Source: Candidatus Beckwithbacteria bacterium GW2011_GWC1_49_16 (GTDB lineage Bacteria > Patescibacteriota > Microgenomatia > UBA1400 > CG1-02-47-37). Taken from it: a DNA stretch of 64,000 nucleotides. The translations under genes and the position numbers were made by a program. The stretch lies in the NCBI GenBank assembly GCA_001029675.1, contig CP011210.1, positions 777,280 to 841,279 on the forward strand. The letters run 5' to 3'. Positions 1-64,000 of this stretch are shown here, in pieces. How positions within the stretch are numbered: the first letter of the stretch is position 1; every line of letters begins with the position of its first letter. The notes below the pieces were generated by a model that was not told where the DNA came from, ran no database searches, and saw nothing but the letters and a program-made list of their open reading frames with translations.

Positions 1-197
1 TCAAGACGGTGGCGATTGAAGACGGAGTGATTTATGAGCTGACCACGCCGGCCAGCGAGCCTTTTTGGGAACAGACCCAGAAGATGATTTTAAACAGTTT
101 TGGGTTTAGCACCGAGGCGGAGGCGGTGGAACCGCCAACACCAGAGGCAGAAGAAAACGGCGAGGTAATTTTGTTAGATGAGGCAGTGGTCGAATAA
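1..197 (+). CDS. 3' end of a hypothetical protein (gene starts upstream of window)
   Basis: Frame is open from position 1 and stops at 195-197. No recognisable motif. Confidence 0.3.
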   Translation, partial: KTVAIEDGVIYELTTPASEPFWEQTQKMILNSFGFSTEAEAVEPPTPEAEENGEVILLDEAVVE

Positions 198-199
198 AT

Positions 200-2632
200 A
201 TGCTTTTTTGGTATACCCGGGGCTTTAAATGGTTTGGCCGGTTTTTTAAAAACCTGGTGATCTTTTTGGATAACAAGCTGGCGGTGACCTTGATGGTCAA
301 CCTGTGGCTGACTCCCCTGTTTCACGATACCAGCATCATTGGCAGACTTTTAAGTTTTATCTACCGAACTTTGAGGATTGCCGTCGGGTCGGTGTTTATG
401 CTGGCGGCAATCTCGGCCATGGGATTTTGGCTTTTGGTCTGGCTGGTCTTACCCTGGACTTTGCTGGTTTATAACTTGACCTGGGGGCTGGTGGTGGTCG
501 GGGCGATGCTGGCCGGAGATGGAGTTAGATACATAAAACAGCCAAGAAAACCGCTGGACTTTCTGGAGACAGATACCAAAAAGGCAGCCAGGCTGGCCAA
601 GTTTAACAGCGGCCGGCTGTTGCCCCTGATGCTCGGTGACCCCGAGGCGGCCAAGATGCTTGAACGCTTAGAAATTTTGCCCGAGGGCTTAAAACAGATA
701 AAGATACTGCCGGTGTTTAACGAGTGGCTGAAGCTGGCGGCCGATGAGGTTGGCGGCCTAGGAAGAGTCAAGATAACCTTGAGCGATTTTTTGCTGGCGC
801 TTTTGAAACAAGACAGGTTTCGCTACGAGGAAGCAAAATTGACCTTGGCTTGGCTTGAGCAACAAAAAATCTGGGCTAAGACGCCGTTCCTATGGGATAA
901 GGAATACCTAATCCGCCCGATCGGTGGGGTCAATCGGGGTTTGACGGGGCTGCCGACGCCGACTTTGGATAAATACGGTACCGACTTAACCCAAGAGGCC
1001 CAAAAACGCCAGATAAATGAAGTCATCGGCAAAGATAACCAGCTTGATGAAATCAGTAAAATCTTGTCGCGGAGCCAACAGAACAATGTTTTGGTGGTGG
1101 GCGAGGCCGGCAGCGGCAAAACCAGTTTGATCCATGGTTTGGCCCAAGAAATTGTCCGGGGGGTGAGGGCGAAAAGCTTGAGGTTTAAACGCTTGGTACT
1201 TCTGTCCCCCACAAAGCTTGCCGCCGGGGCCAATAGCGCGGAATTAAATCACCGCATCAGCCAAATTATCGAGGAGATCAAGGCCGCCGAAAATATAATT
1301 TTGGCGGTAGACGGAGTCCATAATCTATCAAGCCTAAACCAAGATTTGCCGGAAACCAGTGACCTGTTTATTGCCTTGGAGCCGCCGCTGTCTGCCGGAG
1401 AGTTCCAGTTTATCGGCACCACCACGGCGCAAAACTACAAAAAATACCTTGAACCCAACGAGGCTTTTGCCAGGCTGTTTGAAACGGTAGAGCTGCCGGA
1501 AGCAGACCGGGAGAAAACTTTTAAGATTTTATCTTATACTGCTTGGCAAATGGAGCGTAAGACGGGGGTAGAAATTACTACTATATGTCTTAAGACCATC
1601 ATTGATCTTTCCGGACAACTGATTCACGACCGGGTCTTTCCGGACAAGGCGGTAAGGATTTTGGATGAGGTGGTGGCCCAAGTAACGGCTAAAGAAGAAA
1701 AATTGGTCAACTCCGCCGAGGCTTTAAAGCTCATTTCCCAAAAAACCAAGGTGCCGGTGAGTCAGATAACCAAGAAAGAAACTGAACTTTTATTGAACCT
1801 GGAAGCCAAACTCCATCAACGGGTGGTGGGGCAGGAGGCGGCGATCAAGGCAGTGGCCGACGCCATCAGGCGCGCCCGGACCGGGCTTAAGGATCCTGAC
1901 AAACCGATTGCCAGCTTTATGTTTGCCGGGCCGACCGGGGTGGGTAAAACCGAGACGGCCAAAACCCTGGCGGAAGAATTTTTTGGCTCGGAAAAACTGA
2001 TGATCCGCCTGGACATGAGCGAGTTCCAGACGGTGGACAGTGTCAACAGACTTATCGGGGCGCCGCCGGGGCGAGGAGCAGACGCCGGGGGGCAGTTGAC
2101 CGAAGCGGTCAGACACCAACCCTACACCCTGGTGTTGCTCGATGAGATCGAGAAAGCTCACGAAAAAATCCTCAATTTGTTTTTGCAGGTTTTAGACGAC
2201 GCCAGGCTGTCTGACAGTTCCGGCCGGGTGGTAGATTTTGCCAACACCATCATTATTGCCACCACTAATGTCGGTACCGGCAAAGCCAACGTCATGGAGG
2301 CGATTGAAAAGCATTTCCCGCCCGAGTGGTTAAACCGGTTTAGCGGCATCATCGTCTTTGAAAGCTTGAAGGCTAGTGAGGTAGAGGCGGTAGTAAAGTT
2401 AAAGCTTGCTGGCTTGCGAGCGGAACTTGCCAAACAAGAAATCGAGATTAACTTTGATCCCAGCCTGGTAAAAAAGCTGTCCCAAGAGGGATTTTCGCCT
2501 AAATGGGGCGGGCGGCAGATCGAGCGGGTAATCCAGGAAAAGGTGGCCAACGCTATCTCGAAAATGATTCTGACCGGAAAGGTAGTTAAGCGCCAGCCGA
2601 TTGAACTGACTGATGAGATTTTGAGGCAATAA
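200..2632 (+). CDS. Clp/Hsp100-family AAA+ ATPase (ClpC/ClpB-like) with N-terminal membrane domain
   Basis: Two Walker A motifs (GEAGSGKTS, GPTGVGKTE). D2 Walker B is LVLLDEIEKAH. Clp_N-like repeat (LSDFLLALL). The first ~110 aa are hydrophobic helices. Confidence 0.75.
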   Translation: MLFWYTRGFKWFGRFFKNLVIFLDNKLAVTLMVNLWLTPLFHDTSIIGRLLSFIYRTLRIAVGSVFMLAAISAMGFWLLVWLVLPWTLLVYNLTWGLVVVGAMLAGDGVRYIKQPRKPLDFLETDTKKAARLAKFNSGRLLPLMLGDPEAAKMLERLEILPEGLKQIKILPVFNEWLKLAADEVGGLGRVKITLSDFLLALLKQDRFRYEEAKLTLAWLEQQKIWAKTPFLWDKEYLIRPIGGVNRGLTGLPTPTLDKYGTDLTQEAQKRQINEVIGKDNQLDEISKILSRSQQNNVLVVGEAGSGKTSLIHGLAQEIVRGVRAKSLRFKRLVLLSPTKLAAGANSAELNHRISQIIEEIKAAENIILAVDGVHNLSSLNQDLPETSDLFIALEPPLSAGEFQFIGTTTAQNYKKYLEPNEAFARLFETVELPEADREKTFKILSYTAWQMERKTGVEITTICLKTIIDLSGQLIHDRVFPDKAVRILDEVVAQVTAKEEKLVNSAEALKLISQKTKVPVSQITKKETELLLNLEAKLHQRVVGQEAAIKAVADAIRRARTGLKDPDKPIASFMFAGPTGVGKTETAKTLAEEFFGSEKLMIRLDMSEFQTVDSVNRLIGAPPGRGADAGGQLTEAVRHQPYTLVLLDEIEKAHEKILNLFLQVLDDARLSDSSGRVVDFANTIIIATTNVGTGKANVMEAIEKHFPPEWLNRFSGIIVFESLKASEVEAVVKLKLAGLRAELAKQEIEINFDPSLVKKLSQEGFSPKWGGRQIERVIQEKVANAISKMILTGKVVKRQPIELTDEILRQ

Positions 2633-2633
2633 C

Positions 2634-3710
2634 ATGGAAGAGGTAAGAAGCTTAAAAAAACGCCTGGAAGAATTGATTGAAGCCGTGGGCTTAAAAGATA
2701 AAAGGGGCCGGGTCGAAGCGCTAAAGGCCGAAAGCCAGAGTCAGAGTTTTTGGCAAAACCAGGAGGAGGCGCAAAAGGTGATGCGGCAGCTTAGCCAATT
2801 GAACGAAGAGGTGGATAAAATTGACACCTTAAAAAAGAAAATTGACACCCTGGAAGAGCTTTTAAAAGAAGAAGGTGACGGTCAAGAATCGGTGCTGACC
2901 CGCGAGATTGCCGAGATAGAAAAGGAGCTAACCGGTTTGGAGTCGGCCAAGTTTTTGTCCGGGCCTTATGACGCCGGCGATGCCATTTTGTCGCTCCACG
3001 CCGGCCAAGGGGGAACCGAAGCGATGGACTGGACGGCGATGTTAACGAGGATGTATAGCCGTTGGGCGGAGGGGAAAAACTATAAGGTGGAGAAAGTAAG
3101 CGAGAGGCCGGGAGAGGAAGCAGGGATTAAAAGCGTCACTTTAACCATCGAAGGGCGCTACGCTTACGGCTACCTTAAAAGAGAAAGGGGCACCCATAGG
3201 CTGGTGAGGCAATCCCCTTTTAACGCCGACAATTTACGACAAACCTCGTTTGCTTTGGTGGAGGTGCTGCCGGTTCTTGAGAACTTAACCGAAGTGGAAA
3301 TTAAGTCCGACGATCTTCAAATTGAGTTTTTTCGCTCTTCCGGATCCGGAGGGCAAAACGTCAACAAGGTGGCGACCGCGGTGAGGCTAAAGCACTTACC
3401 CACCGGGATCACGGTAGAAGCTCAAACTCAACGGTACCAGGAACAAAACCGAAAAACGGCGCTAAAGATTTTGGCGGCTAAACTCTGGGAAATAGAACAG
3501 GAGAAAAGGCGGGAAAAGATCGACGAGCTGAAAGGAGAACACCAATCGGCTTCTTGGGGAAGGCAAATCAGGTCTTATGTGCTGCACCCTTATAAACAGG
3601 TAAAAGATTTAAGAACCAATTATACCGCCACCGACCCGGAAGCGGTGCTTGACGGAGCGATCGACGGCTTTATCGAAGCCGAGTTGAAACTTGATCTAGA
3701 CAAGCAGTAA
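2634..3710 (+). CDS. prfB: peptide chain release factor 2
   Basis: SPF tripeptide and GGQ motif (SGSGGQNVNK). Full-length single ORF with no +1 frameshift site. Confidence 0.85.
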   Translation: MEEVRSLKKRLEELIEAVGLKDKRGRVEALKAESQSQSFWQNQEEAQKVMRQLSQLNEEVDKIDTLKKKIDTLEELLKEEGDGQESVLTREIAEIEKELTGLESAKFLSGPYDAGDAILSLHAGQGGTEAMDWTAMLTRMYSRWAEGKNYKVEKVSERPGEEAGIKSVTLTIEGRYAYGYLKRERGTHRLVRQSPFNADNLRQTSFALVEVLPVLENLTEVEIKSDDLQIEFFRSSGSGGQNVNKVATAVRLKHLPTGITVEAQTQRYQEQNRKTALKILAAKLWEIEQEKRREKIDELKGEHQSASWGRQIRSYVLHPYKQVKDLRTNYTATDPEAVLDGAIDGFIEAELKLDLDKQ

Positions 3711-3730
3711 TATATGGTATTATTAAAAGT

Positions 3731-4231
3731 ATGGCCGATGTCAAACCTTTAAATCTTGATACTGATGCTGCCACGGAAATGCCCGAGGCAAAAAAAGCCA
3801 AACCGATTATGCCGGGGCAAAAATTAGCGGTCAAGAAAGTGGGCGGAGTGGTTTTGGGCCTGGTGCTTTTAGGAGTAGCCAGCGGTTATGGGTTGAGCCG
3901 GGTAACCAGTGAGACAGGAGGCATTGGCGGCGCGGGCTTGAAGCGGACGGTAGAAGAGAGCGAGATCACCCAAGGCACCATGGTCGGGGTCAAAGATGAA
4001 AAGGCCTTTCGCGATACCGCCGAAGGGGCTTTGGTGGCCGGGGGTATTGACGGCGAAGGGTCGCACCACCTGGAGCGTGAAGGCGGCGAGTCGCAAAACG
4101 TTTATTTAACCTCGTCAATTATCGATCTGGATCAGTTCGTCGGGCGAAAAGTGAAAGTGTGGGGAGAAACTTTCGACGCCAGAAAAGCCGGCTGGTTGAT
4201 GGATGTCGGGCGGCTTGAAGTTTTAGAATGA
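3731..4231 (+). CDS. hypothetical membrane protein, Gly-rich
   Basis: Single TM helix (VGGVVLGLVLLGVASGY). No known motif. Confidence 0.4.
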   Translation: MADVKPLNLDTDAATEMPEAKKAKPIMPGQKLAVKKVGGVVLGLVLLGVASGYGLSRVTSETGGIGGAGLKRTVEESEITQGTMVGVKDEKAFRDTAEGALVAGGIDGEGSHHLEREGGESQNVYLTSSIIDLDQFVGRKVKVWGETFDARKAGWLMDVGRLEVLE

Positions 4232-4905
4232 TTATTTTTCAAAAAGTTTCCAAAAGCTTTCCCGACGGAACGCTGGCTTTAGACAAGGCTTCGTTTCAGA
4301 TTAACAAAAAAGAGTTTGTTTTTTTTATCGGCCCCTCGGGTGCGGGCAAAACCACGGTGATGAGGCTGTTGCGTAAAGAACTAACGCCGACCTCGGGGTC
4401 GATCGTAGTCATGGATAAGAATTTAACTGACACTGAAGATGATCAAGTGCCTTTTTTGCGGCGCGACGTGGGCATGTGCTACCAAGACTTTAAATTACTC
4501 TCCGACCGGACAGTTTACGAGAATGTCGCCCTGGCGCTCGAAATCACCGGCATGGAGAGAGAGAAAATTGAGAAACGGGTGGCGGAGGTGTTAAAGAACG
4601 TCGGGCTGAGTAAAAAGGCCAACTTTTTCCCGATTCAGATTTCCGGGGGCGAGCTGCAGCGGGTGGGGATTGCCCGGGCTTTGGCGCCTGATCCGAAAAT
4701 CCTGATTGCCGACGAGCCGACGGGGAACTTAGACCCGGAATCGGGCTGGGAGATTATCAAGCTTTTCAAAGAAATCAATCTTGCCGGCACGACGGTGTTG
4801 GTCGCCACCCACAACGCGGAGGTGGTGGATAAATTCAAGGAACGGGTAATAAAGCTTGAAGACGGCAAAATCGTCAGCGATAAAAAGAAAGGCGAGTATA
4901 AATGA
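4228..4905 (+). CDS. ftsE: cell division ATP-binding protein FtsE
   Basis: Walker A GPSGAGKTT, ABC signature ISGGELQRV, Walker B ILIADEPTGNLD. Followed by ftsX. Confidence 0.85.
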   Translation: MIIFQKVSKSFPDGTLALDKASFQINKKEFVFFIGPSGAGKTTVMRLLRKELTPTSGSIVVMDKNLTDTEDDQVPFLRRDVGMCYQDFKLLSDRTVYENVALALEITGMEREKIEKRVAEVLKNVGLSKKANFFPIQISGGELQRVGIARALAPDPKILIADEPTGNLDPESGWEIIKLFKEINLAGTTVLVATHNAEVVDKFKERVIKLEDGKIVSDKKKGEYK

Positions 4906-5777
4906 ACATTCTGCAAAAAACCTACAAGCAGGCCCGGCGTAGCCCGTTTCAAGGACTGGCGGCGGTGATGATTACCACTTTGACCTTTTTGGTAATATCG
5001 GTTTTCAGCTTAATCTCTTATGGCTCGATCAAGATTTTGGAGTATTTTGAATCGGCGCCGCAAGTGATTGCTTTTTTTGAACCGGGCAAGGATTTGACCG
5101 AAGTGGAGATTGCCAACATCAGGGCGCAACTGGATAAAACCGGCAAGCTCAAAGACTTTCGCTATGTCTCCACCAACGAGGCCGAGGCTATTTACAAAGA
5201 GAAAAACAAAGACAATCCCCTGCTACTCGAGCTGGTAGACGCCAGTATTTTACCGGCGTCGATCGAGATCTCGGCTGGTGAGTTGAAAAACCTGGTGGAG
5301 CTCAAGGGAGTTTTGGAAACCCAGGAAGGGGTGGACGACGTGGTTTATTACGAGGACATCGTTAACTCGCTCTCCAGCTGGATTAACAGCGTCAAAATTA
5401 TGGGGGGAGCGGCGATTGCCTATCTGGTGATCGAGTCGGTGCTGGTGATTTTGGTGATTATTGCCCTGCAGATTGCCGCCCGGCGCGAAGAAATTGAAAT
5501 TTTGAAGCTGATCGGCGCTACCACCTGGTTTATCCGCCAGCCGTTTGTGGTCACCGGCATGGCCTATGGTTTAATCGGCGGTTTTTTGGCCTGGAGTGTC
5601 AGCTACCTGATGCTACTCTATTCGACGCCATTTTTGGCTAACTGGCTCCAGGATATTCCGCTGTTGCCGGTGTCTTTCTGGTTTATGCTGGCTTTGTTAG
5701 CCGGCGAGCTGGTCTTGGGAATTTTGATCGGGGCGGTGGGGAGTTTGATCGCCACCCGCAGGTTTTTGAAAATCTGA
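4902..5777 (+). CDS. ftsX: cell division permease FtsX
   Basis: 4-TM topology with a large periplasmic loop. Overlaps ftsE by 4 nt. Confidence 0.8.
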   Translation: MNILQKTYKQARRSPFQGLAAVMITTLTFLVISVFSLISYGSIKILEYFESAPQVIAFFEPGKDLTEVEIANIRAQLDKTGKLKDFRYVSTNEAEAIYKEKNKDNPLLLELVDASILPASIEISAGELKNLVELKGVLETQEGVDDVVYYEDIVNSLSSWINSVKIMGGAAIAYLVIESVLVILVIIALQIAARREEIEILKLIGATTWFIRQPFVVTGMAYGLIGGFLAWSVSYLMLLYSTPFLANWLQDIPLLPVSFWFMLALLAGELVLGILIGAVGSLIATRRFLKI

Positions 5778-5791
5778 TAGACTTTAAGGGT

Positions 5792-6958
5792 ATGGTGAAA
5801 AGGCTGCTGTTGATTTTAGTGGTGGTTTTTGGCTTGGCCGTCGTACCGCTTGTGGCACAAAGCTCAAATGACGAATGCATTAATAAATCGGTTGAAGAAA
5901 AAGTCACCTGTTACGAAGCCAAGCTCCAAGAAAATCGAGGACAACAAAAAACTTTGGCCAGCACGATCGCTTATCTTGACAACCGTATTGCTCTAACTCA
6001 GTCCCAAATCGCCAAAACGGAAAATGACATCAAAATCCTTGAAGAAGAGATAGCCACCCTTGGCGTTAAAATCAATCGTCTTGATGTAAGCCTAGATGAA
6101 ATTTCCAACCTTTTGATAGCCAGAATCGGTGAATCGTATAAAAGGTCACTCTTTAGTCCTCACTATAACCTTCTGGCAGTTGGCGGATTAACTGACTATT
6201 TAGAAAGAAATCAATATCTTAAGATAGCGCAGCAAAACGACCGCAAAGTGCTTTTAGAGCTTCAGGGCGCAAGAGATACAACTCAACTCCAAAAAGACTT
6301 AAAAGAGCAAAAACAACTTGAGCTGGAAGAATTAACTCTCCAGCTGGCTAACCAGAATCGAGATTTAGCCCAACAGAAAAGCAGTAAGGGCGATCTTTTG
6401 GCACAGACTAAAAACGATGAAAGAGTTTATCAGCAGTTGTTAGCTACTGCTCGGGCAGAATACCAAGCAATTCAAGCAATCGTTGCCCTTAAGGGCCAAG
6501 AAACTGAAGTGAGGCATGTTAGTGAAGGTGAAAAAATAGCTACTGTTATTCAAGGGGCTTCCTGCAATTCCACCGGAACACACGTACACTTTATTATCAG
6601 CGAGAACGGTGTCAGTAAAAATCCTTTTAGCTACTTAAGCAGCAACATTAGTTATACCAACTACTCCGGCGGGGATGCTTTTAACCCATCGGGAAGTTGG
6701 CGCTGGCCAATTGAACCACACATCAGATTTAATCAGGGTTATGGTGTGACGTGGTTTGTTCAAACCTATGGTTGGTACCCATTCCATAATGGCATTGATA
6801 TCACTAGCGAATCTTCAAACGACATCAAGGCGGTAAAGGCAGGAACTTTGTATAATGGTAGCTATTCAGGAAGCGGCGGCTGTACCCTCCCCTATGTTCG
6901 CGTCGATCACGACGAGAATAATTTGGACACTTTTTACCTGCACGTTTTTTCTAGTTAA
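5792..6958 (+). CDS. EnvC-like coiled-coil protein with peptidase M23 (LytM) domain
   Basis: Signal/TM, long coiled coil, then M23 motifs STGTHVHF and FHNGIDI. Gene is AT-rich by eye. Confidence 0.7.
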   Translation: MVKRLLLILVVVFGLAVVPLVAQSSNDECINKSVEEKVTCYEAKLQENRGQQKTLASTIAYLDNRIALTQSQIAKTENDIKILEEEIATLGVKINRLDVSLDEISNLLIARIGESYKRSLFSPHYNLLAVGGLTDYLERNQYLKIAQQNDRKVLLELQGARDTTQLQKDLKEQKQLELEELTLQLANQNRDLAQQKSSKGDLLAQTKNDERVYQQLLATARAEYQAIQAIVALKGQETEVRHVSEGEKIATVIQGASCNSTGTHVHFIISENGVSKNPFSYLSSNISYTNYSGGDAFNPSGSWRWPIEPHIRFNQGYGVTWFVQTYGWYPFHNGIDITSESSNDIKAVKAGTLYNGSYSGSGGCTLPYVRVDHDENNLDTFYLHVFSS

Positions 6959-6964
6959 ATAAAA

Positions 6965-7780
6965 ATGCCTGCCCGAAAAATTTTCAAAAGCTTTGTTATT
7001 GGCGCCATCTCTGGCGCCTTATTTTTATTCGCCGCCGCGATCCCAACCCAGGCCCAAGTAAAACTCAACGAGATTTTTGCCAACCCTGTGGACGAAAATG
7101 ACGAGTTTATTGAACTCTACAATACTGGCGATCAACCGGTAACCCTGACCGGCTATAAAGTCAACGACTTGGTCAAAACCTATGTTTTACCAGAGGCTAC
7201 CATCAGCGCTAAAGGATTTTTTGTTGTTTTAACCCGACAAGTTTCTCCTCAGGTACAACTTAATAACACTACCGAAACAGTCACCTTAAAAGATGCTGCC
7301 GACAATACCGTCGACAGCTTCAGCTACGACGGTACCACTGAAAATACCTCGTTCTCCCGCTACCCAGACGGCACCGGAAGCTGGAACAGCCAAACCGCGG
7401 TTACCCAAAACGCGCCCAACCAGGAATCACCACCTTCCCCTTCCACCACTCCCGAAGACGACCAGGAGCCGTCGCCTTCGCCCAGCCCCTCGCTGGCGCT
7501 CGGGGTAAACCCATCGCCTTCTGCCTCGGCTAAGGCGTCGGTAAAACCATCTGCCAACGCCTCGCCTAGCGACAGCTTTGACTCGATGGCGATGCTTTTA
7601 TCGACCGAGTCCGGCGAGATTTTGGGGGCGACCGAGGCGGCCGAGGAAAATACAGAAGAGAAAAAGCCGACGAGCCCATATTTTGTCCCGGGAATTTTGG
7701 CGGTTTTGGGAGTAACACTTTTTGGCGGAGCCGGGGCGGTTTTATATAAACAATACCGAAGCGGTATAATTGAGAAATGA
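6965..7780 (+). CDS. lamin-tail-domain (LTD) surface protein with Pro/Ser-rich linker and C-terminal TM anchor
   Basis: LTD motif KLNEIFANPVDENDEFIELYNTG. PS-rich low-complexity region. C-terminal hydrophobic helix. Confidence 0.6.
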   Translation: MPARKIFKSFVIGAISGALFLFAAAIPTQAQVKLNEIFANPVDENDEFIELYNTGDQPVTLTGYKVNDLVKTYVLPEATISAKGFFVVLTRQVSPQVQLNNTTETVTLKDAADNTVDSFSYDGTTENTSFSRYPDGTGSWNSQTAVTQNAPNQESPPSPSTTPEDDQEPSPSPSPSLALGVNPSPSASAKASVKPSANASPSDSFDSMAMLLSTESGEILGATEAAEENTEEKKPTSPYFVPGILAVLGVTLFGGAGAVLYKQYRSGIIEK

Positions 7781-8145
7781 AGCTAAAGCAGTTTTTTATC
7801 CGCTGGTGGCCGGTTTTGGTCTGGTGCGGCTTGATTTTTATTGTTTCGGCGATGCCGATTAACAAATCCCAAGAATTTTCCTGGCTGGATTTTATCTTCA
7901 AAAAAACCGCCCACGTGACCGAATACGCTATTTTGTTCTGGCTGGTGTTTCGGGCGGCTTCGGACCGGGGCAGGCTTTATTCGAAAAAAATCTTTGTTTG
8001 GTCATTTGTTTTTTCGGTTTTGTACGCCTTCTCCGATGAGTGGCACCAGACTTTTGTGCCTGGGCGTGAAGGAACGCTGCGAGACGTGGGTTTTGATACT
8101 TTAGGGATTCTTTTTAGCTGGATTCAGGTGAAACGCTGGGTATGA
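7777..8145 (+). CDS. VanZ-like family membrane protein
   Basis: Small 4-TM protein with a FSDEWHQ...RD motif typical of VanZ-like proteins. Confidence 0.5.
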   Translation: MKLKQFFIRWWPVLVWCGLIFIVSAMPINKSQEFSWLDFIFKKTAHVTEYAILFWLVFRAASDRGRLYSKKIFVWSFVFSVLYAFSDEWHQTFVPGREGTLRDVGFDTLGILFSWIQVKRWV

Positions 8146-9125
8146 GAGTCTTGGTCACCGGCGGTGCCGGCTACATCGGCTCGATCGTCTGTCGCCAGTT
8201 AACCCAAAAGGGTTTTGAAGTAGTGGTCTTGGACAGCCTGGAAAACGGCTCTCGCCAGGCGGCGGGCGGCTTGAAACTGGTTAAAGGCAAAACTCACGAC
8301 CAAGACTTGGTTAAAAAAACTTTGGCGCAAGAGAAGATCGAAGCAGTGATGCACTTCGCCGGCTACATTGCCATGGGCGAGTCGATGGAGAACCCAGCTA
8401 AATACTTTGACAACAATGTAGTGGGAGCGGTGGGGCTGTTTGAAGCCATGGCCGAAGCTGGCGTCACTAAAATAATTTTTTCTTCCACCGCCGGGGTTTA
8501 CGGCAATCCGGAACGGGTGCCGATCAAAGAAGAAGACTCTAAACTGCCGGAAAATCCCTACGGCGAGAGCAAGCTCATGGTAGAAAAAATGCTTGACTGG
8601 TATGACCGAATTCAGGGATTGCGCTCGATCAGCCTGCGCTATTTTAACGCCGCCGGCGCCGCTCTTGACGGCAGTTTGGGCGAAGCCCACCGGCCGGAGT
8701 CACACCTAATTCCCAACGTGATCCGGGCGGCGATGACTGGTGACGGCTTTAAACTTTACGGCAACGACTACCCCACCCCTGACGGCACTTGCATCAGAGA
8801 CTATATCCATGTTTTGGATCTGGCCGACGCCCATATTCTGGCCTTGAAAGCTTTGAGAGACGGCCACGAAACGGCGGTCTACAACGCCGGCACAGGCAAA
8901 GGCTATTCTAACCGGCAAGTGATCGACATGGTAGAAAAGGTGTCGGGTAAAAAGGTTAAGGTTGAAGTTCACCCCAGGAGGCCGGGAGACGCTAACGAAC
9001 TGGTAGCCGACTCAACTAAACTCCAAAAGGAATTTAACTGGAAGCCGAAATACTCGGACCTGAAAACGATCGTGGCCACTGCCTGGAAGTGGCACTCGAA
9101 ACATCCGGAGGGGTATTCGGGATGA
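8142..9125 (+). CDS. galE: UDP-glucose 4-epimerase
   Basis: Rossmann motif VTGGAGYIGS, YxxxK region and NAAGA motif. Length 327 aa. Confidence 0.85.
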   Translation: MRVLVTGGAGYIGSIVCRQLTQKGFEVVVLDSLENGSRQAAGGLKLVKGKTHDQDLVKKTLAQEKIEAVMHFAGYIAMGESMENPAKYFDNNVVGAVGLFEAMAEAGVTKIIFSSTAGVYGNPERVPIKEEDSKLPENPYGESKLMVEKMLDWYDRIQGLRSISLRYFNAAGAALDGSLGEAHRPESHLIPNVIRAAMTGDGFKLYGNDYPTPDGTCIRDYIHVLDLADAHILALKALRDGHETAVYNAGTGKGYSNRQVIDMVEKVSGKKVKVEVHPRRPGDANELVADSTKLQKEFNWKPKYSDLKTIVATAWKWHSKHPEGYSG

Positions 9126-9961
9126 TCCCCTCTTGGTTTTGGCTGGCGGCTGGGGCCGGAATTATCGGCAATGGGTTTAATTTTGTTAACCGGTTCAGCC
9201 TGCGGGGACAACAGGATTCCACGGCTTATGCTTGGTGGTTTGAGTTTTTAAGGCTGGTGGTATTCGGGACTTTGGCCATGTTTAACTTTCAGCTGGCGGT
9301 GAGTTCTAAAAGTTTATCGATGCTTGTTTCCCTGGGTCTGGTAGAGCTGGTGGCAATTTATTTGTATATGAAGATGCACGCTTTTACAGAACTATCGCTG
9401 TCGGCAATCATAGTCAGGTTAAGGCAGGTGTGGGTACTACTGGTGGCTTGGGTGCTGATAGGCGAAAGGTTAAATTTTACTGGCTATTTGGGAATTTTGA
9501 TTATCTTTACGGGTTTGGCGTTGGCTTTGTGGCAAAAAAATTTTAAGCCGGGTAAAGGCCTTAAGTTGGCGCTGGCATTCTCCATTGTTTCGGCGGTGAT
9601 GTGGGCGTTAATGAAGGGAGGGGCAGAGTTTGTTTCGACGCCGGTGCTGATTATGTTTTTATCTTGGCCTTCAGTGGTATTTCTGCCGCTGGTTATGAAA
9701 AACCCTGCCGGAAGAATTGTTGCCTTATGGCGGCAAAAGGTAAAAAACCTGTTACTGTCTGTTGGTAGTGACGCGGTAACGCTGTATTTAATGGCCCAAG
9801 CTTTAAGGCAAGGTCCGGTGAGTAAGGTTTTATCCGTGTCGCAGGGTATGTTGGTGCTGGCGATTTTGGCGGGAATTTTGTTTTTGGGAGAAAAAGAGCG
9901 GGCGTGGCAGAAATTGTTAGGGGGCCTGATTACCGTGGGCGGGGTGTGGCTGTTAGTGTGA
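9122..9961 (+). CDS. 10-TM membrane protein (DMT/EamA-like), paralog A
   Basis: Start MIPSW (ATGA overlap with galE stop) chosen by alignment to paralog B. The ORF track gives 9089. Confidence 0.5.
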   Translation: MIPSWFWLAAGAGIIGNGFNFVNRFSLRGQQDSTAYAWWFEFLRLVVFGTLAMFNFQLAVSSKSLSMLVSLGLVELVAIYLYMKMHAFTELSLSAIIVRLRQVWVLLVAWVLIGERLNFTGYLGILIIFTGLALALWQKNFKPGKGLKLALAFSIVSAVMWALMKGGAEFVSTPVLIMFLSWPSVVFLPLVMKNPAGRIVALWRQKVKNLLLSVGSDAVTLYLMAQALRQGPVSKVLSVSQGMLVLAILAGILFLGEKERAWQKLLGGLITVGGVWLLV

Positions 9962-9980
9962 TGTTAAAATATTTACCGGT

Positions 9981-10511
9981 ATGAAGACTACAATTAAACT
10001 AGCCAGCCTTAAAGACCTGAAAAAATATACCGATTTACTACAGCAAACATATCAGTCTGCCTACACTAATGAAAAGCTTGGCTTAACGGCTGATTGTTTC
10101 TCTAAAGAAATATTTGCCACCGATAACACTCAAGATTATTTAAAGTCTCATCTTATCAACAATCACAGCCAGAAAACCTGGCTTGCTTTTAAAGATCATG
10201 TGCTTGTTGGTTCCATTACCTGCATTCTTGAAAACGACGACGAAGCCGAGCTAACTGGCTTCTATGTACATCCAGACTATCAAGGACAAGGGGTCGGTAA
10301 AAAACTTTACCGCCAAGCGTTAGAATTTTCTGGGAACAAAGACTTCGTCCTTGATATTTATACTCACAATACAAAAACCGTTAAAATGTATGAGAAGTGG
10401 GGTTGGGTTTTAGATGTATCTCGTGGTGACAATGGCTATTTTTATAGACATTGGCCAGAATGGCCAAAAGGATTGAAAGCCAAGGCAATGTATATGAGGT
10501 TAAAACGATAA
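9981..10511 (+). CDS. GNAT family N-acetyltransferase
   Basis: Acetyl-CoA motif FYVHPDYQGQGVGKKL. AT-rich gene. Confidence 0.75.
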   Translation: MKTTIKLASLKDLKKYTDLLQQTYQSAYTNEKLGLTADCFSKEIFATDNTQDYLKSHLINNHSQKTWLAFKDHVLVGSITCILENDDEAELTGFYVHPDYQGQGVGKKLYRQALEFSGNKDFVLDIYTHNTKTVKMYEKWGWVLDVSRGDNGYFYRHWPEWPKGLKAKAMYMRLKR

Positions 10512-10518
10512 TATAGCT

Positions 10519-11352
10519 ATGCCAACGTGGGTGGTGATGGCGTTTGCGGGAGGGTTTTTGTCGAACCTGGCTTTTTTTGTCACCAGAAAAGCTTTGAAAG
10601 AAGAGGACCCGACGGCTTTCGGCTGGTGGTTTGAGGTGATGCGGCTGGCGGCTTTTAGCGCTTTGGCTTGGTTTAACTTTAAGCTTGAGCTAAGCCCGGC
10701 GGCATTTTTCTGGCTGGCGGCCTTGGGAGTGACGGAAATAGCGGCGATGTACTCTTTTGCCAAGATGCAGAGCTTGACGGAACTGTCGGTGGCCAGCATT
10801 GTGTCCCGCTTGCGGCTGGTGTGGGTGCCTTTAATCGCCTTGGCGGTTTTGGGAGAAAGACTGGCAGTAAGCGAATACCTGGGGATAGCTTTGTTGTTTT
10901 TGGGGTTGTCGGTGGTGGCCTCGCCCAGGAGAATCAGGAACGACTCGGGAATAAAGTACGCCCTGTTTTTTTCGGTGACGGCGGCGGTCAACTCGGTGCT
11001 GATGAAACGAGGTGCCGCTTTTGCCTCGACGCCGGTACTCTTGGCGGCGATGAGCCTGCCGGCCATCTTGGCTTTCCCGGCTTTAATGAAAAGCTCGAAA
11101 ATAAGAATTGCGGCCTCGTTTAAAAAGAGGATTAAGGCCAACCTGGTGTTTTTGGCGTTTAACGTGGTGTCGATGTATCTTTTCGTCGAGGCTTTGAGGG
11201 TCGGCCCTGCCAGTAAAGTGGTTGGTTTTTACCAAAGCATGCTGATTATAGCGGTGATTTTGGGAATTGTGGTCTTAAAAGAAAGAGAGCGGATTGTTAA
11301 AAAAGTCGCCGGAAGTTTGTTGACCCTGGTAGCCATTTGGCTACTGGTTTAG
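10519..11352 (+). CDS. 10-TM membrane protein (DMT/EamA-like), paralog B
   Basis: Clearly alignable to 9122..9961 (AFGWWFEVMRLAAF vs AYAWWFEFLRLVVF; GERL motif). Confidence 0.5.
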   Translation: MPTWVVMAFAGGFLSNLAFFVTRKALKEEDPTAFGWWFEVMRLAAFSALAWFNFKLELSPAAFFWLAALGVTEIAAMYSFAKMQSLTELSVASIVSRLRLVWVPLIALAVLGERLAVSEYLGIALLFLGLSVVASPRRIRNDSGIKYALFFSVTAAVNSVLMKRGAAFASTPVLLAAMSLPAILAFPALMKSSKIRIAASFKKRIKANLVFLAFNVVSMYLFVEALRVGPASKVVGFYQSMLIIAVILGIVVLKERERIVKKVAGSLLTLVAIWLLV

Positions 11353-11445
11353 ATTGGCTAGATAATATCATGTTAAGCTTGACATGTGTTTAACATAATG
11401 TTAACATGTTAAGTGTTTATATATATTTAACATGTTGTTAACATG
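11353..11445 (+). promoter_or_regulatory. AT-rich promoter region with repeated TTAACATGTT palindromes upstream of fic
   Basis: TTGACA at 11379-11384, TAACAT 17 nt downstream. Copies or half-sites of TTAACATG(TT) at about 11371, 11390, 11401-11412 (12-bp perfect palindrome), 11427-11436 and 11437-11444. Confidence 0.5.
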
Positions 11446-12831
11446 AATATGAAAAAACTTAAAAAGCTTAAATTGTCCCCACCGCTAAATTTCAAGTTAA
11501 GAAAACCCGACCTGAATAAAATTAACAGACAAAAGGTAATTAATGCCCTGGAAAAGAACCCGACCAAGTATAGAAAGATTTTGGAAAAAGCCAATGAGCC
11601 TCAATATCTTTACTGGACTAAGTTTAAGTATAAAATTCGAGATGATGTTTTAAGTCCAGAAGAACTGTGGTACTTGGTACGACAGTTTAGAAATATTTCA
11701 GCAACAGAGAGTCTTATAAAGGCCGAAAACAGCGATAACTTTAAATGGTTAAGATTGCCGTCTACCGAAGAATATCTACATTCAGTCGATATGATGGCCG
11801 GAGGGCAATTACTCCCCTATCCCAATATTCTTTCTCAATCTAATCAACAAACCTTTATTAGTCGAGGAATAATCGAAGAGGCGATTGCTTCCAGCCAACT
11901 GGAAGGAGCTCATACTACAAGAGCCGCGGCCAGGAAAATGATTATTGAAAAAAGAAGCCCTCGGAATGCGTCCGAGAGAATGATTCTTAATAATTATAAA
12001 GCAATAAATGCTATTGAGGAGAATTATAAAAACCAAGAACTTTCTCTAGATTTGCTATTTGAGCTACATCGAATCTTAACCAGAGACACTATTAATAAAA
12101 CTGAGCAAAATCGCTTGAGGGAAAACAGCGATGAAATAGTGGTTCAGGGCGAAATAGACCAAGAACAGTTTATTACTCACCTACCTCCAAGTGAAAATTT
12201 TGTTAGAGAAGAAATTAAAAGGCTAATCGACTACGCTAACGACCAAATGGGACAAAAGTTTACACATCCGATAACTAAGGCTATCTTTCTACATTTTTGG
12301 ATTGGGTATCTTCATCCTTTCACAGATGGCAACGGAAGGTTAGCCAGAGCCTTATTCTATTGGTATCTTTTGAAAAAGGGTTACTGGACATTCATGTTTT
12401 TACCCATTTCAACGGTAATTAAAAAATCCCCAAGCCAATATGCCCTAGCTTACATTTACAGCGAGCAAGATAATTTGGATATTACTTACTTTTACGATTT
12501 TCATATAAGAAAGGTTTTACAAGCGGTTGAAGATTTTAAGATATATTTAGGTTCAAAAATTAAAGAAAATCAAGAGGTAGATAAGATAATCAGTAAAAAA
12601 GTTACTTTAAATGAAAGGCAAAAACAGTTGGTCCATTATTTTATCTCTGATCCTAATCCTTCAACGACAGTTTCGTCCCACTCAACGCTAAATAATATTT
12701 CTCGTCAAACTGCGGCAAAGGACCTTAAGGTAATGGAGGCAGATAAGTTGCTGTACGCAAAACGGGAAGGAAAATATGTCCGTTACTACCCGGCAAAAAC
12801 CTTACTAGGCTTGTGGGGTGAAAGAAAATAA
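11443..12831 (+). CDS. fic: Fic family protein (class II, auto-inhibited) with C-terminal winged HTH
   Basis: Fic motif HPFTDGNGRLARA. Inhibitory helix motif SSQLEG ([ST]xxxE[GN]) N-terminal to the core. AT-rich. Confidence 0.8.
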   Translation: MNMKKLKKLKLSPPLNFKLRKPDLNKINRQKVINALEKNPTKYRKILEKANEPQYLYWTKFKYKIRDDVLSPEELWYLVRQFRNISATESLIKAENSDNFKWLRLPSTEEYLHSVDMMAGGQLLPYPNILSQSNQQTFISRGIIEEAIASSQLEGAHTTRAAARKMIIEKRSPRNASERMILNNYKAINAIEENYKNQELSLDLLFELHRILTRDTINKTEQNRLRENSDEIVVQGEIDQEQFITHLPPSENFVREEIKRLIDYANDQMGQKFTHPITKAIFLHFWIGYLHPFTDGNGRLARALFYWYLLKKGYWTFMFLPISTVIKKSPSQYALAYIYSEQDNLDITYFYDFHIRKVLQAVEDFKIYLGSKIKENQEVDKIISKKVTLNERQKQLVHYFISDPNPSTTVSSHSTLNNISRQTAAKDLKVMEADKLLYAKREGKYVRYYPAKTLLGLWGERK

Positions 12832-12849
12832 ACTAAAATTAAATGACTT

Positions 12850-13461
12850 ATGGAGTTTGATAAGCTGGTAGTATCTTTTTTGGTCGATGAGGTGGTCGGC
12901 GGCTTTTTTGTCAACGTGCCGCCCGGGCACGTCGCCTGCATCCACGACCTCGGGCGGGGGGTATTAAAAAAAGTCTGGGGGCCGGGGCTGCACCTTAAAA
13001 TCCCCTTTTGGCAGAGGGCGAAGCTGTTTAACTCGCAAATCCTGGAATACTTAATCCGCCACGATTTTGATTTATCTCACAGCGAGTCTTTGGGCGACGA
13101 GGCGATTGTCAGCAAAACCGCCGACAAGCATAACCTTCAGGTGGAGGGATCGATACTGCTTAAAATCGACAAGAGCCGGGCCAACGAACTTTGGGAAACG
13201 ATCGGCGACGACTTTGTCTCCAAAATTGTCCGGCCGGTATCCCGAAGCCGGCTTCGCTCGGTACTATCGGAAGTGACGCTGGAACAGATTACTACTTACA
13301 GGACTCAAGTCGAAGAAAAAATTAAAAAAGAATTGAACCAGGTCTACGCTCAATCGGGAATTATCTGCGATGGGTTTTTACTAAGCGAAGTCAAAGAATT
13401 AGGCGATCTTGATAAAACTTCTGACGACAAGGTGCTGTTTTCTAAACAAAAGCAATCTTGA
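12850..13461 (+). CDS. SPFH/band-7 domain protein
   Basis: Prohibitin-like pattern LHLKIPF...ILLKID. 3' end overlaps lon 3' end convergently. Confidence 0.45.
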   Translation: MEFDKLVVSFLVDEVVGGFFVNVPPGHVACIHDLGRGVLKKVWGPGLHLKIPFWQRAKLFNSQILEYLIRHDFDLSHSESLGDEAIVSKTADKHNLQVEGSILLKIDKSRANELWETIGDDFVSKIVRPVSRSRLRSVLSEVTLEQITTYRTQVEEKIKKELNQVYAQSGIICDGFLLSEVKELGDLDKTSDDKVLFSKQKQS

Positions 13462-15796
13462 GGACTTGGTCTAGGTGGTCGACGAACCGGAAAGCAATGT
13501 CTTTTTTGACCAGGTCGGGAATTTCGGTGAGGTCTTTTTGGTTGTTTTTAGGCAGGATGACGGTTTTGATCCCGGCGCGGTGGGCGGCGATGACTTTTTC
13601 TTTGACGCCGCCTATCTCCAAAACCCGGCCGCGCAGGGTAATTTCGCCGGTCATGGCGACGTCTTTTTTAACTTTTCTTTCGGTTAGAGCCGAGATCAAG
13701 GCCGTCGCCATGGTGATGCCGGCCGACGGCCCGTCTTTGGGCACGGCGCCTTCGGGGACGTGGATGTGGACGTCAACTTTGGAGTAAAAGTTTTTATCGA
13801 GTTTGAGCGCTTGCCAGCGGGAACGGGCGTAGGAAACGGCGGCGCGGGCAGACTCCTTCATCACGTCGCCCAATTGACCGGTTAAGATGATCTTGCCGCT
13901 GCCGGGAATGATGGCCACTTCGACGAACAAAACGTCGCCGCCGGATTGGGTCCAAGCCAGCCCGGTAGACAAACCGACGTCGTCTTTTTTCTCGGCCAGC
14001 GGCGGGGTGAATTTCTCCGGACCGAGATAGTCAACCAGGGTTTTGGTGCCGATGGTAAAAGGCCCGCGGCGGTTGGCGGCAATTTTTTTGGCCACTTTGC
14101 GCATGATTTTACTGATTTCTCTCTCCAGGTTCCTGACGCCGGCTTCGCTGGTGTAAGAATAAATGATTTTTTTTAAGGTAGTGGGAGAAATTTTGATCTG
14201 GGATTTTTTCAGGCCGTTGCCCAAAAGGGTTTTTTTGATCAGGTATTTTTTGGCGATTTGTTCCTTGTCGTAGGCGGTGTAGCCGGAAAAGCGGATGACT
14301 TCTAACCGATCTTTCAGGGCCGGCGGGATGGTGTCTAAGACGTTGGCGGTGGTGATGAACATCACCTGTGATAAATCGAAAGGGACCTCGAGATAATGGT
14401 CGGAAAACTCGCGGTTTTGCTCCGGGTCGAGAGCCTCGAGTAATGCCGCCGAAGGGTCGCCTCTGAAGTCGGCGCCGACCTTGTCGATTTCGTCGAGCAT
14501 AAACACCGGGTTGTTGGTGCCGGCGTTTTTGATACCCTGGATGATACGGCCGGGCATGGAGCCGACGTAGGTGCGGCGGTGGCCGCGGATTTCGGCTTCG
14601 TCGCGGATGCCGCCCAAGGACATCTTGATAAACTTCCTGCCTAAGGCCCGGGCGATGGAACGGCCGATAGAGGTCTTACCGACTCCGGGCGGGCCGACGA
14701 AACAAAGGATGGTGGGACCCGCCGGGAGATCTTTTCGACCTTGGGCCAACTTTTTTAATTGCATCACGGCCAGATACTCGACGATTCGCTCTTTGACTTC
14801 CTTTAAAGCATAGTGGTCGTTTTCTAAAATAGTCTCGGCTCTTTTGATGGTGACTTTGTTGGGAGAAGCTTTGCTCCAGGGCAGATCGCAGAGCCATTCC
14901 AGGTAGGTCCTGATGTAGCCTGATTCGGGGTTGTAGGCGTGCATGTCGGAAAGACGTTTTAATTCTTTGAGGGCTTTTACGGTTACGTCTTTGGGCATGT
15001 GGGCCTTTTTGATGCGTTTTTTTAAGTCGACGGATTCTTTGCCCTCTTCTTGTTCGCCTAACTCCTTCTGAATGGTTTTAAGCCGCTCGCGAAGCACGGT
15101 TTCGCGCATGGACTTGTCGAACTTTTTCTGGGTTTTTGAGGCGATAGACCGCTCCAACTCCAAGATTTTTAATTCCCGGGAAAGATAGTCGGAGACCTCT
15201 TCGAGACGCCTTTTGACTTCGTAGGTTTCGAGTAACTTTTGCTTTTTGGCGCTTTCGATATCCAGATTGGTGGCGACTTGGTCAGCCAGCTCTGAAGAAG
15301 AAACGCCGCCCATGATGCGCATAAAAACCATGAAGTCGACTGACTTACCCATGTTGACGGCTTTTTTGAAGTTGGCGGAAACGAGTTTTTGGAGAGCGGA
15401 GATTTCGTCTGACTCCTCGACGACTTCGGGAATTTCTTGGACTTTGGCGACGAGGAAAGGCTCGGTGGCAGACAAAGCGTCTATCTTGACCCGAGCCATA
15501 CCTTTGACCAGGGCGTTAATTTCGCCGTTGGTTTTTAAAATCCGCTCGATGCTGCAGAGGGTGCCCACATGGTAGATGTCTTTGAGCCCGGGCCGGGCAA
15601 CGGTAGGATTTTTTTGGGTGACAAAAACTATAAGGCGGTCGGAACGAAAGGCGGCCTCGACGCCGGCGTTGGAGCGGGGGCGGCCAAAAGTCAAAACCGC
15701 CTCGGTGTGGGGAAAAACCACCCCTTCGCGCAAGGGCACCAAAGGCACGGTTTTCTCCGGCTTGGATTTATTTTGCGGACCCAAGAGTATCGCCAT
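13442..15796 (-). CDS. lon: ATP-dependent protease Lon (LonA)
   Basis: LON N-domain, Walker A GPPGVGKTS, catalytic Ser motif PKDGPSAGITMATAL. Confidence 0.9.
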   Translation of the reverse strand: MAILLGPQNKSKPEKTVPLVPLREGVVFPHTEAVLTFGRPRSNAGVEAAFRSDRLIVFVTQKNPTVARPGLKDIYHVGTLCSIERILKTNGEINALVKGMARVKIDALSATEPFLVAKVQEIPEVVEESDEISALQKLVSANFKKAVNMGKSVDFMVFMRIMGGVSSSELADQVATNLDIESAKKQKLLETYEVKRRLEEVSDYLSRELKILELERSIASKTQKKFDKSMRETVLRERLKTIQKELGEQEEGKESVDLKKRIKKAHMPKDVTVKALKELKRLSDMHAYNPESGYIRTYLEWLCDLPWSKASPNKVTIKRAETILENDHYALKEVKERIVEYLAVMQLKKLAQGRKDLPAGPTILCFVGPPGVGKTSIGRSIARALGRKFIKMSLGGIRDEAEIRGHRRTYVGSMPGRIIQGIKNAGTNNPVFMLDEIDKVGADFRGDPSAALLEALDPEQNREFSDHYLEVPFDLSQVMFITTANVLDTIPPALKDRLEVIRFSGYTAYDKEQIAKKYLIKKTLLGNGLKKSQIKISPTTLKKIIYSYTSEAGVRNLEREISKIMRKVAKKIAANRRGPFTIGTKTLVDYLGPEKFTPPLAEKKDDVGLSTGLAWTQSGGDVLFVEVAIIPGSGKIILTGQLGDVMKESARAAVSYARSRWQALKLDKNFYSKVDVHIHVPEGAVPKDGPSAGITMATALISALTERKVKKDVAMTGEITLRGRVLEIGGVKEKVIAAHRAGIKTVILPKNNQKDLTEIPDLVKKDIAFRFVDHLDQVLKIAFV

Positions 15797-15822
15797 AAAT
15801 TAGCAGTATAAACGAATGAGTG

Positions 15823-16350
15823 CTAAGAGTCAACTATAGAATTTGGGGCGGCGAAACTTGACAAAGCGTATTCTACCAGCTTCTGGTAGCTTAAAGTTCT
15901 GCTAGTCAGGCCGCCGGTGAGAAAGTCGATAATGCCGCCTTTTCTTTTAATGTTTTTCGTGCCCAGGATTTTATCCATCTCTGGGCCGACTTCTCCGCCG
16001 GCTTTGATTTTTACGGCCAGCTTTTTAGGAATGAGAAAATGCATGCCGCCACCTAAAGACAATACTCTTTTGGAGTCGATAATGGCACACCAGGCGGTGC
16101 AGTACATTTTTCCATCGATGGTAGTAACACCCCCTTCTATGCCTACGGCTATGTCGGCCTGGGCTTGCTTTAGGGCGGCGCGAGCGCGGTTGACGGCGCC
16201 TAGGCGAGTTTGGCGGTCGGTGACTGGCTGTTTGCCCACTCGAGAATCGACCTTAAAGGAAAGATATTTGGCCTTAGGGTAAACGCGCTGAAAAACTTTT
16301 TTGACAGCGTTGACTTTGACCGGATTGGTAGAAGCGATCGCTACTATCAT
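15823..16350 (-). CDS. inosine/xanthosine triphosphatase (YjjX/DUF84 family)
   Basis: Aligns along its length to YjjX (ASTNPVKV..., GGLTSRTLSYQKLVEYAL). Confidence 0.7.
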   Translation of the reverse strand: MIVAIASTNPVKVNAVKKVFQRVYPKAKYLSFKVDSRVGKQPVTDRQTRLGAVNRARAALKQAQADIAVGIEGGVTTIDGKMYCTAWCAIIDSKRVLSLGGGMHFLIPKKLAVKIKAGGEVGPEMDKILGTKNIKRKGGIIDFLTGGLTSRTLSYQKLVEYALSSFAAPNSIVDS

Positions 16351-16793
16351 CTTTTTTTTGAATCAATAATTAAAGTCGTCGGGCCGTCGTTGACCAAACT
16401 AACTGCCATGTAGGCGCCAAACTCACCGGTTTTGACCTTTAAGCCGGCAGCTTGCAACCCAGTAATAAAACGGCGGTAGTATTTTTCTGCCTCTTTCGGG
16501 TCGGCGGCGGCAATGAAACTCGGGCGGTTGCCGCGGGCCACATTGCCCGCCAGGGTAAACTGGGAAATGACCAGGATTTCCCCGTTGGCCTCGGTTAAAG
16601 ATAAGTTCATTTTTTGGTTGGCGTCGGGCATGAGGCGCAAGGCGCTGACCTTTTTGACCAAATAGTCAAGGTCGGCGTCGGTGTCGCCGGCGATCACTCC
16701 TAAAAACACCAAGTAGCCGGGGCCGATTTGGCCGACTGATTTGCCGGCGACGGTAACCTGGGCCCGGGTGACGCGCTGGATTAAAGCCAACAT
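16347..16793 (-). CDS. dtd: D-aminoacyl-tRNA deacylase
   Basis: Dtd motifs VISQFTL and GNRP. Length 148 aa. Confidence 0.85.
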   Translation of the reverse strand: MLALIQRVTRAQVTVAGKSVGQIGPGYLVFLGVIAGDTDADLDYLVKKVSALRLMPDANQKMNLSLTEANGEILVISQFTLAGNVARGNRPSFIAAADPKEAEKYYRRFITGLQAAGLKVKTGEFGAYMAVSLVNDGPTTLIIDSKKR

Positions 16794-16801
16794 ACTTTAA
16801 G

Positions 16802-16836
16802 CGTAATACGTAATCGGTAATACGTAAACCGTAATT
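16802..16836. repeat. five tandem imperfect heptamers (CGTAATA)n, intergenic
   Basis: cgtaata cgtaatc ggtaata cgtaaac cgtaatt between dtd and tpiA. Confidence 0.8.
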
Positions 16837-17481
16837 TTATGAGAAGCCTGAACAGAGGTCGAGTAAGGCTGTCTCGGGGTTGCGGGCTTTGACCACGGCC
16901 GAAGCCAGGATGACGCCGGCGGCGCCCAAACTTCTCGCCTGGCTTATATCCTGGCCGCTTCTGATGCCGGCGCCGACCAGAACCGGAATTGAGGTGAATT
17001 TAACGACTTTAGCAATGTCGGTAGATTTTTGCGACACAATCGAGACAGTGCCGCCGATAAGCTTGGGGTCCTCGAATGACAATAGGTCAGGCTTTAAAGT
17101 CAGGGCTTTTTTAAACAAAGCCACGGTGTCGACAATAATCAGGGTTTTTAAGTGGTAGTGGCGGCATTTTTGGTGAATGGTTTTGATTTGGTCAAAAGGC
17201 ACCTGGCGTTCGGCGTGATTGATGACCACGCCGGTAGCCCCGGCCAATTTGACTGAATAAGGCGAGGTCCAGCCGAAGTGGCGGTCGGGGTCAATCGGGT
17301 CGACGTGCTGGGCCCAAACTTCAAGGCCGACTTCGCGGACCAAGCGGTAGATGTCGACGGCTTGGGCGATGGGGATGATGGGAACTTTTGTTTTTTGGGC
17401 TACTTTCTTGACCAGGCGGCAGAGGTTGACGGCATTTTCACCAGAGGCCACCCGGTAGGTCTTTAAACTTAAAAAGATCAT
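16837..17481 (-). CDS. tpiA: triosephosphate isomerase, archaeal-type
   Basis: Aligns to archaeal TIMs (LKTY; WAQHVDPIDPDRHFG; GVVINHAERQ; VLVGAGIRSGQD...GVILASAVVKARN). Length 214 aa. Confidence 0.8.
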   Translation of the reverse strand: MIFLSLKTYRVASGENAVNLCRLVKKVAQKTKVPIIPIAQAVDIYRLVREVGLEVWAQHVDPIDPDRHFGWTSPYSVKLAGATGVVINHAERQVPFDQIKTIHQKCRHYHLKTLIIVDTVALFKKALTLKPDLLSFEDPKLIGGTVSIVSQKSTDIAKVVKFTSIPVLVGAGIRSGQDISQARSLGAAGVILASAVVKARNPETALLDLCSGFS

Positions 17482-17487
17482 GGGTTA

Positions 17488-17904
17488 TTATAAACTACAC
17501 TCAAGCTCTGATGCTACAGCGCAGATGTCTTCTTCGAGTAACTCCTCACAGGCGCCGATTTTAATTTTTCTCACCTGTTGGGCAGGCAGGGTTTTAATAG
17601 TTTCGGTGTTTTCTTGAATTATCTTGGTCACTTCCTGGACGATGACTTTGGTGATGGCCTGGGTGGTAGCGCCGGGGTCAATTTGAGTAGGGTCGACACT
17701 GCTGTCACTATCACCTCCCGTGCCGGTATTTTGCGCCAGTTCGGTTTCAATGCCTTTGACCAAAGACGAGTCGGAAAAACGGTTTAATAAATTTGGGGCA
17801 TAAGTTTGGAGGATAATCACCAGCCCTGCCAGACCAAAGCCAAACCAAACCGCCTTGAGTAAGAATTTAGGCTTGAGAAACGTCATATAGACAGATTGTA
17901 ACAT
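17488..17904 (-). CDS. hypothetical membrane protein
   Basis: One N-terminal TM helix. No motif. Confidence 0.35.
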   Translation of the reverse strand: MLQSVYMTFLKPKFLLKAVWFGFGLAGLVIILQTYAPNLLNRFSDSSLVKGIETELAQNTGTGGDSDSSVDPTQIDPGATTQAITKVIVQEVTKIIQENTETIKTLPAQQVRKIKIGACEELLEEDICAVASELECSL

Positions 17905-17922
17905 TTTTACTAAACTTAAATT

Positions 17923-18510
17923 ATGAAAAAGTGGCTTACGGCTTTGGCTTTAGCACTGCTCTTGGTCAGCCCGGCAAACGCCTCTCCCAGGGGGATTGAA
18001 GTACAAAACTTAGAAACTTTGAAGGAACGCCTCCAAGAAAGGCTGGAAGAGAGAATCACCACCCGAGAGGAACACCGGGAAGAGCTTGACGACTGGCGGG
18101 CGACGCTATCCGCCAGGCTCAAACAAATTCGAGACGAAAGAAAACTACGATTGGCGGCGCATCTAACCGAGCGGTTTAACCAAATTAATCAAAAATATAC
18201 CGAGCACGTCGCTCGATTGCTTAACCGCATGAGGGCAATTTTGGCTAAACTCGAAACCCGAGTGGAAGAAGCCGGCGGCGACGCGGAAACCGAAGCGGCG
18301 ATTGCGGCGGCTTACTCCGCCATAGCCGAGGCAGAAACGGCCAACGAGACTCAAGCGGCCAAAGAGTACGAGCTGGTATTTGACGACGAGGCCGGCTTGC
18401 GCTCGGCGGCGGCTACGGCCAAACAACTTCTCAAAGACGATCTGGGTGAGTTGCGCGATAAGGTTCACCAGGCCAGGAAAGCGGTGGTGGAGGCGATCAG
18501 AACAGCATGA
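17923..18510 (+). CDS. hypothetical secreted coiled-coil protein
   Basis: Signal peptide MKKWLTALALALLLVSPANA. Ala/Glu/Arg-rich helical repeats. Confidence 0.4.
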   Translation: MKKWLTALALALLLVSPANASPRGIEVQNLETLKERLQERLEERITTREEHREELDDWRATLSARLKQIRDERKLRLAAHLTERFNQINQKYTEHVARLLNRMRAILAKLETRVEEAGGDAETEAAIAAAYSAIAEAETANETQAAKEYELVFDDEAGLRSAAATAKQLLKDDLGELRDKVHQARKAVVEAIRTA

Positions 18511-18737
18511 AAAAAGCCTTGATTTTTTTGGTAGTCGGGTTGGTGGTAGCGGTTTTGGCTTGGGCGTATCTGCCCCGAACCGACGAGACTAAAACCAGAG
18601 GGGAACCAGATTACGCTTCCCAGGGCCTGTCGGAAGACACGGGGCTGACTACGCTGGAGCAGGAAACCAATGAGACGGAAACGCTGGACTTTGAGGCCGA
18701 CCTTAATACCTTGGACCAAGAAATCAACCAATTGTAG
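18507..18737 (+). CDS. small membrane-anchored protein
   Basis: N-terminal TM helix and acidic tail. Overlaps the previous gene by 4 nt. Confidence 0.3.
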   Translation: MKKALIFLVVGLVVAVLAWAYLPRTDETKTRGEPDYASQGLSEDTGLTTLEQETNETETLDFEADLNTLDQEINQL

Positions 18738-19902
18738 CGATTTGTTTTTTAACCAAGGCTTTGAGTTTTTTTAAGTTTACCTTGTCGTCGGATTTTACAT
18801 AGACCCTGATCATAAACCGAGGCGATTTGGCCGGCTGGTGGGCAAACTTTCTCCTTCGCCCCAAAATGGGCAGGTGAATTTTCCGAAAGCCCTTGTCGAA
18901 CTGGGCGATGGCGGCGACGTCTTCCGGGGGCAATTTGAAGCTTTGGGCGATGGCGTCTGAAAGCCGACCGCTAAATCTAGTGTAATCGTACATCGAAGGG
19001 AACACCGGCGCGTCGACAGTCCGGTCAAAGCTGAAGACCTCTTGATAAAACTGCCAGTGATAAGCCCTGTGGATCAGTTTGGCGGTTTTGGGGTTTAAAC
19101 CTCTCAAGTAATGCAGCGCTCCATCGTCGGTTTTGAGAAAAAAGTTTTTGTCAAGCTCGCCGTTTCTGTGGGCAAAGTGAAGCGCCCGGGTGAGCATGGC
19201 GGCTGGGGCCAAGTTTTCCCGGCTGTAAAGATAGTTATAGACCTGGTGGCGGCAACGCTCCCAGGCTTTGATTTGGTCCAAGTACCTCCCGGATAAAACC
19301 AGCTGGCCGTTTTTTTGAAAGACGAAAGCTTTGACTAGTCTTTCCGGGCGGTAGTAGCTGCCGCTGGCCAGAAGCCCGACACTTTGGCCGAAGCGGAGGG
19401 TGTTGTCGAGATTGTCAAGGTCGATGCTGCCGTTGACTAAGTCTGACAGGGGTGGGTTTACACCTTCGATATAGCTTAAAATTGTATTTAAATTTCCCCC
19501 TTGGCTTCTGATCACTCTGCCAATCTCGGTGTTAACCAGAAGCTTACGAGAAAACTCTTCGTGGTTTTGACCGGTGAGGGCAATCTGGAAAGGCTCGGAC
19601 AGGTGGGAAAATGGCGGAGTGCCGATGTCGTGCAAGGTCGCGGCCAGGACGATGTTGACCGCCTCCTTTTTGATCCGCCAGTGGGCGGATTTGACTAAGA
19701 GTTTGGCGAGAAATCTTACTCCCCGACTGTGTTCGGCTTTGCTGGCGGCAACGCCGGTGGGCTGGACCCAAGTGGGAATGGCCGATAAAGACACCCGGTT
19801 TAAGCGGGCAAACTGGGGGGTTTGGTAGATCGCCAAGTCGTCGGGGGCAACTTCGCTTCTGCCGTAGATTCGATCGTAGTGGGTAAAAACGGCTTTTGCC
19901 AT
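18724..19902 (-). CDS. HD-domain phosphohydrolase (dGTPase-like)
   Basis: HD motif LHDIGTPPFSH, dNTP triphosphohydrolase-like. Confidence 0.65.
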   Translation of the reverse strand: MAKAVFTHYDRIYGRSEVAPDDLAIYQTPQFARLNRVSLSAIPTWVQPTGVAASKAEHSRGVRFLAKLLVKSAHWRIKKEAVNIVLAATLHDIGTPPFSHLSEPFQIALTGQNHEEFSRKLLVNTEIGRVIRSQGGNLNTILSYIEGVNPPLSDLVNGSIDLDNLDNTLRFGQSVGLLASGSYYRPERLVKAFVFQKNGQLVLSGRYLDQIKAWERCRHQVYNYLYSRENLAPAAMLTRALHFAHRNGELDKNFFLKTDDGALHYLRGLNPKTAKLIHRAYHWQFYQEVFSFDRTVDAPVFPSMYDYTRFSGRLSDAIAQSFKLPPEDVAAIAQFDKGFRKIHLPILGRRRKFAHQPAKSPRFMIRVYVKSDDKVNLKKLKALVKKQIATIG

Positions 19903-19909
19903 AAGGAAG

Positions 19910-20404
19910 TTATTTTACTATCTTTGGCCAACCAATCAAGGGCAGTTTTAAGGGTTTTATAAGATGGCGGCGGTAGAGGTTTAAAGTCTCGGCGTGGTCG
20001 AAGGCTATTTTCTCTGCCGGAGGCAGGGCGTCAAGCTTAAACCACTCCACCCGACTGATTTCTCCGTCCTGCTGGCCGACTTTTTTTATCGGAGTGGCCA
20101 GATAGACCAGAGCCACGTTCTGCCGATCTTCTCCTCGCCGCTTGGGGTTGTCGATCAGCCGAAACAACTCTTCAACCTTTACCTGGTAGCCGGTTTCCTC
20201 CAAGGTCTCGCGGGTGGCGGCTTCTGCCGCGGTTTCGTCGCGTTCTAAGTACCCGCCGGGCAAAGCCCACTTACCCGCTTCAAGCAGGGTGTCGTCTCCC
20301 CTTTTGACCAAAAGAATTTTGTCGGCCTTGACCACCAGCGTGTCCACTACCACGTGGCGGAGCTTGGTTGGCTGGTCGGAGTCTTCAAAGTAACAGGTGA
20401 TCAT
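19910..20404 (-). CDS. NUDIX hydrolase
   Basis: Nudix box [23 protein letters not shown]. Confidence 0.8.
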
Positions 20405-21498
20405 AACCCGTACCAGGAAAATTCCTGCTTCATAGTTTTTAAACCGTGGTTTAGCAAATCTCTCATGAATTTGTCTTCTTTAAAAGTGAGCTTTTTCTTT
20501 CTCAAGGTGATTTTGGAAACAAGATAACGCAGCCTTAAAAGATGAAACTTAGCCTCGTATTCTTTTGGTAGTGGCGAAATTTGCTGATAACCCCGCTTAA
20601 GATGTTCCAGGCGTTCCAAAGGAAAAAACAGGCTCCAGCAAGCAAAGTCGGCCATGGGGTCGCCGGAGTGGCATTCATCCCAATCTAAAACGGCGGTAAC
20701 TCGGCCATTTTGGGCCAGTTGGTTCCAGTCGGCCAGATCATTCTGGATTAAGACCGACCGCTTATAATCGAGTAAGGTTTTGTTAGCGGAGAAAATTTTG
20801 GAAATTTTTTTTCTTTGGGAGGGCGTGATAACTTGAGTCTTTTGTAAATAGTTGAGATTTTTAGTCAGAGCGGCGAGGACATGATCAGACCATTGAGGCT
20901 GAATGCCGACTAGTTGTTTTTTGGCTTTGGCGAGGCGATTGTCAAAAAAGCCAAAATTCTTGGTGTGGATGGTGTGAATTTTAGCCAGTAGTTTACCGGT
21001 ATCTTCGATTAACTTTTGATCCAGTTTTTTGGCAATCGGCCACATGTCTTTCATGTTTCTGCCCGGCAAGTACTCGGTCAACATATAGTCAAAATTAAAC
21101 TTGTCTCTTGTGTCGTCGATAAAGTAAGTTTTGTAGGCAGGCACTCCGACCTCTCTGGCTTTTTTGGCGGCGAGACTTTCGGCCCAAAAGTAGCCGTTTT
21201 TAACTTCCGGTGGGTGGCCGCGGAAAATTACCAAAGTGCCGTCGGCAAGCTTGGCCTTGATGACAACATTGACCGAACCAAAAGGAATCATCTCATAGAG
21301 CTTGACCGCCCTGGCTTTGCTTTTGGCTTTGCCAGCCTGAACCATGCCTGACTCTATCGCCTGTCTAGCCAGATCAGAATTAAAGTTTTGGTGCCGATCC
21401 AGAAAGACCTTTTTGGTTTCGGCCTCGTCAAATGGTCGATCTACCTGCCAGTAGAACATGCGGGAACGATCGACAGATTTTCCAAACTTGGCGTTCAT
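20401..21498 (-). CDS. phosphotransferase-family kinase (APH/choline-kinase-like)
   Basis: Catalytic loop [10 protein letters not shown] and DWD motif. Overlaps its neighbours by 4 nt on each side. Confidence 0.55.
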
Positions 21499-22307
21499 TG
21501 GGCTAAAATTGGCCTTATCTTTCGAGCCAGTTTTTGAGCTAGTTCTTTATGACCCATGACCAGGGTGAATTCTGTGTCTTTGATGTTTTTGCGGCTAAAG
21601 TCAGGCGGTGGCGAAATAAACTCGACGTAGGTGTCGGTTTCGTAGGCCAAAAGCAAAATGCCGCCAATGTCCCAAATGCCCTGGTTGACCATTAAAGCGA
21701 CATGGCTTCTGCCCATAACCGCCATGACGCCGTCGCTGACGGTACAGCCGTAGTAGCGGGGAAAGACGGCCACCTGACCGATGGCCTCAAACAGCTTGAG
21801 CTTTAATGAGTTGGCCCCGACGCCGGTGTAGGTGGCAAAAAGCTGCCGGGGTAGCTTGGCTTGGCGGCGCGGTTTAATGGGGTGGTTGTTTTTGAAAACG
21901 CCGCCGGAGGCTGTGGCATAGAAGACCTCTTTTTGTATCGGCAAAGAGATCATGGTGTAGACGGGCTGATTAAAATGCCACAAGCCCAAGGAAATGGCAA
22001 AAACGGGCACCCGGTTGGCAAAGTTGTAGGTGCCGTCGATGGGATCGATGACCCAGTTGTATTCTTTGAGATTGACCTTGGCAGTCTCTTCGCCGACAAA
22101 GCCGACTTGGGGGAATTTTTGTTTCAGCTCGGTTTTGAATAGCTTTTCGATGTCGCGGTCTGCCTGGGTAACAACTGAAGTAGAGATTGACTCCCGGGGT
22201 TTGAATTCCTTTTTAATTCCCTGGTAAAAATATTTAACGGCCAATTTCTCGGCGCGGGCCATCAATGGCGTAACTTCTCGGTGGACTGATTTTAAATCAA
22301 GAGTCAT
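21495..22307 (-). CDS. inositol monophosphatase family protein
   Basis: IMPase motifs WVIDPIDGT and GEE. Confidence 0.75.
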   Translation of the reverse strand: MTLDLKSVHREVTPLMARAEKLAVKYFYQGIKKEFKPRESISTSVVTQADRDIEKLFKTELKQKFPQVGFVGEETAKVNLKEYNWVIDPIDGTYNFANRVPVFAISLGLWHFNQPVYTMISLPIQKEVFYATASGGVFKNNHPIKPRRQAKLPRQLFATYTGVGANSLKLKLFEAIGQVAVFPRYYGCTVSDGVMAVMGRSHVALMVNQGIWDIGGILLLAYETDTYVEFISPPPDFSRKNIKDTEFTLVMGHKELAQKLARKIRPILAQ

Positions 22308-22326
22308 GGGTCGATTATATAACAGC

Positions 22327-23484
22327 CTAGAGATAACTATACTTTTTGCTGATTTTGGTTTGGTAGAAAATCACGGCCGGGTAGATGAGCATCACCGAGC
22401 CTAAAAGGTAAAAAATCATTCTTGGGGGCGATTGAAAGGTAAAGTTAATCGCTATCAAACCTAGACCGATGATTCGGCCAAAATTTAAAAGAAATTCTCT
22501 TATGGCAAAGCCTCGAGTGCCTTGAGGATGGAGATCGACAAAGATCGAAGTGGAAAAATTCCAAAACAAAGGCATAAGGAATCTTACCAGGCCGGTAACG
22601 ACCAACCAGTAAGCCAAACTATTTAGAGCAGCGGGAAAGACAAAAGTAATTAAGGCTAAAGCAACGGTAATCGGATAAATAAATATCAGCCGTTTTTGGA
22701 GCTTGTCAGAGAGTCGCCCTAAAAGTAGGTTGGCTAACACGCTCATCAACGCCAGGTAGGCCAGATAAGTACCGTAGTAGAAGGGGGTAGTAATAAAATA
22801 GAGGCCAAAAATGGGAATGATGCCGAAAATAATTGCCTCCCAAATGCCTTCGAGAAGCAAGAGCAAGCGCATGGCCTTAATATAGCGCCAACCTGATTTA
22901 AGGCTGAAGTAAACGGTAAAGTTTTTTTGGAATTTAGTCAAATAAAAACTCAACCCAAAAAATAATGTGGCCAAAACCCAAACAATGTTGTAGCTAATTT
23001 CAGCTAAGGCGCCGGCAACTAGAGGAGCCGCCAGGCCAATAACAGGACCCAGGCTAAACATAATCGCCGAACTGAAACTGGTACGATGGCTAGGAGTAAG
23101 CTTAAAGTGGGCCGTGTTGTAGGCGGTCCAAAACAAGACGTTAGTTAAACCAGAGATAGAGGCAACCAGGTAAAACTGCCAAGGGCTTTTAATCTTGATG
23201 ATTAAAAGAATGAAGATAATCGCCGCGATTAAGGCCCAACGCCAAGAGACGCGAGCAGAAAGCTTTTTGAGTAAAAAAAGTATTAAGACGCCACCAGAAC
23301 ATAAAAATACCGTGCCGGTAATAATTTGCTGAATGGAAAGGCCTTGGTTTAAAAAATGAGGGGCTAGAACCGAATCGGTAAAACTTCTAAACCACAGGTA
23401 AGACAAATTAAAAATAATTAAAGATAGAAAGCTGCGCCGAAGCGGGCTAGAGGTGGATTGTTTTAGTCTCTCGAGTAATTTCAT
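22327..23484 (-). CDS. multi-pass membrane transporter (MFS-like)
   Basis: About 10-12 TM helices. No specific motif. Confidence 0.4.
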   Translation of the reverse strand: MKLLERLKQSTSSPLRRSFLSLIIFNLSYLWFRSFTDSVLAPHFLNQGLSIQQIITGTVFLCSGGVLILFLLKKLSARVSWRWALIAAIIFILLIIKIKSPWQFYLVASISGLTNVLFWTAYNTAHFKLTPSHRTSFSSAIMFSLGPVIGLAAPLVAGALAEISYNIVWVLATLFFGLSFYLTKFQKNFTVYFSLKSGWRYIKAMRLLLLLEGIWEAIIFGIIPIFGLYFITTPFYYGTYLAYLALMSVLANLLLGRLSDKLQKRLIFIYPITVALALITFVFPAALNSLAYWLVVTGLVRFLMPLFWNFSTSIFVDLHPQGTRGFAIREFLLNFGRIIGLGLIAINFTFQSPPRMIFYLLGSVMLIYPAVIFYQTKISKKYSYL

Positions 23485-24601
23485 CGATAATGGTATTAAT
23501 TTTAATCTTCTCTTCTATAAATTTTACTCTTTTGCTGTCGGCTTTGGTGGCGGGATGAGCGGAGATGATCGAGCAGCAGTCTTTGTAGGGGGCAATCGCG
23601 GCTGATTCCAGCCCCAAGTTTTTGACTAAATTGATCACTTCTTGTTTGTCGCTGCCGATCAGGGGTCGAAAAATGGGTAAGTTGACCGCTTGGTCGACGG
23701 CAACGATGTTTTCCATCGTCTGGGAGGCGACTTGACCCAAAGAATCGCCCAAGACCAAAGCTTGGTAGCCTAATTTTTGGGCCAACTTCTGGCCCACTCT
23801 GACCATCAAGCGCCGGAAAGTAACCAGCTCCTGGCGGGCGTCGCGACCGGCAAGGTCTAAAACGGCCATCTGAAAAGGAGTGTAGGCGGCCAGGTAAAGT
23901 TTTTGAGATAAAGTCCACGGCTTTAATCCGTCAACAATGGTTTTGATTTTGGAATCTAAGACTTTTTTGGGGTCGGCAAAGACGTGGAAGTGTAAGAAAT
24001 CGACTGTCGCTCCCCTTTTGGCCAGTAAATACGAGGCGACGATGGAATCAAAGCCACCGGAAACAAGCGATAGGACCTTGCCGGAGGTGCCGACCGGCAA
24101 GCCGCCGGCGCCGGGGATTTTTTGGTCAAAAACTAAGGCTTTTTTCTTGGCGGCGACGATATAAAGAGTTTTGTCGGGTTTTCCTAAATCAACTTTAAGG
24201 CTGGTTTTAACTCTAACAACCTCGCCTACTTTTCTTTCCAACTCTAAACTGGTAAAAGGCAAGTTTTTGTCTTGCCTTGCTGCCCTGACGGCAAAAGTGG
24301 CCACCTTTCTGTCCCAGCCGCCCGTCAACCTTACCGCCGCCTGCTTGATCTTACCCACCTGGCTGATAGTCTCTTTTACCGGGGCAAACCAGGCTATACC
24401 AAAGACTCTTTGCAGTTTCTCGAGGCTTTTATTAATTAAATTAGATTTAACGGTTAAGACAAGCTGCTTGTTTTGCCTGACCAGACGATAGCCGCCTTTT
24501 CCCAGGGCGGTTTTAATATTTAGGGCTAGCTGATCTTCGAATTTGCCTCGATTGCCACCCTTTAAGGCAATCTCGGCGTAGCGGATGAGGATTTGAGCCA
24601 T
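23447..24601 (-). CDS. thiI: tRNA 4-thiouridine(8) synthase
   Basis: THUMP-like N-terminus and PP-loop SGGFDS. Confidence 0.8.
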   Translation of the reverse strand: MAQILIRYAEIALKGGNRGKFEDQLALNIKTALGKGGYRLVRQNKQLVLTVKSNLINKSLEKLQRVFGIAWFAPVKETISQVGKIKQAAVRLTGGWDRKVATFAVRAARQDKNLPFTSLELERKVGEVVRVKTSLKVDLGKPDKTLYIVAAKKKALVFDQKIPGAGGLPVGTSGKVLSLVSGGFDSIVASYLLAKRGATVDFLHFHVFADPKKVLDSKIKTIVDGLKPWTLSQKLYLAAYTPFQMAVLDLAGRDARQELVTFRRLMVRVGQKLAQKLGYQALVLGDSLGQVASQTMENIVAVDQAVNLPIFRPLIGSDKQEVINLVKNLGLESAAIAPYKDCCSIISAHPATKADSKRVKFIEEKIKINTIIDEITRETKTIHL

Positions 24602-24603
24602 AA

Positions 24604-25023
24604 CTACCCCAAGCGTTCAATTAGTTCTTTGGGGTTAACTATTCTTGGTCTTTTGACTCGAGTTTTTAAACTAAGAATGTGCTTTTTATCCAAGCTAACC
24701 AAGTAATCCGCCTTAATATCTTGACAAGAGGCGAGAAGATGGGCGTCTCCGGGATCTGCCACTGTCTTTGATAATTTGTCAACAGACTTTAAGCCAGGGG
24801 CTGGATAAATTTTATTAAAAGCCAATAAACAATTTCTGAAATGCCGGCGAGAAACTTTAATCTTTGAGAGGTGGCGTCTGATTTCATCGAGAACAATTTC
24901 GCTAATGACGCCGTTAATTCTTCCTTGACTACCCCAGTTGATGAGTTTAGCCGAGCCACCAGATTTTGATCTTAAAGCGGCCAAAACTACCGAAGCGTTA
25001 AAAAAGACAACCGGCACTGACAT
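24604..25023 (-). CDS. PIN-domain-like protein (putative VapC-type toxin, first Asp replaced by Asn)
   Basis: PIN-like acidic positions (EIVLDE, DPGD, SLD), but the N-terminal motif reads FFNASVV. Start overlaps the stop of the upstream AbrB gene. Confidence 0.4.
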   Translation of the reverse strand: MSVPVVFFNASVVLAALRSKSGGSAKLINWGSQGRINGVISEIVLDEIRRHLSKIKVSRRHFRNCLLAFNKIYPAPGLKSVDKLSKTVADPGDAHLLASCQDIKADYLVSLDKKHILSLKTRVKRPRIVNPKELIERLG

Positions 25024-25274
25024 TATTTTTTAGATTTTGTGCCTTTTTGCAGCTGGTCGTCAAAATCAAAAAAGTCTTTTAATTCCTCGTCGGTGTAACT
25101 TCTGACAGGATAAGGCAAAGTTCTAACCGGTTCCAGATAAATTCTACCCTTGTCTTCCTTAATCCTAATTAAACCATTTTCCTCAAGGCCATATTTAGCT
25201 CTAATCGCCTTGGGAACAGTCATGAGCCCTTTAGGCTGGAGTTTGACGATAGTCTCCAATGATTGCTTTTGCAT
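25023..25274 (-). CDS. AbrB/SpoVT-family antitoxin-like DNA-binding protein
   Basis: Swapped-hairpin motif LQPKGLMTVPKAIRAKYGL. 83 aa. Confidence 0.6.
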   Translation of the reverse strand: MQKQSLETIVKLQPKGLMTVPKAIRAKYGLEENGLIRIKEDKGRIYLEPVRTLPYPVRSYTDEELKDFFDFDDQLQKGTKSKK

Positions 25275-25349
25275 ATTTTCTACTATATAGAAATTCTAAC
25301 TTTCTGTCAAGTGTTTTTTCCCATCAACTGTAAGCTACAATATAGACAA

Positions 25350-25805
25350 ATGAATAAAATTCCCTTCACCCAGGCAGGCTTGTCTAAAGTTATCGCCGAA
25401 AGAGATAAGTTCACGGCCGAGCGGCCGGAGGCGGTGGCCCACTTGCAAAAAGCCCGGGAAATGGGCGATCTGTCCGAAAACGGCTATTATAAAGAGTCCC
25501 GGGCCCGTCTATCTTTTATCGACGGCCGGTTGAGGTACCTGGAACGGATCATTAAAGCGGCCGCGGTGGTTGCGCCGGTTGGCGGCGATACCATTGGTTT
25601 TGGCAGCCGGGTGAAGTTAAACGACGGGGTGAAAGAATTTGAATACACTCTGGTCGGTTCGTTTGAGTCCGATCCAACCAAAAAAACCATTTCCGCCCAG
25701 TCTCCTCTGGGCCAAGCCCTGATGGGCAAAAAAGTCGGCGACCAAGTGACGGTAACCACTCCCAAAGGCACGACCGGATATCAAATCCTCAACGTCAGCG
25801 CTTGA
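25350..25805 (+). CDS. greA: transcription elongation factor GreA
   Basis: GreA N-terminal coiled-coil and C-terminal FKBP-like domain. Start taken at MNKIPF (25350), not the track's 25263. Confidence 0.8.
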   Translation: MNKIPFTQAGLSKVIAERDKFTAERPEAVAHLQKAREMGDLSENGYYKESRARLSFIDGRLRYLERIIKAAAVVAPVGGDTIGFGSRVKLNDGVKEFEYTLVGSFESDPTKKTISAQSPLGQALMGKKVGDQVTVTTPKGTTGYQILNVSA

Positions 25806-27591
25806 AGTTTAAATCTTTTTTTCTTAACCGCAAATGATGCGGCGTCACTTCCAAAAGTTCGTCCGGACCGATGAAAGTTAAGTATTGCTCCAGGGACATT
25901 TTTAAGGCCGGGGCGATTTTAATGGTGGCGTCGGAGGTCGAAGCGCGCATATTGGTCAGCTGCTTGCCCTTACAGATATTAAAATACATATCTCCCTGGC
26001 GGTTATTGAGGCCGATAATCATGCCTTGGTAAACTTCTTCTCCGGGACTGACAAACGATGTCGCCCGCTCCTGAAGATGGGCAATGGCGTAGGCCAAAGC
26101 TTTGCCGGGCTCGCTGGCAACGACCGCGCCGCTTCTTTGCCACACCACCGCTTCTTCTTCCGGCTCATAGTCCCAAAAGACTGAGTTGACCACGCTCGCG
26201 CCCGAGGTTTTGGTTAAAAGTTCGCCCCGCAAGCCGATCAGGTTTTTGGTGGAGATTTTATATTCAAAGCGCACTCCGCTTTTGGCGGTCTGCATGTTGA
26301 CCATAGCTGCTTTTCTTTGACCCAGGCTGTTTAAAACCACGCCGTTATATTTTTCCGGCACTTCGAGGTACAGTTTTTCAAACGGCTCTAAAGTCTTTCC
26401 GCCTTCTTTTTTGTAAATCACCTGCGGCTGGGAAACGGAAAACTCGTAGCCTTCGCGGCGCATCGTCTCCACCAAAATCGACAAGTGCAGTTCGCCCCTG
26501 CCGGCGACGACAAAACTGTTACCCGAGGCGTCGGCTTCGATTTTGAGACTGATGTTAGTCTCGATTTCCTTCTTGAGCCTGGTCTGGATTTGTCGCGAAG
26601 TGGTCAACTTACCGTCTTTGGCCACCAAGGGTGAAGTCGATACAGACAGTTCGATTTTTAAAATCGGTTGGGTAATTTCCAACGGCGGCATTGGGTCTAA
26701 ATGCTCCGGGTCGGTCAAGGTGTCACCGATTTTGATTTCGGAAAAACCAGCCAGAGCGACGATCTCGCCCGCCGCCGCCAGGTCAATTGCCTGTTTTCTT
26801 AACCCCTGGAAAGTAAACAGATATTCGACGTTTCCCTGGCCCACCCGCTTATCGTCCCTGACAATGGCCAAACTCTGGCCAACCTTGATGGTGCCCCGGT
26901 TAATCCGGCCGATGGCGTAGCGGCCTTTATGGGCATCGTAATCCAGGGTAGTAATCTGCATCTGCGCCGGACCGCGTCGGTCACCCGGAGGCGCGGGGAT
27001 AGTTTTAATAATCGTTTCAAACAGCAGAGACAAATCTTTATCGTCTTTTAAATCCACGTTTTTGCCGACCACGCCGCGACGGCCGACGGCGTACAAAACC
27101 GGAAAATCGAGCTGATCCGAGTGCTCGACCAAGTCCAAAAACAGATCACTGATTTCGTCTAAGACTTTAGCGGCTCTTTGATCTTTGCGGTCGACTTTGT
27201 TGATGATCACGATCGGCTTTAACTTAAGTTTTAAGGCCAAAGACAAAACATAGCGGGTTTGCGACAACACCCCTTCGGCGGCATCTACCAAAAGCAAACA
27301 GCCCTCGGCCATGTTTAAAACCCGTTCGACTTCGCCGGAAAAATCGGCGTGGCCGGGGGTATCGATGATGTTAATTTTGTAACCTTGCCAGCTGATGGCC
27401 GTGTTTTTGGCCAAGATGGTCACACCCCGTTCGCGCTCCAACTCGGTGGAGTCGAGAATCATGTCCTGCTGCATTTGCGCCTCGTGGGCGGCAAAGGCGT
27501 GGGATTGCTTTAACAAATGATCAACCAGGGTAGTTTTGCCGTGGTCAACATGGGCGATGATGGCGATGTTTCTGATTTTGGCTTGATCCAT
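25795..27591 (-). CDS. typA: translational GTPase TypA/BipA
   Basis: G1 [18 protein letters not shown]. Length about 600 aa. Confidence 0.9.
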
Positions 27592-27662
27592 AAAGAGATG
27601 TTTGCATCAAAACTTGTATTATACTCCGGTTTGTTATAATTAGCTGACTTTATAGATTATTC

Positions 27663-27733
27663 TGCCGGGTGGTGAAATGGCATCACTGCTGGCTCTGAAC
27701 CAGCCATTCTAGGTTCGAATCCTAGCCCGGCAA
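27663..27733 (+). tRNA. tRNA-Gln (anticodon CTG)
   Basis: Cloverleaf folded by hand: acceptor TGCCGGG/CCCGGCA, D-stem GTGA/TCAC, anticodon loop CTCTGAA, T-arm CTAGG-TTCGAAT-CCTAG. CCA not encoded. Promoter-like TTGTAT...TATAAT upstream. Confidence 0.8.
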
Positions 27734-27745
27734 CCCCTCGACTAT

Positions 27746-28006
27746 ATGGCTTATTTTGTATATATCTTGCGAACCTCCGCAAACACTCTTTATATCGGCC
27801 AGACAAATAATTTGACAAAACGGCTTAAAGAGCATAAAGAAAAATCTAACAGGTCGGCAAGATATATCAGGTATTTTTCTTCTTTTGAACTGGTTTATAA
27901 AGAATCGCATCCTACCCGCGTCGAGGCAATGAAGAGAGAATGGCAACTGAAAAAATGGCCTCGAGCTAAAAAAGAAGCGTTGGTAAAGAAGAAGCTAAAA
28001 GCCTAG
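27746..28006 (+). CDS. GIY-YIG nuclease family protein (YhbQ/UPF0213-like)
   Basis: YFVYILRTSANTLYIGQTNNLTKRLKEH aligns to YhbQ. Starts 13 nt after the tRNA. AT-rich. Confidence 0.65.
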   Translation: MAYFVYILRTSANTLYIGQTNNLTKRLKEHKEKSNRSARYIRYFSSFELVYKESHPTRVEAMKREWQLKKWPRAKKEALVKKKLKA

Positions 28007-28024
28007 CTTTTCTTTGACGAAGAT
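27988..28024. repeat. left copy of direct repeat (degenerate 3' fragment of the LUD gene)
   Basis: Core 27999-28024 aagcctagcttttctttgacgaagat vs 33017-33042 aaccctagtttttctttgacgaagat. Minus-strand reading gives IFVKEKLGF*, the same as the true LUD C-terminus. Confidence 0.75.
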
Positions 28025-28041
28025 GGGGTCCACGTTGGAGA

Positions 28042-31000
28042 CTAACCGAAGAAATCATCTCGTGGCGATGAATTTGCTCCTATCTTATCTATAAATTCCC
28101 TTATTAGGTTAATTCTTGTGCTCTTTCTACCGCGCTGCTTATTGAGATAAAACAGGTTACGAATTTGCACAAACCACTCCCAAGGAACTTCTAGTTTATT
28201 CGATACAAAAACGTTCAACAGCCTCTGAATATAGCTGGCGTCTGATTTTCTGCCTGACCAAGCCTGCTTGATAAATTCTTTCCCTAATTCTCTCCGAACT
28301 TGCTGGCGAATTTTTTGGATTTTCTCACTGTTTAAGATACTTTGATTATGTTCGCTAACCAAACTAATGAATCCGTCGAGAAACCCAACATAGTCTCCCT
28401 GGCGAAAAGTGTTAAAAACCTCAACTTCCTGTTTAGAAAACGAAAAGTCCGTAGGTAAATCGATTGCCCCCAAGGTTCCATCTTGGCTAATAATAAAGTT
28501 GCCGGGGTGAGGATCTTGAGGGAAGATATACTGCCCAACATCCACACCTACAGGCGTTTCAAAAAAAGAATCTACAAATCCTAAAACTATATGCAACGCC
28601 TTAAGGGTTGTTTTAATATCCTCGGATAAGTTATCCTGATTTTCTAGCCACTGATTAAAATTTTTAGAATCGAATGGTACTTTGTTTTTGGCTAAATAAG
28701 AAGATACTTGACGATTTTGCAGATACCGATTAAGCGTCGAACCGGCTAAATATTCTTCTACTCTAATATGATTGTCTGGGGTGGCAAATAGCGGCTTGGC
28801 GGTGATAATTGGCTTGTCGATTTTTTCAGATATAGCTTTAATCGCCTGGCGCAAGATAGCGCCCCATTGGGGTTTGTTATCTTTCAGATCTGCCTTGCTC
28901 CAATGTCGCGCCACTCCCAACACAATTTGGGCCAGCTGGGCGTGTTTTTTGGTCTGCTCGTTTCCGTGTTTCTCGGCGTACCGGAGGGCCGCTATGGTGC
29001 TATCGTAGGAAATATCAACAAAGGCAGCAGCGTTTGCCGTATACATTTTTAAGGCAGCGGTTTTGACTCCTAGCTTCTTGATTCCTTTGGGGGTTAAAGA
29101 GACTTTGTAGGCCGAAGCAAGGCTACCTCCTCCTAAAAATTCGTCTATTGTATCTAACATTTCTCCGACAAATAGGCTTAGAGAAGTTTCCGCATCACCA
29201 GATTTATCATCCTCTACCTCCTTATGGAGATTGAGCCAAAGCTTAAATTCATCGGTGGGCTGCATCCGATCAAAGGCGTTGCTTAACCTTTTGGCTAGCT
29301 TTGGCTCGAAATCGTATACCAGCTGGGCTATTTGCAGAGAGCGCACGAATAAACTACCCATTGATTCGATACCTTGAATAAAAGACTCTGTCCGGGGGGA
29401 AAGGCCGGATTGCTCGGCCGCCTCAACCTCCTGATATTTTTGAGTCAAGTTAAAATTACTGGTATATGCTTCAAGCCATTGATGCAGGCGCCTCAAGTGA
29501 CTAGTGGATGCTTGATATAATTTTGATAGAGCCTCCAGGCCAGTTTTTCCTCTTAAAATACTGCCTATTTCTACTATGTTATCCCTTGATTCGCTGAATA
29601 AATTTGGTAAATAGCTGTATTCTGGCTTTCCTGAAAAAGCGCTGCCCCTTTTGTAAAATTCTTTCTTAATTCTGGTGTAGTTAATTGCCTGCAAATCCAG
29701 CCCGGAAAAAAGCAACGGTCCTAAAAGTTGGGATAAACCTAACCCTACCAATGAAGGTTTACCCTCGATAATTAATCCTTTGGCAACTTGCTTGACGAAG
29801 TCGTCTTCAATATTGAATGACTTGACTACGAGATCGGCCAACCACTGTCTCTTCTCGGTAGTAGCAAGCAAACCATCTGAATCAAGAAGCAAGCGCATCA
29901 TCAGACCCTTTTTAGCGCCCTCTGATAATCCTTGGAGTCCTTGAATTACATCTTTGACTGTGCGGAAACGATCACGTTCTCTAAAAGGATCGATAATTAC
30001 TTTTCTGAGCTGTCGGTCAAACTGGATTCCGCTGCTTGGCTTGGTGTCGTCGGTTTTAATCTTGGCTATAAAAGTACCCAACCAGGTTTTAGCCAAATCG
30101 GTGGTATATTTGAGCTTTGATAGCGGATCGTCTGCGATAGTACCCACCACCCACTGCTTATCCTTAAAGAGCGATACCACTAGGTCTCCGATGGCCAAAG
30201 CATCTAACTTCCAGGAATTTTCGTCTCCGCGGAGCACGGCCATTCGCTCCAAGCCGATTTGATCAAAAAAGTACTTGGCGTCGTCATAATGCTTCACCTG
30301 TTTCATCAGCACTAAAAGATCGCTATAGGAAAATTTATGGTAATTATCTAGAAAATAATCCATTCGGCTTCTTATTTTTTCTGGGTTTGACTCGGCGGAG
30401 ATAATATAGGCCAGACGCAGGTCATGAATTTTTCGACTTAGATCAGGGCTGGCGTCCGTCATGTCAATCCCACCACCAATACCACTGACGATATTCTCAA
30501 ATGCTTGAATTGCCGCTGGTAGGACTTCGGAGTCAATATCCTGATGCAAAAAGTCAATAAACTTTCCTTCAAAGAAGGGGTAGAAAATAAGTCCGGCAAG
30601 ATTTGATGAAAATATTTTTTTGGAACGATAGTGAGAGTGCATGCCGAGGTAATGAGCGTGATCGATGCGTTCGTTGTAGTCAGCCAAAGCTTGGTCTAAG
30701 GCGACAAAGGATTCAATTTGATAGGTGTGCTCCAGTTTCTTCTGAAAAGAAAGGTGAAGTGGGGAAGTAGCCAGTTTTTCTCCCATATATAAAGTTTGAT
30801 CACCAAACCAATAAGAAAAGTTAAGTACATGCCAGATTTGATCGTTAAGTGAAAGTCGGTCAAAGTCACTGCCGTAATGCTTTTCCATATAGTGTAACGA
30901 ATCGACCATTACCTGCCTTTTCTCTTCATATGCTTTAAAGGACGGATATGTATCTACTTCTAAATTTGCAATAAATGCTTCAAGGCGCATTTTCAATGAA

Positions 31001-32988
31001 CTGGGAAGCACTTTGCCCTTTTCATCAAGACTAAATAAAGTGGACGTCTCACGCTCTGTTTCAATTTGAGGGTCAAAATCAAGTCCGGTAAAATCGGCTG
31101 ATCTTACTTGCTCTCGAAGATAAGTAATGATGGGCGCATAGTGTTTTCTAATCTCAGTTGCAAGCGGGTGAGATTCTGCTAACTGAATGTTGCTATACAG
31201 CAATCTTCTTAAATTACTGAATTTTCTATATAAAACGTGTACTTCTTTCTCAGAGAAAATACTGTTGAGTATTCTAGATACCTGTTCTAAGCTAAAAAAA
31301 GCTGGCTCGGACTCAAGCTGCTCTTTATAGAGATTAACTCCGAATACTTCTAGAAAAATAGGCTCCAGCTGGTCTTTGGTTAGTTGGGTGACTCGGTCAG
31401 AATCAATGTCGCCTTTTTTGTTTCTAAAGATTTGATGAGTGCCAAGGGCGTTTTCGAGAAGCAACCATGTATCAGATGCGGGGCTATACCCTGTTTTGGC
31501 GATTTTTTGAAGTAGTTGTCTTAACTCCTTTTGGTCAACTCGTTGTGTTTTTGGATCAAATAATCTAGCCGCAATATATGTAGAAATAATGGGGTCTACA
31601 TGCCACCAGTATTTGCCGAATTGCTCGTCTTTATCCTGTCTTGCGAATTCAACATACGCCTCAATAATCTCGAGAAAAGTGTTTTCTTTTATAGCTACAC
31701 CCTGGTTAATCAAGAAAGTTATCTGGCCCTCGCAGGCAGCGTCAATGTCAGTCTGTCGGGCATACAAACCATCCCAGTCGCCTGGCCAATTGTCTCGGGC
31801 ATAGACTCCGAAAATTCTATAGTTCATTCCTCTCCATTGTTTTGGATCAATTGTGTGTCCGTGTTTAAGAATCTTGAGGTAGTCTTGGTAAGTATGGTTG
31901 GAAAAGGCATGCTGGCGCCATCTCTCATTCCCCCACCACATCGTCAAAAGAAGGCTGTCTTGGTCGAGAGGTAATAAGTCTACGTCTGTAGTACGTTTTC
32001 GAAGAAATTCAGTAAGCGCTTGTTGAAAAGCCTCACTATCTTTAAGATCCCCCCTGCTAAAACACCCGTTATCCAGTAGTTGGCATAAATCTTGAGAATG
32101 GAGCTTATCTAGTAATTCAGCCGCGTTTCCTTCAACCAGTCCCTCGGGCCACATTTCGGCAATTTCGCGGTTTGTTGGCTTAATTTCTTGTTTATAGAAA
32201 CTAATGGTTTCGCCGTCGGGTAAAGCTACCTTGTCCAAGGGAATAATGTCGGCGCTACTGAATTTCCGATTGATAAATTGGTGCTCGATGAGAGGAAGGC
32301 TGGCTCGCATCAGGGGTGATTGATGGCCTAAGTCGGTTCTTTGGTTTAAGCTTTCTTTAGCTTGGCGTTCAAAAAAATCATGGGCGACTAAAGTATTTAT
32401 TCCGACTTTATCAAGCAACCGGGAAACCTCGGCATCCGCCCCAAGCTCATGGACCCACTCTGTCGAGATGCTTTCTCGAGAAACATAGGTACCATTGATT
32501 AAATGGGCAACTTCGTGGGCAATAATACCCAAAGCGGCACTAAAAGAACCGGAGCGGTTTATCAAGGATTGAGAAAGAACTATGGTTCCGTCAGGAAGAA
32601 TAAATCCTTTTTCGGTTAACCCCCGGTTAAGAATAACTACCTGAACGTCGCCTTTGTAAACCTCACCTTGCAACATTTTCTTGGCATATTGACCTAATAT
32701 CCTGGTTCTTTCAGAACCGCTTTCTGTTTCATGGGTAACAGCTAAATATTTTTGGGTTTGATTAGTGAAATCGTTGTTTGCTTTAATTTCTTGTTCTGTT
32801 AACGTTCTGTCCGGGTAAGCGTCTGAAAGTATAAATAATGGTTTTAAAGTTATATCGGCTTCCCCCCGAAATTCCCCAGGCATGTCTGACACGGAATAAA
32901 GTGGTTCTGGCTTAGCCTCAACCTTGCGACCACCAAATAAATCTCCAAGATCCAATCCTGCCGTCTTTAGAGTAGCTACTTCCCCCAT
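28042..32988 (-). CDS. giant multidomain protein: N-terminal HExxH zincin-like domain, long helical middle, C-terminal ABC1/UbiB-like atypical kinase domain
   Basis: IIAHEVAHL...E zincin motif near aa 170. C-terminal ABC1 motifs (LASAYKV, GVKTAALKM, DPHPGNFII, AIDL). AT-rich relative to flanks. Confidence 0.6.
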   Translation of the reverse strand: MGEVATLKTAGLDLGDLFGGRKVEAKPEPLYSVSDMPGEFRGEADITLKPLFILSDAYPDRTLTEQEIKANNDFTNQTQKYLAVTHETESGSERTRILGQYAKKMLQGEVYKGDVQVVILNRGLTEKGFILPDGTIVLSQSLINRSGSFSAALGIIAHEVAHLINGTYVSRESISTEWVHELGADAEVSRLLDKVGINTLVAHDFFERQAKESLNQRTDLGHQSPLMRASLPLIEHQFINRKFSSADIIPLDKVALPDGETISFYKQEIKPTNREIAEMWPEGLVEGNAAELLDKLHSQDLCQLLDNGCFSRGDLKDSEAFQQALTEFLRKRTTDVDLLPLDQDSLLLTMWWGNERWRQHAFSNHTYQDYLKILKHGHTIDPKQWRGMNYRIFGVYARDNWPGDWDGLYARQTDIDAACEGQITFLINQGVAIKENTFLEIIEAYVEFARQDKDEQFGKYWWHVDPIISTYIAARLFDPKTQRVDQKELRQLLQKIAKTGYSPASDTWLLLENALGTHQIFRNKKGDIDSDRVTQLTKDQLEPIFLEVFGVNLYKEQLESEPAFFSLEQVSRILNSIFSEKEVHVLYRKFSNLRRLLYSNIQLAESHPLATEIRKHYAPIITYLREQVRSADFTGLDFDPQIETERETSTLFSLDEKGKVLPSSLKMRLEAFIANLEVDTYPSFKAYEEKRQVMVDSLHYMEKHYGSDFDRLSLNDQIWHVLNFSYWFGDQTLYMGEKLATSPLHLSFQKKLEHTYQIESFVALDQALADYNERIDHAHYLGMHSHYRSKKIFSSNLAGLIFYPFFEGKFIDFLHQDIDSEVLPAAIQAFENIVSGIGGGIDMTDASPDLSRKIHDLRLAYIISAESNPEKIRSRMDYFLDNYHKFSYSDLLVLMKQVKHYDDAKYFFDQIGLERMAVLRGDENSWKLDALAIGDLVVSLFKDKQWVVGTIADDPLSKLKYTTDLAKTWLGTFIAKIKTDDTKPSSGIQFDRQLRKVIIDPFRERDRFRTVKDVIQGLQGLSEGAKKGLMMRLLLDSDGLLATTEKRQWLADLVVKSFNIEDDFVKQVAKGLIIEGKPSLVGLGLSQLLGPLLFSGLDLQAINYTRIKKEFYKRGSAFSGKPEYSYLPNLFSESRDNIVEIGSILRGKTGLEALSKLYQASTSHLRRLHQWLEAYTSNFNLTQKYQEVEAAEQSGLSPRTESFIQGIESMGSLFVRSLQIAQLVYDFEPKLAKRLSNAFDRMQPTDEFKLWLNLHKEVEDDKSGDAETSLSLFVGEMLDTIDEFLGGGSLASAYKVSLTPKGIKKLGVKTAALKMYTANAAAFVDISYDSTIAALRYAEKHGNEQTKKHAQLAQIVLGVARHWSKADLKDNKPQWGAILRQAIKAISEKIDKPIITAKPLFATPDNHIRVEEYLAGSTLNRYLQNRQVSSYLAKNKVPFDSKNFNQWLENQDNLSEDIKTTLKALHIVLGFVDSFFETPVGVDVGQYIFPQDPHPGNFIISQDGTLGAIDLPTDFSFSKQEVEVFNTFRQGDYVGFLDGFISLVSEHNQSILNSEKIQKIRQQVRRELGKEFIKQAWSGRKSDASYIQRLLNVFVSNKLEVPWEWFVQIRNLFYLNKQRGRKSTRINLIREFIDKIGANSSPRDDFFG

Positions 32989-33003
32989 GCTTACATATTA
33001 CTA

Positions 33004-33042
33004 GAAGAAAACCTAAAACCCTAGTTTTTCTTTGACGAAGAT
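33004..33042. repeat. right copy of direct repeat (intact 3' end of LUD gene)
   Basis: Matches 27988-28024, with 2 mismatches across the 26-nt core. Confidence 0.75.
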
Positions 33043-33636
33043 TAAAGTGAGGCGGCCGGGCGTGGTTTCCTGATTGAAAATCAACAGCTTGCTGACGTTT
33101 GATTTTTCCATGCCGTAGGCTTTTTGGACCCTTTTTGATTCCAGGGGCAAAATATAGTCGTAAATCCTTTTGACGCCTTGCTCTTGGTCGGCTACCAGTT
33201 TTTGGGTGCCCACCACCCAAATGACGTAGGTTGAGGAATAAGCATAGGCGCCGAGCTGGCTGCCGGTGTTGGAGGCGACCAAGACCTTGCCGTCAGCGGT
33301 GACGGCGTGGACGCTGCCGACGGCGTACTCGGGAGCCGCACCGAGTTTTTGCATTTCGAGTCCCTGGGTAACTCGATCCATCTGATTTAATTTGTTTCTG
33401 ACCGAGTTGAACTTGCCCGGCTCGTTTAAAGCCTTATCCAGCCCCAAAGTTTCCAAGGTAGTCGAGGACATGTTCATCACCTCTGCCCCGGCAGGCACCA
33501 ACTCTAAAACCTTGGCCTTAGCGGCCTCTGCGTTGTCCACCACCAAGGCATTGATACCGTTTTGCTTGAGGGCGGCAATGGTTTTTTGAATGGTGGTCTC
33601 GTCGGCGAGTTGATCCCAAGTGGGCATACTACCCAC
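33013..33636 (-). CDS. LUD-domain protein (LutC/YkgG, DUF162-like)
   Basis: Resembles lactate-utilisation LutC-like proteins. C-terminus is IFVKEKLGF. Confidence 0.5.
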   Translation of the reverse strand: MGSMPTWDQLADETTIQKTIAALKQNGINALVVDNAEAAKAKVLELVPAGAEVMNMSSTTLETLGLDKALNEPGKFNSVRNKLNQMDRVTQGLEMQKLGAAPEYAVGSVHAVTADGKVLVASNTGSQLGAYAYSSTYVIWVVGTQKLVADQEQGVKRIYDYILPLESKRVQKAYGMEKSNVSKLLIFNQETTPGRLTLIFVKEKLGF

Positions 33637-33648
33637 CAGTATACCAAA

Positions 33649-34503
33649 TCAAAGCGACCCGACGCAAGCGTTGAAGGCGTTAACCTGGTTGTTGTAATCC
33701 TCTACTTGACCCTTGGTTTCAACGATTAGTTGGTTATAAACCTCAACTAGGCCGTTATACTCATCGACTTTTTGCTCGTATTCGGGGCCGCGCTTGGGCT
33801 GGTAAGCTTCCAGTTCCTGCTTTCTTTGAGCCAGTTCTTGACTCAACTGATCAAGGCGCACCTTGTTGTCTTCGATGGTGGCGGCGAGTCCCCCGTCCGG
33901 CCCGGGGCAGGCCGAGAGCGGCACGCCGAAGTGCTGGACGGCCAGCCAAGTAGTTCTGCCTTCAAAAGTGCCGCGAATGACGCCGACGCCGATCTCGCGG
34001 TAACTTCCTTTAAGAATGTTTTCCCTGTGGCCGGGGCTGTCCATCCAGGCCTCGACCAGAGTTTCGTCGTCTAAGAAATTTCCCAGAGCTAAATTTTCGC
34101 CGATCTCGATAAAGCGGTAACCCTGATCGGCGGCTAAATCGGCGACGTCAACGCCTTCGGGTGAATCGTGGGCAAAATATTGACCCTTAAGCATATCGGC
34201 CGCCTTGGCGGCGGCGGAGCGGTTGAGTAAACCGCTCTCGGCCAAAGGTGGCAAGTTGTGGATGGTTCTTTGCCGGTTGGTAAAAGCAATGACGCCCTCG
34301 ACGGTGAGGTGGGCCTGGGGCGAGTCTTGCTCCGAGCGAAGCGGCGGGGGCAGGTTGACTTTCTTTTCAATCGCCTGCTCGAGCCGAGGGAGACTAGCAA
34401 AAAACTGGCGGTAGAGATCTGTGAGGGTGTCCTGGAAAAACCACAGCCCCAAACCGAAGGCAAACAATAAAAGTAGTGGTTTAAAAAACCGATTAGAATT
34501 CAA
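33649..34503 (-). CDS. CAP/SCP (PR-1-like) domain secreted protein with C-terminal coiled coil
   Basis: N-terminal TM/signal. CAP motifs AHDSPEG, GENLALGN, WMDSPGHRENIL. Confidence 0.65.
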   Translation of the reverse strand: MNSNRFFKPLLLLFAFGLGLWFFQDTLTDLYRQFFASLPRLEQAIEKKVNLPPPLRSEQDSPQAHLTVEGVIAFTNRQRTIHNLPPLAESGLLNRSAAAKAADMLKGQYFAHDSPEGVDVADLAADQGYRFIEIGENLALGNFLDDETLVEAWMDSPGHRENILKGSYREIGVGVIRGTFEGRTTWLAVQHFGVPLSACPGPDGGLAATIEDNKVRLDQLSQELAQRKQELEAYQPKRGPEYEQKVDEYNGLVEVYNQLIVETKGQVEDYNNQVNAFNACVGSL

Positions 34504-34957
34504 GGTCGCCGCAGGCGGTGTAGACGCTGGCTTCGGTAGCGGATTTGTGGACGTTTATAGCCAGTGGCATCTCTGCTTCCAGCTGGGCCAAAGTGACTTC
34601 GAGGGTGGTTGCGGACGCGCCGTCAACCACGTTGGTTAAAGGATAAGAAACGGCCCCGACCTCGGGGCAAGAGCCGACGTGAATGTGGGCGGGCTGGGAG
34701 ACGCCGACGCTAAAACCCGTCAAGGCTAAGGTAACGGTGACTGTACCGTCTGTTTCAACCAGGGTGGCGGTGCCCGACTCGCCGGAGTCGTTTAGTTCGG
34801 CTAAAGTGAGGCTGATTTGATTTTCTGCCATCATGGCTTCGTCTTCGGTGACGGTATCGGCTGTATCTGTAGGAGCGTAGGCTGGTTGGCGGCTGGAGAA
34901 GTACCACAGGCCGCCGACTAGAAGAATGACGAGGCCGATAAGAAGGTTTTTATTCAT
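34493..34957 (-). CDS. CHRD-domain-like secreted protein
   Basis: N-terminal TM/signal. PAHIHVGSCPEVGAVSYPL resembles the CHRD AHIHxGxxGxxGPV motif. Confidence 0.4.
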   Translation of the reverse strand: MNKNLLIGLVILLVGGLWYFSSRQPAYAPTDTADTVTEDEAMMAENQISLTLAELNDSGESGTATLVETDGTVTVTLALTGFSVGVSQPAHIHVGSCPEVGAVSYPLTNVVDGASATTLEVTLAQLEAEMPLAINVHKSATEASVYTACGDLEF

Positions 34958-35021
34958 GGTTAATTGTAGGCAGAAAAAAGTTTCCGTGTCAAGGTTTATT
35001 TTGCGGGTATAATATAGTTTA

Positions 35022-35459
35022 ATGATTTACCTTGGGGCGGACAAACAAGGATTTGAGGCGATAAAAATAGCCATGGAGTGGTTGGATAACCGAGGCTTTA
35101 AATATGAAAATTTGGGAGTAAAAAGCAAAGACCAAGACATGAAACTTGAAAATTTGCTGCCGCCGATAGCGGAGAAAGTCAGGGCAGACACAAAAAACTT
35201 AGGCATTGTTTCCTGCGGCACGGGCGTGGGGGTCGAGGTGGGGATAAATAAATTCAGCGGCATCAGAGCTTGTCTGGCCGACGACCCGGAAGTGACCGAG
35301 TGGTCGAAGATTTACGACAACTGCAACGTTTTGTGTCTTATCGGCTGGCGGCCGGACAGAGGAAAAATTGAAAAGATTTTGGTGAGTTGGTTTGCCGCCG
35401 GTTATGATGGCGATTCCGACCGATTAAAAATGATGCAGGAGTTTGATAAGTGGAGATGA
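35022..35459 (+). CDS. rpiB: ribose-5-phosphate isomerase B (RpiB/LacAB family)
   Basis: GIVSCGTGVGVEVGINKFSGIRA motif. 145 aa. Confidence 0.8.
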   Translation: MIYLGADKQGFEAIKIAMEWLDNRGFKYENLGVKSKDQDMKLENLLPPIAEKVRADTKNLGIVSCGTGVGVEVGINKFSGIRACLADDPEVTEWSKIYDNCNVLCLIGWRPDRGKIEKILVSWFAAGYDGDSDRLKMMQEFDKWR

Positions 35460-35463
35460 GCAT

Positions 35464-36168
35464 ATGTACGAAGAAAAAACAAACCAAAATCTTCAAAATA
35501 TTGGCCATAAAATAGGTCACTTACCCGAGGTTCAAACCCCTCTTAGAGTAGCTCAAGAAACGCCTTGGAAGGAACTTGCCAGTACTTTTGTGTCTTACTT
35601 AAAGGTGATCAAACGACTGGCTACCCTATCCGAAAAAGACATCGATGTTATTAGAAAGGTTAATCGTCAGCTAAGTGGCCACGGCGGTGCGGAATCTTTT
35701 GCCGAAAGCCTCGGCAAAGAAAATATAGGTACTTTGGTCGCACTTGCCGCCCAAACAGTTGATCCAAATTCAGATCATTATCAAGATGCGCTAAACGAAC
35801 TAACGATAATGATGGAAAACGCGCAGGCTATAAAAAAATCAGGTAAAACTCCTGTAGATGGGGATCCTTTATCTGATGCGGCAATCTGGGGCTATACTCA
35901 AGTAACTGACCCAGCAGCTCAACGACATAACATTATCTGCCACTGGCTCGAACGGCATATTTCCCATGATTTGAGGCCAAAGGGGGTAAAAATCGCTCAA
36001 AAGAAAGATTGGTTATTAACAGCCATGGCTGATGTTGTAGCTTTAGATGGGACAAGAAAAACCTTAGCAAACCCAGAAATTTTTGAGATTTGGACAACAG
36101 CTAAGCCAAAAGGGCTTGGCTGGATTGGCCAGGAAAAAGTGACTGCGTATCGCGAGGCGCTGAAATGA
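35464..36168 (+). CDS. hypothetical protein
   Basis: No motif. AT-rich. Start taken at MYEEKT, just after the rpiB stop. Confidence 0.35.
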   Translation: MYEEKTNQNLQNIGHKIGHLPEVQTPLRVAQETPWKELASTFVSYLKVIKRLATLSEKDIDVIRKVNRQLSGHGGAESFAESLGKENIGTLVALAAQTVDPNSDHYQDALNELTIMMENAQAIKKSGKTPVDGDPLSDAAIWGYTQVTDPAAQRHNIICHWLERHISHDLRPKGVKIAQKKDWLLTAMADVVALDGTRKTLANPEIFEIWTTAKPKGLGWIGQEKVTAYREALK

Positions 36169-36782
36169 TCCCTAAAAGAATTGCGGCTATTGGGGCGAGT
36201 TACTGCGAGGGCAAGGTTGACCCCGAAGGCGGCGGGTTTGTGGGCAGGCTGCGATCCTGGCATGAGAGCTTTATCCAGGATAATCATGTATTTAACCTAG
36301 GAATCAGCGGCGATACAACCAGCGACATGCTTAAGAGACTAGAAAAAGAAATGAAACCAAGAAAACCGGATTTAATTTTAGTTGTCGGCGGCTTAAACGA
36401 CTTCATCAGGCGAGAAAGCAAAATTGCTAAGCCTGATAACACCGTCGAAGGTTATGAGAAGAATATTAGAGACCTAATCGCTAAAGCCAAAAATTTGGCA
36501 CCAGTGTTGTTTGTTGGCGTTCAACCGGTTGATGAGGCACGGACAGCGCCAGTGAGCTGGGAAAATATTTATTATCTGCTTTCGGACGCTAAAACGGCTA
36601 CCGATATTACTAAAAAAGTGTGCTTAGAAATGAAAGTCCCCTATGTAGATGTTTTTGGTGAGTTTATGAAAATTGACTATAAAAAATATCTGGCTGACGG
36701 CTTACATCCAAATAGTCAAGGCCACCAAAGAATTTTCGAGTTGGTAAAAGATAAACTGATTGGGGTCTATGGGAAAAATTAA
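36165..36782 (+). CDS. SGNH/GDSL hydrolase family protein
   Basis: Block I GASY(S-like), block III GGLND, block V DGLHPN. ATGA overlap with the previous gene. Confidence 0.65.
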   Translation: MIPKRIAAIGASYCEGKVDPEGGGFVGRLRSWHESFIQDNHVFNLGISGDTTSDMLKRLEKEMKPRKPDLILVVGGLNDFIRRESKIAKPDNTVEGYEKNIRDLIAKAKNLAPVLFVGVQPVDEARTAPVSWENIYYLLSDAKTATDITKKVCLEMKVPYVDVFGEFMKIDYKKYLADGLHPNSQGHQRIFELVKDKLIGVYGKN

Positions 36783-37917
36783 GTGGTTTATTTTGGGGGT
36801 GATCATTTTGGCGGGGGCGTGGGGGTGGAAAAAGTACGGCTATTTGTGGCAGAGTGCCAAGAATTGGCCGAGGGCAACGCAGGTGACGACCGAGCCGGTG
36901 GAGCTGACGCCGACGGCAGAAAGCGATCAGGAACTGGAACACATCAAGCTGGCCGAGGGGGCAACCATCACCTATTTTGCTAAAGACGTACCCGGGGCGC
37001 GGTCTTTGGCGCGGGGTGGGGGCGGCGTAGTTTATGTCGGCACCAGGGGCGAAGGCGTGGTTTACGCTCTGGAGGACAAAGACAACGACGGCCGGGCGGA
37101 AAGAAGAGTGGTGGTAGCCAACGGCTTAAACACCCCTAACGGCGTGGCTTACCAAGACGGCGATTTGTACGTGGCCGAAATCAGCCGGGTGATTAAATTT
37201 GCCAATATCGACCAAAGGTATGATAAAAAGCCTGACTTTGAGGTGGTTTTCGATGATTTACCAAGTGAAACCCACCACGGCTGGCGCTACATCGGCTTTG
37301 GCCCTGACGGCAAACTTTATGTAGCCATTGGTGCGCCGTGCAACATCTGTGATCCGGGTGACCCGTTTGCCAGCCTTACAAGGATAAGCCCTGAAGGTGG
37401 CGGTTTGGAGACCGTGGCCCGGGGGATCAGAAACTCGGTCGGCTTTGACTGGGACCCTAATACGGGTAAGCTCTGGTTTACCGACAACGGCCGGGATCTA
37501 ATGGGTGATGACCTGCCGCCGGATGAGCTCAACCGGCTGGATAATGTCGGCGAGCACTTCGGCTATCCGTATTGCCACGGCCAAGGGGTGGTTGATCCTC
37601 AATTTGGCCAAGGCGGATGCGATCAATATAAGCCCCCGGTGGTGGAACTGGGGCCGCACGTAGCGGCATTGGGGATGAAATTTGTAAACGGCAAGATTTA
37701 TATCCCCGAGCACGGCTCGTGGAACCGAAGCGTGCCGATCGGCTACCGGATTACTACTGTCGATCCTCAAAGCGGCCTTTACCAGGTCTTTGCCGAGGGT
37801 TGGCTTGAGGCTGACGGGACGGCGACGGGACGGCCGGTGGATATTTTGGTGATGGATGATAGGTCGATTTTGGTGAGCGATGATAAGGCTGGGGCGGTGT
37901 ACCGGATCAGTTTTTAG
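36760..37917 (+). CDS. PQQ-dependent sugar (sorbosone/glucose) dehydrogenase-like beta-propeller
   Basis: N-terminal TM. YliI-like motifs (NTPNGVAYQDGDLYVAE, LWFTDNGRD). GC-rich. Confidence 0.6.
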   Translation: MGSMGKIKWFILGVIILAGAWGWKKYGYLWQSAKNWPRATQVTTEPVELTPTAESDQELEHIKLAEGATITYFAKDVPGARSLARGGGGVVYVGTRGEGVVYALEDKDNDGRAERRVVVANGLNTPNGVAYQDGDLYVAEISRVIKFANIDQRYDKKPDFEVVFDDLPSETHHGWRYIGFGPDGKLYVAIGAPCNICDPGDPFASLTRISPEGGGLETVARGIRNSVGFDWDPNTGKLWFTDNGRDLMGDDLPPDELNRLDNVGEHFGYPYCHGQGVVDPQFGQGGCDQYKPPVVELGPHVAALGMKFVNGKIYIPEHGSWNRSVPIGYRITTVDPQSGLYQVFAEGWLEADGTATGRPVDILVMDDRSILVSDDKAGAVYRISF

Positions 37918-37934
37918 GTGGTATGATAAGTTAA

Positions 37935-39050
37935 ATGGAGGAAAAACGGTCCTGGCCATCAATCAACGCCGTTCTGGCGGCGGCAGTGGTTTTACTGTTT
38001 TTGTACCTGTTTGTCACGGGCGAGACGACGCGGTTTTACGCCAGTTTGCTGTTTGGGCTTTACGCGCTTTTAGGCCAAATGTGGTGGGCGGTGGTGGGCT
38101 TGGGGGTGTTTCAGACGATATTAATGGTACCGTTCAGGGTGATAAATCTGGCTAATGCCCGGCACGTTAAAGAGTTTAAGGAAAAGTTGAAGCAGGCGGG
38201 AGTGGAAAATAATCAACAATTTGTCATTAGGCAGAGGGTTCGCGGCGGCGACGTCAATTTACTTTTTTATTTAGTCAACTTTTTTATCCAGACGATTTCT
38301 TACGTTACCATCGGTTGGTTGTTTCTGACCGATTTCTACAGCGTTAAACTTGACCCGGGACGGCTTTATGACTTTATCCCCTATCCAAATTACCCGATCC
38401 AAGGGACGATTTATAATCTGCCCTACTTGAGGTTTGCCGAAACGGTGGACTTGGGGATCGGTTGGGTGTTGGTTGCCTGGGCGGGCGCAATCATTTACAA
38501 AATCTTGGTGCAAAAGTTTGCCGAGTTTTACCGTAAAAGAAAACAAACCACGGGTGAGATCGATGAGGGCCGGGTGGCAGACTCAATCAAGCGCTTTTTG
38601 CGGGGTTCGAGCGGAGCCTTGACGGTGATTATGGTCGGCTCCTGGTTTTTGCTGCGAAACTGGCCCAAGAAAATTGCCTGGGCGCTTTTTAGCGGCGACG
38701 TCAGCCTGGTAAACTACCGCTTTAACCTGATTACCGCTTTGATGACGGCGTTTATCATCATCTGGCTTAACTTGCCCAAAATCTATAAAAAGGTGGACCT
38801 GGCCCGAGAGCAAGGCATTGCCGAGGCAGTAATCAGAAAAACCCAAAACGAGCTTTTCCGCGAAACCCTAAGAAGCGCGCTGGTGTTTGGCTTGGGCGCC
38901 TTTTTTATCACCCGGCAGATCCCCAGCGCTTTTGAGTTGTCGATTTTTACTTTTGAAGTGATTTCGCTTATCTCGCCCTTGACGCTGGACCGGCTGATTT
39001 TGTCTAAAAGAGTTCAGGTTTTGACCGGAGACTTGGAAGAGAAAGGATAA
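37935..39050 (+). CDS. polytopic membrane protein, possibly YidC/Oxa1-like insertase
   Basis: TM1 followed by a Lys-rich amphipathic segment, then RGGDVNLLFYLVNFFIQ, reminiscent of the YidC core. Weak. Confidence 0.3.
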   Translation: MEEKRSWPSINAVLAAAVVLLFLYLFVTGETTRFYASLLFGLYALLGQMWWAVVGLGVFQTILMVPFRVINLANARHVKEFKEKLKQAGVENNQQFVIRQRVRGGDVNLLFYLVNFFIQTISYVTIGWLFLTDFYSVKLDPGRLYDFIPYPNYPIQGTIYNLPYLRFAETVDLGIGWVLVAWAGAIIYKILVQKFAEFYRKRKQTTGEIDEGRVADSIKRFLRGSSGALTVIMVGSWFLLRNWPKKIAWALFSGDVSLVNYRFNLITALMTAFIIIWLNLPKIYKKVDLAREQGIAEAVIRKTQNELFRETLRSALVFGLGAFFITRQIPSAFELSIFTFEVISLISPLTLDRLILSKRVQVLTGDLEEKG

Positions 39051-39781
39051 GCGACCGGGCCTAAAGGAATTTGGTCTTGGGGGTCGTCGACGAAGAGCAA
39101 GACCACCCGGCCTTGTTTGGGGCCGGGGTAGAAACCTAAAGCATGCATTACCTCGGGGGAGCCGCCAAACTGCTTGCCGGTGAATACGGCCGGGCCGGCG
39201 TCGCCGATGACGGCAACCACGGCTTGACCGGTGGCGGGGTTGACAACTAAAACCTTGCGGTGGCGATACCAATCCCTTAAAGCCCGTAAATCTTGGTTCC
39301 AGTTGGGCAGGTAAAAAGTTTGGACGGCGACGTAGTAGCGTTCGGCGACGGGGTCGTCAAAATAACCCCAGGCGCCGCGGTTAGCGGTCAAGCCAACTTC
39401 GGGAAAAAGGTGGCCGGCTATGGTATCGCCGGGAAAACGGGGCAGATGTTGTTCTAAGCCGATGCGGCCGAGTTGGTGGTTTAAACGGTGGCCGTCAAGC
39501 TCCACCGCGGTGGCTAGCCCCAAAGTGCCGGAAATGGCTTGGAGCAGCTTTTTCTCTTCCTTTTGAGTTAAAACCCGAGAAAAGGGAGGCAAGGCGTGGT
39601 CGAGTTTGTCGGCCAGCAGGGCTTGGAGCTCTAAGGGTGTCACCAGGCCGAGTTTTAAGCGGTATGAAGCTGATCTTTGGGGCAAGGGCTGGGTCAAGAA
39701 GGTAAAAATACCCCAAAGCGCCAAGACTAACGCGGCCAAACTAAAGGGCTTCATGGGCAGCCTGAAGACGGCGGCTGACAA
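39014..39781 (-). CDS. hypothetical secreted protein (possible RlpA-like double-psi beta-barrel)
   Basis: Signal peptide. VLVVNPATGQAVVAVIGDAGP...SPEVMHALG resembles the DPBB pattern. Confidence 0.3.
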   Translation of the reverse strand: MSAAVFRLPMKPFSLAALVLALWGIFTFLTQPLPQRSASYRLKLGLVTPLELQALLADKLDHALPPFSRVLTQKEEKKLLQAISGTLGLATAVELDGHRLNHQLGRIGLEQHLPRFPGDTIAGHLFPEVGLTANRGAWGYFDDPVAERYYVAVQTFYLPNWNQDLRALRDWYRHRKVLVVNPATGQAVVAVIGDAGPAVFTGKQFGGSPEVMHALGFYPGPKQGRVVLLFVDDPQDQIPLGPVAYPFSSKSPVKT

Positions 39782-41150
39782 CTTCCGGCCCCAAAACTTC
39801 CATCAGGGCAAAAAGCGGCGGGGTGGCGACCTTGCCGGTTAAACTCACCCTTAAAGTCATAAACAGCTCTTTTGTGGTCCAGCCGGTAAGCTCAATAAGG
39901 TCGTGGCCGATTTTTTCTAAGTTTTTTTCCTGCCAGTCGGCGGCGGAATTTTTGGCGAAAGCGGAAACAGTTTGGCCCAAGGCGGTTTTGACGGCGGCGC
40001 GGTCTTTGCCTGACTGGGCGACGATGAGGTCAAGCGGCGCTTTGATGTCGCCGGCGAAATAATCTAAAAACAAGTTGATGTCGTTTAGAGTCACCAGGCG
40101 GTCGCGGACCAGGGGAAGAATGCTGGTTAGTTTGGCGTCGGCAAGTTTGAACTTAAGCCTGGGTTTGACCAAGGCGAAAAGCTCTTGGTTTGAAAGCTGG
40201 CGGATGTATTTGGCGTTGAAGTAATTGAGTTTTTTGAGGTCAAAGATGGGATTTTGCTTTTGGACTTTTTTGAGGTCAAAAAGTTTGACCAGTTTTTTTA
40301 AGTTTAAAAGCTCGGAGTTATCATTGTGCGACCAACCCAAATAAGCCATAAAGGTGATCAGGGGTTCAACCAGGTACCCCTCATCAAGGTAGTCTAAAAC
40401 CGATTTAGCGCCGTGGCGCTTGGAGAGCTTGGCGTGATCCGGGCCTAAGATGACCGGGAAGTGGCCAATTTTGGGCACCGGCCAACCAAAGGCTTGATAC
40501 AAAAGCAAATGCTTCGGGGTGGACGAGATCCACTCGACGCCGCGGAGGATGTGGCTTACTTTCATTAAGTGGTCGTCGACGACGACGCCAAGATGGTAGG
40601 TGGGGAATTGATCTGATTTTAAAAGCACCTGGTCATCGATCTGGTTGTTTTTAAAGCTGATTTTGCCCTGGATTAAATCTACCCAAGAAGTTTCACCAGT
40701 GTCAGGAACTTTGAGGCGGATGACGTGAGGGGTTCTTTTGGCAAGCTGGGTTTTAACCTGGGCCCGAGTCAATTTTAAACAGCGGCGGTCGTAGCGGGGC
40801 AAAGCACCCCTTTTTTGTTGAGCTTTTCTCATGGCGGAGAGTCTTTCCTGGGTACAAAAACAGTAGTAGGCCTTACCGCTTTTGACCAGCTTTTCGGCGT
40901 GGTCTTGGTAGATTTTAAGGCGCTCGGACTGGGCGAACGGACCCTCGTCCCAGGCGATCCCCACGGCTTTGAGGATGGCAAGAATTTTTGGCAGGCTGTC
41001 GGGCTGTAAACGAGCCCGGTCGGTGTCTTCGATTCTTAAAACAAACTGCCCTTGATTTTTTTGGGCGAAAACATAGTTGTACAAAGCCGTCCGGGTGTTG
41101 CCGATATGGGGCACGCCGGTAGGGCTGGGGGCAAAACGGACTCGAACCAT
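39741..41150 (-). CDS. gltX: glutamate--tRNA ligase
   Basis: HIGN motif (PSPTGVPHIGNTRTAL) and KLSKR. Confidence 0.9.
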   Translation of the reverse strand: MVRVRFAPSPTGVPHIGNTRTALYNYVFAQKNQGQFVLRIEDTDRARLQPDSLPKILAILKAVGIAWDEGPFAQSERLKIYQDHAEKLVKSGKAYYCFCTQERLSAMRKAQQKRGALPRYDRRCLKLTRAQVKTQLAKRTPHVIRLKVPDTGETSWVDLIQGKISFKNNQIDDQVLLKSDQFPTYHLGVVVDDHLMKVSHILRGVEWISSTPKHLLLYQAFGWPVPKIGHFPVILGPDHAKLSKRHGAKSVLDYLDEGYLVEPLITFMAYLGWSHNDNSELLNLKKLVKLFDLKKVQKQNPIFDLKKLNYFNAKYIRQLSNQELFALVKPRLKFKLADAKLTSILPLVRDRLVTLNDINLFLDYFAGDIKAPLDLIVAQSGKDRAAVKTALGQTVSAFAKNSAADWQEKNLEKIGHDLIELTGWTTKELFMTLRVSLTGKVATPPLFALMEVLGPEVVSRRLQAAHEAL

Positions 41151-41166
41151 AATTTAGGAAATAACC

Positions 41167-41187
41167 TCTAGCTTCTAGCTTCTAGTA
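41167..41187. repeat. three tandem heptamers (TCTAGCT)n, intergenic
   Basis: tctagct tctagct tctagta between gltX and the downstream gene. Confidence 0.7.
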
Positions 41188-41211
41188 ACTTGGTTATATT
41201 ATACTCAAAGT

Positions 41212-42279
41212 ATGGCGAGTTTGACGGAAACGGCACTGATAGCCAGGCGAGCGGTAAAGTTTGGCGGTTTGGCTTTGGCGGTGATTATTGTCATCAAACT
41301 GGGTTTGGCTTTTTATAACACCTACCTTAAAGTGGTTAACCCGCCTCCCCCGCCGCCGCCGACGGTGGCTTTTGGCAAGCTGCCGGAGATAAGTTTTCCC
41401 CAAAAGATTCACCCGGAGCTGACCTTAAGGCTGGAAACACCGACAGGGGGAACGCCTGACCTGGGAGACAGAGCCACTGTCTACCTGATGCCCACGTACC
41501 GGTCGAACCTTCTGGCTTTGGACCAAGCCAAAGAAACTGCCGAGAAGATGAGGTTTAGAGACGAGCCGAGAGAAATAACCGAAAGACGTTTTCTTTGGGA
41601 AGACAACCAGTTTTTGCCCAGCTCGCTTGAAATGGACATTATCAACGGGTCTTTTTTACTCAAAAGGAATTGGCAGGCGGACCCGACGATACTCACCGAA
41701 AAACAGCTGCCGGGCAAAGAACAGGTGGTGGTGGAAGCCAAGCAGTTTTTGCGCCAGGCCGGACTTCTGACCGAGGAACTCGATGACGCCAGGGTGGAAA
41801 TTTCTTACCTTAACTTTTCCGGCGGCCAGTACGTGCCGGCAGTGAGCCTGTCGGAGGCCGACTTTGTCGAAGTGAATATTTACCGGCCGGATATAGACGA
41901 GGTACCGGTGTTGCCGGCCGACCCCGACCGCGGCATTGTCCGCTTAATTTTCTCCGGGTCGCGCGAGGCCCAACAGCGGATTATCCAGGCAGAGTATAAC
42001 TATTATCCGGTGGATAAAGACCAGTCGGCGACTTATCCGGTCAAGACGGCCAGCCAGGCTTGGAGGGAGCTTGTCACCAGACAAGGATATATTGCCAGCG
42101 TGGGCGACAACCCCAGCGGAGTGGTGGTGATCAGGCGGATTTATCTTGGTTACTATGACAATGAGGTGTCGCAGGGATTTTTGATGCCGATCATTGTCTT
42201 TGAGGGAGACAACGGTTTTTTTGGCTACGTGTCGGCGACTCTCAATGAATGGCTTGAGATGATTCCCAGCGGTGGTTGA
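41212..42279 (+). CDS. hypothetical membrane-anchored protein with poly-Pro linker
   Basis: N-terminal TM, PPPPPPP tract, no known motif. Confidence 0.4.
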   Translation: MASLTETALIARRAVKFGGLALAVIIVIKLGLAFYNTYLKVVNPPPPPPPTVAFGKLPEISFPQKIHPELTLRLETPTGGTPDLGDRATVYLMPTYRSNLLALDQAKETAEKMRFRDEPREITERRFLWEDNQFLPSSLEMDIINGSFLLKRNWQADPTILTEKQLPGKEQVVVEAKQFLRQAGLLTEELDDARVEISYLNFSGGQYVPAVSLSEADFVEVNIYRPDIDEVPVLPADPDRGIVRLIFSGSREAQQRIIQAEYNYYPVDKDQSATYPVKTASQAWRELVTRQGYIASVGDNPSGVVVIRRIYLGYYDNEVSQGFLMPIIVFEGDNGFFGYVSATLNEWLEMIPSGG

Positions 42280-43168
42280 TAAAGGCCCAGTCGATTAACT
42301 TCACACTTTCGCCGAAGCGGTCGGAGCTACCTAAAACGACGGTGATGACGGCGCGGCCGTCTCTTTGGGTGGAGGTAACCAGGCACTCGCCGGCAAGTTC
42401 GGTCCAGCCGGTTTTGACGCCGGAGAGACCGTCGACGCGACCGAGAAGTTCGTTGATGGTTTCAAGTTGATGAAAAATAGTCGAGTCGACGTCGGAGACG
42501 GTGATCCCGGTGGTGGAGACCATCTTGGCAAAAGTGGGGTTGGCCATGGCGGCGGCGGCAATTAAGCCTAAATCGTGGGCGGTGGTGTAGTGGCCGTAGG
42601 CGTCCAGGCCGGTGGCGTTTTGAAACTGGGTATTAGTTAAATTTAAATCTTTGACTTTCTGGTTCATGGCGGCAATAAAGGCATCTTCGCCGCCGGGATA
42701 ATGTTGGGCTAAGACCGCGGCAGCGTCGTTGGCGGAAGCCACGAGTAAACCGTAAAGCAGGTTTTCGACGCTAATCCTCTCGCCAAGCGCCAGCTTCATG
42801 GTCTGGCCGACAACGCCGATCGAGTCGATGGTGATGACTTGATCCAAAGGGTAGTGCTCCAGGGCGATCAAACCAGTGACGATTTTGGTGGTGGAAGCGG
42901 GAAGCAACTTTAAATCAGGATTTTTTTGATAAAGGATGGCTTTGGAGTCGGCGTCTAAAACTACCACACCCGGGGCCGATGTATAGGGCGCGGGGATTCC
43001 GGTTAGGTTGACCGGGTAGAAGCCAACCGGCTCCGGGAGAGCCGCATTCACCTCTTTTACCGGAGGACGAGCGGCGCTAAGATAAAGGTCGTAGTAATGG
43101 TTTCTTGCCGGCACCAGGCTTAAGATTAAGCTAGCAAAAATTAACTTGAGCTTAGAGTCACCAGTCAT
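42242..43168 (-). CDS. D-alanyl-D-alanine carboxypeptidase (serine peptidase S11, PBP5-like)
   Basis: SxxK (STTK), SxN (SAN), KTG (KTGWT). Confidence 0.8.
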   Translation of the reverse strand: MTGDSKLKLIFASLILSLVPARNHYYDLYLSAARPPVKEVNAALPEPVGFYPVNLTGIPAPYTSAPGVVVLDADSKAILYQKNPDLKLLPASTTKIVTGLIALEHYPLDQVITIDSIGVVGQTMKLALGERISVENLLYGLLVASANDAAAVLAQHYPGGEDAFIAAMNQKVKDLNLTNTQFQNATGLDAYGHYTTAHDLGLIAAAAMANPTFAKMVSTTGITVSDVDSTIFHQLETINELLGRVDGLSGVKTGWTELAGECLVTSTQRDGRAVITVVLGSSDRFGESVKLIDWAFINHRWESSQAIH

Positions 43169-44589
43169 TTAACTAACTTAAGGTGAAGCTCTTTGAGCTG
43201 TTCGGGTGTCGCCGGGCTGGGAGCGTCCATGACGGCGGTTTGACCGGAGGAGACGGCGGGAAAAGCAATCACTTCGCGCAAACTGGGTTCGGCAAGCGCC
43301 GCCATCAAAAAGCGGTCGATGCCGGGAGCAATACCCCCGTGAGGCGGGACTCCGTAACCAAAAGCAGTCAACATGTGGTCGAACTGATTTTTTTGTTTAT
43401 CAGTAAAACCGATTAAATCGAAGATTTTTTCCTGAACCGCCGGGTCGTGGATTCTGACCGAGCCGCCGCCGACCTCGTAACCGTTTAGAACCAAGTCGTG
43501 CTGGAGGCCACGGACCTTTAAGGGGTCAGATTCCAACAGTTTGACGTCATCGGGGTGAGGGGCGGTAAACATGTGGTGCGAGGGGGCGTATTTTACCCCG
43601 GCGCCGTGGAAAAAATCTTCCTGGGTCTGTTTGACCAGTAAGGGAAAGTCGATAATCCAGGCGAAAGCCAACTCGTCGGGGTCTTTTTTGTCTTTTCTCA
43701 AGTCGGGTTTGTCGGAGCCATATTTTTTTATCGCTTCGGCGTGGGCAATCCTTGGCCAAGGGGTGGCAGTGACCTTTTTGTCGGGGAAAATCTCCTTAAC
43801 CAACCCTGTAAACAGCTCTTCGGTTAAACTCAAGATCTCGTTTTGGTCGACAAAAGACATTTCCAAATCAAGTTGGGTAAATTCGCCGTAAGCTCTATCG
43901 TGGCGGGGATCTTCGTCCCGGAAACAGCGAGCGATTTGAAAGTAACGCTCAAAGCCGGCGACCATGAGAAGCTGTTTATACTGCTGGGGACTTTGGGGCA
44001 AAGCGTAGAATTGGCCCGGTTTAAGGCGCGAAGGCACCAGAAAGTCGCGGGCGCCTTCGGGGGTAGTCTTGGTTAAAATCGGAGTTTCGATCTCGACAAA
44101 ATCCTGGTCGGTGAGAAAGTCGTGGATGAACTTGACCGCCCGGGAGCGAAGCCTTATGTTTTTGGCCATGCGGGGGCGGCGCAAGTCTAGATAGCGGTAT
44201 TTAAGGCGAACCTGTTCGTCGATGTCGCGGCCGTCGGTGTCGATGGGCAAGGGCAGCTCACGGCTGACAGTAATCACCTCGACTGTCTGCGCCGCAACCT
44301 CGACCTTGCCGGTGGTGAGTTTCGGGTTGACCAGGTTTTGGGGGCGGGCTTTGACCCGCCCGGTAACTGCAACGACCGACTCGGGCTTAAGATCTTTGGC
44401 TAACTTCTCGCCGACCACCTGGACCAGGCCGGAGCGGTCGCGCAAATCAAAAAAAGTCAAGCCGCCATGGGAACGAACCGAGTTAATCCAACCTTTGAGG
44501 GTAACGGTTTTACCCACCAGTTCGAGGGTGGCGCCAGCTAAGGTACGGGTCATGAGTATGATTGTATCTGTATTCTCCCGCCTTGACAA
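43165..44589 (-). CDS. aspS: aspartate--tRNA ligase (short form lacking a large insertion domain)
   Basis: OB-fold N-terminus. Class II motifs FQIARCFRDED and GGGSVRIHD. 474 aa. Confidence 0.8.
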   Translation of the reverse strand: MSRRENTDTIILMTRTLAGATLELVGKTVTLKGWINSVRSHGGLTFFDLRDRSGLVQVVGEKLAKDLKPESVVAVTGRVKARPQNLVNPKLTTGKVEVAAQTVEVITVSRELPLPIDTDGRDIDEQVRLKYRYLDLRRPRMAKNIRLRSRAVKFIHDFLTDQDFVEIETPILTKTTPEGARDFLVPSRLKPGQFYALPQSPQQYKQLLMVAGFERYFQIARCFRDEDPRHDRAYGEFTQLDLEMSFVDQNEILSLTEELFTGLVKEIFPDKKVTATPWPRIAHAEAIKKYGSDKPDLRKDKKDPDELAFAWIIDFPLLVKQTQEDFFHGAGVKYAPSHHMFTAPHPDDVKLLESDPLKVRGLQHDLVLNGYEVGGGSVRIHDPAVQEKIFDLIGFTDKQKNQFDHMLTAFGYGVPPHGGIAPGIDRFLMAALAEPSLREVIAFPAVSSGQTAVMDAPSPATPEQLKELHLKLVK

Positions 44590-44619
44590 TAAAGAATTAT
44601 CTTATAGTATAATAATGCC

Positions 44620-45246
44620 ATGGATTATCCTGATCGGAAAATTTTTCCTTCGGCCATTCCCGGACAAGAGTTTAAAAGGTCGAGGGCAGTAGTGGCTGCC
44701 CTGCTAGCCCTAGAACTAGAGGGTACTGTCACAGTCGATGGTAAAGCTGTCAGCCCGGAGCATTTTTTAGAAGTAGGAGAGGGCGGAAAAATGATTTTCT
44801 CTTCCCAACCGGCTTTGAAAAACTTTGGCGCTGAAGTTAAAAGATTATTTGACCAGGCGGCTCGGGCCTTGGCCATGAAACAGGACGCTCAAACACCTTT
44901 TAACGAAATCGTCGCTGTTTTAAACCCTCAAAAACCAACTCCTCAAAAAAAACTCACACCTAGGCCATGGGAAGTCGATATTAATCAAGTAAGCGTTGAG
45001 TCTTTGTTGCCGGCGATAGAATATATCGTCAGTGACACTGCTAACCTTCTTGGACTTGACGAGTCAACATTTACTAAATTTGACCCAAAGAAAGGCCGTG
45101 TCAGTTTGAGGCCGACGATTAAAAACTTCGGCGAAAGTACCTATAGAGAGATAATTCAACAGGCGCTTAGGTTCACTTACGATGCGGGCCACCATGAACC
45201 GAGTGGAATAGTAACGGCTATGGTTAATGACGGGGTAAAATTATAA
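44620..45246 (+). CDS. hypothetical protein
   Basis: No motif. Confidence 0.35.
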   Translation: MDYPDRKIFPSAIPGQEFKRSRAVVAALLALELEGTVTVDGKAVSPEHFLEVGEGGKMIFSSQPALKNFGAEVKRLFDQAARALAMKQDAQTPFNEIVAVLNPQKPTPQKKLTPRPWEVDINQVSVESLLPAIEYIVSDTANLLGLDESTFTKFDPKKGRVSLRPTIKNFGESTYREIIQQALRFTYDAGHHEPSGIVTAMVNDGVKL

Positions 45247-46906
45247 TATCCTTGACTTTAAGCTGCAGCGATTTTTGATTATTCCAGACATTTTCATCGA
45301 TGGCGTAGGCAAGGTCGACCGTGGCTCCGGGAGAAAGGCTGGCTGATAACTGACCAAAGCCAAAGGCGATACCCCCTAGTTTCGAGTTTCGTGCTTCGTG
45401 CTTCGTGCTTAAAATTAGTTGGAGATGTTTGCCTTCCTTACCCACCTGGCGCAGGCGATCAAGTTTCACTCCCCTGGTGACAAAGACGGGCATGGGGTTG
45501 TCAAAACCAAATGGGGCAAAACGGCTTATCTCCCGATAAAGCTGCCAGCCGACGTCGGTTAAATTAATCTCGCAATCGACTTCCAAAACCGGTTTTAATT
45601 GCTCCGGCGTTAAACTCTCGGCAGCGACTTTTTGCAGCCGGGTTTTGATTTGGGGCAGGTTTTTGGTTTCGGCGGTAAAGCCGGCGGCAAGTTTATGGCC
45701 GCCGACTTCCAAAAACAGACTGCTTAGGCTTTGGAAGTTTTTGATTAAGTTGAAACCCTTGATGGAACGGGCTGAACCTTTGGATTGAGATTCACCGACG
45801 GCGACGACCACGGCCGGGCGGTGGAAGCTTCTGACCAATTGGCTCGCCACCAAGCCGACGATGCCGTCGTGGTAGCTGGGGTCGGAGACGAAGATGAGGT
45901 TTTGGTTTTTTTGCGCTTTGGCCTGGTCCAGGGCATGAAAAAAAGTTTTTCTGGTTAAATCCTGGCGGTTAAGATTGGCCGAGTTTAAGTCGCGGGAGAG
46001 CTTTTTGGCCCGGGCTTTATCGCGGGTGCAGAGTAAGCGCAGGGAATCGAGGGCCTGGTGGAGGCGGCCCATGGCGTTTAACCTGGGGGAAAGTAAAAAG
46101 CTGACTTGGTAATCATCCAGGGTTTTAAGATTGACGCCGGCGTCCCGGGCCAGAGTCACAAGGCCGGGGCGGGAGGTTTGGCGAAGATCGTTTAAGCCGT
46201 GGAAGGCCAAAGAGCGGTTGACCGACAAAAGCGGAACCATGTCGGCGATGGTGCCGAGAGCGGCGAGCTCGAGGGTGGTAACACTCCCGGAGTGGAGGAA
46301 ATGTTTCACTATTTCGCGGGCGAAAAACCAGGCGACGCCGGCACCGGAGGTCAAAGTGGTGTGGATGACGGCGGTGGCGGGGGGAAGTTTTTTTTGGGGG
46401 ACGTGGTGGTCGGAGATGATTAGGTCGATCCCCTCTTTTTTGGCAAACCGGGCGCCTTTGAAAGAGACGATGCCGTTGTCGACGGTGATGATTAAGGCGG
46501 GTTTATCTTTTTTTAAAATAGTGGTGATGCCGGCGACTGACAGGCCGCGGGTGGCGTCGCCCCTTAAGGGAATGAAGGGCAGGACTTTGGCGCCTAAGCG
46601 GTCTAAAGTTTCCCAGAGAATGGCGGTGGCGGTGATGCCGTCGGCGTCGTAGTCGCCGTAGATGTAGATTAATTGTTTTTGGGTTAAGGCCTGTTTGAGG
46701 CGGGTTAAAGCTTTTTTGACTTGTGACTCACTGATGCCGATTGTTTTTAAATCCAAGTCTTGGGGATGAGGGGGCTGGAAAAATTCTTTTTGGGCCGGTT
46801 TTGTCAGCAGGCGGCGATTTTTTAACAGAGCGGCGATGATCTGTTGGCGGCGGATTTTACTGCTTTTTCCGGAAACTTTTTGGTTGACGTGCCACACCTT
46901 GGTCAT
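45224..46906 (-). CDS. recJ: single-stranded-DNA-specific exonuclease RecJ
   Basis: DHH motifs (YGDYDADGITA, ISDHH). DHHA1 region. Confidence 0.85.
   Translation of the reverse strand: MTKVWHVNQKVSGKSSKIRRQQIIAALLKNRRLLTKPAQKEFFQPPHPQDLDLKTIGISESQVKKALTRLKQALTQKQLIYIYGDYDADGITATAILWETLDRLGAKVLPFIPLRGDATRGLSVAGITTILKKDKPALIITVDNGIVSFKGARFAKKEGIDLIISDHHVPQKKLPPATAVIHTTLTSGAGVAWFFAREIVKHFLHSGSVTTLELAALGTIADMVPLLSVNRSLAFHGLNDLRQTSRPGLVTLARDAGVNLKTLDDYQVSFLLSPRLNAMGRLHQALDSLRLLCTRDKARAKKLSRDLNSANLNRQDLTRKTFFHALDQAKAQKNQNLIFVSDPSYHDGIVGLVASQLVRSFHRPAVVVAVGESQSKGSARSIKGFNLIKNFQSLSSLFLEVGGHKLAAGFTAETKNLPQIKTRLQKVAAESLTPEQLKPVLEVDCEINLTDVGWQLYREISRFAPFGFDNPMPVFVTRGVKLDRLRQVGKEGKHLQLILSTKHEARNSKLGGIAFGFGQLSASLSPGATVDLAYAIDENVWNNQKSLQLKVKDIIILPRH
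45380..45407. repeat. four tandem heptamers (YTTCGWG)n inside recJ coding sequence
   Basis: tttcgag tttcgtg cttcgtg cttcgtg. Encodes STKHEARNS on the minus strand. Confidence 0.75.
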
Positions 46907-46926
46907 AATTTGGTTATAATCTTATC

Positions 46927-48318
46927 ATGAAGCTTGAGTTGCCGGCTTCGGTAAAAAAAGTCTTAAAGACTTTAGCTGATGCCGGATTTGAAGTTTATAT
47001 TGTGGGCGGGGCGGTGAGGGATATTTTGACCGAAACTGCCGTCACCGACTGGGACTTTACCACTGACGCTAGGCCTGAGGAAATTACCAAGCTTTTTCCT
47101 GACGCTTTTTACGACAACGTCTTTGGCACGGTGGGGGTGGCGGAAGAACACCTCGGAGGCAAAGGCGAGGGTGTTTATGAAATCACTACCTTTAGAACTG
47201 AAAGTGGCTATTCTGATCGCAGACGCCCGGACCAGGTCACTTGGGGCAAATCTTTAGAAGAGGACTTGAAGAGGCGTGACTTTACCATCAATGCCATGGC
47301 TTTGAAAATCCGAAATCCGAAATCCGAAATCCGAAAAAAATTTGAGGCGGAAGTGGTGGATCCTTTTAGGGGAGAAGCCGACCTGCAAAGCAGGTTAATC
47401 CGGGCGGTGGGAGACGCCAACAAAAGGTTTAAGGAAGATGCTTTGCGGATGATGCGGGCGATCAGGATTGGGGCGCAGTTAAAGTTTGCCATTGAAGCGA
47501 AAACTTTGGCGGCGATCAAAAAAGATAGCCGGCTAATTGGTGAAATTGCCGCCGAAAGGATCAGAGACGAACTTTTGAAAATAATCGCCTCCCCTTATCC
47601 TAAGGAAGGAATTTTGCTGATGGCCAACAGCGGATTACTGGCTCAAGTTTTGCCGGAAATAATTCCCATGCGCGGGGTCCAGCAAGGCGGGCACCACACT
47701 AAAGACGTCTGGAATCACTCTTTGGATTCTTTGGCGGCTTGCCCCTCGCCGGACCCGATGGTGAGGCTGGCGACGCTACTTCATGACGTCGGTAAACCTC
47801 AAGTCAAAAAAGACCGGGGACGGGGCAAGGAAATTACTTTTTACAACCACGAGGTGGTGGGGGCGCGGATGACCAAGGTAATTGCCGAAAGACTCAAACT
47901 GTCTAAAAAACAAAAAAATTTGTTGTGGATCCTGGTACGCTGGCACATGTTTGCTTATGAACCGCAGATGACCGACAAGGCTGTAAGACGCTTTATCCGC
48001 CGGGTGGGCCGTGACAATATTAACAAGATGATGATGCTACGAATCGGCGACCGGGTGGGCGGCGGCACCAAGGCTACCTCCTGGAGATTGAGGGAGCTGC
48101 AAGAGCGGATCGGTCAGGTGCTTTACAGCCCGATGGAAATCAAGGACTTAAAGGTGAACGGCCGCGATGTAATGAAGATTTTGGAAATTAAGTCGGGGCC
48201 AAAGGTGGGTGAAATTCTAAAGAAGCTGTTTGACGAGGTGATGGAAGACGCCGGCAAAAACAAGCGCGAGTACTTGCTGAAGCGGATTAAGCAACTCTAT
48301 CACACACCGGGTGTGTGA
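46927..48318 (+). CDS. cca: CCA-adding tRNA nucleotidyltransferase with HD domain
   Basis: Head motif GGAVRD. HD motif LLHDVGKP. The last codons HTPGV* are contributed by a REP element. Confidence 0.8.
   Translation: MKLELPASVKKVLKTLADAGFEVYIVGGAVRDILTETAVTDWDFTTDARPEEITKLFPDAFYDNVFGTVGVAEEHLGGKGEGVYEITTFRTESGYSDRRRPDQVTWGKSLEEDLKRRDFTINAMALKIRNPKSEIRKKFEAEVVDPFRGEADLQSRLIRAVGDANKRFKEDALRMMRAIRIGAQLKFAIEAKTLAAIKKDSRLIGEIAAERIRDELLKIIASPYPKEGILLMANSGLLAQVLPEIIPMRGVQQGGHHTKDVWNHSLDSLAACPSPDPMVRLATLLHDVGKPQVKKDRGRGKEITFYNHEVVGARMTKVIAERLKLSKKQKNLLWILVRWHMFAYEPQMTDKAVRRFIRRVGRDNINKMMMLRIGDRVGGGTKATSWRLRELQERIGQVLYSPMEIKDLKVNGRDVMKILEIKSGPKVGEILKKLFDEVMEDAGKNKREYLLKRIKQLYHTPGV
47308..47335. repeat. 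four tandem heptamers (ATCCGAA)n inside cca coding sequence
   Basis: atccgaa x4 followed by an A7 run. Encodes IRNPKSEIRKK. Confidence 0.8.
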
Positions 48319-48322
48319 TAGG
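48299..48322. repeat. REP-like palindromic element, copy 1
   Basis: atcacacaccgggtgtgtgatagg. Stem ATCACACACC/GGTGTGTGAT. Confidence 0.75.
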
Positions 48323-48327
48323 AGTCA

Positions 48328-49038
48328 CTACCCTGCCTCGGGTTCTTCAAGCAATAAATTTTTAATCCTGGCTAATTCTCTTTGGTAGTCTGCCTGACCA
48401 GAAACAAAGTCCTCGTAACCAGAATTACCCTTAAAATAACTTAATACCAAGTCTTTCTGGCAAAGATTATTTTCAGCTGAACCCAAGTATTCCGGTAATG
48501 AAGAGTGGGGATATTTTTTTAATTCGGTAATCGATTTAACTATTCCGGCGCTATAAGGATTTAAATGAATATATCGGGAAACATGGAGCAGTTGCTCTTC
48601 AGTTTCGACCCTAACCGATTTAAATCTACCTTGGAAAAGAGGTCCGATACGCTTATTTTTAGTGTTGAAATAATGGGCATAACTCTCTGAAAACTTACGA
48701 ATAAATTCTGAAATTCCGTTGTCGGACACTTGCTTCAACAATAAATGAAAATGATTAGGCATGAGGCAGTAGCAGATAATCTCAACTAAATAATTTTTGG
48801 TTTGCTTTAATTGCGATAGTTTTTCAACTTTGGCAGACTGCGGTAAACGAGAAAAGTAAGAATAACGTAACGGTGGGGCCGCGTGTTGATAATATAGCAT
48901 TGCTTCTAAAAAGCGGTTATAGTGGCGACCGTTAACAAAAATTGGCATCGAGGCCACGCCTCGATTAATAATGTGATAAATTTCTCCTGTCACTGAAGGG
49001 TCTTTCCTAGGCGGCATTAACTCTACTCTATCACACAC
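48328..49038 (-). mobile_element. REP-associated tyrosine transposase (RAYT) / IS200-family Y1 HuH transposase gene
   Basis: HuH motif MPNHFHLLL. Catalytic Tyr region SRYIHLNPYSAGIV. AT-rich. Flanked by identical 26-nt REP sequences. Confidence 0.7.
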
Positions 49039-49050
49039 CGGGTGTGTGAT
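49030..49050. repeat. REP-like palindromic element, copy 2
   Basis: actctatcacacaccgggtgtgtgat is identical to copy 1 including the 5' flank. Confidence 0.75.
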
Positions 49051-49921
49051 GTTTGGTTTTAAGCTGCTCCCATAAAACTAATAGAGGGGCGGCGGTAAAG
49101 GTAGATGAGTAAGTGCCGGAGATGGTGCCGATAAGAAGAGTAGCGATAAACCACTTGATGGTGTCCCCGCCCAAAAGGAATAAACTCATCAGCATAAAGA
49201 TTATGGTCAGCGAGTTGTTGATGGAGCGGGCCAGAGTTTGAGTGATCGCCTGGTTGACGACTGAAGCAAAATCTGCCTTGGGCTGGGTTTTAAGATTTTC
49301 CCGAATTCTGTCGTAAACGACGATGGTGTCGTGGACAGAAAAGGAGAGGATGGTGAGAAGAGCGGTGACAAAGAGGGCGTCGACCTCGACGCCGTAAGCG
49401 TAACCCAAGAAACTGAAGCTGCCTAAAATGATAAAAGTATCGTGGAGCATGGCTAAAATGGCACAGACGCCGTATTTTTTGTCCTTAAAGCGAAAGGTAA
49501 CGTAGGCCAGGATGAAACCGGCGGCAAGCAAAAGGCTAACCAGAGTTTTTTTGATCAATTCTTGTCCCAGGGTGGGGCCGATGGTGGCAAAACGCTTTTC
49601 GGTGACGGGCGCGTCAAGCTCGGCCGATAAAAGCTGTTGGAGTTTTAAACTTTGGCTTTGGTCGATGGGGTGGCTTCGCAGTAAAAACGAATTGGGGCCG
49701 GTTTGCTGAAGGCTGGCTAGGTTGATTTGGGGTTCTAGAACCGCTTTGACTTGGGACAGAGTGGCCGACCGGCTGGCGCTAAGTTCGACTTCCAGAAGAG
49801 TGCCGCCGGTAAAGTCGACGGCGGGCTTTAAGCCGAAACGAACCAGAAAATAGGCGCCGGAGAGAATAAAGATGGCGGAAATGAGAAAGTAAACTAGGCG
49901 GTATTTTAAAAAGTTAATCAT
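49031..49921 (-). CDS. secF: protein translocase subunit SecF
   Basis: SecF N-terminus (FLKYRLVYFLIS..., VDFTGGT). C-terminal HHTPGV* comes from the REP. Confidence 0.85.
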   Translation of the reverse strand: MINFLKYRLVYFLISAIFILSGAYFLVRFGLKPAVDFTGGTLLEVELSASRSATLSQVKAVLEPQINLASLQQTGPNSFLLRSHPIDQSQSLKLQQLLSAELDAPVTEKRFATIGPTLGQELIKKTLVSLLLAAGFILAYVTFRFKDKKYGVCAILAMLHDTFIILGSFSFLGYAYGVEVDALFVTALLTILSFSVHDTIVVYDRIRENLKTQPKADFASVVNQAITQTLARSINNSLTIIFMLMSLFLLGGDTIKWFIATLLIGTISGTYSSTFTAAPLLVLWEQLKTKHHTPGV

Positions 49922-51224
49922 GTTTTAATAAAAATGTTCTCATCAAGGTGCGGGTGACGACGATGCCGGTAAACAAGCTGATGACGACGCCTAAGAAAAG
50001 AGTCAAGGCGAAGCCGCGGACCGGGCCGGAAGTATTAAGCCAGTTTAAGTTTAAAGGGTTTAGCAAAACCAGGCTGGTGATGATGGTGGCGACGTTGGCG
50101 TCTTTGATCGAGTCCCAAGCGCGGCCGAAACCTAATTCTAAAGCGACGGCAAAGGGGCGATCGGCGCGCAGCTCTTCTTTTAATCGTTCAAAAATCAGGA
50201 TGTTTGAATCCACCGCCATGCCGACGGAGAGAATGAAGCCGGCAATGCCGGGCAGAGTCAGGGTGACGGGGATGAGCTTGTAGATTGACAAAGTGATCAG
50301 GCCATAGATGACCAAGGCGACGTCGGCCAAAAAGCCGTTGACGCCGTAGAGGCCGATCATGAACAGCATCACCAACCCCAAGCCGACGACGCCGGCGGTG
50401 AGGCTTTTTTGGATCGAGTCTGAACCCAAGGTGGCGGAGACGTTTTCCTGCTCGATAACCTTAATCGGTACGGGCAGGGCGCCGGCGTTTAGCTGGATGG
50501 AAAGCTTGGCGGCGGCTTCGGGGGTGAAGCTGCCGGAAATGACGGCTTGGCCGTTTAAGATGGGTTCGTTGACGATGGGGGCGGTGACTAATTGGTCGTC
50601 CAAGAAAATAGCCAAGGGCTGGCCGACGTTGCTTTGGGTTAACCGGGCAAATTTTTGACTCCCTTCGGGAGTAAACTCCAAGGACACCACCGGCTGGTTG
50701 ACGCCTTGCTCCCCCGGAGAGTAAGTCACGGCCGATTTTTTTAAGTCTTTACCGGTAAGATCAGTAGAGACAAAAATCAGTTTGCCTCCGGGTGAAGCTA
50801 CCTCGTCATCAAGGCCGTCAGAAACCAACTGACGAAAATCAAGCTGGGCGGTCTGGCCGATGAGGTCGACAGCTTGATTAACGTCTCTGATGCCGGGGAG
50901 TTCGACGATGAGACGAAAGCTTTCGGCGCTAGTGGCGGTTTGGATAGTGGGCTCGGTGACGCCGTAAAGGTCGACGCGGCGGGCGATGACTTCCCGGGCC
51001 GACTCCAGCGCGGTGGCTTTGTCTTCCGGGGCGATATCTTTCATGTCGGCGTCTAAAACCAGGTGAGTGCCGCCTTGAAGATCGAGGCCTAAGCGGAGGT
51101 TTAGGTCACGAACAAATTTATAAGGTCCAAGACTCAAGTTGATCCCGGGGAAACGGGGCAGATTTAAGAGAATGGCTAAACCAGTAAGCAAGGAAATGAA
51201 AAAAAGGCGGCGGCGGTTGACCAT
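49914..51224 (-). CDS. secD: protein translocase subunit SecD
   Basis: LGLDLQGGTHLVL motif. Overlaps secF by 8 nt. Confidence 0.85.
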   Translation of the reverse strand: MVNRRRLFFISLLTGLAILLNLPRFPGINLSLGPYKFVRDLNLRLGLDLQGGTHLVLDADMKDIAPEDKATALESAREVIARRVDLYGVTEPTIQTATSAESFRLIVELPGIRDVNQAVDLIGQTAQLDFRQLVSDGLDDEVASPGGKLIFVSTDLTGKDLKKSAVTYSPGEQGVNQPVVSLEFTPEGSQKFARLTQSNVGQPLAIFLDDQLVTAPIVNEPILNGQAVISGSFTPEAAAKLSIQLNAGALPVPIKVIEQENVSATLGSDSIQKSLTAGVVGLGLVMLFMIGLYGVNGFLADVALVIYGLITLSIYKLIPVTLTLPGIAGFILSVGMAVDSNILIFERLKEELRADRPFAVALELGFGRAWDSIKDANVATIITSLVLLNPLNLNWLNTSGPVRGFALTLFLGVVISLFTGIVVTRTLMRTFLLKHD

Positions 51225-51227
51225 GGC

Positions 51228-51422
51228 TTAGTTTGACTTTTTTGCCAGCGAACCGGTAAGTGATAATTGCTTGGCACCTTTGAAACCGTAAATTATCTGG
51301 CCGGTTTCTAAAATGGTTTTGACCGAGACCGAGTCACCTTTGGTGACGCCCACAGCCTTGACAAACTGGGAGGGAACGGTGACTCCCAGGCTGTTGCCGA
51401 CCTTGATCACTTTTTGCTTCAT
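51228..51422 (-). CDS. AbrB/MazE-like small DNA-binding protein
   Basis: VIKVGNSLGVTVPSQFVKAVGV swapped-hairpin motif. 64 aa. Immediately upstream of secD. Confidence 0.45.
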   Translation of the reverse strand: MKQKVIKVGNSLGVTVPSQFVKAVGVTKGDSVSVKTILETGQIIYGFKGAKQLSLTGSLAKKSN

Positions 51423-51426
51423 AAAA

Positions 51427-52011
51427 TCAACCGACCATCTCTTCTTCGTCGCCTACCAGCATCACCCGGCCGCCGGCAAAGATGGTCGATAAAAACGGGT
51501 CGCGGCGCGATTTTCTGAATTTGAATTCCTCAAAAGTCATCGGGGCGTAGTTTATCTCCTTTTCTCTTTCCGACTCGGCTTGGCGGATGAGTCTGGTCAA
51601 GGGTGCCGGATCAATGGTGCCGACGATTAACAAATCGATGTCTTCGGCTGATTTTCTGGGCATGTGGCGGGCGTAGCGGCCGGAAAGAAGTGCAAACTTG
51701 ACGTTGCCTAATTTGTTTTTGTGTTTGATGATAGCCACACCCAAGCCGGTGGTCTTGGCGACCAGGCTGATTAAGTCTTGGTAGTAGGCGTAGCTTTTGT
51801 TAAAGTGGTAGTAGAGGCGGTTGCCGCGGGGTTCTTTTTTGACCATACCCCTGTCTTCCATGCGCTTAAGCTCTCTTCTGACGGCGTTTATTTCTTCACC
51901 AGTAAGTCTCACCAGTTGGCGGACGTAAAAGATTTCCTGGGGCTGGCCTAAAAAGGTTTTAATTAGTTTGGCTCTGACCCTTGATACTAACAAGTCTTGA
52001 AGTTTAGCCAT
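51427..52011 (-). CDS. hypothetical protein with N-terminal winged-helix
   Basis: wHTH-like N-terminal 70 aa. No catalytic motif. Confidence 0.3.
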   Translation of the reverse strand: MAKLQDLLVSRVRAKLIKTFLGQPQEIFYVRQLVRLTGEEINAVRRELKRMEDRGMVKKEPRGNRLYYHFNKSYAYYQDLISLVAKTTGLGVAIIKHKNKLGNVKFALLSGRYARHMPRKSAEDIDLLIVGTIDPAPLTRLIRQAESEREKEINYAPMTFEEFKFRKSRRDPFLSTIFAGGRVMLVGDEEEMVG

Positions 52012-52034
52012 ATGGCTTCCTTCTGGGCAGAAGT

Positions 52035-53225
52035 CTAATAGTCAACTTGAGTGCCGATAGGCAAGACGGAAATCCAAATCTTGCCGGGATTAAAGGCAAT
52101 TTCTTTGCCTGATTCATCGTAAAAAATGGTCCGACTCAAGCGGCTTGACTTGGCCCAAGAACCCTCGACGGTCTTGCCGTCGATAACAATCAGGGCCTTG
52201 CCGGTACCGGTAGTACCGTAGACTAAATGGACGTTGCCGGGGTAACCGTCGTTGGCGTTTCTTTCACTAGCAAACTGGATCACCACGTTTTTGGCGGTGA
52301 GTTGTTGATCTAAGTTTAGATCTTGGTGGGGCTGGCCCCCGTTGAAGCGCTTGAAAAAATTTCCTTCCTTGTCGTACTGCCAGGAAACTTCGTAGGCGGA
52401 ATCGTCCCAGAAGTTGTAGTCGATGCTGGTGAGATCACCCCGGTCGGCAAAGTCAGCCTCGTCGGCGGTAAACTCCCAGGGCTTGAAAGCGTCGGACCAC
52501 TGCTCACCTTCGGGACCCTCACTGGTGTAGCCGCGCTTTTTACCCACGGCCCAGAGCTTCTCGGTCGTAGAATACATGGTGTGCTCGGTGGCCACCGTCC
52601 GGCCTAAGCGTTCGTAGTCACGCCAGAAAGTGGGAAAACCGATGGAGAATTGGTTTAGGTCGTTGGCCGCGCTCCAGCCGTAAGTGGTGATTTGGCCCAA
52701 AGCGTTGGCCGGGCCGGGAGTGTTGGCGCCGCCGACGTGGACGTACAAAGGAAAGTTGTATTCCGAAGCCCAGTCTAAGAAATAAGTCCGGGCGCTTCGG
52801 ACCGGGCCCAAGATCAACTCGTAAGCGGCGGCCTGGCAGTAGTAAAGACCCATGAAGCGGGTGATGCCGCCTTCGGCAACGGCCTCGTAAACGATGTCGG
52901 CGTCAGTTAAGCCCGATTGAGGACGGGACTCCTCGTGGTTTTCGATCATCACCGCCAAGGGCCTTCTGGTTTCCCAAACGTTTTTCTCCGCCTTGGTAAA
53001 TTTGGCGCCGTTTAGAAGACAAGTTTCGTTTTTGGGGCCGGTAATGTCGATTAAAGCTTTGCGGTCGGCTGATTCTTCCCCTTCTTCTTGCCCAGCGGGT
53101 AAAGGCGAGGTAAAGATCGAGCCGCGGGCAAGCGCAGTAAAGGCGCCGTAAGAAATACCGGTGGCAAGAAGATATATGCCCAAACCGGCTAAAATATAGA
53201 GAATCTTTTTTCTTTTATTTGGCAT
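52035..53225 (-). CDS. putative secreted/lipoprotein, DUF3048-like
   Basis: Signal/TM. AEGGITRF motif as in YerB-family proteins. Confidence 0.35.
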   Translation of the reverse strand: MPNKRKKILYILAGLGIYLLATGISYGAFTALARGSIFTSPLPAGQEEGEESADRKALIDITGPKNETCLLNGAKFTKAEKNVWETRRPLAVMIENHEESRPQSGLTDADIVYEAVAEGGITRFMGLYYCQAAAYELILGPVRSARTYFLDWASEYNFPLYVHVGGANTPGPANALGQITTYGWSAANDLNQFSIGFPTFWRDYERLGRTVATEHTMYSTTEKLWAVGKKRGYTSEGPEGEQWSDAFKPWEFTADEADFADRGDLTSIDYNFWDDSAYEVSWQYDKEGNFFKRFNGGQPHQDLNLDQQLTAKNVVIQFASERNANDGYPGNVHLVYGTTGTGKALIVIDGKTVEGSWAKSSRLSRTIFYDESGKEIAFNPGKIWISVLPIGTQVDY

Positions 53226-53715
53226 CTTCTATGGCGCGTTTTTCTTCTTTTGATAATTCGTAGCCACTGCCTTCGCCGTTTTTGACGGCTTTGGCGTAAA
53301 ACCGGGTGGTGTCACGCGAATGTAAAGAGCTTAGCACAAAACCGGTATCGTTTGCATCAAGTAAAGCCAAACAGAAGCTTTGGTCGCCGCCGGTGGCGGG
53401 AAAAGGGTTGAAGCGAACAAAGCCGACTTTCTGGATGTGAGTCTTTAACTTCTTTTGCTGGGCGGCGATTTGACCTTGTAATTCTTCCACTTGTTTTTGG
53501 TTCTGGTTTAACTGGGTCATGATCGATGATAAAACGGTTTTTAAGTCTTTTTGGGAAACGTTTTTGGTCAGTTTTTTGTAGTGGAGGCTGGACTGGAAGA
53601 TAAGCGCGGTCAGAATAATCACCCAAACTAAAAGGGCCAGAGCCAGCCACTGAATAATTTCCGGATTGAGTACCATCTGTCCCCTGATTGTCGGTGATTT
53701 AACAGGGTTTGTCAA
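53215..53715 (-). CDS. DUF4446-like membrane-anchored protein
   Basis: N-terminal TM, coiled coil, VGFVRFNPF...GGDQSF. Confidence 0.4.
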   Translation of the reverse strand: MTNPVKSPTIRGQMVLNPEIIQWLALALLVWVIILTALIFQSSLHYKKLTKNVSQKDLKTVLSSIMTQLNQNQKQVEELQGQIAAQQKKLKTHIQKVGFVRFNPFPATGGDQSFCLALLDANDTGFVLSSLHSRDTTRFYAKAVKNGEGSGYELSKEEKRAIEDAK

Positions 53716-53756
53716 CTGACTTTTCCCGCCACATTCCCGCCACTTTAAGCGCCTCT

Positions 53757-54038
53757 TTAAACTTCGTATTTACCACTACCGAAAACAAGTTTCTCCATAG
53801 TATTAAGTTTCCACCACTCCGCTGTTGTCTTGCCAACTACGTGGGCAACATCATCTATAACCATGTCTACTGTTTCTTGATCTCCGTTTAACAAACCAGA
53901 AACTAGCAACCTGTTCCTAGAGGCAACCCACTCAAGAGGATTTTCTCGTAAAAAGATCCTGCTGGCTTGAGACATTGGCGAGTCAGGAAAATCTGCTAAA
54001 AACTCCTGTGCTCTCTTCATGGCGGAACCTTTTTCCAT
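53757..54038 (-). CDS. hypothetical protein
   Basis: ORF only. Confidence 0.25.
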   Translation of the reverse strand: MEKGSAMKRAQEFLADFPDSPMSQASRIFLRENPLEWVASRNRLLVSGLLNGDQETVDMVIDDVAHVVGKTTAEWWKLNTMEKLVFGSGKYEV

Positions 54039-54066
54039 GGCCGAATTATACTATAATTAATAAGCC

Positions 54067-54312
54067 ATGGCCAAAAGAAGAACCAGGGAACAAAAAATAA
54101 AAGCCAAACAGAGGCTGGTCTACAGCCTGCCGGAAGCAGCGGAAGAGGCGGAGGAAGTTAAGGCCGAGGCGACGGAAACGGCCGAGCCGATGGAGACAAA
54201 TCAGGAGCAAAGACGGCTGGTTTTAGGCGACCTGAAACGAACCGGAGTGATTTTTTTGGTGATGCTAGCGCTTCTGGCCGCGGCTTACTGGTTTCTTAAC
54301 ATCACACCTTAG
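54067..54312 (+). CDS. small basic protein with C-terminal TM helix
   Basis: ORF. The last codons ITP* are encoded by a REP-like element. Confidence 0.3.
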   Translation: MAKRRTREQKIKAKQRLVYSLPEAAEEAEEVKAEATETAEPMETNQEQRRLVLGDLKRTGVIFLVMLALLAAAYWFLNITP

Positions 54313-54324
54313 AGGTGTGATAGG
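54301..54324. repeat. REP-like element, variant copy 4
   Basis: atcacaccttagaggtgtgatagg. Same stem arms and TAGG tail, different loop. Confidence 0.55.
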
Positions 54325-54341
54325 GATGATAGAAAATGACT

Positions 54342-55202
54342 TTATTTTTTAATTACCTGGTAAATGCTAAACAAAATCAGCCCGCCGCCGAAGGCTTGAG
54401 CCAAGGTGAGAGTTTCTTGGAGCAAGGCCATTGATAAAGCAGTAGAAACAATCGGGTATGATAAAGCGGTAACGGCTGACTGGGAAGGACCGATGGTGTC
54501 GACGGCTTTGTACCAGAAAATTAAAGCAGCCCAGATGAACACGCCGGAAACAATCACCCAAAAGCCGATGCTGGGATTGATGCTGGGGAAACCACCAAGA
54601 AAAAAGGCAGAAACGACCAAGGCAATGGCCCCAATGACATTTCTTAAATAAGAAAATAACTCGCCGCCGGTCTCTCTGATAGGCAATTTGGATAGGGCGT
54701 TGTTAAAGCTAAAGATAACGCTGGAGATAATGATGAGAAAATCCCCTAACTTGGGAACGACTCTACCCAAACCTACGGTTAACAGGTAGACACCGACAAC
54801 CATTATAAGAATAAACCAATATTTTCTTTTAGAAAATTTTTCTCTTAAAAGAAGCGAACTAAAAGGCAAAACTAGAAACAATGATAAGGTAACTAAAAAA
54901 CCGGCGTTGATGGCGGTAGTAAATCTTTGACCCCAGAAGAGAAAAAAGTAAGCCACCGCACCGGAACCGACACCGACAACTAAAATCTGCCACCAGGATG
55001 CTCGGGAAATTCCCTTAAGCTTCGAGAATGATTTAATAATAAAGGGCAGACCGAGTAAGGCGGCAACACTAGTGGCCACAGTGGTGTACTGGAAAGAAGT
55101 TAATGAAGAGGTGTTTAAGCCGATCTTGTTGACTACCAAGCTGGCGCCAAAAATTACAGCAGAAAGAAAACCGTAAGTGTAGTTTCTGAAAACACCAGTC
55201 AT
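54342..55202 (-). CDS. DMT/EamA-family 10-TM transporter
   Basis: Two 5-TM halves. Bracketed by REP copies 3 and 4. Confidence 0.5.
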   Translation of the reverse strand: MTGVFRNYTYGFLSAVIFGASLVVNKIGLNTSSLTSFQYTTVATSVAALLGLPFIIKSFSKLKGISRASWWQILVVGVGSGAVAYFFLFWGQRFTTAINAGFLVTLSLFLVLPFSSLLLREKFSKRKYWFILIMVVGVYLLTVGLGRVVPKLGDFLIIISSVIFSFNNALSKLPIRETGGELFSYLRNVIGAIALVVSAFFLGGFPSINPSIGFWVIVSGVFIWAALIFWYKAVDTIGPSQSAVTALSYPIVSTALSMALLQETLTLAQAFGGGLILFSIYQVIKK

Positions 55203-55233
55203 CTACTAATTCTATCAGAAACTTGTTTTCAAT

Positions 55234-55257
55234 AATCACATACCGGGTGTGTGATAG
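55234..55257. repeat. REP-like palindromic element, copy 3
   Basis: atcacataccgggtgtgtgatagg, 1 mismatch to copy 1. Confidence 0.7.
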
Positions 55258-55265
55258 GGGTGGGG

Positions 55266-56336
55266 TTAGAGAAATTTACCTTCTTTTAAAATCGCTTTGC
55301 CGTTGGCGAGAATCTGGCTACCTTTTAAACGCATGTCTTTGACGATGTCCCAGTGGAGAGCCGAGCGGTTGGTGCCGCCGCCGATTTTGTCTGGGTAGCT
55401 GTTGCCCAGGGCCATATGGATGGTGCCGCCGATTTTTTCATCAAAGAGGGTATTGAGCATGGCTTTTTTGATGCCAAAGTTGGTGCCGATCCCCAACTCG
55501 CCGACGTGGCTGGCTCCTTTGTCGGTGGCCAAAGCGGCTTTAAGATAGTTTTGACCCCGGCTCGCCCGGGCTTTGACGACGCGACCGGCTTTAAACTCAA
55601 GATAAACGCCTTCGACGACATGGCCGGAGCGGAGCGAAGGCAGGTCAAAGTAGATCTTACCGGAAACCGAGGTGGTGACCGGCGCCGAGAAAATCTCGCC
55701 GTCGGGCATGTTGTAGTTGCCGGCGCAAGGGGCAAACAGCCGCCCCTTGAAACTCATGGTCAGGTTGGTGTCTTGACCGATAAGAGTGACTTTGGCGCCG
55801 TCGAGCTTTTTTTTGAGGCGGTTTAATCCCCGCTTGGTCTTGGCCCAGTCTTTGAGGCAGGCTTTAAAGTAAATGTCTTCGAGTTCGTCTAAGGACATAC
55901 TGGCGGTCTGGGCCATCGACTCTGAAGGAAACTCTGTCAAGACCCAGGGTTTTGACAGCATCACCTTTTGTACCGGCGGCACGGTGGCTTTGGAGTGAAC
56001 CATTAGGCGCTTGGGGTCGATGGTAGCCAGCTGGCTGTTGTTTTTGGCCGAGTAAAGGCGGATAAACTTGTCGGCCCAGTTGGCTAGCATTAGGGCCACT
56101 TCGGGCTTTCTAGTCAACTGCTGGTGGCTGGCGTTTTGGTAAAAAAAGTAGTCGAGCTCCCCGGGCGCGTAAACCAGATGGGGAAAGGCACCCAGTTTTA
56201 AGGTGAGCTTATAAACCTCTTTGCCCAAAGGCCAAGCGGCCGGGTTGACGGAGATTAAAACCTTGTCACCGGCGCGGACGGCAACCGAGTAGGTGACCAA
56301 AATCTTGGCTAAACGAGTCAGTCGGGAGTCGGTCAT
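55266..56336 (-). CDS. aminopeptidase, peptidase M29 (AmpS/aminopeptidase T-like)
   Basis: N-terminus MTDSRLTRLAKILVTYSV...GDKVLIS is typical of M29. Confidence 0.5.
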   Translation of the reverse strand: MTDSRLTRLAKILVTYSVAVRAGDKVLISVNPAAWPLGKEVYKLTLKLGAFPHLVYAPGELDYFFYQNASHQQLTRKPEVALMLANWADKFIRLYSAKNNSQLATIDPKRLMVHSKATVPPVQKVMLSKPWVLTEFPSESMAQTASMSLDELEDIYFKACLKDWAKTKRGLNRLKKKLDGAKVTLIGQDTNLTMSFKGRLFAPCAGNYNMPDGEIFSAPVTTSVSGKIYFDLPSLRSGHVVEGVYLEFKAGRVVKARASRGQNYLKAALATDKGASHVGELGIGTNFGIKKAMLNTLFDEKIGGTIHMALGNSYPDKIGGGTNRSALHWDIVKDMRLKGSQILANGKAILKEGKFL

Positions 56337-56908
56337 GGGCGTAGTTTAAGGTATTTGACTAGCTTTTGCAAAGCTTGGGCACGGTGGCTTAACTTATTTT
56401 TAACCGAGGCCGGAAGTTGCCCAAAAGTTTTTGAGTAACCGGCAGGGATAAAGATCGAGTCGTAGCCGAAACCGCCCCGGCCGCGGGTGAAATTGGCGAT
56501 AGTGCCTTCGACTTTGCCGCTAAAGGTTTTGGAACGATCCGTTTTGGGGTCGTAAAGGACGGCGACGCAGATAAAACGGGCGCTGCGGCGAGATTGTGGA
56601 ACTAATTTAAGTAATTGAAGTAGGCGTTTTTTGGCTGGGGTAAAGCCGCCAAAGCTTTTGGCAAAGCGGGCCGAGCGGATACCAAGTTGATTAGGTAAGG
56701 CGTCGATAGTCAAACCGGAGTCGTCGGCGACGGTGAGCGTCTGGTACTTTTTGCCGTAAGCCCGAGCCTTGATAATGGCGTTGGCGGCAAAGGTTTTGCC
56801 CGTTTCTCTGACGACAAGCGACGGGGCCACAACCAGAGAAACGCCGGGCAGTAAAGCTTTAAACTCCCTCAACTTGCCTTGATTGCCAGTGGCTAGCAGT
56901 AGCTTCAT
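56333..56908 (-). CDS. rdgB: dITP/XTP pyrophosphatase (Ham1/RdgB)
   Basis: LLATGNQGKLREF, FGYDSIF. Confidence 0.8.
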   Translation of the reverse strand: MKLLLATGNQGKLREFKALLPGVSLVVAPSLVVRETGKTFAANAIIKARAYGKKYQTLTVADDSGLTIDALPNQLGIRSARFAKSFGGFTPAKKRLLQLLKLVPQSRRSARFICVAVLYDPKTDRSKTFSGKVEGTIANFTRGRGGFGYDSIFIPAGYSKTFGQLPASVKNKLSHRAQALQKLVKYLKLRP

Positions 56909-56910
56909 AT

Positions 56911-57522
56911 TTGGTTATTGATTATAATAGTAGCATGGAAATCATGGCGCTATCGGCCGAAAAACAATGGAAGCTGACGGCGGTGTTTAAGTTCTTGAGC
57001 CTGTTTTTGAGCCTGATTGTGGCGGCGATGGTACTGATGTGGTTCAGGCAAAACCGAATGATTGACACCAATGAAAGCAAGGCAGGGTTTGCCAAACTTT
57101 TAACCCAAGAAGAAGTGAGGCTGACGGTGCCCTACAAGCAAACGGTTTACAAACACTTTGGCAGCGCCATCAATCCCCAAGTGGAGCTGCCGGTAAAAAC
57201 GATCACCGGGTATAAAAATTGGGAGTTTTTGATCGACAGCGGGGCGGTGGTGTCGGCTTTGCCCAAGACGGCGGCGACCGACATGGGAGCGGACTTGACT
57301 AGCCTCCCCAGAATTACCATTGAAGGGTTTGCCGGGCAAAGAACTTTTGCCTATCAAGGAGAAATGGTGATCAAGGTAGGCAGTAGCGAGGTGGTGATCC
57401 CGGTGGTGTTTTCGGAAAACCCCTATGCCAATAACATTTTGGGGCGGATCGGCTTTTTTGACAATTTTAATATCACTTTTGATGTTGACCAAAAAACGAT
57501 TACAATTAGTAAAAGAGGGTAA
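56911..57522 (+). CDS. retropepsin-like aspartic protease, membrane anchored
   Basis: TM helix plus FLIDSGA active-site motif and ILGRIGFF. Confidence 0.55.
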   Translation: MVIDYNSSMEIMALSAEKQWKLTAVFKFLSLFLSLIVAAMVLMWFRQNRMIDTNESKAGFAKLLTQEEVRLTVPYKQTVYKHFGSAINPQVELPVKTITGYKNWEFLIDSGAVVSALPKTAATDMGADLTSLPRITIEGFAGQRTFAYQGEMVIKVGSSEVVIPVVFSENPYANNILGRIGFFDNFNITFDVDQKTITISKRG

Positions 57523-57524
57523 AC

Positions 57525-58367
57525 ATGCCTAATGCTTCTACCAGAACCTTAAAGTGGTTTTATAAGCTCTCGTGGAAAAAGATTTTGGGGTTTAACGCTT
57601 TTGTAATGCTTGTAGCCAGTTTTTGGTTGGCGCGACAACTGGCTTTGAGCCCCACCCGGACCCAGTCCAAGGCGGCGTTACTCCCCCGGCCCCAAGAAAT
57701 AACTAGCCAGTTTGAGACGCCGACCGGGCCGCCGCAAGTTTACCTGGTGGACCATTTTTTCGGCAAGGTGGGCGACGCGGTCTTAATCCACGGCAAGAAC
57801 TTAGGCGGCGCAAGCGACAACACCTGGGTGGCGCTTGCCGGCAAAAGATTGACCGAGGCAGATTTGGTGGCCTGGACGGGCAGCTTTATTGAATTTCGGG
57901 TGCCCCAAGGGGCAACGTCGGGCCCGGTAACGGTTAACGTTTTGGGGCAAGAAACGGCTTGGGAAGGGGTGTTTTTTGTGATTGATGAGACTACCCCGGG
58001 CCAGTTGCGATTGGTGGCTGATGAGACCAACCCTAATAAGGCGGTTTTGTCGGTCAAAGGGTTGGCTGACGGCAACAGTTTGCTGTTATGGTTTTTGGTG
58101 GTTTCGGGCGAAGGCGAGGTGACGATCGCCCCGGCTCCTGGAGTGAATTTTTCCCAAGTGGAAAAAAACTTGCCGGTGGGCAAGATTTATGAAGTCAACT
58201 TAACCTGGAATCAGAGCTTGAATCAGGCGTCGGTAGTTAACTTTGTGCCGCTTTTGACCGTGACTCGCGGGGCAGAGATGTCGGTCGGGGTAGCCAGAGC
58301 GGAGTTAACCAACGCCAACGGCGCCTTGATCCCCTTGGGCGTTCACCCCTTGTACGTCAGCTTTTAA
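57525..58367 (+). CDS. secreted protein with IPT/TIG-like domain
   Basis: N-terminal TM/signal. IHGKNLG...FIEFRVPQGATSGPVTVNV. Confidence 0.4.
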   Translation: MPNASTRTLKWFYKLSWKKILGFNAFVMLVASFWLARQLALSPTRTQSKAALLPRPQEITSQFETPTGPPQVYLVDHFFGKVGDAVLIHGKNLGGASDNTWVALAGKRLTEADLVAWTGSFIEFRVPQGATSGPVTVNVLGQETAWEGVFFVIDETTPGQLRLVADETNPNKAVLSVKGLADGNSLLLWFLVVSGEGEVTIAPAPGVNFSQVEKNLPVGKIYEVNLTWNQSLNQASVVNFVPLLTVTRGAEMSVGVARAELTNANGALIPLGVHPLYVSF

Positions 58368-58369
58368 AC

Positions 58370-59110
58370 TCAAAGAAACAACAAGACGATTAGACCCAAA
58401 GTCAGGCAGTAATAGGCAAAAGGAGATAAGTTTTTACTAATGACGACGGTACGCAAAAGTTTTAGGGCAAAAAAACCAGAAACCAAAGCGGTGACAAAAC
58501 CGGTTATCAGAATGGAAACGGGAATTGAAGAAGCAGTCAACTGGGGCAACTGAATCATCTGGGCGCCTAAAATGGCGGGCAGAGCCAACAAAAAGGAAAA
58601 GGTGAAGGCCAGGGAGGGTTTAACCCCTAGAATGATGGCGGCGGCGATGGTGCTGCCGGAGCGGGAGATGCCGGGGAGAATGGCCAGAGCCTGAAACAGA
58701 CCGATTAAAAAAGCGGTTTTGGAAGTCAACTGAATCGAGCGGGCTTTGGGGTAGCGGGAAATGGCGGCAAAAAGTAGCAGGCTGGTGATTAATAAGCTTC
58801 CGCCGACTAAGGGCAAAGAATTAAAGAGAACATCGAGCCTGGAGTTTAAAAGCAGACCGACGACAACGGCCGGCAGAGTGCCGATGACGACGGCAACCAG
58901 GGTGTCTAGTTTTAAGCTTTTGATCACCGGCCAGAGAAAGATAACCACGGCGGCGGCCGTTGCCAGGTGAACCAAGACGTCAAAGGTTACCGGAGGCTGA
59001 CTAAACCCCAAGAGTTTTTGAGCGATGACCAAATGGCCGGAACTACTAACCGGCAAAAACTCGGTCAGGCCTTGGATAAGGCCTAAAAGAAATCCTTGGA
59101 CCAGGTTCAT
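58370..59110 (-). CDS. uppP: undecaprenyl-diphosphatase
   Basis: GLTEFLPVSSSGHL and PGISRSG motifs. Confidence 0.85.
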   Translation of the reverse strand: MNLVQGFLLGLIQGLTEFLPVSSSGHLVIAQKLLGFSQPPVTFDVLVHLATAAAVVIFLWPVIKSLKLDTLVAVVIGTLPAVVVGLLLNSRLDVLFNSLPLVGGSLLITSLLLFAAISRYPKARSIQLTSKTAFLIGLFQALAILPGISRSGSTIAAAIILGVKPSLAFTFSFLLALPAILGAQMIQLPQLTASSIPVSILITGFVTALVSGFFALKLLRTVVISKNLSPFAYYCLTLGLIVLLFL

Positions 59111-59116
59111 CTTAGC

Positions 59117-59818
59117 TTACTTTCCCTTTTTAGCCCCAGAATACCAGTCCATGAGCATTTTGGCTACTAGGTCTTTGGCTCCTAAACCGATCGCCAGTCC
59201 TAACCCTAAAGTCAGGGTAGCGATTACCCCGATAAACAGGGTGTTGATCAACGATTGGGCTATCCCCAACTCATTGACTGCGGCCAGAGCCGAGACGACG
59301 ACTACCAGGTAGCTGCCGATTTTAGCCAAGAGTCTGCTGGTTTTGGCGTCGATCTGGCTGACGGCGCCTTTGATCAGGCTTTCAACCAGGCCGGCCAAGA
59401 GCACCCCGATGGTCAAAACCAGAACGGCGGAAAAGATACTGGGGATGTAACCCAAGAGACTGTTTAAGACCAAGGAAACCGTGGTTAGACCCAGGATGTT
59501 GACGCCGGCGATAAAGAAGACCAGGACGATCAGCCAGCGGATGATCTCGCCTAAAAAGACCTCAAACTTGACTCTGATGTCGGCGCGTTTAAGAAAGGGG
59601 TCGAGGCCGCTTTTCCTTAAAAGGCTGTCCAGTTTGACGGCGCCCAAGATTTTGACGGTCAGGGCTTTGCCCCAACGGGCTAAAACTAAGCCGACAATAA
59701 AAATCAAAATGGCACCGACCAGACTGGGAAGGAAATAAAGCACCCGGCTTAAAACGTTAGCGCCGGCAAGCCAGATGGCTTCCTGCCAATTGGAAATGGC
59801 TCCATAAGAAGTTGGCAT
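59117..59818 (-). CDS. hypothetical polytopic membrane protein
   Basis: Four to five TM helices. No motif. Confidence 0.35.
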   Translation of the reverse strand: MPTSYGAISNWQEAIWLAGANVLSRVLYFLPSLVGAILIFIVGLVLARWGKALTVKILGAVKLDSLLRKSGLDPFLKRADIRVKFEVFLGEIIRWLIVLVFFIAGVNILGLTTVSLVLNSLLGYIPSIFSAVLVLTIGVLLAGLVESLIKGAVSQIDAKTSRLLAKIGSYLVVVVSALAAVNELGIAQSLINTLFIGVIATLTLGLGLAIGLGAKDLVAKMLMDWYSGAKKGK

Positions 59819-59884
59819 AACTTTGTTTCACCCCCTTTCCGCGTGAAAATGTAACTGACTCCATTATGGTATAATATTTATCGG

Positions 59885-60190
59885 TTGACAAGTGAAGCGA
59901 TGCCCCGGTCACGACTTTAGTCGGACCGTGGGAGGAAAGTCCGGACTGCTGGAAGCAAGGTGCCCCGACGTTAAGTCGGGGGGTCCCCGACGTAACTGTC
60001 GGGGGGACAGTGAAGCCACAGAGACGAGTTCTCCGATGAGCTAACTGCTTATCGTGAGAGGTGAAACGCGGCAATTCTCCCTGCAGCAACTTCCGACCGG
60101 CCCGCTTGAGGACGCTTCCCCGAGGGCCAAAGCTTGAAGGCATTAGACAGATATCGCTTTAAAAACAGAATCCGGCTTACTACTTGTCAA
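59885..60190 (+). ncRNA. rnpB: RNase P RNA (bacterial type A-like, compact)
   Basis: P4 strands GGAGGAAAGTCCGGAC and ACAGAATCCGGCTTAC. P1 pairing GACAAGT/ACTTGTC. TATAAT at 59869-59874. Confidence 0.75.
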
Positions 60191-60203
60191 CCTTTTTTGT
60201 GGC

Positions 60204-61178
60204 TTAGGCGCGGCGGCGGTAGATGTCGTTGACGATAATTTCCAGGACTAAAACGGTGGGAATGGCCAGGATGGCGCCGGCGATGCCGGCGACTCTGAAG
60301 CCGATAAGAAGCGAGACGATGGTAACCAGAGGGCTTAAGCCGACGACCTTTTGCATCACCTTGGGGACGATAAGGTTGTTTTCGACCTGCTGGATGACAA
60401 AGTAAAGGGCAAAGACGGCCAAAGCCAAGACGGGGGAAGAATTGAGGGCGACTAAAATTGCCGGGATCATGGCGATGACCGGGCCGACGTTGATGATGAT
60501 TTCAGTTAATCCTGCCAAAAAGGCCAAGGGCACGGCAAAGGGGACGCCTAAAAAGATGAGGCCGAAGTAAGACATCAGGCCGACGATAACCATGAGGACG
60601 ATCTCTCCCCTGACCCAACTGCCGAGTTTGTGCTCGACCCGATCCAGAAATTTTTCTGCCCGTTTTTCGGCGTTGGTTTTGCCAAATAAAAACACCAAGT
60701 ATTTTTTGAGGTTTTTCCTTTCCATAATCATGTAAAAGACGATGACCATGAGGGTAAAGATGGTGACCAGGTTGTTGAAGGCGCCGACGACAAACTTGAC
60801 GGCCCGCTGGGGCAAAGAGGCCAGCTGGGAATCGAAAACCGAGAGGTTAAGGTTGCCTTGGCTTAGGCCGTCGAGGGTTTGAGGTAGGCTACCGATAAAC
60901 TTGGTGGATTGTTCGACCAAGGGCGGCACCAGCGCGGCTAAGCCGTAACTAACCGCCCCCCAGATTAAAAGGTAAAAAAGAAGGGTGGCCAGTCCCCGGG
61001 GAACACGGCGCTTTTCCAGTTTATCAACCAGCGGGGAAAGGGCCGACATGAAGATGACGGCGATGAAAAGCAGTAAAATGACGTGGCGGATTTTGTAAAG
61101 AAAGAAGAGAAAAATGGTAAACAGCGCCGTAAAAACGATGCTTTTGTGAGTGATCTCAATGGTTTGGGCTCGCGGCAT
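60204..61178 (-). CDS. AI-2E family transporter (PerM/UPF0118)
   Basis: 8-TM topology with a characteristic N-terminus. Confidence 0.65.
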   Translation of the reverse strand: MPRAQTIEITHKSIVFTALFTIFLFFLYKIRHVILLLFIAVIFMSALSPLVDKLEKRRVPRGLATLLFYLLIWGAVSYGLAALVPPLVEQSTKFIGSLPQTLDGLSQGNLNLSVFDSQLASLPQRAVKFVVGAFNNLVTIFTLMVIVFYMIMERKNLKKYLVFLFGKTNAEKRAEKFLDRVEHKLGSWVRGEIVLMVIVGLMSYFGLIFLGVPFAVPLAFLAGLTEIIINVGPVIAMIPAILVALNSSPVLALAVFALYFVIQQVENNLIVPKVMQKVVGLSPLVTIVSLLIGFRVAGIAGAILAIPTVLVLEIIVNDIYRRRA

Positions 61179-61182
61179 ATCT

Positions 61183-62043
61183 TTAAGTATACCAAGCTTT
61201 AACTCTAGTTTCTACTTTGGCGCGGAAGTTTTTTGAACTGACGTCAAACCAGGCAATTTCCTTGACTTTTTTAAACCAGGTCAACTGCCTTCTTAGGTAC
61301 TGTCGTTCGGCGGTAATCCAGCGGTTAACATCAGGAAGCTGGCGGTAACCGATGGCCGACATTGAGGGTAAATCTTGGCGGTATTTTTTCTTTAACCGGC
61401 TCCACTCTTGAAGCGCTCCGCTTTTAAGCCTTTGACCAACCCGCTTTTCCACCCGCGCGTCTAAAACCGGCAAAGACGCAGTCAGACCGATTAAAAGCGT
61501 GTCGGCGGCTAGAGGCTTTTCCACCTTCAAGGATAAACCCTGAAGGTGAGTGGCGACTTCGACGGCGCGGATTAAACGGCGGGGGTTTAAGCGGTCGGAA
61601 GCATTCAGGCTGGCAGCCTTTTGAGGATTAAGTTGCTTGAGTAACTTAAGAAGCTTAGGAGCGGAAAAAGCCTCAAGCTTTTTCCGCAAGTGATGGTCTG
61701 CCGGAACCGCGATGGTGTCGATCGGCTCGGTTAAGGCCTTAACCCAAAAACCGGTGCCGCCGACGACTAGGGGCAGATTCCCCCGGCGCCAGATTTTTTC
61801 GATGGCGGGCTGGGCAAAGGCGACGAAGTGGGCGACGCTGAAATCTTCGTCGGGTTTGACCAAATCGTAGCCGTGCAAGCGCACCCCGGCAGGGCGATCC
61901 TTGCCGGTGACGATGTCCATACCTTTAAATACCTGGCGGGAGTCGGCAGAAATAATTTCCCCGGAAAACTTCTGGGCCAAAAATGCCCCCAGCCCGGTTT
62001 TGCCGGTGGCGGTGGGGCCGACGATGAAAAGAAGTTTTCTCAC
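61183..62043 (-). CDS. miaA: tRNA dimethylallyltransferase
   Basis: P-loop GPTATGKT, DSRQVFKGMDIVTGK. Confidence 0.85.
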   Translation of the reverse strand: MRKLLFIVGPTATGKTGLGAFLAQKFSGEIISADSRQVFKGMDIVTGKDRPAGVRLHGYDLVKPDEDFSVAHFVAFAQPAIEKIWRRGNLPLVVGGTGFWVKALTEPIDTIAVPADHHLRKKLEAFSAPKLLKLLKQLNPQKAASLNASDRLNPRRLIRAVEVATHLQGLSLKVEKPLAADTLLIGLTASLPVLDARVEKRVGQRLKSGALQEWSRLKKKYRQDLPSMSAIGYRQLPDVNRWITAERQYLRRQLTWFKKVKEIAWFDVSSKNFRAKVETRVKAWYT

Positions 62044-63269
62044 TTGATCACTTGGGGGCGCTGACTCATATGATTTAAGTTGATCAGTTTATCCAAAACC
62101 TTGAAGCGGCGTTTTTTTTCGGCGGGGGGAACGCTATCTTTGAAAAGCTTGTCCGAGGCGGTGCCGGGGCGGGGCGAGTATTGGGCGACGAAAGCGACGT
62201 GCCAGCGGGCTAGTTTGGCTAAAGCGACGGTGGCGGCAAAGTCTTTTTTGGTTTCACCGGGGAAGCCGACGATGATGTCGGTGCCTAGCTTAACCCGGGG
62301 CACTCTGGCGCGGAGTTTTTTGACTAGTTTTAAATAGTGCTCCCTGGTGTAGCCGCGGTTCATTTTGGCTAAAATTTTATCGCTCCCCGACTGGACCGGC
62401 AGGTGGATGAAGCGGTCGATTTTTTGGTTTCGGGCGATGCAGTCGATGAGCTCGTCGGAAAAGTCCCAAGGGTTGGAAGTCAAGAAGCGAACTTTGGTGA
62501 TGCCAGGGATGGCACAGACTTTATCTAAAAGCTTGACGAAGGGGGGCCGGCCGGTGAATTTTTTGTACTGGGAGAGGTTGGAAGGAAGTTTAATTTGATT
62601 CGGATGGCGCATCAAAAGCTTTCGCAAACCGATGCCGACTTTTTCTAAACCGAACGAGTTGACGTTTTGGCCGAGCAGGGTAATTTCCTGATACCCCTGT
62701 TTGGCTAGGTCACGGATTTCTTTTAAGATGTGGGCTTCGGGGCGGGATTGTTCCCGGCCGCGCGAGTAAGGCACGATGCAAAAGGAGCAAAAGGAGTTAC
62801 AACCGGTGGAGATAGGCACCCAAGCGTGGGTTTGGTCGCGGCGGACCGTGGGCGAGTTGAAGCCGACCTCGGCGATGGGTAAAATCTCGTCGACGGCCGG
62901 CATCATCTTTAGCAGTTTATGCTCGCCGTGGTGAATCATGCAGCCGGTGACGATGATTTTAGGCCCCACTTCGCCAAGGCTTCGTGAGGCAGGCCTGTCG
63001 GCGTACTGGCGGAATTTTTTAGCCAGGTTGTTGACCAAGCTCATCGCCCGGTGTTCGGCCCGGGCGCGGACGGCGCAGGTATTGACCACGATCTCGTCGG
63101 CGTCTTCGACCTTTGGAGCGGCTTTAAATCCCCTGGCCTCATAGTCGCCGGCGATTCTTTCCGAGTCGGACTTGTTGGCCTGGCAACCAAAGGTAAAGAT
63201 AAAGTATTTTTTGGTTGTCTTCATCGGGGTATATTGTAGCATGGTTTTGGTCTTGACAGTTATATACAT
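62040..63269 (-). CDS. miaB: tRNA methylthiotransferase (MiaB-like radical SAM)
   Basis: MTTase N-terminal Cys cluster. Radical SAM CNSFCSFC. Overlaps miaA. Confidence 0.7.
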   Translation of the reverse strand: MYITVKTKTMLQYTPMKTTKKYFIFTFGCQANKSDSERIAGDYEARGFKAAPKVEDADEIVVNTCAVRARAEHRAMSLVNNLAKKFRQYADRPASRSLGEVGPKIIVTGCMIHHGEHKLLKMMPAVDEILPIAEVGFNSPTVRRDQTHAWVPISTGCNSFCSFCIVPYSRGREQSRPEAHILKEIRDLAKQGYQEITLLGQNVNSFGLEKVGIGLRKLLMRHPNQIKLPSNLSQYKKFTGRPPFVKLLDKVCAIPGITKVRFLTSNPWDFSDELIDCIARNQKIDRFIHLPVQSGSDKILAKMNRGYTREHYLKLVKKLRARVPRVKLGTDIIVGFPGETKKDFAATVALAKLARWHVAFVAQYSPRPGTASDKLFKDSVPPAEKKRRFKVLDKLINLNHMSQRPQVIK

Positions 63270-63281
63270 CAGATGTATAAT
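63252..63281 (+). promoter_or_regulatory. consensus sigma70-type promoter with operator palindrome for the RHH-PIN operon
   Basis: TTGACA, 17 nt, TATAAT. The spacer contains the inverted repeat ATACATC-A-GATGTAT. Coordinates +/-1 nt. Confidence 0.55.
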
Positions 63282-63521
63282 TCAAATATGATTAGAACTC
63301 AAATTTATATTCCGGATGAACTACATCAAGATGCCAAAAATATGGCTAGAAGGCAAGAACAGTCCTTGGCCAGATTGCTGCGGCGGTTAATTGCCAAAGG
63401 CCTGAAAGAAGAGAAAAGGAAGTTAAAACCAAAATCCCTTGCCTCTTTGGCTAGGCTCAAGATTACCACCGGACCGAAGGATTTGTCTAAGAACATGGAT
63501 AAATACCTCTACGCGGAATGA
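63273..63521 (+). CDS. ribbon-helix-helix (CopG/VapB-like) antitoxin
   Basis: N-terminal beta-strand RTQIYIPDEL. 82 aa. ATGA overlap with the PIN gene. Confidence 0.6.
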   Translation: MYNSNMIRTQIYIPDELHQDAKNMARRQEQSLARLLRRLIAKGLKEEKRKLKPKSLASLARLKITTGPKDLSKNMDKYLYAE

Positions 63522-64000
63522 AAATTTCTGATCACCTTGGAGAAAAATCTTTGCTTGATAATACTGAGGAAGCCGGATACCTAAAAGACGTGTTGGTGGA
63601 CGCCGACGCTCTGGTGGCTTTGGCAAAAACTAATGACTCTAACCATAAAAGAGCGATAAGGTTGAGTGAAAAATTACAAAAAGCAGGAGTTAGCTTTTAC
63701 TTCTCTCCGTTTACTGTGGCTGAAGCAACGACGGTTTTAAGTTATAAAACCAGTCAGCCAGATGCAAAAAAATTTCTTAAACAAATCAGGAGCCTACAGA
63801 TTCCGGTACTTGAGTTGCCCGAAAAGTTTAGCAGCCTTGCCGATGAGTGGTTTTTAAAACAGAAGCAAAAGGGAACTTCATATTTTGATTGTTACAACAT
63901 GGCCCTTTTGGATAGATATAAAAAACAATTGGTGGCAATTTTTAGCTTTGACGTTATCTATAAAAAGAACGGCTTTACGCTGGTTGCAGAGATGGTTTAA
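63518..64000 (+). CDS. PIN-domain toxin (VapC-like)
   Basis: Acidic residues at canonical spacing (VLVDADALVAL, E, FDCYN, SFD). Stop TAA at the window end. Confidence 0.6.
   Translation: MKISDHLGEKSLLDNTEEAGYLKDVLVDADALVALAKTNDSNHKRAIRLSEKLQKAGVSFYFSPFTVAEATTVLSYKTSQPDAKKFLKQIRSLQIPVLELPEKFSSLADEWFLKQKQKGTSYFDCYNMALLDRYKKQLVAIFSFDVIYKKNGFTLVAEMV

Follow-up and report, generated by a model that had tools for sequence, protein, structure and literature searches.

We identified a one-gene cassette of approximately 1.5 kb (11353-12831) for a self-inhibited class II AMP-transferase of the Fic family (SoFic / CccR / CbFic2 type), in which the gene is preceded by an array of short repeats set 11 bp apart. 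All positions refer to the window, i.e., the whole 64-kb stretch of DNA that was analysed. The best explanation for the array, and in our judgement a likely one, is negative autoregulation through the protein's own winged helix. This reading is drawn from comparative sequence evidence, namely the conservation of the array, its 10-11-bp periodicity, the covariation of the repeat with residues of the winged helix and the lack of a conserved partner gene.

Toxins and regulators of the Fic type are widespread. Among single-gene anti-phage systems SoFic is a common one, and little is understood of how it is controlled. Self-repression is already known for one relative only (CccR, with a single inverted repeat), and promoter binding for SoFic. 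New is a large subfamily (416 clusters at 50% identity) with a helically phased, multi-site predicted operator of its own, ranging over ultra-small bacteria, many other bacterial phyla and archaea. A few winged-helix residues predict the operator sequence, which would make the subfamily a natural set of candidate orthogonal repressor-operator pairs. Moreover, the phased-repeat pattern could be a simple guide to the promoters and true start codons of such genes in metagenomes.

The Fic protein and its domains

The protein is composed of a Fic core, a C-terminal winged helix and an additional N-terminal domain. Residue numbers follow the 462-aa numbering throughout.

11449-12831, plus strand: Fic ORF, 460 aa from the ATG at 11449
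11443-12831, plus strand: mechanical call of the Fic ORF, 462 aa, with the start inside the last repeat
11473-11817, plus strand: N-terminal domain (aa 11-125, approximately 115 aa), found in this subfamily only
11890-11907, plus strand: inhibitory-helix motif SSQLEG (S150-S-Q-L-E154-G155), a (S/T)xxxE(G/N) motif in cis
12313-12348, plus strand: Fic active-site motif HPFTDGNGRLAR (H291-PFTDGNGRLA-R302), which fits HxFx(D/E)GNGRxxR
12604-12798, plus strand: C-terminal winged helix, placed by AF2 secondary structure, profile matches and alignment to the wHTH part of CbFic2 8cil
12697-12738, plus strand: recognition helix, I419-SRQTAAKDLKVM-E432

The mechanical ORF call places the start codon at 11443. 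The ATG at 11449 (MKKLKK...) is more likely the conserved start, as it aligns with the MKKPK start of P0003. The preliminary description of this DNA had named an HPFTDGNGR core and a class II SSQLEG motif, and both are indeed present, with columns that are invariant in 30 relatives. Pfam Fic PF02661 matches aa 200-309 with 63.7 bits against a cut-off of 24 (E 3e-17), while the match to Fic_N is weak (22.3 bits vs a cut-off of 26.7). SSQLEG is located N-terminal to the Fic core (helix 132-152 in the AF2 model). In class II Fic proteins the inhibitory helix is part of the same chain and precedes the core (Engel et al., 2012, summarised in PMC9755527), and to judge from its motifs the present protein is such an enzyme, auto-inhibited.

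Comparison with the FicT/FicA and Doc families, which had been suggested earlier, was negative. The likeness to FicT/FicA and Doc/Phd lies in the Fido fold and in a toxin that is checked by an inhibitory helix or an antitoxin. A class I FicT/FicA assignment was rejected, given an inhibitory motif in the same polypeptide and no conserved neighbour in 85 loci, and so was Doc, given a GNGR active site of the Fic type and no Phd partner gene. The Doc active-site motif is of the NKR rather than the NGR type.

The C-terminal winged helix, also proposed before, is well supported. The AF2 model (pLDDT 84.6) has helices at 391-402 and 421-433 followed by a beta-hairpin at 437-450, the profile of the C-terminus matches ArsR 2oqg at E 4e-4 and also SlyA and AspA (the latter weakly, E 0.09-0.15), and family members match Pfam HTH_11, HTH_DeoR and SoFic-like_C. 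As modelled, the C-terminus is a wHTH.

The N-terminal domain is confident in the full-length AF2 model and mediocre when modelled in isolation (aa 1-128, pLDDT 69.5). The profile of aa 1-128 found no match in the PDB (best E 0.04, clearly spurious), a Foldseek search returned nothing better than E 1.8, and there was no match to DUF4172, the region of the N-terminal dimerisation helix that CccR-type proteins need for DNA binding; the region aligned to 8cil begins at aa 112. The profile of this domain recovers the 416 clusters mentioned above, always at the N-terminus, in full-length members of 430-470 aa. A role as second winged helix and specificity determinant is unsupported, and its columns do not lead the association scan described below.

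The repeat array, its conservation and its covariation with the winged helix

The upstream region comprises the following elements.

11353-11448, plus strand: predicted promoter-operator region, 24% GC, aligning with the upstream DNA of four close relatives
11369-11376, minus strand: inverted repeat copy CATGTTAA, just 5' of the -35
11379-11408, plus strand: predicted operator block 1, with units at 11379 (TTGACATG), 11390 (TTAACATA) and 11401 (TTAACATG)
11379-11384, plus strand: predicted -35 TTGACA, inside the first repeat unit
11399-11407, plus strand: predicted extended -10 TGTTAACAT, inside the third repeat unit
11401-11412, no strand: perfect 12-bp palindrome TTAACATGTTAA, a forward and an inverted copy with one common ACATGT core
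11416-11445, plus strand: predicted operator block 2, with units at 11416 (degenerate TTTATATA), 11427 and 11438 (both TTAACATG)

Exact TTAACATG occurs five times in the whole window (1.56 expected), at 11369 (minus), 11401 (plus), 11405 (minus), 11427 (plus) and 11438 (plus), all inside 77 bp (11369-11445). One-mismatch copies are found at 11379 (TTGACATG, which contains the -35) and 11390 (TTAACATA), and with one mismatch allowed the 200-bp upstream stretch holds 8 copies vs 3-4 in shuffles. Given that all five exact 8-mers fall within 77 bp and that the number of copies exceeds the shuffles, the array is not a product of chance. The rest of the window contains seven scattered one-mismatch TTAACATGT matches, no cluster and no other motif targets.

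The earlier claims of a very AT-rich upstream region, of a perfect 12-bp palindrome with at least three further copies or half-sites, and of copies lying on the -10 and on the start codon all hold. As for the array of palindromes that they were taken to form, the palindrome is real, but the layout consists mainly of 11-bp-phased direct repeats in two triplet blocks. The two 30-bp blocks are 80% identical and lie 37 bp apart, start to start; each is made of three 11-bp units, and one extra inverted copy precedes them at 11369-11376. Block 2 spans the leader and reaches the start codon, and its unit at 11416 has decayed to TTTATATA, while relatives have an intact TTAACATGT there.

The predicted promoter has 10 of 12 consensus matches and a 17-bp spacer. 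Its -10, TAACAT at 11402-11407, is preceded by TG and overlapped by one repeat copy; another copy overlaps the ATG at 11443, and together the two blocks extend from the -35 over the extended -10 and the leader to the start codon. CTTGACA, TG-TAACAT and the repeat cores do not vary in the upstream alignment with the four close relatives. The repeated sites overlap the gene's own predicted -35 and -10, as they do in CccR, here in the form of phased direct repeats.

For comparison we assembled approximately 85 relatives from bacteria and archaea, with 85 non-identical upstream regions; a metagenome scan with the single protein had yielded 11 loci only because its peptide patterns were too specific. 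Relatives at 73-79% identity occupy four unrelated neighbourhoods (kinase / radical SAM, GatCAB / FemAB, GNAT, and AbiEii / EamA), and in every one of them three TTAACATGT(A/G)T units come after TTGACA-17-TGTTAACATGTTAA; gene and array move together. Across the 85 upstream regions there are 327 adjacent same-strand copies, of which 116 are spaced by 10 or 11 bp (approximately 5 in shuffles), and the mean number of such steps is 1.45 in the Fic upstream regions vs 0.02 in 130 control segments of natural sequence taken from these loci (p ~1e-24). Upstream arrays with 10-11-bp steps are the rule across the 85 relatives, and the repeat sequence varies by lineage. Arrays exceed the shuffles in 60 of the 77 relatives at ≥33% identity vs 3 of the 9 below 33%. 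The phased layout is not universal, since a Klebsiella plasmid member (32% identity) has a single 13-bp inverted repeat and no phased repeats, and the upstream sequence from Aeromonas, read by eye only, has no obvious array. No conserved partner, antitoxin or regulator gene was found next to Fic in the 85 loci.

The repeat sequence follows the residues of the winged helix. The dipeptide YQ at positions 421-422 goes with TACTAAT in 11 loci, which span Omnitrophota, Nitrospirota, Bacteroidota, Methanosarcinales, Woesearchaeota and Micrarchaeota, whereas YD goes with TACCAAT, and cross-hits between the YQ and YD groups are zero. RQ is paired with TAACAT(G), including locus L007 at 44% identity, RR with TAGGCAA and KM with TAGGTA(T/C)A. 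Among pairs less than 45% identical outside the wHTH, cross-hits average 4.0 for the same dipeptide and 0.42 for different ones (permutation p ~5e-4), a test in which phylogeny is a partial confounder, even if the overall identities of the YQ and YD groups overlap. When every alignment column was scanned against repeat class, with classes that are crude (AT-rich motifs, for instance, were merged), R421, Q422, Y445 and V446 came out on top and A425 was seventh. Residues 421-422 form the start of the recognition helix and 445-446 belong to the wing. The multi-site operator bound by the protein's own HTH, as proposed in the preliminary description, gains strong comparative support from the retention of the array with the gene and from this covariation, and remains a sequence-based prediction.

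Proposed autoregulation, competing explanations and related systems

The best structural matches of the protein are CbFic2, Dde_2494, SoFic and CccR. CccR of Yersinia pseudotuberculosis (PDB 7xux) represses its own promoter via repeats at the -35 and -10; its toxicity is exerted through AMPylation, and its regulatory and toxic activities are separable (PMC9755527). It resembles the present protein in being a class II Fic with the inhibitory helix in cis and a C-terminal HTH. However, identity in the structural alignment is 17-19%, CccR does not have the N-terminal domain of approximately 115 aa, and it is a T6SS effector, whereas the present locus has no T6SS context. Moreover, CccR relies on a single pair of 10-bp inverted repeats with a distance of 26 bp, while here six or seven sites follow each other in 11-bp steps, mostly direct and in two blocks.

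SoFic of Shewanella oneidensis (SO_4266) is a single-gene anti-phage system (Millman et al., bioRxiv 10.1101/2022.05.11.491447). It binds its own promoter, in the 100 bp immediately preceding the gene, and AMPylates EF-Tu, and its dimerisation is needed for AMPylation as well as for DNA binding (bioRxiv 10.64898/2026.07.09.737422). The Fic plus wHTH build and the stand-alone gene are shared, but identity is approximately 19% and the present protein has its additional N-terminal domain. The PADLOC SoFic model PDLC03963, for which PADLOC has no curated cut-off, matches aa 131-455 over model positions 47-357 of 361 (E 2.5e-42, 143.5 bits), and the score against the NCBIfam SoFic equivalog NF046030 is 40.3 bits, below its cut-off of 550. 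By its sequence the protein belongs to the SoFic defence family as modelled by PADLOC, with a predicted role in defence. E. coli Sofic is reported to have a small downstream AS1-like gene (PMC12249575), which is absent at the present locus; within the window no AS1-like small ORF was found downstream of Fic.

CbFic2 of Coxiella burnetii (PDB 8cil), which is 21% identical, ranks first among the PDB matches both in sequence (E 7.5e-13, aa 112-431) and in fold. Both have a Fic core plus a DeoR-like wHTH; DNA binding is a property of CbFic2 and is predicted for the present protein. CbFic2 differs in being a secreted effector that targets histone H3 and in having no known operator. Its affinity for random DNA is high, and binding induces dimerisation and stimulates catalysis (PMC10628234), so that a Fic-linked wHTH need not be sequence-specific.

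For the present gene we infer DNA binding, repression, the target of the enzyme and the defence role, and the following course of events may be envisaged. Its own sigma-70-type promoter, TTGACA-17-TGTTAACAT, would drive the Fic gene, and its own winged helix would bind the TTAACATGT-type sites. Sites 11 bp apart are spaced by one helical turn, hence the bound proteins would sit on one face of the DNA. With two triplet blocks of sites spanning the -35, the -10, the region of the transcription start and the start codon, cooperative occupancy would exclude RNA polymerase, and this block would provide a steep negative feedback that holds the amount of a potentially toxic enzyme low and constant. 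E154 of the SSQLEG helix would hold the catalytic site (H291) closed until a trigger arrives. By analogy with SoFic, it is probably phage infection that would act as trigger, and an essential host protein that would be AMPylated in response.

The repeats might instead be bound by another trans-acting factor (a nucleoid protein, a regulator of the host or a phage protein), Fic and the repeats being linked only by membership of one mobile cassette. Silencing proteins often bind AT-rich acquired genes, and another protein may use the TTAACATGT site, because 11-bp-phased TTAACATGT arrays are also present on two viral contigs whose examined DNA contains no Fic relative. We consider this very unlikely: the repeat varies by lineage and is best predicted by the recognition-helix and wing residues of Fic itself, no further gene is conserved beside Fic in the 85 loci, the same helix-repeat pairs occur in bacteria and in archaea without a common regulator of such kind, and the 64-kb window has no second motif cluster. 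Hardly credible, and largely refuted, is the idea that the repeats act in RNA, through a leader structure or upstream ATGs, or that they are low-complexity AT-rich sequence or repeated promoter-like hexamers. Each TTAACATG does contain an ATG, block 2 probably lies in the leader, and the motif is similar to TTGACA and to a weak -10. Nonetheless, an Rfam search gave no match, the predicted fold of the leader does not surpass that of shuffled sequence (z = -0.10), 10-11-bp arrays are missing from the natural control segments, taken from these loci, and in most lineages the repeats also lie 5' of the -35 and bear no resemblance to promoter hexamers.

A further alternative is that the array is mainly a platform for control of the enzyme, on which phased binding would lead to oligomerisation that turns AMPylation or deAMPylation on or off, with repression as a by-product. 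The effect of DNA on CbFic2 and the dimerisation requirement of SoFic, both described above, speak in its favour, as does the weak profile match of the C-terminus to AspA, a wHTH protein that spreads along DNA. The phased repeats are also reminiscent of the filaments of ParR/parC and TubR/tubC. In ParR/parC of plasmid R1, TubR/tubC and archaeal AspA, 10-12-bp repeats, one per turn, are arranged in two blocks around the promoter, and a small DNA-binding fold occupies them cooperatively while also acting as repressor of its own promoter. The likeness to these partition-repressor iterons is one of inferred working, with the AspA match as the sole sign of homology; here there are no partition genes, and the binder would be a 460-aa enzyme. 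Against such a platform, which we regard as unlikely, a single array per genome has room for few molecules, CccR's regulatory activity could be separated from its toxic one, and sites exactly on the -35, -10 and start codon are the simplest signature of repression.

Two bolder ideas can be joined: that the array is the nucleation track of a Fic nucleoprotein filament that gates (de)AMPylation, and that residues 421, 422, 445 and 446 constitute a transferable operator code. Taken together they seem to us rather unlikely. If the former were true, side-by-side assembly as in ParR, TubR and AspA would be expected, and loss of the track, or competition for it, in the course of phage infection would release or activate the toxin. 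If the latter were true, two to four residues would set a 7-9-bp site (YQ for TACTAAT, YD for TACCAAT, RQ for TAACATG), and gene and operator would be exchanged together between bacteria and archaea. Returning to negative autoregulation, several points speak against it, among them the binding of random DNA by CbFic2, the viral arrays with no Fic relative beside them, the decayed unit of block 2 and the single inverted repeat of the Klebsiella member. In addition, SoFic, CccR and CbFic2 act as two-fold symmetric dimers, which suit inverted repeats, whereas the sites here mostly run head to tail in steps of 11 bp.

Origin of the cassette

With a GC content of 0.364 the Fic ORF is lower than any other 1.4-kb stretch of the window (mean 0.491, sd 0.039) and far below its neighbours EamA (0.518) and the Band_7 gene (0.485), as had been remarked before. 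Given this low GC (0.36 vs 0.49), the cassette was probably acquired horizontally. The notion of an acquired, toxin-like module, likewise put forward in the preliminary description, is backed by the GC dip, by the variable gene context and by the match to the PADLOC SoFic defence model. Direct or inverted repeats flanking the cassette, as expected of mobile-element ends, were looked for and none were found. A phage-borne gene was considered and rejected, with only 5 relatives in 2.9 million viral contigs. The GNAT gene of the window and the GNAT genes beside relatives L084-L086 are not specifically related. TA or Abi genes adjoin some relatives and, like the low GC, are circumstantial pointers to a role against phage.

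On its right side the cassette is followed by the Band_7 gene, of host GC, which begins 18 bp past the Fic stop. On its left side the EamA gene, identified by its Pfam EamA match, has its stop codon at 11350-11352 and ends with one further element.

11326-11347, plus strand: terminator-like hairpin at the end of the upstream EamA gene, a 9-pair stem followed by TTTAGATTGG

This hairpin forms the left border of the low-GC cassette.

The Fic protein and its family

The ORF carries both the HPFTDGNGR Fic core and the cis SSQLEG inhibitory motif that the preliminary description had read in it. That description is upheld in what it observed and in how it interpreted it, with refinements in three respects (the form of the repeats, the start codon and the Fic type). 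It scores 63.7 bits against Pfam Fic (cut-off 24) and slightly under the cut-off of Pfam Fic_N. The features of the gene, its upstream region and its product are:

11401-11412: 12-bp palindrome TTAACATGTTAA
11443-12831 (+): Fic ORF, 462 aa, from the ORF map
11890-11907 (+): inhibitory-helix motif S150-SQLE154-G155, read from the sequence
12313-12348 (+): Fic active-site motif H291-PFTDGNGRLA-R302, read from the sequence
Residues 391-402 and 421-433 (helices) and 437-450 (hairpin): C-terminal winged helix, AF2 model

Database searches match the ORF to over 5,000 proteins. The nearest are full-length (~455 aa) and belong to candidate-phyla-radiation bacteria (e.g., Candidatus Shapirobacteria, 74% identity), and the alignment of relatives is conserved across the entire protein. 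[quoted passage not shown] The winged helix had been proposed earlier and is borne out by the modelled helices and hairpin and by a profile built from the final 80 residues, which matches ArsR 2oqg (E 4e-4, with SRQ at the recognition-helix start), SlyA/MarR and, weakly, AspA. Family members match HTH_11 (11/17), HTH_DeoR (10/17) and SoFic-like_C (10/17) in Pfam. The top solved relatives are without exception Fic proteins: CbFic2 of Coxiella (8cil), Dde_2494 (4rgl), SoFic (3eqx, 3zcn), a Mycobacterium marinum Fic protein (7cb8) and CccR (7xux). A C-terminal winged helix is documented in CbFic2 (PMC10628234), CccR (PMC9755527) and SoFic (bioRxiv 10.64898/2026.07.09.737422). Comparison with the FicT/FicA and Doc families had been suggested; the closest structures and the PADLOC SoFic defence model (E 2.5e-42, aa 131-455) instead place the gene with the SoFic/CccR type. 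The strict NCBIfam SoFic equivalog gives no match (40 bits, 550 required). Sequence and fold searches found no PDB relative of the N-terminal domain, whose profile collects 416 clusters (50% identity), always at the N-terminus; those proteins that are full-length have 430-470 aa. The domain appears to be specific to this Fic subfamily.

Phased repeats upstream of the gene

As described earlier, the upstream region is AT-rich: the 96-bp spacer to the EamA transporter gene (whose end at 11352 is preceded by a terminator-like hairpin) has 24% GC. Exact copies of TTAACATG occur five times in the 64-kb window, at 11369(-), 11401(+), 11405(-), 11427(+) and 11438(+), where 1.56 are expected, and the one-mismatch copies TTGACATG (11379) and TTAACATA (11390) complete an 11-bp register. 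A repeat finder returns two 30-bp blocks, 11379-11408 and 11416-11445, 80% identical and with three 11-bp units apiece, the first unit of block 2 having decayed to TTTATATA. The palindrome at 11401-11412 is real, but the supposed palindrome array consists mainly of phased direct repeats in two blocks. This layout, in which two triplet blocks set 37 bp apart hold six or seven sites and each turn of the helix carries one, is novel. Such phasing suggests cooperative side-by-side binding on one DNA face, or bridging between the blocks.

The top predicted promoter-like site comprises TTGACA (11379), 17 bp and TAACAT (11402-11407) with TG ahead of it; -35, spacer, -10, leader and start codon therefore all lie under the repeats. 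That copies cover the -10 element and a start codon was thus rightly noted, since TAACAT and ATG 11443, part of the last unit, are both within repeats, but the true start is probably the conserved ATG 11449 (MKKLKK), which aligns with MKKPK of the relative P0003. As each repeat includes an ATG, there is also in the leader a 4-codon upstream ORF (11432-11446; ATG TTG TTA ACA TGA) and the in-frame ATG 11443, 6 nt ahead of the conserved start. ORF calls of three relatives also start M-x-M-K-K.

Four relatives close to the window protein (73-79% identity), each in a different and unrelated gene neighbourhood (kinase / radical SAM / PIN-Phd; GatCAB / FemAB; GNAT; AbiEii / EamA), share one upstream design: CTTGACA, a 17-bp spacer, TGTTAACATGTTAA and three TTAACATGT(A/G)T units in 11-bp steps to the start codon. 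The wider comparison covers 85 upstream regions, no two identical, whose genes encode relatives at 24-79% identity; the sources are CPR bacteria, Omnitrophota, Bacteroidota, Nitrospirota, Planctomycetota, Methanosarcinales, Methanoregula, Woesearchaeota, Micrarchaeota and others. The commonest 8-mer outnumbers its count in each of five shuffles in 62 of these 85 regions. Neighbouring same-strand copies are 10 or 11 bp apart in 116/327 cases, against ~5 in shuffles, and such steps average 1.45 per region (76 Fic upstream regions) against 0.02 in 130 natural 203-bp control segments from the same loci (p ~1e-24). Typically two or three direct copies are followed by one inverted copy; the arrangement is often doubled, flanks TTGACA in bacteria, and is found in archaea too. 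The pattern weakens with distance: arrays exceed shuffles in 60/77 relatives at 33% identity or above and in 3/9 below. The repeat itself varies by lineage: TTAACATG in the window clade and, elsewhere, GTACATG / TAACAT; TAGGCAAT / TTGCACA; ATGTATCATAT; TTGACATGTAG; TAGGTGTAATA; ATAGGTA(C/T)AAT; TACTAATT; CTACCAAT; and TTTCCAAT.

A Klebsiella pneumoniae plasmid, pKp_SB617_1 (NZ_CP084826.1; L107:2420-2467), encodes a subfamily member (WP_136085682, 32% identity) with the N-terminal domain and the recognition helix VSYNTARKDF. Directly before its start codon, a perfect 13-bp inverted repeat, TTAACTCAATTTT-CGTC-AAAATTGAGTTAA, replaces the phased direct repeats, and its cultured host makes it a handy test case. 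Two viral contigs, L105:2683-2715 (IMGVR_UViG_GVMAG-M-3300023179-32_000001) and L106:9590-9650 (IMGVR_UViG_3300030390_000646), carry three to five TTAACATGT copies in 11-bp steps, identical in unit and spacing to the window array. No Fic relative was found in their examined DNA; the L106 array lies immediately beyond a 403-aa ORF judged portal-like by eye.

Proposed recognition and regulation

No neighbouring gene common to the 85 loci was found; Fic is the sole constant. Loci sort by upstream repeat according to residues 421-422, where the recognition helix begins.

Residues 421-422 and the upstream repeat
YQ: TACTAAT; 11 loci, bacteria and archaea; 3-7 exact copies in ten, 1 in L020; TACCAAT absent
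YD: TACCAAT; 4 exact copies per locus; TACTAAT absent
RQ: TAACAT(G); includes locus L007, 44% overall identity
RR: TAGGCAA
KM: TAGGTA(T/C)A

Overall identity is 37-56% between YQ and YD proteins and 34-95% among YQ proteins; simple descent fails to explain the split, since similarity between the groups equals that within YQ. For pairs <45% identical outside the winged helix, the mean count of one member's repeat in its partner's upstream region is 4.0 with a shared dipeptide and 0.42 without (permutation p ~5e-4). An unbiased scan of every alignment column for association with repeat class ranks R421, Q422, Y445 and V446 at the top and A425 seventh, and the top columns map to the recognition-helix start and the second wing strand, a pattern that recognition of the repeats by the protein's own winged helix would produce. 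The candidate family-wide operator rule and the apparent residue-to-site correspondence are worth pursuing.

Negative autoregulation, in which the protein would occlude its own promoter, is the best-supported reading of the array from sequence comparison. Such control has been demonstrated for CccR, which footprints AGATAATCAT-N26-ATGATAATCT at its own -35 and -10, and cccR deletion raises promoter activity 3.3-fold (PMC9755527). For SoFic it has been demonstrated in part: the 100 bp directly preceding the SoFic gene are bound by the SoFic dimer, which AMPylates EF-Tu (bioRxiv 10.64898/2026.07.09.737422). Whereas CccR has a single repeat pair with an N26 gap, the window has six or seven sites in two triplet blocks, and head-to-tail repeats sit awkwardly with a two-fold symmetric dimer. 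DNA binding might also gate Fic catalysis, a coupling seen in CbFic2 (PMC10628234). RNA-level explanations of the repeats fail, with no Rfam match and a leader fold no better than shuffles.

Probable acquisition and defence context

A GC content below both neighbours had been taken to indicate an acquired module, and the composition agrees: the Fic ORF, at 0.364 GC, falls below every other 1.4-kb segment in the window (mean 0.491, sd 0.039). The low-GC tract starts straight after the EamA stop codon and ends at the Band_7 gene (GC 0.485). The gene is probably an acquired defence-type cassette. Its GC is under that of the flanks in 70/78 related loci (median gap 5.8 points), and some relatives are plasmid-borne, in Klebsiella, Aeromonas and Vibrio; they are rare among viral contigs. 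Close relatives adjoining a PIN / PhdYeFM toxin-antitoxin pair (L081:5530-6199) and an AbiEii gene (L087:3351-4013) fit a defence or mobile-gene neighbourhood. No flanking repeats marking an insertion mechanism were found around the cassette. SoFic, a stand-alone gene, is reported to act in defence (bioRxiv 10.1101/2022.05.11.491447). E. coli Sofic is reported to have a small downstream antitoxin, AS1 (PMC12249575), whereas no AS1-like small ORF was found downstream of Fic in the window.

Downstream, the 3' end of the Band_7/SPFH gene (12850-13461, +) runs 20 bp into that of a convergent Lon protease gene (13442-15796, -), at 13442-13461. Upstream, a GNAT acetyltransferase ORF (9981-10511, +; GC 0.382), flanked by EamA-family transporter genes (9089-9961 and 10519-11352; GC 0.48-0.52), is possibly another low-GC insertion of one gene beside the cassette; kinship with the GNAT genes beside the Fic relatives at L084-L086 was rejected for want of a specific relationship. 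A single 1648-aa ORF occupies 28042-32988 (-), and near 30300 lies the window's only stretch besides the Fic region with GC <0.40.

Follow-up and report, generated by a model that had tools for sequence, protein, structure and literature searches.

Four sites in a 64-kb stretch of DNA from a groundwater Candidatus Beckwithbacteria, a member of the CPR, carry short arrays in which a 7-nt unit is repeated in tandem, two of them inside the housekeeping genes recJ and cca. Their common unit length raises the question of whether the arrays are separate accidents or members of a wider class and of what follows when a unit is lost. We consider that the four tracts in this stretch, referred to below as the window, are probably heptanucleotide short tandem arrays of a type widespread in Beckwithbacteria and other CPR/Patescibacteria, most like the 7-bp STRR of cyanobacteria and microsatellite-like in their behavior.

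Heptanucleotide arrays in the window

Heptamer arrays of the window and the genes in which or beside which they lie
Feature	Position	Strand	Remarks
dtd	16347-16793	-	
Imperfect CGTAATA-type heptamer array	16802..16835	.	4.9 copies (TRF)
Archaeal-type triose-phosphate isomerase gene (tpiA)	16837-17481	-	
gltX	39741-41150	-	
Perfect heptamer array, TCTAGCT	41167..41185	.	2.7 copies
ORF without assigned identity	41212-42279	+	
recJ, single-strand-specific 5'-3' exonuclease	45224..46906	-	560 aa; TIGR00644, 425 bits, above cut-off
recJ heptamer array	45380..45410	-	4.4 copies
cca, class II CCA-adding tRNA nucleotidyltransferase with HD domain	46927..48318	+	463 aa
cca heptamer array, perfect, AAATCCG	47306..47336	+	4.4 copies
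A7 run overlapping the 3' end of the cca array	47334..47340	+	
In-frame GTG of cca	47353..47355	+	Codon 143 (VVDPF...), preceded by GAGG
HUH/Y1 transposase-like gene	48328..49038	-	236 aa; Pfam Y1_Tnp, 39.7 bits

The four heptamer tracts reported in the first-pass annotation are present, with small corrections, and its assignments of dtd, tpiA, recJ, and cca are all correct. The tract at 41167 is the perfect TCTAGCT array described but falls short of the full three copies claimed for it, and that at 16802 is indeed a period-7 array but is composed of imperfect units (CGTAATA, CGTAATC, GGTAATA, CGTAAAC, and CGTAATT) rather than five uniform copies of CGTAATA; TRF scores the match at 74% for period 7 and 85% for period 14. 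The recJ array runs TTTCGAG, TTTCGTG, CTTCGTG, CTTCGTG, CTT, with a perfect portion (45388-45410) of 3.3 copies of TTCGTGC, and on the sense strand comprises three copies of AAGCACG followed by AAACTCG and AAA. An exact lag-match scan of the window at periods 2 to 20 assigned period 7 to the three longest exact tandem repeats, and the next-longest repeats included the period-14 reading of the 16802 array. In 200 dinucleotide-preserving shuffles, period-7 tracts of equal quality occurred at a mean of 0.03, and at least three such tracts at any one period were found in none (0/200); these values bear out an excess of period 7 within the 64 kb of this genome that was covered.

Both genic arrays encode inserts in beta-hairpin loops

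The recJ and cca tracts are both lineage-specific insertions, placed in beta-hairpin loops whose length varies across the two protein families. The peptide STKHEARNSK encoded by the recJ array (residues ~499 to 508) lies in a loop of the OB-fold domain and is an insertion relative to RecJ orthologues and to the structure PDB 8Y30, all of which lack it. In cca, the divergent neighbor of recJ, the array encodes (K)IRNPKSEIRK(K) (residues ~127 to 137) in the loop joining motif B (RRDFTINAMA) to motif C (DPFxG). This loop is 19 aa long here, 12 aa long in the nearest relatives, and 8 aa long at the clade baseline; the Cca structures PDB 6IBP and 1MIV have a turn of 4 to 5 residues at this position. 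The two peptides are thus encoded as first described, STKHEARNS(K) and (K)IRNPKSEIRKK, and comparison with orthologues confirms the suggestion that they are inserts. No relative closer than 75% identity was found. A Cca loop of 12 aa plus 7 aa fits in situ slippage from a 10-nt seed without copying, and one of 8 aa plus 11 aa (an insertion of ~33 nt) fits as well.

Natural length alleles

The arrays change by whole units in nature, truncating Cca or RecJ. Three length alleles (P0005, P0011, and P0003, on contigs L083, L084, and L167) were read from consensus contigs of metagenome assemblies: cca is one unit short (-7 nt) in L083, so that Cca ends at 154 aa; a -7-nt recJ allele in L084 cuts RecJ to 507 aa; and cca is two units short (-14 nt) in L167, a short contig of 1.6 kb. 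The expectation that a change of one unit would frameshift either gene is therefore realized in natural alleles. Apart from these losses, L083 matches the window at 100% identity over 20.5 kb and L084 over 21.5 kb, and because the loss of a whole unit is the sole difference in such lengths of sequence, the tracts are hypermutable.

It is extremely improbable that the repeats or their length variants are errors of sequencing or assembly or that a repeated peptide under selection accounts for the periodicity. The variants are known from assembled contigs alone, and L167 is very short, but dozens of independent assemblies (46 and 38 contigs, among them a 1.05-Mb genome) carry the reference alleles unchanged, the tracts (19 to 34 nt) are far below the length of reads and of assembly k-mers (k99 to k141 in contig names), and the variants differ by exactly whole units. 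Selection at the peptide level cannot create a 7-nt period, since 7 is not a multiple of 3 and all three frames are read.

Intergenic tracts and the possibility of phase variation

On the minus strand, 43 nt separate the tpiA stop (16837) from the dtd start (16793), and the 16802 array fills this interval and so sits immediately upstream of the dtd start codon. A sigma-70-like match ending at 16834 is weak and at chance level, no hairpin was found at the array, and CGTAAT-type arrays are absent from every other locus scanned. The TCTAGCT array lies within the 61-nt divergent intergenic region between the gltX start and the ORF of unassigned identity and could not be coding, because its unit contains TAG on both strands; no consensus promoter was found in this region, and no other scanned locus has a counterpart of the array. 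It is identical in three other assemblies (L001, L083, and L084), in which neither intergenic tract shows variation.

These positions, in one case a 5' leader and in the other a divergent promoter region, are among the features that would suit adaptive phase variation, in which contingency loci reversibly switch cca and recJ, the latter with a role in repeat stability and recombination, and tune promoters of the dtd and gltX regions to give useful population heterogeneity. As in known contingency loci (H. influenzae tetranucleotides and the 7-bp repeats upstream of hmw1A/hmw2A, the latter driving phase variation of the HMW adhesins from the promoter; PMC2651432, PMC8262952), the unit length is not divisible by 3, the repeat lies in an ORF or promoter region, a one-unit change switches the gene, and on and off alleles occur naturally, here as intact or truncated ORFs. 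Two long contigs from other samples (289 and 263 kb) have off alleles as their consensus and zero accumulated substitutions, and additional, different recJ lesions in further samples (L165 and L166) suggest that loss is tolerated or sometimes favored. We nevertheless regard such a switch as quite improbable. Contingency tracts are longer, usually lie near the 5' end, and belong to surface or restriction-modification genes, whereas those of the window are short (2.7 to 4.9 units), are mid-gene or near the 3' end when genic, and are hosted by housekeeping genes in permissive loops, as tolerated insertions would predict. Cca is presumably essential, since the only tRNA gene in the window has no encoded CCA end, and no allele with extra units was seen among the other assemblies. 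The most likely view of the frameshift alleles is that they are a mutational load or, at best, polymorphism that is tolerated, and not a designed switch.

Heptamer arrays in other CPR genomes

In 0.99 Mb of CPR loci, period 7 was the commonest (24 tracts, compared with 12 at period 6 and 11 at period 8), at a density approximately 4-fold that of non-CPR loci (1.41 Mb), where a heptamer excess is also visible; long ORFs contain 30 of the 39 strict tracts found in the CPR sample. Period-7 runs in Cca loop 2 were present in 8/64 CPR loci and 0/64 non-CPR loci, and the 64 CPR loci contained no loop-2 runs at periods 3 to 6 or 10 to 12. The Cca loops of L169, L170, and L171 are perfect heptamer arrays, and some Beckwithbacteria have 3 to 6 tracts per 10 kb, clustering in recJ and cca, L169 reaching 6.2 strict tracts per 10 kb; recJ holds at least three tracts in both L169 and L171. 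Enrichment of tracts in cca and recJ gave binomial P values of 2e-5 and 5e-6, although L169 to L171 were picked for periodic-looking Cca loops, which inflates the cca count and not the recJ count, and some L169 and L171 tracts are orthologous and therefore nonindependent events. Heptamer arrays built from other units thus occupy the same two loops of Cca and RecJ in many other CPR genomes. The proposal of a process specific to this genome does not survive these comparisons: similar tracts occur across the CPR in the same Cca and RecJ loops, some other Beckwithbacteria carry them much more densely, and a heptamer excess among bacterial SSRs has already been published, as relayed in PMC4692102.

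Unit families and the origin of the arrays

The recJ and cca units of the window form one family with the core TTCG/CGAA, a point absent from the first-pass annotation. Both arrays match four-unit (~32-nt) arrays at nonorthologous sites in L171 and L007, with identities (blastn-short) of 26/27 between the recJ array and L171:6956-6982 and 24/25 between the cca array and L171:9373-9397, and the matches extend into the flanks (GTTTCG..., ...CGAAACAA). In three genomes, the recJ and cca units belong to a common family, a different one in each genome, and in L169 the same two-array composite is found in both genes. Only 3 of the ~160 genomes sampled contain four-unit TTCG/CGAA arrays, and the L169 and L171 tracts have CCAG/CTGG in 9 of 15 cases, compared with a background of 5.6%, the motifs in these unit-family statistics having been selected after the data were seen. 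Given the shared family and the hairpin-paired matches described below, the tracts are probably not independent accidents of local slippage.

Pure local slippage, in which each tract grew from a chance proto-repeat through general 7-nt slipping of the polymerase with neither family nor copying, would make the likeness of units a coincidence or a product of A-rich loop codons. Removal of exactly three units from cca (21 nt, 7 aa) leaves LKIRKKFEAEVV, a loop that can be aligned gap-free with the 12-aa loops of the nearest relatives (LKIKGENEAEII and similar); in most CPR genomes the Cca-loop tract begins directly after the conserved AMAL-K codons with a different unit; the TCTAGCT and CGTAATA tracts are singletons; and the heptamer excess is general in bacteria, as relayed in PMC4692102, and extends to our non-CPR controls. 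Against this stand the core and flanks shared at nonorthologous sites, the rarity of four-unit TTCG-type arrays, the families held in common by recJ and cca, and the L169 composite, and we judge purely local origins possible but rather unlikely.

Inverted array pairs in L171 and L007 fold into ~140-nt hairpins (hairpins in relatives, z = -4.7, -3.9, -5.3, and -6.3). L171 has two such elements with homologous arms, at sites with little intergenic sequence, or none, in the window, L172, and L173, plus one solo arm; in L007, arms of the same type flank a 23S_rRNA_IVP gene; and the L169 recJ insertion is itself a 97-nt hairpin (z = -5.3). The arrays could accordingly be viewed as ~32-nt arms of a REPIN/MITE-like palindrome mobilized in trans, perhaps by the RAYT-like Y1 transposase beside cca, with in-frame copies persisting in loops in the manner of Rickettsia palindromic elements (RPEs), a precedent for palindromic insertions in housekeeping genes (PMC10969869). 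This we consider unlikely. The window tracts are all solo arrays, with no hairpin potential or partner arm found; neither target-site duplications nor precise element ends were identified; the length of a 32-nt unit is not divisible by 3; and units in the same loop vary widely among CPR lineages. The Y1-like gene, packed between cca and secF, has the REP-associated tyrosine transposase family as its best NCBIfam match, at 59.7 bits, below the 80-bit cut-off; it has no flanking repeats, is absent from this position in L171, L172, and L173, and has no homologue within ~10 kb either side of cca in the repeat-rich loci. A link between this gene and repeat dispersal is possible.

Comparison with known repeat systems

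RAYT (Y1/HUH) transposases (NCBIfam NF047646) mobilize REP/REPIN elements. RAYT genes are normally flanked by their own REPs, and REP arms are not tandem heptamer arrays. The inverted ~32-nt arms of L171 and L007, 60 to 430 nt apart and forming long intergenic hairpins, resemble REP/REPIN elements, as does the presence in the window of a single RAYT-like gene amid housekeeping genes; the absence of flanking REPs and the subthreshold family score of that gene do not. RPEs and intragenic MITEs (PMC10969869) are also short repeats lying in frame in unrelated housekeeping genes and adding a surface peptide without destroying the protein, and the L169 recJ and cca insertions are palindromic, as RPEs are. 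RPEs, however, are ~100 to 150 bp long with a conserved peptide-coding consensus and no internal tandem periodicity, whereas the window inserts are 31 nt, nonpalindromic, 7-nt periodic inside, and unstable by unit slippage.

An over-representation of heptanucleotide SSRs in bacterial genomes was reported by Mrazek et al. (2007), as relayed in PMC4692102, and a polymerase-footprint hypothesis has been offered for this excess (PMC4692102). The arrays described here share the tandem 7-nt unit, the excess over other long-unit periods, and whole-unit length polymorphism; as that survey is relayed, it covered cultured phyla and stressed intergenic arrays, whereas the present arrays belong to a CPR bacterium, ORFs contain three quarters of the CPR-sample tracts, and the same loops are used repeatedly. 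The closest likeness is to the cyanobacterial STRRs, 7-bp repeats capable of forming hairpins (PMC2670836), with GGGAATC and GGGGA(T/C)T repeats reported from Xanthomonas and Nostoc (PMC2670836, PMC4692102). In both cases, a small number of unit families is found repeatedly at many unrelated loci within and between related genomes, and inverted arrays can make hairpins. Those STRRs that have been studied lie between genes, are often long, and are rich in G; the CPR arrays are short (~4 units), have sub-lineage-specific units (TTCG-type, CCAG-type, and AT-rich), and are in many instances translated in frame, and those of the window are solo arrays only. Arrays distributed across the CPR between genes and in frame in RecJ and Cca surface loops have apparently not been described before.

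We suggest that arrays of lineage-specific unit families may arise at new sites or be copied there and that the survivors within genes would be only those that add a multiple of 3 nt to a permissive loop in an orientation that is hydrophilic and stop free on the sense strand. Established arrays would then mutate through replication slippage in 7-nt steps, generating loops that may exceed the size corrected by ordinary mismatch repair, so that out-of-frame, loss-of-function alleles of recJ and cca would recur.

We infer that a slip of one A by RNA polymerase at the A7 run would reframe both the -7 and -14 alleles; poly(A) transcriptional slippage is known in endosymbionts. In the frameshifted cca alleles, gene callers begin a downstream ORF of 320 to 321 aa at the in-frame GTG (L083:10420-11385 and L167:478-1440), which contains the remainder of Cca.

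Heptamer arrays in the window

The four 7-nt tracts reported in the first-pass annotation are present at the sites claimed for them, two between genes and one each within recJ and cca. In an exact lag-match scan of periods 2 to 20, the three longest tandem repeats of the window were each of period 7, and dinucleotide-preserving shuffles of the window (n = 200) contained a mean of 0.03 period-7 tracts, with three tracts at any one period in none of the 200; the period-7 excess claimed from the sequence was thereby borne out and lies far beyond chance. Selection at the peptide level was ruled out as the source of the periodicity, because 7 is not divisible by 3, and footprints of transposons (7-bp target duplications) were ruled out because the presence of four to five copies and the identity of arrays across loci do not fit such an origin.

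Heptamer arrays, their host genes and a neighboring transposase-like gene
Locus	Feature	Coordinates	Strand	Description
Window	Imperfect array	16802-16835		Period 7, 4.9 copies, 74% matches (85% at period 14); TRF
Window	TCTAGCT array	41167-41185		2.7 copies, 100%; TRF
Window	recJ array	45380-45410		4.4 copies including two degenerate 5' copies; perfect core TTCGTGC, 3.3 copies, at 45388-45410; TRF
Window	cca array	47306-47336		AAATCCG, 4.4 copies, 100%; TRF
Window	recJ	45224-46906	-
Window	cca	46927-48318	+
Window	HUH/Y1 transposase-like gene	48328-49038	-	236 aa, between cca and secF
L169	Cca loop			AGCCACC, 4.7 copies, and GAGACTG, 5.0 copies; perfect arrays
L170	Cca loop			ACAAATC, 4.7 copies; perfect array
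L171	Cca loop			Period-14 array, 2.7 copies, and CTTGTAG, 3.6 copies; perfect arrays

The 16802 array occupies the gap between tpiA and dtd, immediately upstream of the dtd start, and the 41167 array lies within the 61-nt divergent spacer between gltX and an ORF; promoter and terminator scans around both of these intergenic tracts returned at most matches no better than chance. Rfam, applied at gathering thresholds to the window, to two related Beckwithbacteria loci (L171 and L169) and to a locus of another genome (L007), returned tRNAs only, with no RNA family at any array. The triose-phosphate isomerase gene at 16837-17481 (-) matches the archaeal-type subfamily PRK04302 (191.6 bits) and not the bacterial TIM equivalog.

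Natural length alleles

The 90%-identity clusters of Cca and RecJ contain truncated members with lengths consistent with a frameshift at the tract, and the contigs that encode them, from other metagenome samples, reveal the lesion. On a 289-kb contig (L083), cca has lost one unit (-7 nt), leaving a 154-aa Cca and a downstream ORF of 321 aa; on a 263-kb contig (L084), recJ has lost one unit (-7 nt), leaving a RecJ of 507 aa; and on a 1.6-kb contig (L167), cca has lost two units (-14 nt), leaving a Cca of 134 aa. The prediction that gain or loss of a unit would frameshift recJ or cca therefore holds for loss, both proteins being truncated by natural alleles. Outside the tract, L083 and L084 match the window without a single difference across 20.5 and 21.5 kb, respectively, so that the tract indels are the sole polymorphisms, which marks the recJ and cca tracts as hypermutable. 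Assembly artefact is an unlikely source of these variants, since each tract falls far short of an assembly k-mer in length and the alleles differ in steps of exact units. No length variation was found in the 41167 tract in three other assemblies. The arrays behave like microsatellites: head-to-tail copies of a short unit, 2.7 to 4.9 per array and perfect or with a perfect core in all but the 16802 array (TRF and lag scan), are commoner than base composition predicts (shuffles), and in recJ and cca the number of units varies among genomes that are otherwise almost the same.

In two further samples, recJ carries lesions of other kinds. L165 has a stop codon near window position 46515, caused by a pair of substitutions around a T4A7 stretch, and L166 lacks 4 nt at about 45724. 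Loss-of-function alleles of recJ seem to be recurrent in the population, or else some of them are assembly errors.

Host genes and the loops that carry the arrays

The gene calls (recJ, cca, dtd, an archaeal-type tpiA and gltX) are in agreement with the annotation, the Cca and RecJ of the window being identical to AKM79619.1 and AKM79618.1 of Candidatus Beckwithbacteria bacterium, which derive from groundwater metagenomes including PRJNA268031, with 1,049,888 bp as the length of the longest contig. Its claim that the genic tracts encode peptide inserts also stood, as alignments with orthologues and PDB chains show shorter loops at both sites; each extends a surface loop of its housekeeping protein in frame, and the ORF stays whole. 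In Cca, motif B (RRDFTINAMA) and motif C (DPFxG) flank the array; at this point the structures of two homologues, 6IBP and 1MIV, show a turn of 4 to 5 residues. The corresponding loop is of 8 aa in 63 of 111 Beckwithbacteria Cca proteins, of 12 aa in the nearest relatives (73 to 75% identity; for example, LKIKGENEAEII) and of 19 aa in the window; removal of exactly three units (21 nt) from the window sequence yields LKIRKKFEAEVV, and the result can be aligned gap-free with the 12-aa loops. The RecJ array falls in a hairpin of the OB-fold domain, at which PDB 8Y30 and tract-free orthologues are 6 to 8 residues shorter. Every RecJ tract is an insertion relative to a 518-aa tract-free orthologue, and the OB-fold hairpin is occupied in the window, L169 and L171. 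We infer that, within genes, selection retains insertions only where the frame is kept, the loop is permissive and the sense strand carries the hydrophilic orientation. A search for 7-aa periodicity at the protein level among 119 Cca homologues was dominated at other periods by conserved motifs, and tracts of four to five units gave too few matches.

RecJ ranges from 518 to 613 aa in the Beckwithbacteria compared (L169 to L173 and the window), with the extra length located in a small number of loops (one that follows DHHQ, one that precedes LELAALGT and the hairpin of the OB-fold) and in L169 and L171 largely derived from heptamers. In the cca gene of another CPR genome (L010, 945-2573), the first variable loop is lengthened in frame by about 68 aa, which follow FGTV. 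Cca is presumably needed by the organism, because the one tRNA gene of the window, tRNA-Gln(CUG) at 27663-27735, is followed by CCCC instead of CCA and its 3' CCA end is not encoded.

Period 7 across CPR genomes

The annotation had envisaged a genome-specific process, a view that did not survive comparison: heptamer tracts recur in other CPR genomes and in the same Cca loop. Tracts with 2.7 or more copies and a match level of 88% or higher were counted in Cca-centred loci of other CPR genomes (0.99 Mb) and, for comparison, in non-CPR loci (1.41 Mb). Period 7 was the most frequent in the CPR loci, with 24 tracts (period 6, 12; period 8, 11), at a density approximately four times that in non-CPR loci, where period 7 also ranked first; this ranking agrees with the heptamer excess reported for bacteria in general (PMC4692102). 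Within the Cca loop, a period-7 run of at least 11 matches occurred in 8 of 64 CPR loci, in which there were no runs at periods 3 to 6 or 10 to 12 and one each at periods 8 and 9, whereas 64 non-CPR loci had no run in this loop at any period. The units vary from lineage to lineage. In three Beckwithbacteria picked for their periodic-looking Cca loops (L169 to L171; see the table), the loops consist of perfect arrays.

Tract density per 10 kb was 0 in four tract-free loci (L085, L086, L172 and L173), 0.47 in the window, 3.5 in L171 and 6.2 in L169. Thirty of 39 strict tracts were within long ORFs; 13 of the 39 were in cca (binomial p = 2e-5), a count biased by the choice of L169 to L171 on Cca, and 9 were in recJ (p = 5e-6), a count that this choice does not affect.

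Unit families and hairpins in relatives

The two genic tracts of the window are arrays with a TTCG/CGAA core that are closely matched in L171, the recJ array at 6956-6982 (26/27) and the cca array at 9373-9397 (24/25). Four-unit arrays of this core at 7-nt spacing were found in 3 of approximately 160 genomes sampled, those represented by the window, L007 and L171, and have in common the bordering sequences GTTTCG... and ...CGAAACAA. Of the 15 tracts in L169 and L171, 9 belong to another family, of core CCAG/CTGG, against a background of 5.6%. In L169, a composite of the form (YYACCAG)n-spacer-(GAGACTG)n is present in both recJ and cca in the sense orientation, and the recJ composite forms a 97-nt hairpin (z = -5.3). 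No further TTCG/CGAA arrays were found in the window (expectation from shuffles at the looser setting, 0.6), and no CTAG- or CGTAAT-type arrays were found in other loci, leaving both of these window types as singletons.

In L171, inverted pairs of TTCG/CGAA arrays fold into hairpins of about 140 nt (z = -4.7 and -3.9) at sites corresponding to places nearly devoid of intergenic DNA in the window, and hairpin pairs in relatives have fold z values from -3.9 to -6.3. The window's own tracts have no structure beyond that of shuffles (z = +2.3, -0.9, +0.3 and +0.4), which limits the hairpin idea to the relatives. Inversion of the stretch bounded by the two genic arrays, which lie in opposite orientations, was ruled out, as it would fuse unrelated enzyme halves.

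The intergenic hairpin elements, each of two inverted heptamer arrays and about 120 to 140 nt long, lie at 6856-6995 and 9270-9412 in L171 and at 9078-9198 in L169; at these sites the window's genes overlap or abut, and one of the elements has a central GC-rich palindrome, CCGCCAGCTGGCGG. In L007, a gene for a 121-aa 23S_rRNA_IVP protein (1649-2122; four-helix bundle, Avd-like; PF05635) sits between inverted four-unit TTCG/CGAA arrays, outside any rRNA gene, and has the appearance of a small cassette. The GCTGGTG/CTGGTGG arrays of L171 (1326-1351, 2388-2424 and 6653-6669) contain the E. coli Chi octamer, GCTGGTGG, in each repeat, which is probably a coincidence.

Discussion

The arrays are most probably members of dispersed families, each specific to a lineage, of a kind with the cyanobacterial STRRs, which have hairpin-capable 7-bp units and no known function (PMC2670836). 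They share with STRRs the 7-nt unit in tandem. As to recurrence of a unit family at unrelated loci, two of the four tracts in these 64 kb are of the TTCG/CGAA type, with matching arrays in L171 and L007, and the other two are singletons; as to the intergenic, hairpin-forming character of STRRs, relatives have inverted pairs that fold, and the window arrays are solo and unstructured, two of them genic. In-frame gene insertions of Rickettsia palindromic elements offer a parallel to the genic arrays (PMC10969869), but the palindrome with terminal inverted repeats that defines such elements and MITEs is absent from the window tracts and was found only in relatives, as in the recJ of L169.

How such families spread may be explained by copying, for which a REPIN-like route through the RAYT-like Y1 gene beside cca is one candidate, or alternatively by sequence-biased slippage in place. 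The Y1 gene lies 9 nt from the cca stop and overlaps the secF start, and its top NCBIfam match is the REP-associated tyrosine transposase NF047646 at 59.7 bits, below the 80-bit cut-off; unlike the RAYT gene of a REP/REPIN system, it has no flanking arrays. It is not at the corresponding position in L171, L172 or L173, and no homologue was found in the fetched loci, which extend approximately 10 kb to either side of cca.

The frameshift alleles are most simply regarded as mutational burden. An adaptive switch is possible, and a change in unit number does switch the gene, as the Cca products of 154 and 134 aa and the 507-aa RecJ demonstrate, but several defining features of contingency loci are lacking. 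The hosts are recJ and cca and not genes under fluctuating selection, such as those for surface structures, restriction-modification or uptake; the neighbors of the intergenic tracts, dtd/tpiA and gltX, are likewise outside these classes; and in place of long, usually 5'-proximal tracts, there are 2.7 to 4.9 copies at about codon 127 of 463 in cca and codon 499 of 560 in recJ. Judging from the sequence, two routes might rescue the off-alleles of cca, namely transcriptional slippage by one A in the A7 stretch at 47334-47340 and a two-piece enzyme restarting at the GTG at 47353, behind GAGG; no naturally split cca genes were found in other genomes, L010 having only its in-frame first-loop insertion.

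A wider reading, which we consider improbable as a whole, is that CPR bacteria such as Beckwithbacteria undergo active, family-specific seeding or copying of heptamer arrays of about 32 nt, both intergenically and in frame within housekeeping-protein loops, with on/off polymorphism of recJ and cca. Inverted pairs would then form REPIN-like hairpins, the process would contribute to the lineage-specific insertions that typify CPR proteins, and the polymorphisms would arise in natural populations because the arrays slip in 7-nt steps, with either cca rescue route perhaps mitigating the off-alleles. The RecJ exonuclease stabilizes tandem repeats in E. coli, and loss of RecJ could feed back on repeat instability.

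In the literature that could be searched, no paper linked heptanucleotide repeats, or tandem repeats together with phase variation, to CPR/Patescibacteria. If confirmed genome-wide, the arrays would add the uncultivated CPR radiation to cyanobacteria and Xanthomonas as groups in which the STRR and heptamer puzzle arises, indicate that heptamer repeats are able to reside within essential genes and supply a concrete DNA-level origin for the loop insertions behind CPR protein divergence. That recJ and cca have naturally occurring loss-of-function variants in an otherwise clonal groundwater population would bear on the tolerance or use of mutational instability by tiny-genome symbionts, and the contrast of repeat-rich L169 and L171 with repeat-free L172 and L173 would provide a handle on the preference of slippage or copying for a 7-nt register. 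For annotators, cca or recJ genes called as split in CPR bins may represent genuine length alleles of the repeat and not errors.

Other features of the window

GC skew is positive in nearly all 4-kb bins of the window (1-64000; maximum, +0.165) and the cumulative skew climbs almost monotonically, so the entire window lies on one replichore. A 1,648-aa ORF at 28042-32988 (-) has no NCBIfam match, and its region is the GC minimum of the window (0.42, against approximately 0.49 to 0.52 elsewhere). At 59963-60006 there is a period-22 tandem duplication (CCCCGACGTAACAGTCGGGGGGT, two copies), each copy of which holds a GC-rich inverted repeat (CCCCGAC...GTCGGGG).

Follow-up and report, generated by a model that had tools for sequence, protein, structure and literature searches.

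A giant M48 protease–UbiB-like fusion protein encoded by an apparently inserted gene in Candidatus Beckwithbacteria

The window analysed here is a stretch of 64,000 nucleotides from Candidatus Beckwithbacteria bacterium GW2011_GWC1_49_16 (contig CP011210.1). It holds a minus-strand gene for a protein of 1648 residues, present in the ORF list and translation as the initial annotation had described it, and the identical protein has public database entries titled 'hypothetical protein UX85_C0001G0237' and 'Peptidase M48 domain-containing protein'. The host is a tiny groundwater bacterium. On one side the giant gene adjoins a standalone GIY-YIG nuclease gene and a tRNA-Gln, and on the other a LUD-domain gene, with which it ends the minus-strand string CHRD-CAP-LUD-giant, whose genes are spaced 12-24 nt apart (Table 1; motif coordinates in the protein were checked by translation). 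A consensus scan placed the best promoter-like site of the region upstream of this string and found no comparable site directly upstream of the giant gene; a terminator-like site between LUD and the giant gene on the minus strand was likewise not found. LUD and the giant gene are therefore probably parts of one transcription unit.

Table 1. Positions of genes, repeats, domains and motifs, numbered from the first letter of the window.
Feature	Position	Strand	Basis or remark
tRNA-Gln(CTG), neighbour	27663..27735	+	ARAGORN
GIY-YIG nuclease gene, standalone, outside the repeat-bounded insert	27746..28006	+	Pfam PF01541, E 3.4e-18
Left 33-nt direct repeat copy	27992..28024	.	Last 5 GIY-YIG codons (+); orphan LUD 3' end IFVKEKLGF* (-)
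Inferred inserted segment, 4985 nt	28025..33009	.	ORF plus flanks of 17 nt and 21 nt; repeat boundaries sharp
Giant gene, 1648 aa, M48 / alpha-solenoid / UbiB-like	28042..32988	-	AKM79603.1, Candidatus Beckwithbacteria; ORF list and translation
UbiB/ABC1-type atypical kinase-like domain with N-terminal KxGQ-like extension, residues ~1190-1620	28129..29421	-	
D1510, metal-binding Asp, equivalent of the DFG Asp	28459..28461	-	Invariant
DPHPGN catalytic loop, residues 1492-1497 (D1492, N1497)	28498..28515	-	Conservation and translation
K1314, beta3 lysine	29047..29049	-	>=90% conserved; strand 121-127 of model
GGGSL nucleotide-binding loop, residues 1286-1290	29119..29133	-	G1288 and S1289 invariant; beta1-beta2 hairpin loop in model
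RSLQ (R1216, Q1219), putative UbiB KxGQ counterpart	29332..29343	-	Q1219 invariant, R1216 >=90% conserved
All-alpha middle, residues ~255-1189, solenoid-like scaffold	29422..32226	-	AF2 model
M48-type zinc metalloprotease domain, residues ~80-250	32239..32751	-	Family profile, Pfam on family
ELGAD motif, residues 181-185 (E181 third zinc ligand, D185)	32434..32448	-	Aligns to E..AD of 3c37_A
HEVAH zinc-binding/catalytic motif, residues 158-162 (H158, E159, H162)	32503..32517	-	Invariant, 30/30 aligned members
Right 33-nt direct repeat copy	33010..33042	.	Functional 3' end of LUD gene
LUD-domain gene, directly upstream, 24-nt gap	33013..33636	-	Pfam PF02589, E 2e-18
Best promoter-like site of the region, TTGACA-18-TACAAT, 11/12	34963..34992	-	Upstream of CHRD-CAP-LUD-giant; consensus scan, pattern match only

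The product is a soluble protein of three parts, an M48 zinc metalloprotease followed by ~950 residues of all-alpha scaffold and by a UbiB/ABC1-type atypical kinase-like domain. The initial annotation had this order right, as judged by the family profile, the structure model and the relatives, which are the sole grounds for both domain calls. Searched by itself against Pfam, the 1648-residue sequence scores 20.1 bits for M48 (cut-off 20.3) and has no ABC1 match; that it lies under both gathering thresholds counts against the overall explanation proposed below. The protein is one of a large and uncharacterised family that shares this architecture. At 50% identity the family comprises 415 or more clusters (E<=1e-3), 161 of which reach E<=1e-30, and most align with the profile from end to end. 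Members are 1500-1700 residues long, the named ones come from Microgenomates-group CPR bacteria, and their database names are 'hypothetical' or 'M48 family metalloprotease'. A literature search found no paper on an M48+ABC1 fusion, in keeping with the initial view that the combination was not a described one; it is, however, far from singular, given the size of the family. Across 30 members with an overall identity of only ~20%, H158, E159, H162, E181, D185, Q1219, G1288, S1289, N1497 and D1510 are invariant, and R1216, K1314 and D1492 are conserved in at least 90%, so that in both enzymatic domains the residues for metal binding and catalysis vary little or not at all.

Pfam M48 is found in all 30 family members (best E 3.9e-14), and the family profile matches the M48 peptidase structure 3c37_A (E 3.3e-5) with both HExxH and ExxAD aligned. 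The beta-strand segment ahead of the motif is conserved as well, PDGTIvlSQSL being aligned to AFAIPGGRVYVHTGLL. The protease core of the giant protein is minimal, with 19 residues from HExxH to the third ligand, where 3c37 carries a long insert. For the middle region, structure modelling and a structure search had been suggested at the outset; the AF2 model is all-alpha, with about 45 helices (mean pLDDT 70, pTM 0.46), and Foldseek returned only generic HEAT/ARM/TPR-like solenoids at TM < 0.2. At this pTM the overall fold predicted for the scaffold should be regarded as uncertain. The region has no sequence match in Pfam, PDB, PADLOC or PHROG, and its conservation peaks at residues 850-1100.

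Pfam ABC1 was found in 13 of the 30 members. With the UbiB/ABC1 family (COQ8A/ADCK3, yeast Coq8, E. coli UbiB; PF03109) the C-terminal domain has in common the Gln at the KxGQ position, the beta3 Lys, the DPHxGN loop (P1493 and G1496 are invariant too) and the metal-binding Asp, together with the helical extension that COQ8/UbiB proteins typically carry on the N-terminal side. In the structure model RSLQ lies at the start of this extension, and comparison of motifs, as opposed to residue-level superposition, suggests that it is the KxGQ counterpart. Sequence identity to COQ8A is only 9-11%, RxLQ replaces KxGQ, and a GGGS nucleotide loop takes the place of the Ala-rich loop of COQ8. Since RxLQ is degenerate and the loop Gly-rich, the chemistry may differ from that of COQ8, and real phosphotransfer is conceivable. 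The domain might be a true kinase for a protein or small molecule, for instance in autophosphorylation or on protease substrates, instead of an ATPase gate: the canonical phosphotransfer residues K1314, D1492, N1497 and D1510 are all kept and the GGGSL loop resembles that of conventional kinases. However, the UbiB-specific extension and the invariant Gln, which in COQ8 are tied to ATPase and not to trans-kinase activity, are retained. A plant ABC1K is reported to be a Mn2+-dependent protein kinase (PMC8956952). We regard a true kinase as possible, albeit not the likeliest reading.

A hydropathy scan of four members detected no signal peptide, lipobox or transmembrane helix, and the window protein has neither a 19-residue window above 1.6 on the Kyte-Doolittle scale nor an N-terminal hydrophobic segment. 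These data weigh against the suggestion in the initial annotation of a host-interaction or effector role, in which the protease and kinase of a CPR episymbiont, delivered or surface-exposed, would act on proteins or lipids of the host envelope. In favour of this role, CPR bacteria are regarded as episymbionts whose interaction with the host often seems to involve large proteins; the giant gene looks horizontally acquired and accessory, and the upstream CAP and CHRD products seem, by eye from the translations, to bear N-terminal hydrophobic segments. Nevertheless, the N-termini of the family are poorly conserved, the homologues lie among unrelated housekeeping genes (DnaJ, TopA, purine synthesis, transketolase, ribosomal proteins) with none for secretion, and the need of UbiB-type domains for ATP argues for an intracellular site. 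We therefore consider an exported effector very improbable, and the searches of defence models and of phage, plasmid and viral sequences described next lend it no support either.

Those searches bear equally on a single-gene anti-phage or abortive-infection system, whose kinase-like domain or scaffold would sense infection and free the protease on cellular or phage targets. Sensor-scaffold-effector layouts such as this one are frequent in defence proteins, the gene is large, standalone and compositionally foreign, it occurs at variable locations without conserved neighbours, and its patch also holds a PIN/MazE-like pair and the GIY-YIG nuclease. Against PADLOC models, however, the window protein and two of three tested homologues drew no match, the one hit being a weak Csm2 match in homologue P0004 (E 0.011), and the phage, plasmid and viral collections gave no matches. 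Uniform length and architecture at ~20% identity are unlike fast-shuffling defence modules, and native composition with housekeeping neighbours in low-GC genomes suggests a stable resident function, which makes a defence role improbable.

The two copies of the direct repeat are identical at 30 of 33 nt and spaced 5018 nt apart; about 5e-8 such pairs would be expected by chance in 7 kb, and the 17-nt core of the repeat has two sites in the window and no others. On the minus strand each copy encodes IFVKEKLGF*, the conserved C-terminus of LUD, confirming the imperfect direct repeats that had been noticed as duplicating the LUD 3' end, one at each end of the gene. The giant gene is also AT-richer than its surroundings, as first observed, with a GC of 0.424 versus 0.496 in the remaining window and a GC3 of 0.414 versus a median of 0.618 for the 56 other genes (robust z -4.2; sixth lowest of 57), and its GC3 is steady along the whole gene (0.38-0.46). 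The GIY-YIG gene is low as well (GC 0.383, GC3 0.40). Downstream of the nearest LUD orthologues other genes are found and the giant gene is absent. Because of the foreign GC3, the 33-nt duplication at the gene ends and this absence, horizontal insertion, which the initial annotation had already proposed, is supported. The homologue loci also speak for it, as their housekeeping contexts are unrelated and no flanking repeats were found there. Against it stand the lack of a mobility gene (as had been stated, no integrase or recombinase occurs among the called genes from ~8 kb upstream to ~3 kb downstream) and the presence of the gene in all 24 contigs read, with no empty site found. The three mismatches do not tell apart a target-site duplication that has since drifted from a crossover of the att-like or short-homology kind. 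The tRNA-Gln and GIY-YIG genes are indeed neighbours, but the tRNA was rejected as integration site: the repeat lies between GIY-YIG and LUD, no second copy of the tRNA-Gln 3' end or tRNA-derived repeat was found in the window, and no tRNA fragment is duplicated.

Alternatively, the giant gene may be an old resident with a gene-specific codon bias, and the repeat may have arisen when a local duplication separated gene ends that overlapped. The ubiquity of the gene in the contigs read and the missing integrase would agree with this, as would the finding that in five of five contexts examined the AT content of the family gene exceeds that of its flanks, slightly in some and strongly in others; the differences at 3 of 33 repeat positions further imply that the event was not very recent. 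Yet the family gene is a GC3 outlier in both mid-GC genomes (that of the window and L024) and equals its neighbours in the low-GC genomes L001, L023 and L025, a pattern expected from transfer and not from intrinsic bias. It is difficult to account for a duplication within 17 and 21 nt of the gene had the gene not arrived there, the nearest LUD orthologues lack it at this site, and some nine further genes of low GC3 in the window indicate that the genome does take up AT-rich DNA. Residence without recent insertion thus appears unlikely.

We propose, with a probability of roughly 0.55 for the explanation as a whole, that this three-part protein is a horizontally inserted, nucleotide-gated protease. 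It would be cytoplasmic, possibly membrane-peripheral; the UbiB-like domain would bind and hydrolyse ATP and, via the helical scaffold, govern substrate access to the M48 site or its activation. Such coupling of the two catalytic domains is suggested by their fusion and co-conservation in sequence. Characterised UbiB proteins are ligand- or lipid-stimulated ATPases and not trans protein kinases. As the CPR host is very unlikely to contain quinones, the role should not be coenzyme-Q synthesis; protein or membrane quality control would be likelier. The gene most likely came from a lower-GC lineage and entered exactly where the convergent GIY-YIG and LUD genes overlap at their ends; duplication of ~33 nt left both with intact 3' ends. 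It thereby landed at the tail of the CHRD-CAP-LUD string and is probably transcribed from the promoter of that string, with the tRNA-Gln a bystander.

Like att-type genomic islands, the insert has direct repeats that copy a gene 3' end, foreign cargo and an intact target gene; unlike them, it has no integrase, excisionase or transposase, its cargo is a single ORF with flanks of 17 and 21 nt, and its target is a protein-gene overlap and not the adjacent tRNA. The protein resembles M48 metallopeptidases (3c37 from Geobacter, BepA, HtpX, Ste24, OMA1, plant PGM48; PF01435) in its HExxH and downstream ExxAD glutamate. Characterised M48 enzymes act within membranes, next to them or in the envelope, whereas the giant protein has no membrane anchor or signal peptide and embeds its M48 domain in a multidomain chain of 1648 residues. 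In contrast to the UbiB/ABC1 systems, it lacks a transmembrane helix, joins the UbiB-like domain to a protease and a scaffold of 950 residues, and occurs in a CPR bacterium that very probably makes no quinones; the mycobacterial ABC1-like ATPases Rv3197 and MSMEG_1954 are standalone proteins of ~400 residues with neither protease nor scaffold. FtsH, which is an HExxH zinc protease too, and Lon likewise combine an NTP-consuming domain and a protease in one polypeptide, but they use AAA+ unfoldase rings, whereas the nucleotide domain of the giant protein is kinase-like, and the protein does not belong to those families. In plant plastoglobules, the M48 protease PGM48 is co-expressed with ABC1K7 and ABC1K3 (10.1101/2021.02.05.430006). 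There the same two enzyme families work together in one compartment, as separate polypeptides on a lipid droplet instead of a fusion. The M48-UbiB fusion could be a Rosetta-stone hint of a functional link, for which the plant parallel is a lead and not evidence.

The giant gene encodes a predicted M48-type zinc metallopeptidase joined through a long helical region to a UbiB/ABC1-like domain, that is, an architecture, not found described elsewhere, that unites two known enzyme families. The initial annotation had not recognised the combination either, and a literature search likewise retrieved no M48+ABC1 fusion. All the motifs that the initial annotation listed are present, with coordinates confirmed by translation. 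The zinc-binding and catalytic HExxH motif reads HEVAH (residues 158-162), and the downstream ELGAD sequence (181-185) is an ExxAD-type motif contributing the third zinc ligand Glu. On its own, the window protein scores 20.1 bits with Pfam M48 (PF01435), just below the cut-off of 20.3, and the homologues reach 34-40 bits; M48 is detected in 30/30 full-length family members at E<0.01 (best 3.9e-14). Compared with the PDB, the family profile matches the M48 peptidase 3c37_A (E 3.3e-5), both HExxH and the ExxAD Glu being aligned, followed by weaker matches to BepA and HtpX. Characterised M48 members such as HtpX, Ste24, OMA1 and BepA are membrane or envelope proteins. In contrast, the window protein contains neither a 19-mer above 1.6 on the Kyte-Doolittle scale nor a signal-like N-terminus, as judged by crude hydropathy, and a hydropathy scan of four family members revealed no transmembrane segment or signal-like N-terminus. 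An exported effector, the alternative that the initial annotation put forward in reading the protein as a host-interaction factor, is thus unsupported.

Within the UbiB/ABC1 superfamily, the C-terminal domain forms a divergent branch and is not a canonical member. Modelled with AF2 from 13 sequences, residues 1190-1648 (pLDDT 82.5, pTM 0.81) display a protein-kinase-like fold together with the N-terminal (KxGQ) helical domain specific to UbiB/ABC1. Of the motifs located by translation, GGGSL (1286-1290) is placed between β1 and β2, K1314 in β3, DPHPGN (1492-1497) in the catalytic loop and D1510 past the next strand; the β3 Lys (K1314), the catalytic-loop Asp and Asn of xDPHPGN (D1492, N1497) and the metal-binding Asp (D1510) are all present. 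The counterpart of KxGQ, assigned by motif and position and not by residue-level superposition, comprises the invariant Q1219 and R1216, which takes the place of Lys and is conserved to at least 90%; the Gly varies (RSLQ, KRCLQ, VKALQ, VYGFQ). Compared with UbiB/ABC1 proteins, the Gln is kept, but the motif reads RxLQ. In the UbiB/ABC1 family, as described for COQ8A, an Ala-rich nucleotide loop replaces the Gly-rich loop, whereas the loop of the window protein is the Gly-rich GGGSL, with G1288 and S1289 invariant.

The assignment as a divergent branch follows from three observations: the window protein gives no match to Pfam ABC1 (PF03109) at E<=1; 13 of the 30 relatives do give one at E<0.01 (P0003, for instance, at 29.5 bits); and in hhalign the full length of the domain aligns with P0148 (probability 99.9, E 6e-32), which itself scores 61.8 bits with ABC1. 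Since a sequence profile of the middle and C-terminal region yielded no significant PDB match, structure prediction was needed for the kinase assignment. Nor did phmmer match the window protein to any PDB entry, and single-sequence searches of Pfam, NCBIfam, PADLOC and PHROGs returned only the sub-threshold M48 hit; a defence module is an unlikely alternative role for the protein, and the lack of a PADLOC match speaks against it. The zincin plus ABC1/UbiB-type architecture proposed at the outset is borne out by the M48 profile, the AF2 model and the hhalign link, even though the protein alone falls below both Pfam thresholds. The divergent UbiB-like domain also occurs in other architectures, among them P0140 (2344 aa, Omnitrophota, no Pfam match), P0142 (3306 aa, with a C-terminal HATPase_c (GHKL) domain), P0145 and P0148 (690 aa, with its clear ABC1 match).

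Residues 255-1194 were modelled as ~45 helices (pLDDT 70, pTM 0.46), in agreement with the helical middle noted previously. A fold search retrieved only generic solenoids (karyopherins, HUWE1, Ski3) with TM below 0.2, and we therefore assign no fold family to this region.

The window protein belongs to a large family whose members are deposited but uncharacterised and under-annotated. A word-indexed search with the single sequence gave no more than 4 relatives, the three diverged ones being ~23% identical, and one with a 30-sequence profile gave 3, so that an exhaustive HMMER search was required to see the family; with a profile of residues 471-1648 it returned 415 clusters at 50% identity (E<=1e-3), 161 of them at E<=1e-30. 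For long, fast-evolving proteins, an index-based search thus badly underestimates family size (3-4 relatives versus 415 clusters). Most clusters are 1500-1700 aa in length and align over the full profile. The region ahead of the M48 domain varies across the family; P0088 (1787 aa) carries three tandem 39-nt (13-codon) units near its 5′ end (locus L025, 10190-10345). When 30 full-length members sharing ~20% identity with the window protein are aligned, H158, E159, H162, E181, D185, Q1219, R1234, D1240, G1288, S1289, E1411, P1493, G1496, N1497 and D1510 are invariant, and R1216, K1314 and D1492 are conserved to at least 90%. Invariant or near-invariant active-site residues indicate that both catalytic centres are under strong constraint. 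The window protein itself is on record as AKM79603.1 (Candidatus Beckwithbacteria, 1,049,888-bp contig), deposited as "hypothetical protein" and named "Peptidase M48 domain-containing protein" in UniRef. Both the public labels ("hypothetical", "M48 family metalloprotease") and word-indexed search miss the kinase domain and >400 relatives.

At the locus (see table), the ORF is real, with tRNA-Gln, GIY-YIG and LUD genes as neighbours, as claimed initially. Only 24 nt without a terminator-like site separate LUD from the giant gene, and the best promoter-like match in a pattern scan is a candidate upstream of CHRD; the giant gene is thus probably part of the CHRD-CAP-LUD transcript. As SD-like motifs are scarce throughout the genome (12/53 genes), a Shine-Dalgarno check is uninformative here. 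A PIN-domain/MazE-like antitoxin pair is encoded between ThiI and GreA, ~3 kb from the insert, and an APH/fructosamine-kinase-family phosphotransferase gene with somewhat low GC3 (0.525) represents a second, unrelated kinase-like gene near the giant gene.

Features at and around the giant gene
Feature	Position	Strand	Basis or remark
Giant gene ORF	28042..32988	-	1648 aa, ORF list and translation
tRNA-Gln(CTG)	27663-27735	+	tRNA call
GIY-YIG ORF, 86 aa	27746..28006	+	Pfam E 3e-18
LUD-domain ORF	33013..33636	-	Pfam E 2e-18
Direct repeat, left copy	27992-28024		33 nt, 30/33 identical to right copy
Direct repeat, right copy	33010-33042		33 nt
Promoter-like candidate	34992-34963		pattern scan
PIN-domain/MazE-like pair	24604-25274		toxin-antitoxin
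APH-family gene	20401-21498		Pfam APH E 3.5e-19
Low-GC3 stretches	5792-6958, 9981-10511, 11443-12831, 35464-36782, 44620-45246, 48328-49017, 63518-64000		GC3

The bracketing direct repeats reported initially, which duplicate the LUD 3′ end, were found again as a 33-nt pair flanking the giant ORF at 17 and 21 nt. Their similarity ends sharply at the inner edges, the chance expectation for such pairs in 7 kb is ~5e-8, and the 17-nt identical core has no further occurrence in the window. On the minus strand both copies encode IFVKEKLGF-stop, a C-terminus kept in every LUD orthologue examined. The right copy is the functional LUD 3′ end; in the left copy that end is orphaned, and the plus strand there provides GIY-YIG with its last five codons and stop. 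Just past this stop, a small hairpin (AAGCTA-aaagcc-TAGCTT, followed by TTTCTTT; 27992-28015), read by eye from the sequence, resembles a terminator on the plus strand, where the terminator scan made no call; in the right copy the stem is partly lost (AACCTA...TAGTTT).

The simplest reading of the repeat is an insertion between GIY-YIG and LUD genes that formerly overlapped. The two would originally have converged, their 3′ ends overlapping; the incoming segment of 4985 nt, nearly a bare ORF, would have entered at this overlap, and ~33 nt would have been duplicated on insertion, so that both genes were kept intact. The footprint may be a target-site duplication that has since drifted, an att-like crossover catalysed in trans, or a short-homology crossover with incoming DNA bearing a LUD-like 3′ end, a route made plausible by the strong conservation of the LUD C-terminal peptide; the three repeat mismatches do not tell these mechanisms apart. 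The insert contains a single ORF, and the called genes in or near it include no integrase, recombinase or transposase, consistent with the integrase-free locus described initially. The proposed link to tRNA-Gln as an integration footprint, in contrast, did not hold: 257 nt separate the tRNA from the repeat, which is downstream of it and past the GIY-YIG gene, and since no tRNA segment is duplicated, we rejected tRNA-Gln as the attachment site and regard it as an incidental bystander. The segment bounded by the repeats does not include the standalone GIY-YIG gene, whose own GC content is likewise low (0.383, with GC3 0.40). This gene may have arrived independently at an earlier time, as mobile DNA, or, alternatively, may have had a part in making the break used by the insertion.

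The AT-richness of the giant gene relative to its flanks was confirmed (GC 0.424 versus 0.496 for the rest of the window). Its GC3 of 0.414 compares with a median of 0.618 for the 56 other genes (robust z -4.2) and stays within 0.38-0.46 over the full gene, the GC gap thus residing at synonymous positions. In three low-GC genomes, the GC3 of the family gene equals that of its neighbours (0.22-0.33), and in two mid-GC genomes, those of the window and of locus L024, which encodes the closest relative of the window protein (37% identity), it is an outlier. Such a distribution is more in line with transfer out of low-GC lineages than with a bias inherent in the gene itself. The neighbourhoods of the homologues are mutually unrelated and housekeeping in nature (DnaJ/TopA/purine genes; transketolase/transaldolase; thioredoxin/YchF/S6-SSB-S18), and no flanking repeats were found around homologues in four other genomes. 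A phage or plasmid vehicle was rejected, as searches of phage, plasmid and IMG/VR collections gave no relatives (IMG/VR scanned with a single peptide pattern). About nine more window genes are low in GC3 (0.35-0.44 versus a typical 0.58-0.69), including those for an M23 peptidase, a GNAT acetyltransferase, Fic/DOC, a GDSL lipase, an IS200-like Y1 transposase and two products without Pfam match. The window is thus a compositional mosaic, which suggests that AT-rich DNA has repeatedly entered this ~1-Mb CPR genome.

The 1648-aa gene follows directly downstream of an identical LUD in 24/24 contigs read, and the same locus is also found on a 260-kb Rifle groundwater contig; a short-flank look-up of the 24 contigs revealed no polymorphic empty site. 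For a gene carried so uniformly, an old resident is the alternative. The 33-nt duplication at the gene ends and the outlier GC3 speak for horizontal insertion as initially claimed, which is well supported, and its presence in 24/24 contigs then implies that the insertion is fixed in the sampled population. A LUD protein search of 5.8 billion sequences showed identity dropping from 100% to 71-72%, meaning that no close relative is available. In more distant genomes, LUD is followed by a 183-aa hypothetical (one) or by an acyltransferase and then GreA (another). An exact DNA pattern for the uninterrupted GIY-YIG/LUD junction had no match in JGI metagenomes, and the loci retrieved through LUD (identity at most 66%) in GTDB genomes and JGI metagenomes showed no synteny. 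In L032, a locus with a 71% identical LUD, gltX, LUD and GreA lie inside 8 kb (1992-10140); the window has GreA, LUD and gltX inside 16 kb (25263-41150), with different intervening genes and GreA inverted. From gene order, this amounts to a weak ancestral microsynteny. The integrase-free insertion of a single ORF with a 33-nt duplication represents a neat case of gene gain in a ~1-Mb CPR genome.

UbiB/ABC1 proteins are ancient, widespread and disease-linked in humans, and their molecular job is debated between ATPase, lipid extractor and kinase. In the present family, the intact active sites and a fusion maintained without change in length throughout a very deep family suggest that the two domains work together. 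The KxGQ domain is the hallmark of the UbiB family (10.1101/2022.03.22.485346), and those UbiB proteins that have been characterised act as ATPases stimulated by ligands or lipids, in which the KxGQ Gln positions the candidate water nucleophile (10.1101/149823). Because the UbiB proteins are ATPases and the domains are fused and co-conserved, we favour a nucleotide-gated metalloprotease, which would be cytoplasmic and possibly membrane-peripheral, with the solenoid serving as substrate platform or transducer. A true kinase is the alternative for the C-terminal domain, in keeping with its retained phosphotransfer residues and Gly-rich loop; the ATPase activity of characterised UbiB proteins argues for nucleotide gating instead. 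To the further proposal that the family constitutes an unrecognised class of nucleotide-dependent proteases, with a UbiB-type ATPase gating M48 via a ~950-residue solenoid and the fusion revealing an ancestral UbiB/ABC1-M48 coupling, we assign a probability of roughly one in five.

If true, this coupling would make the family a soluble and tractable system in which to study what UbiB proteins do at the molecular level, a question still unsettled; the main interest of the family could be what it teaches about them. The hosts very probably lack quinones; a large, predicted soluble UbiB-protease fusion family in such hosts would be a natural experiment that parts the core activity of the UbiB fold from coenzyme-Q biology. 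The fusion also suggests M48 proteolysis as a functional partner of UbiB. In plant plastoglobules, PGM48 is co-resident and co-expressed with ABC1K7 and ABC1K3 (10.1101/2021.02.05.430006). There the same two enzyme families operate as separate proteins, whereas here they are fused, and the parallel is only suggestive.
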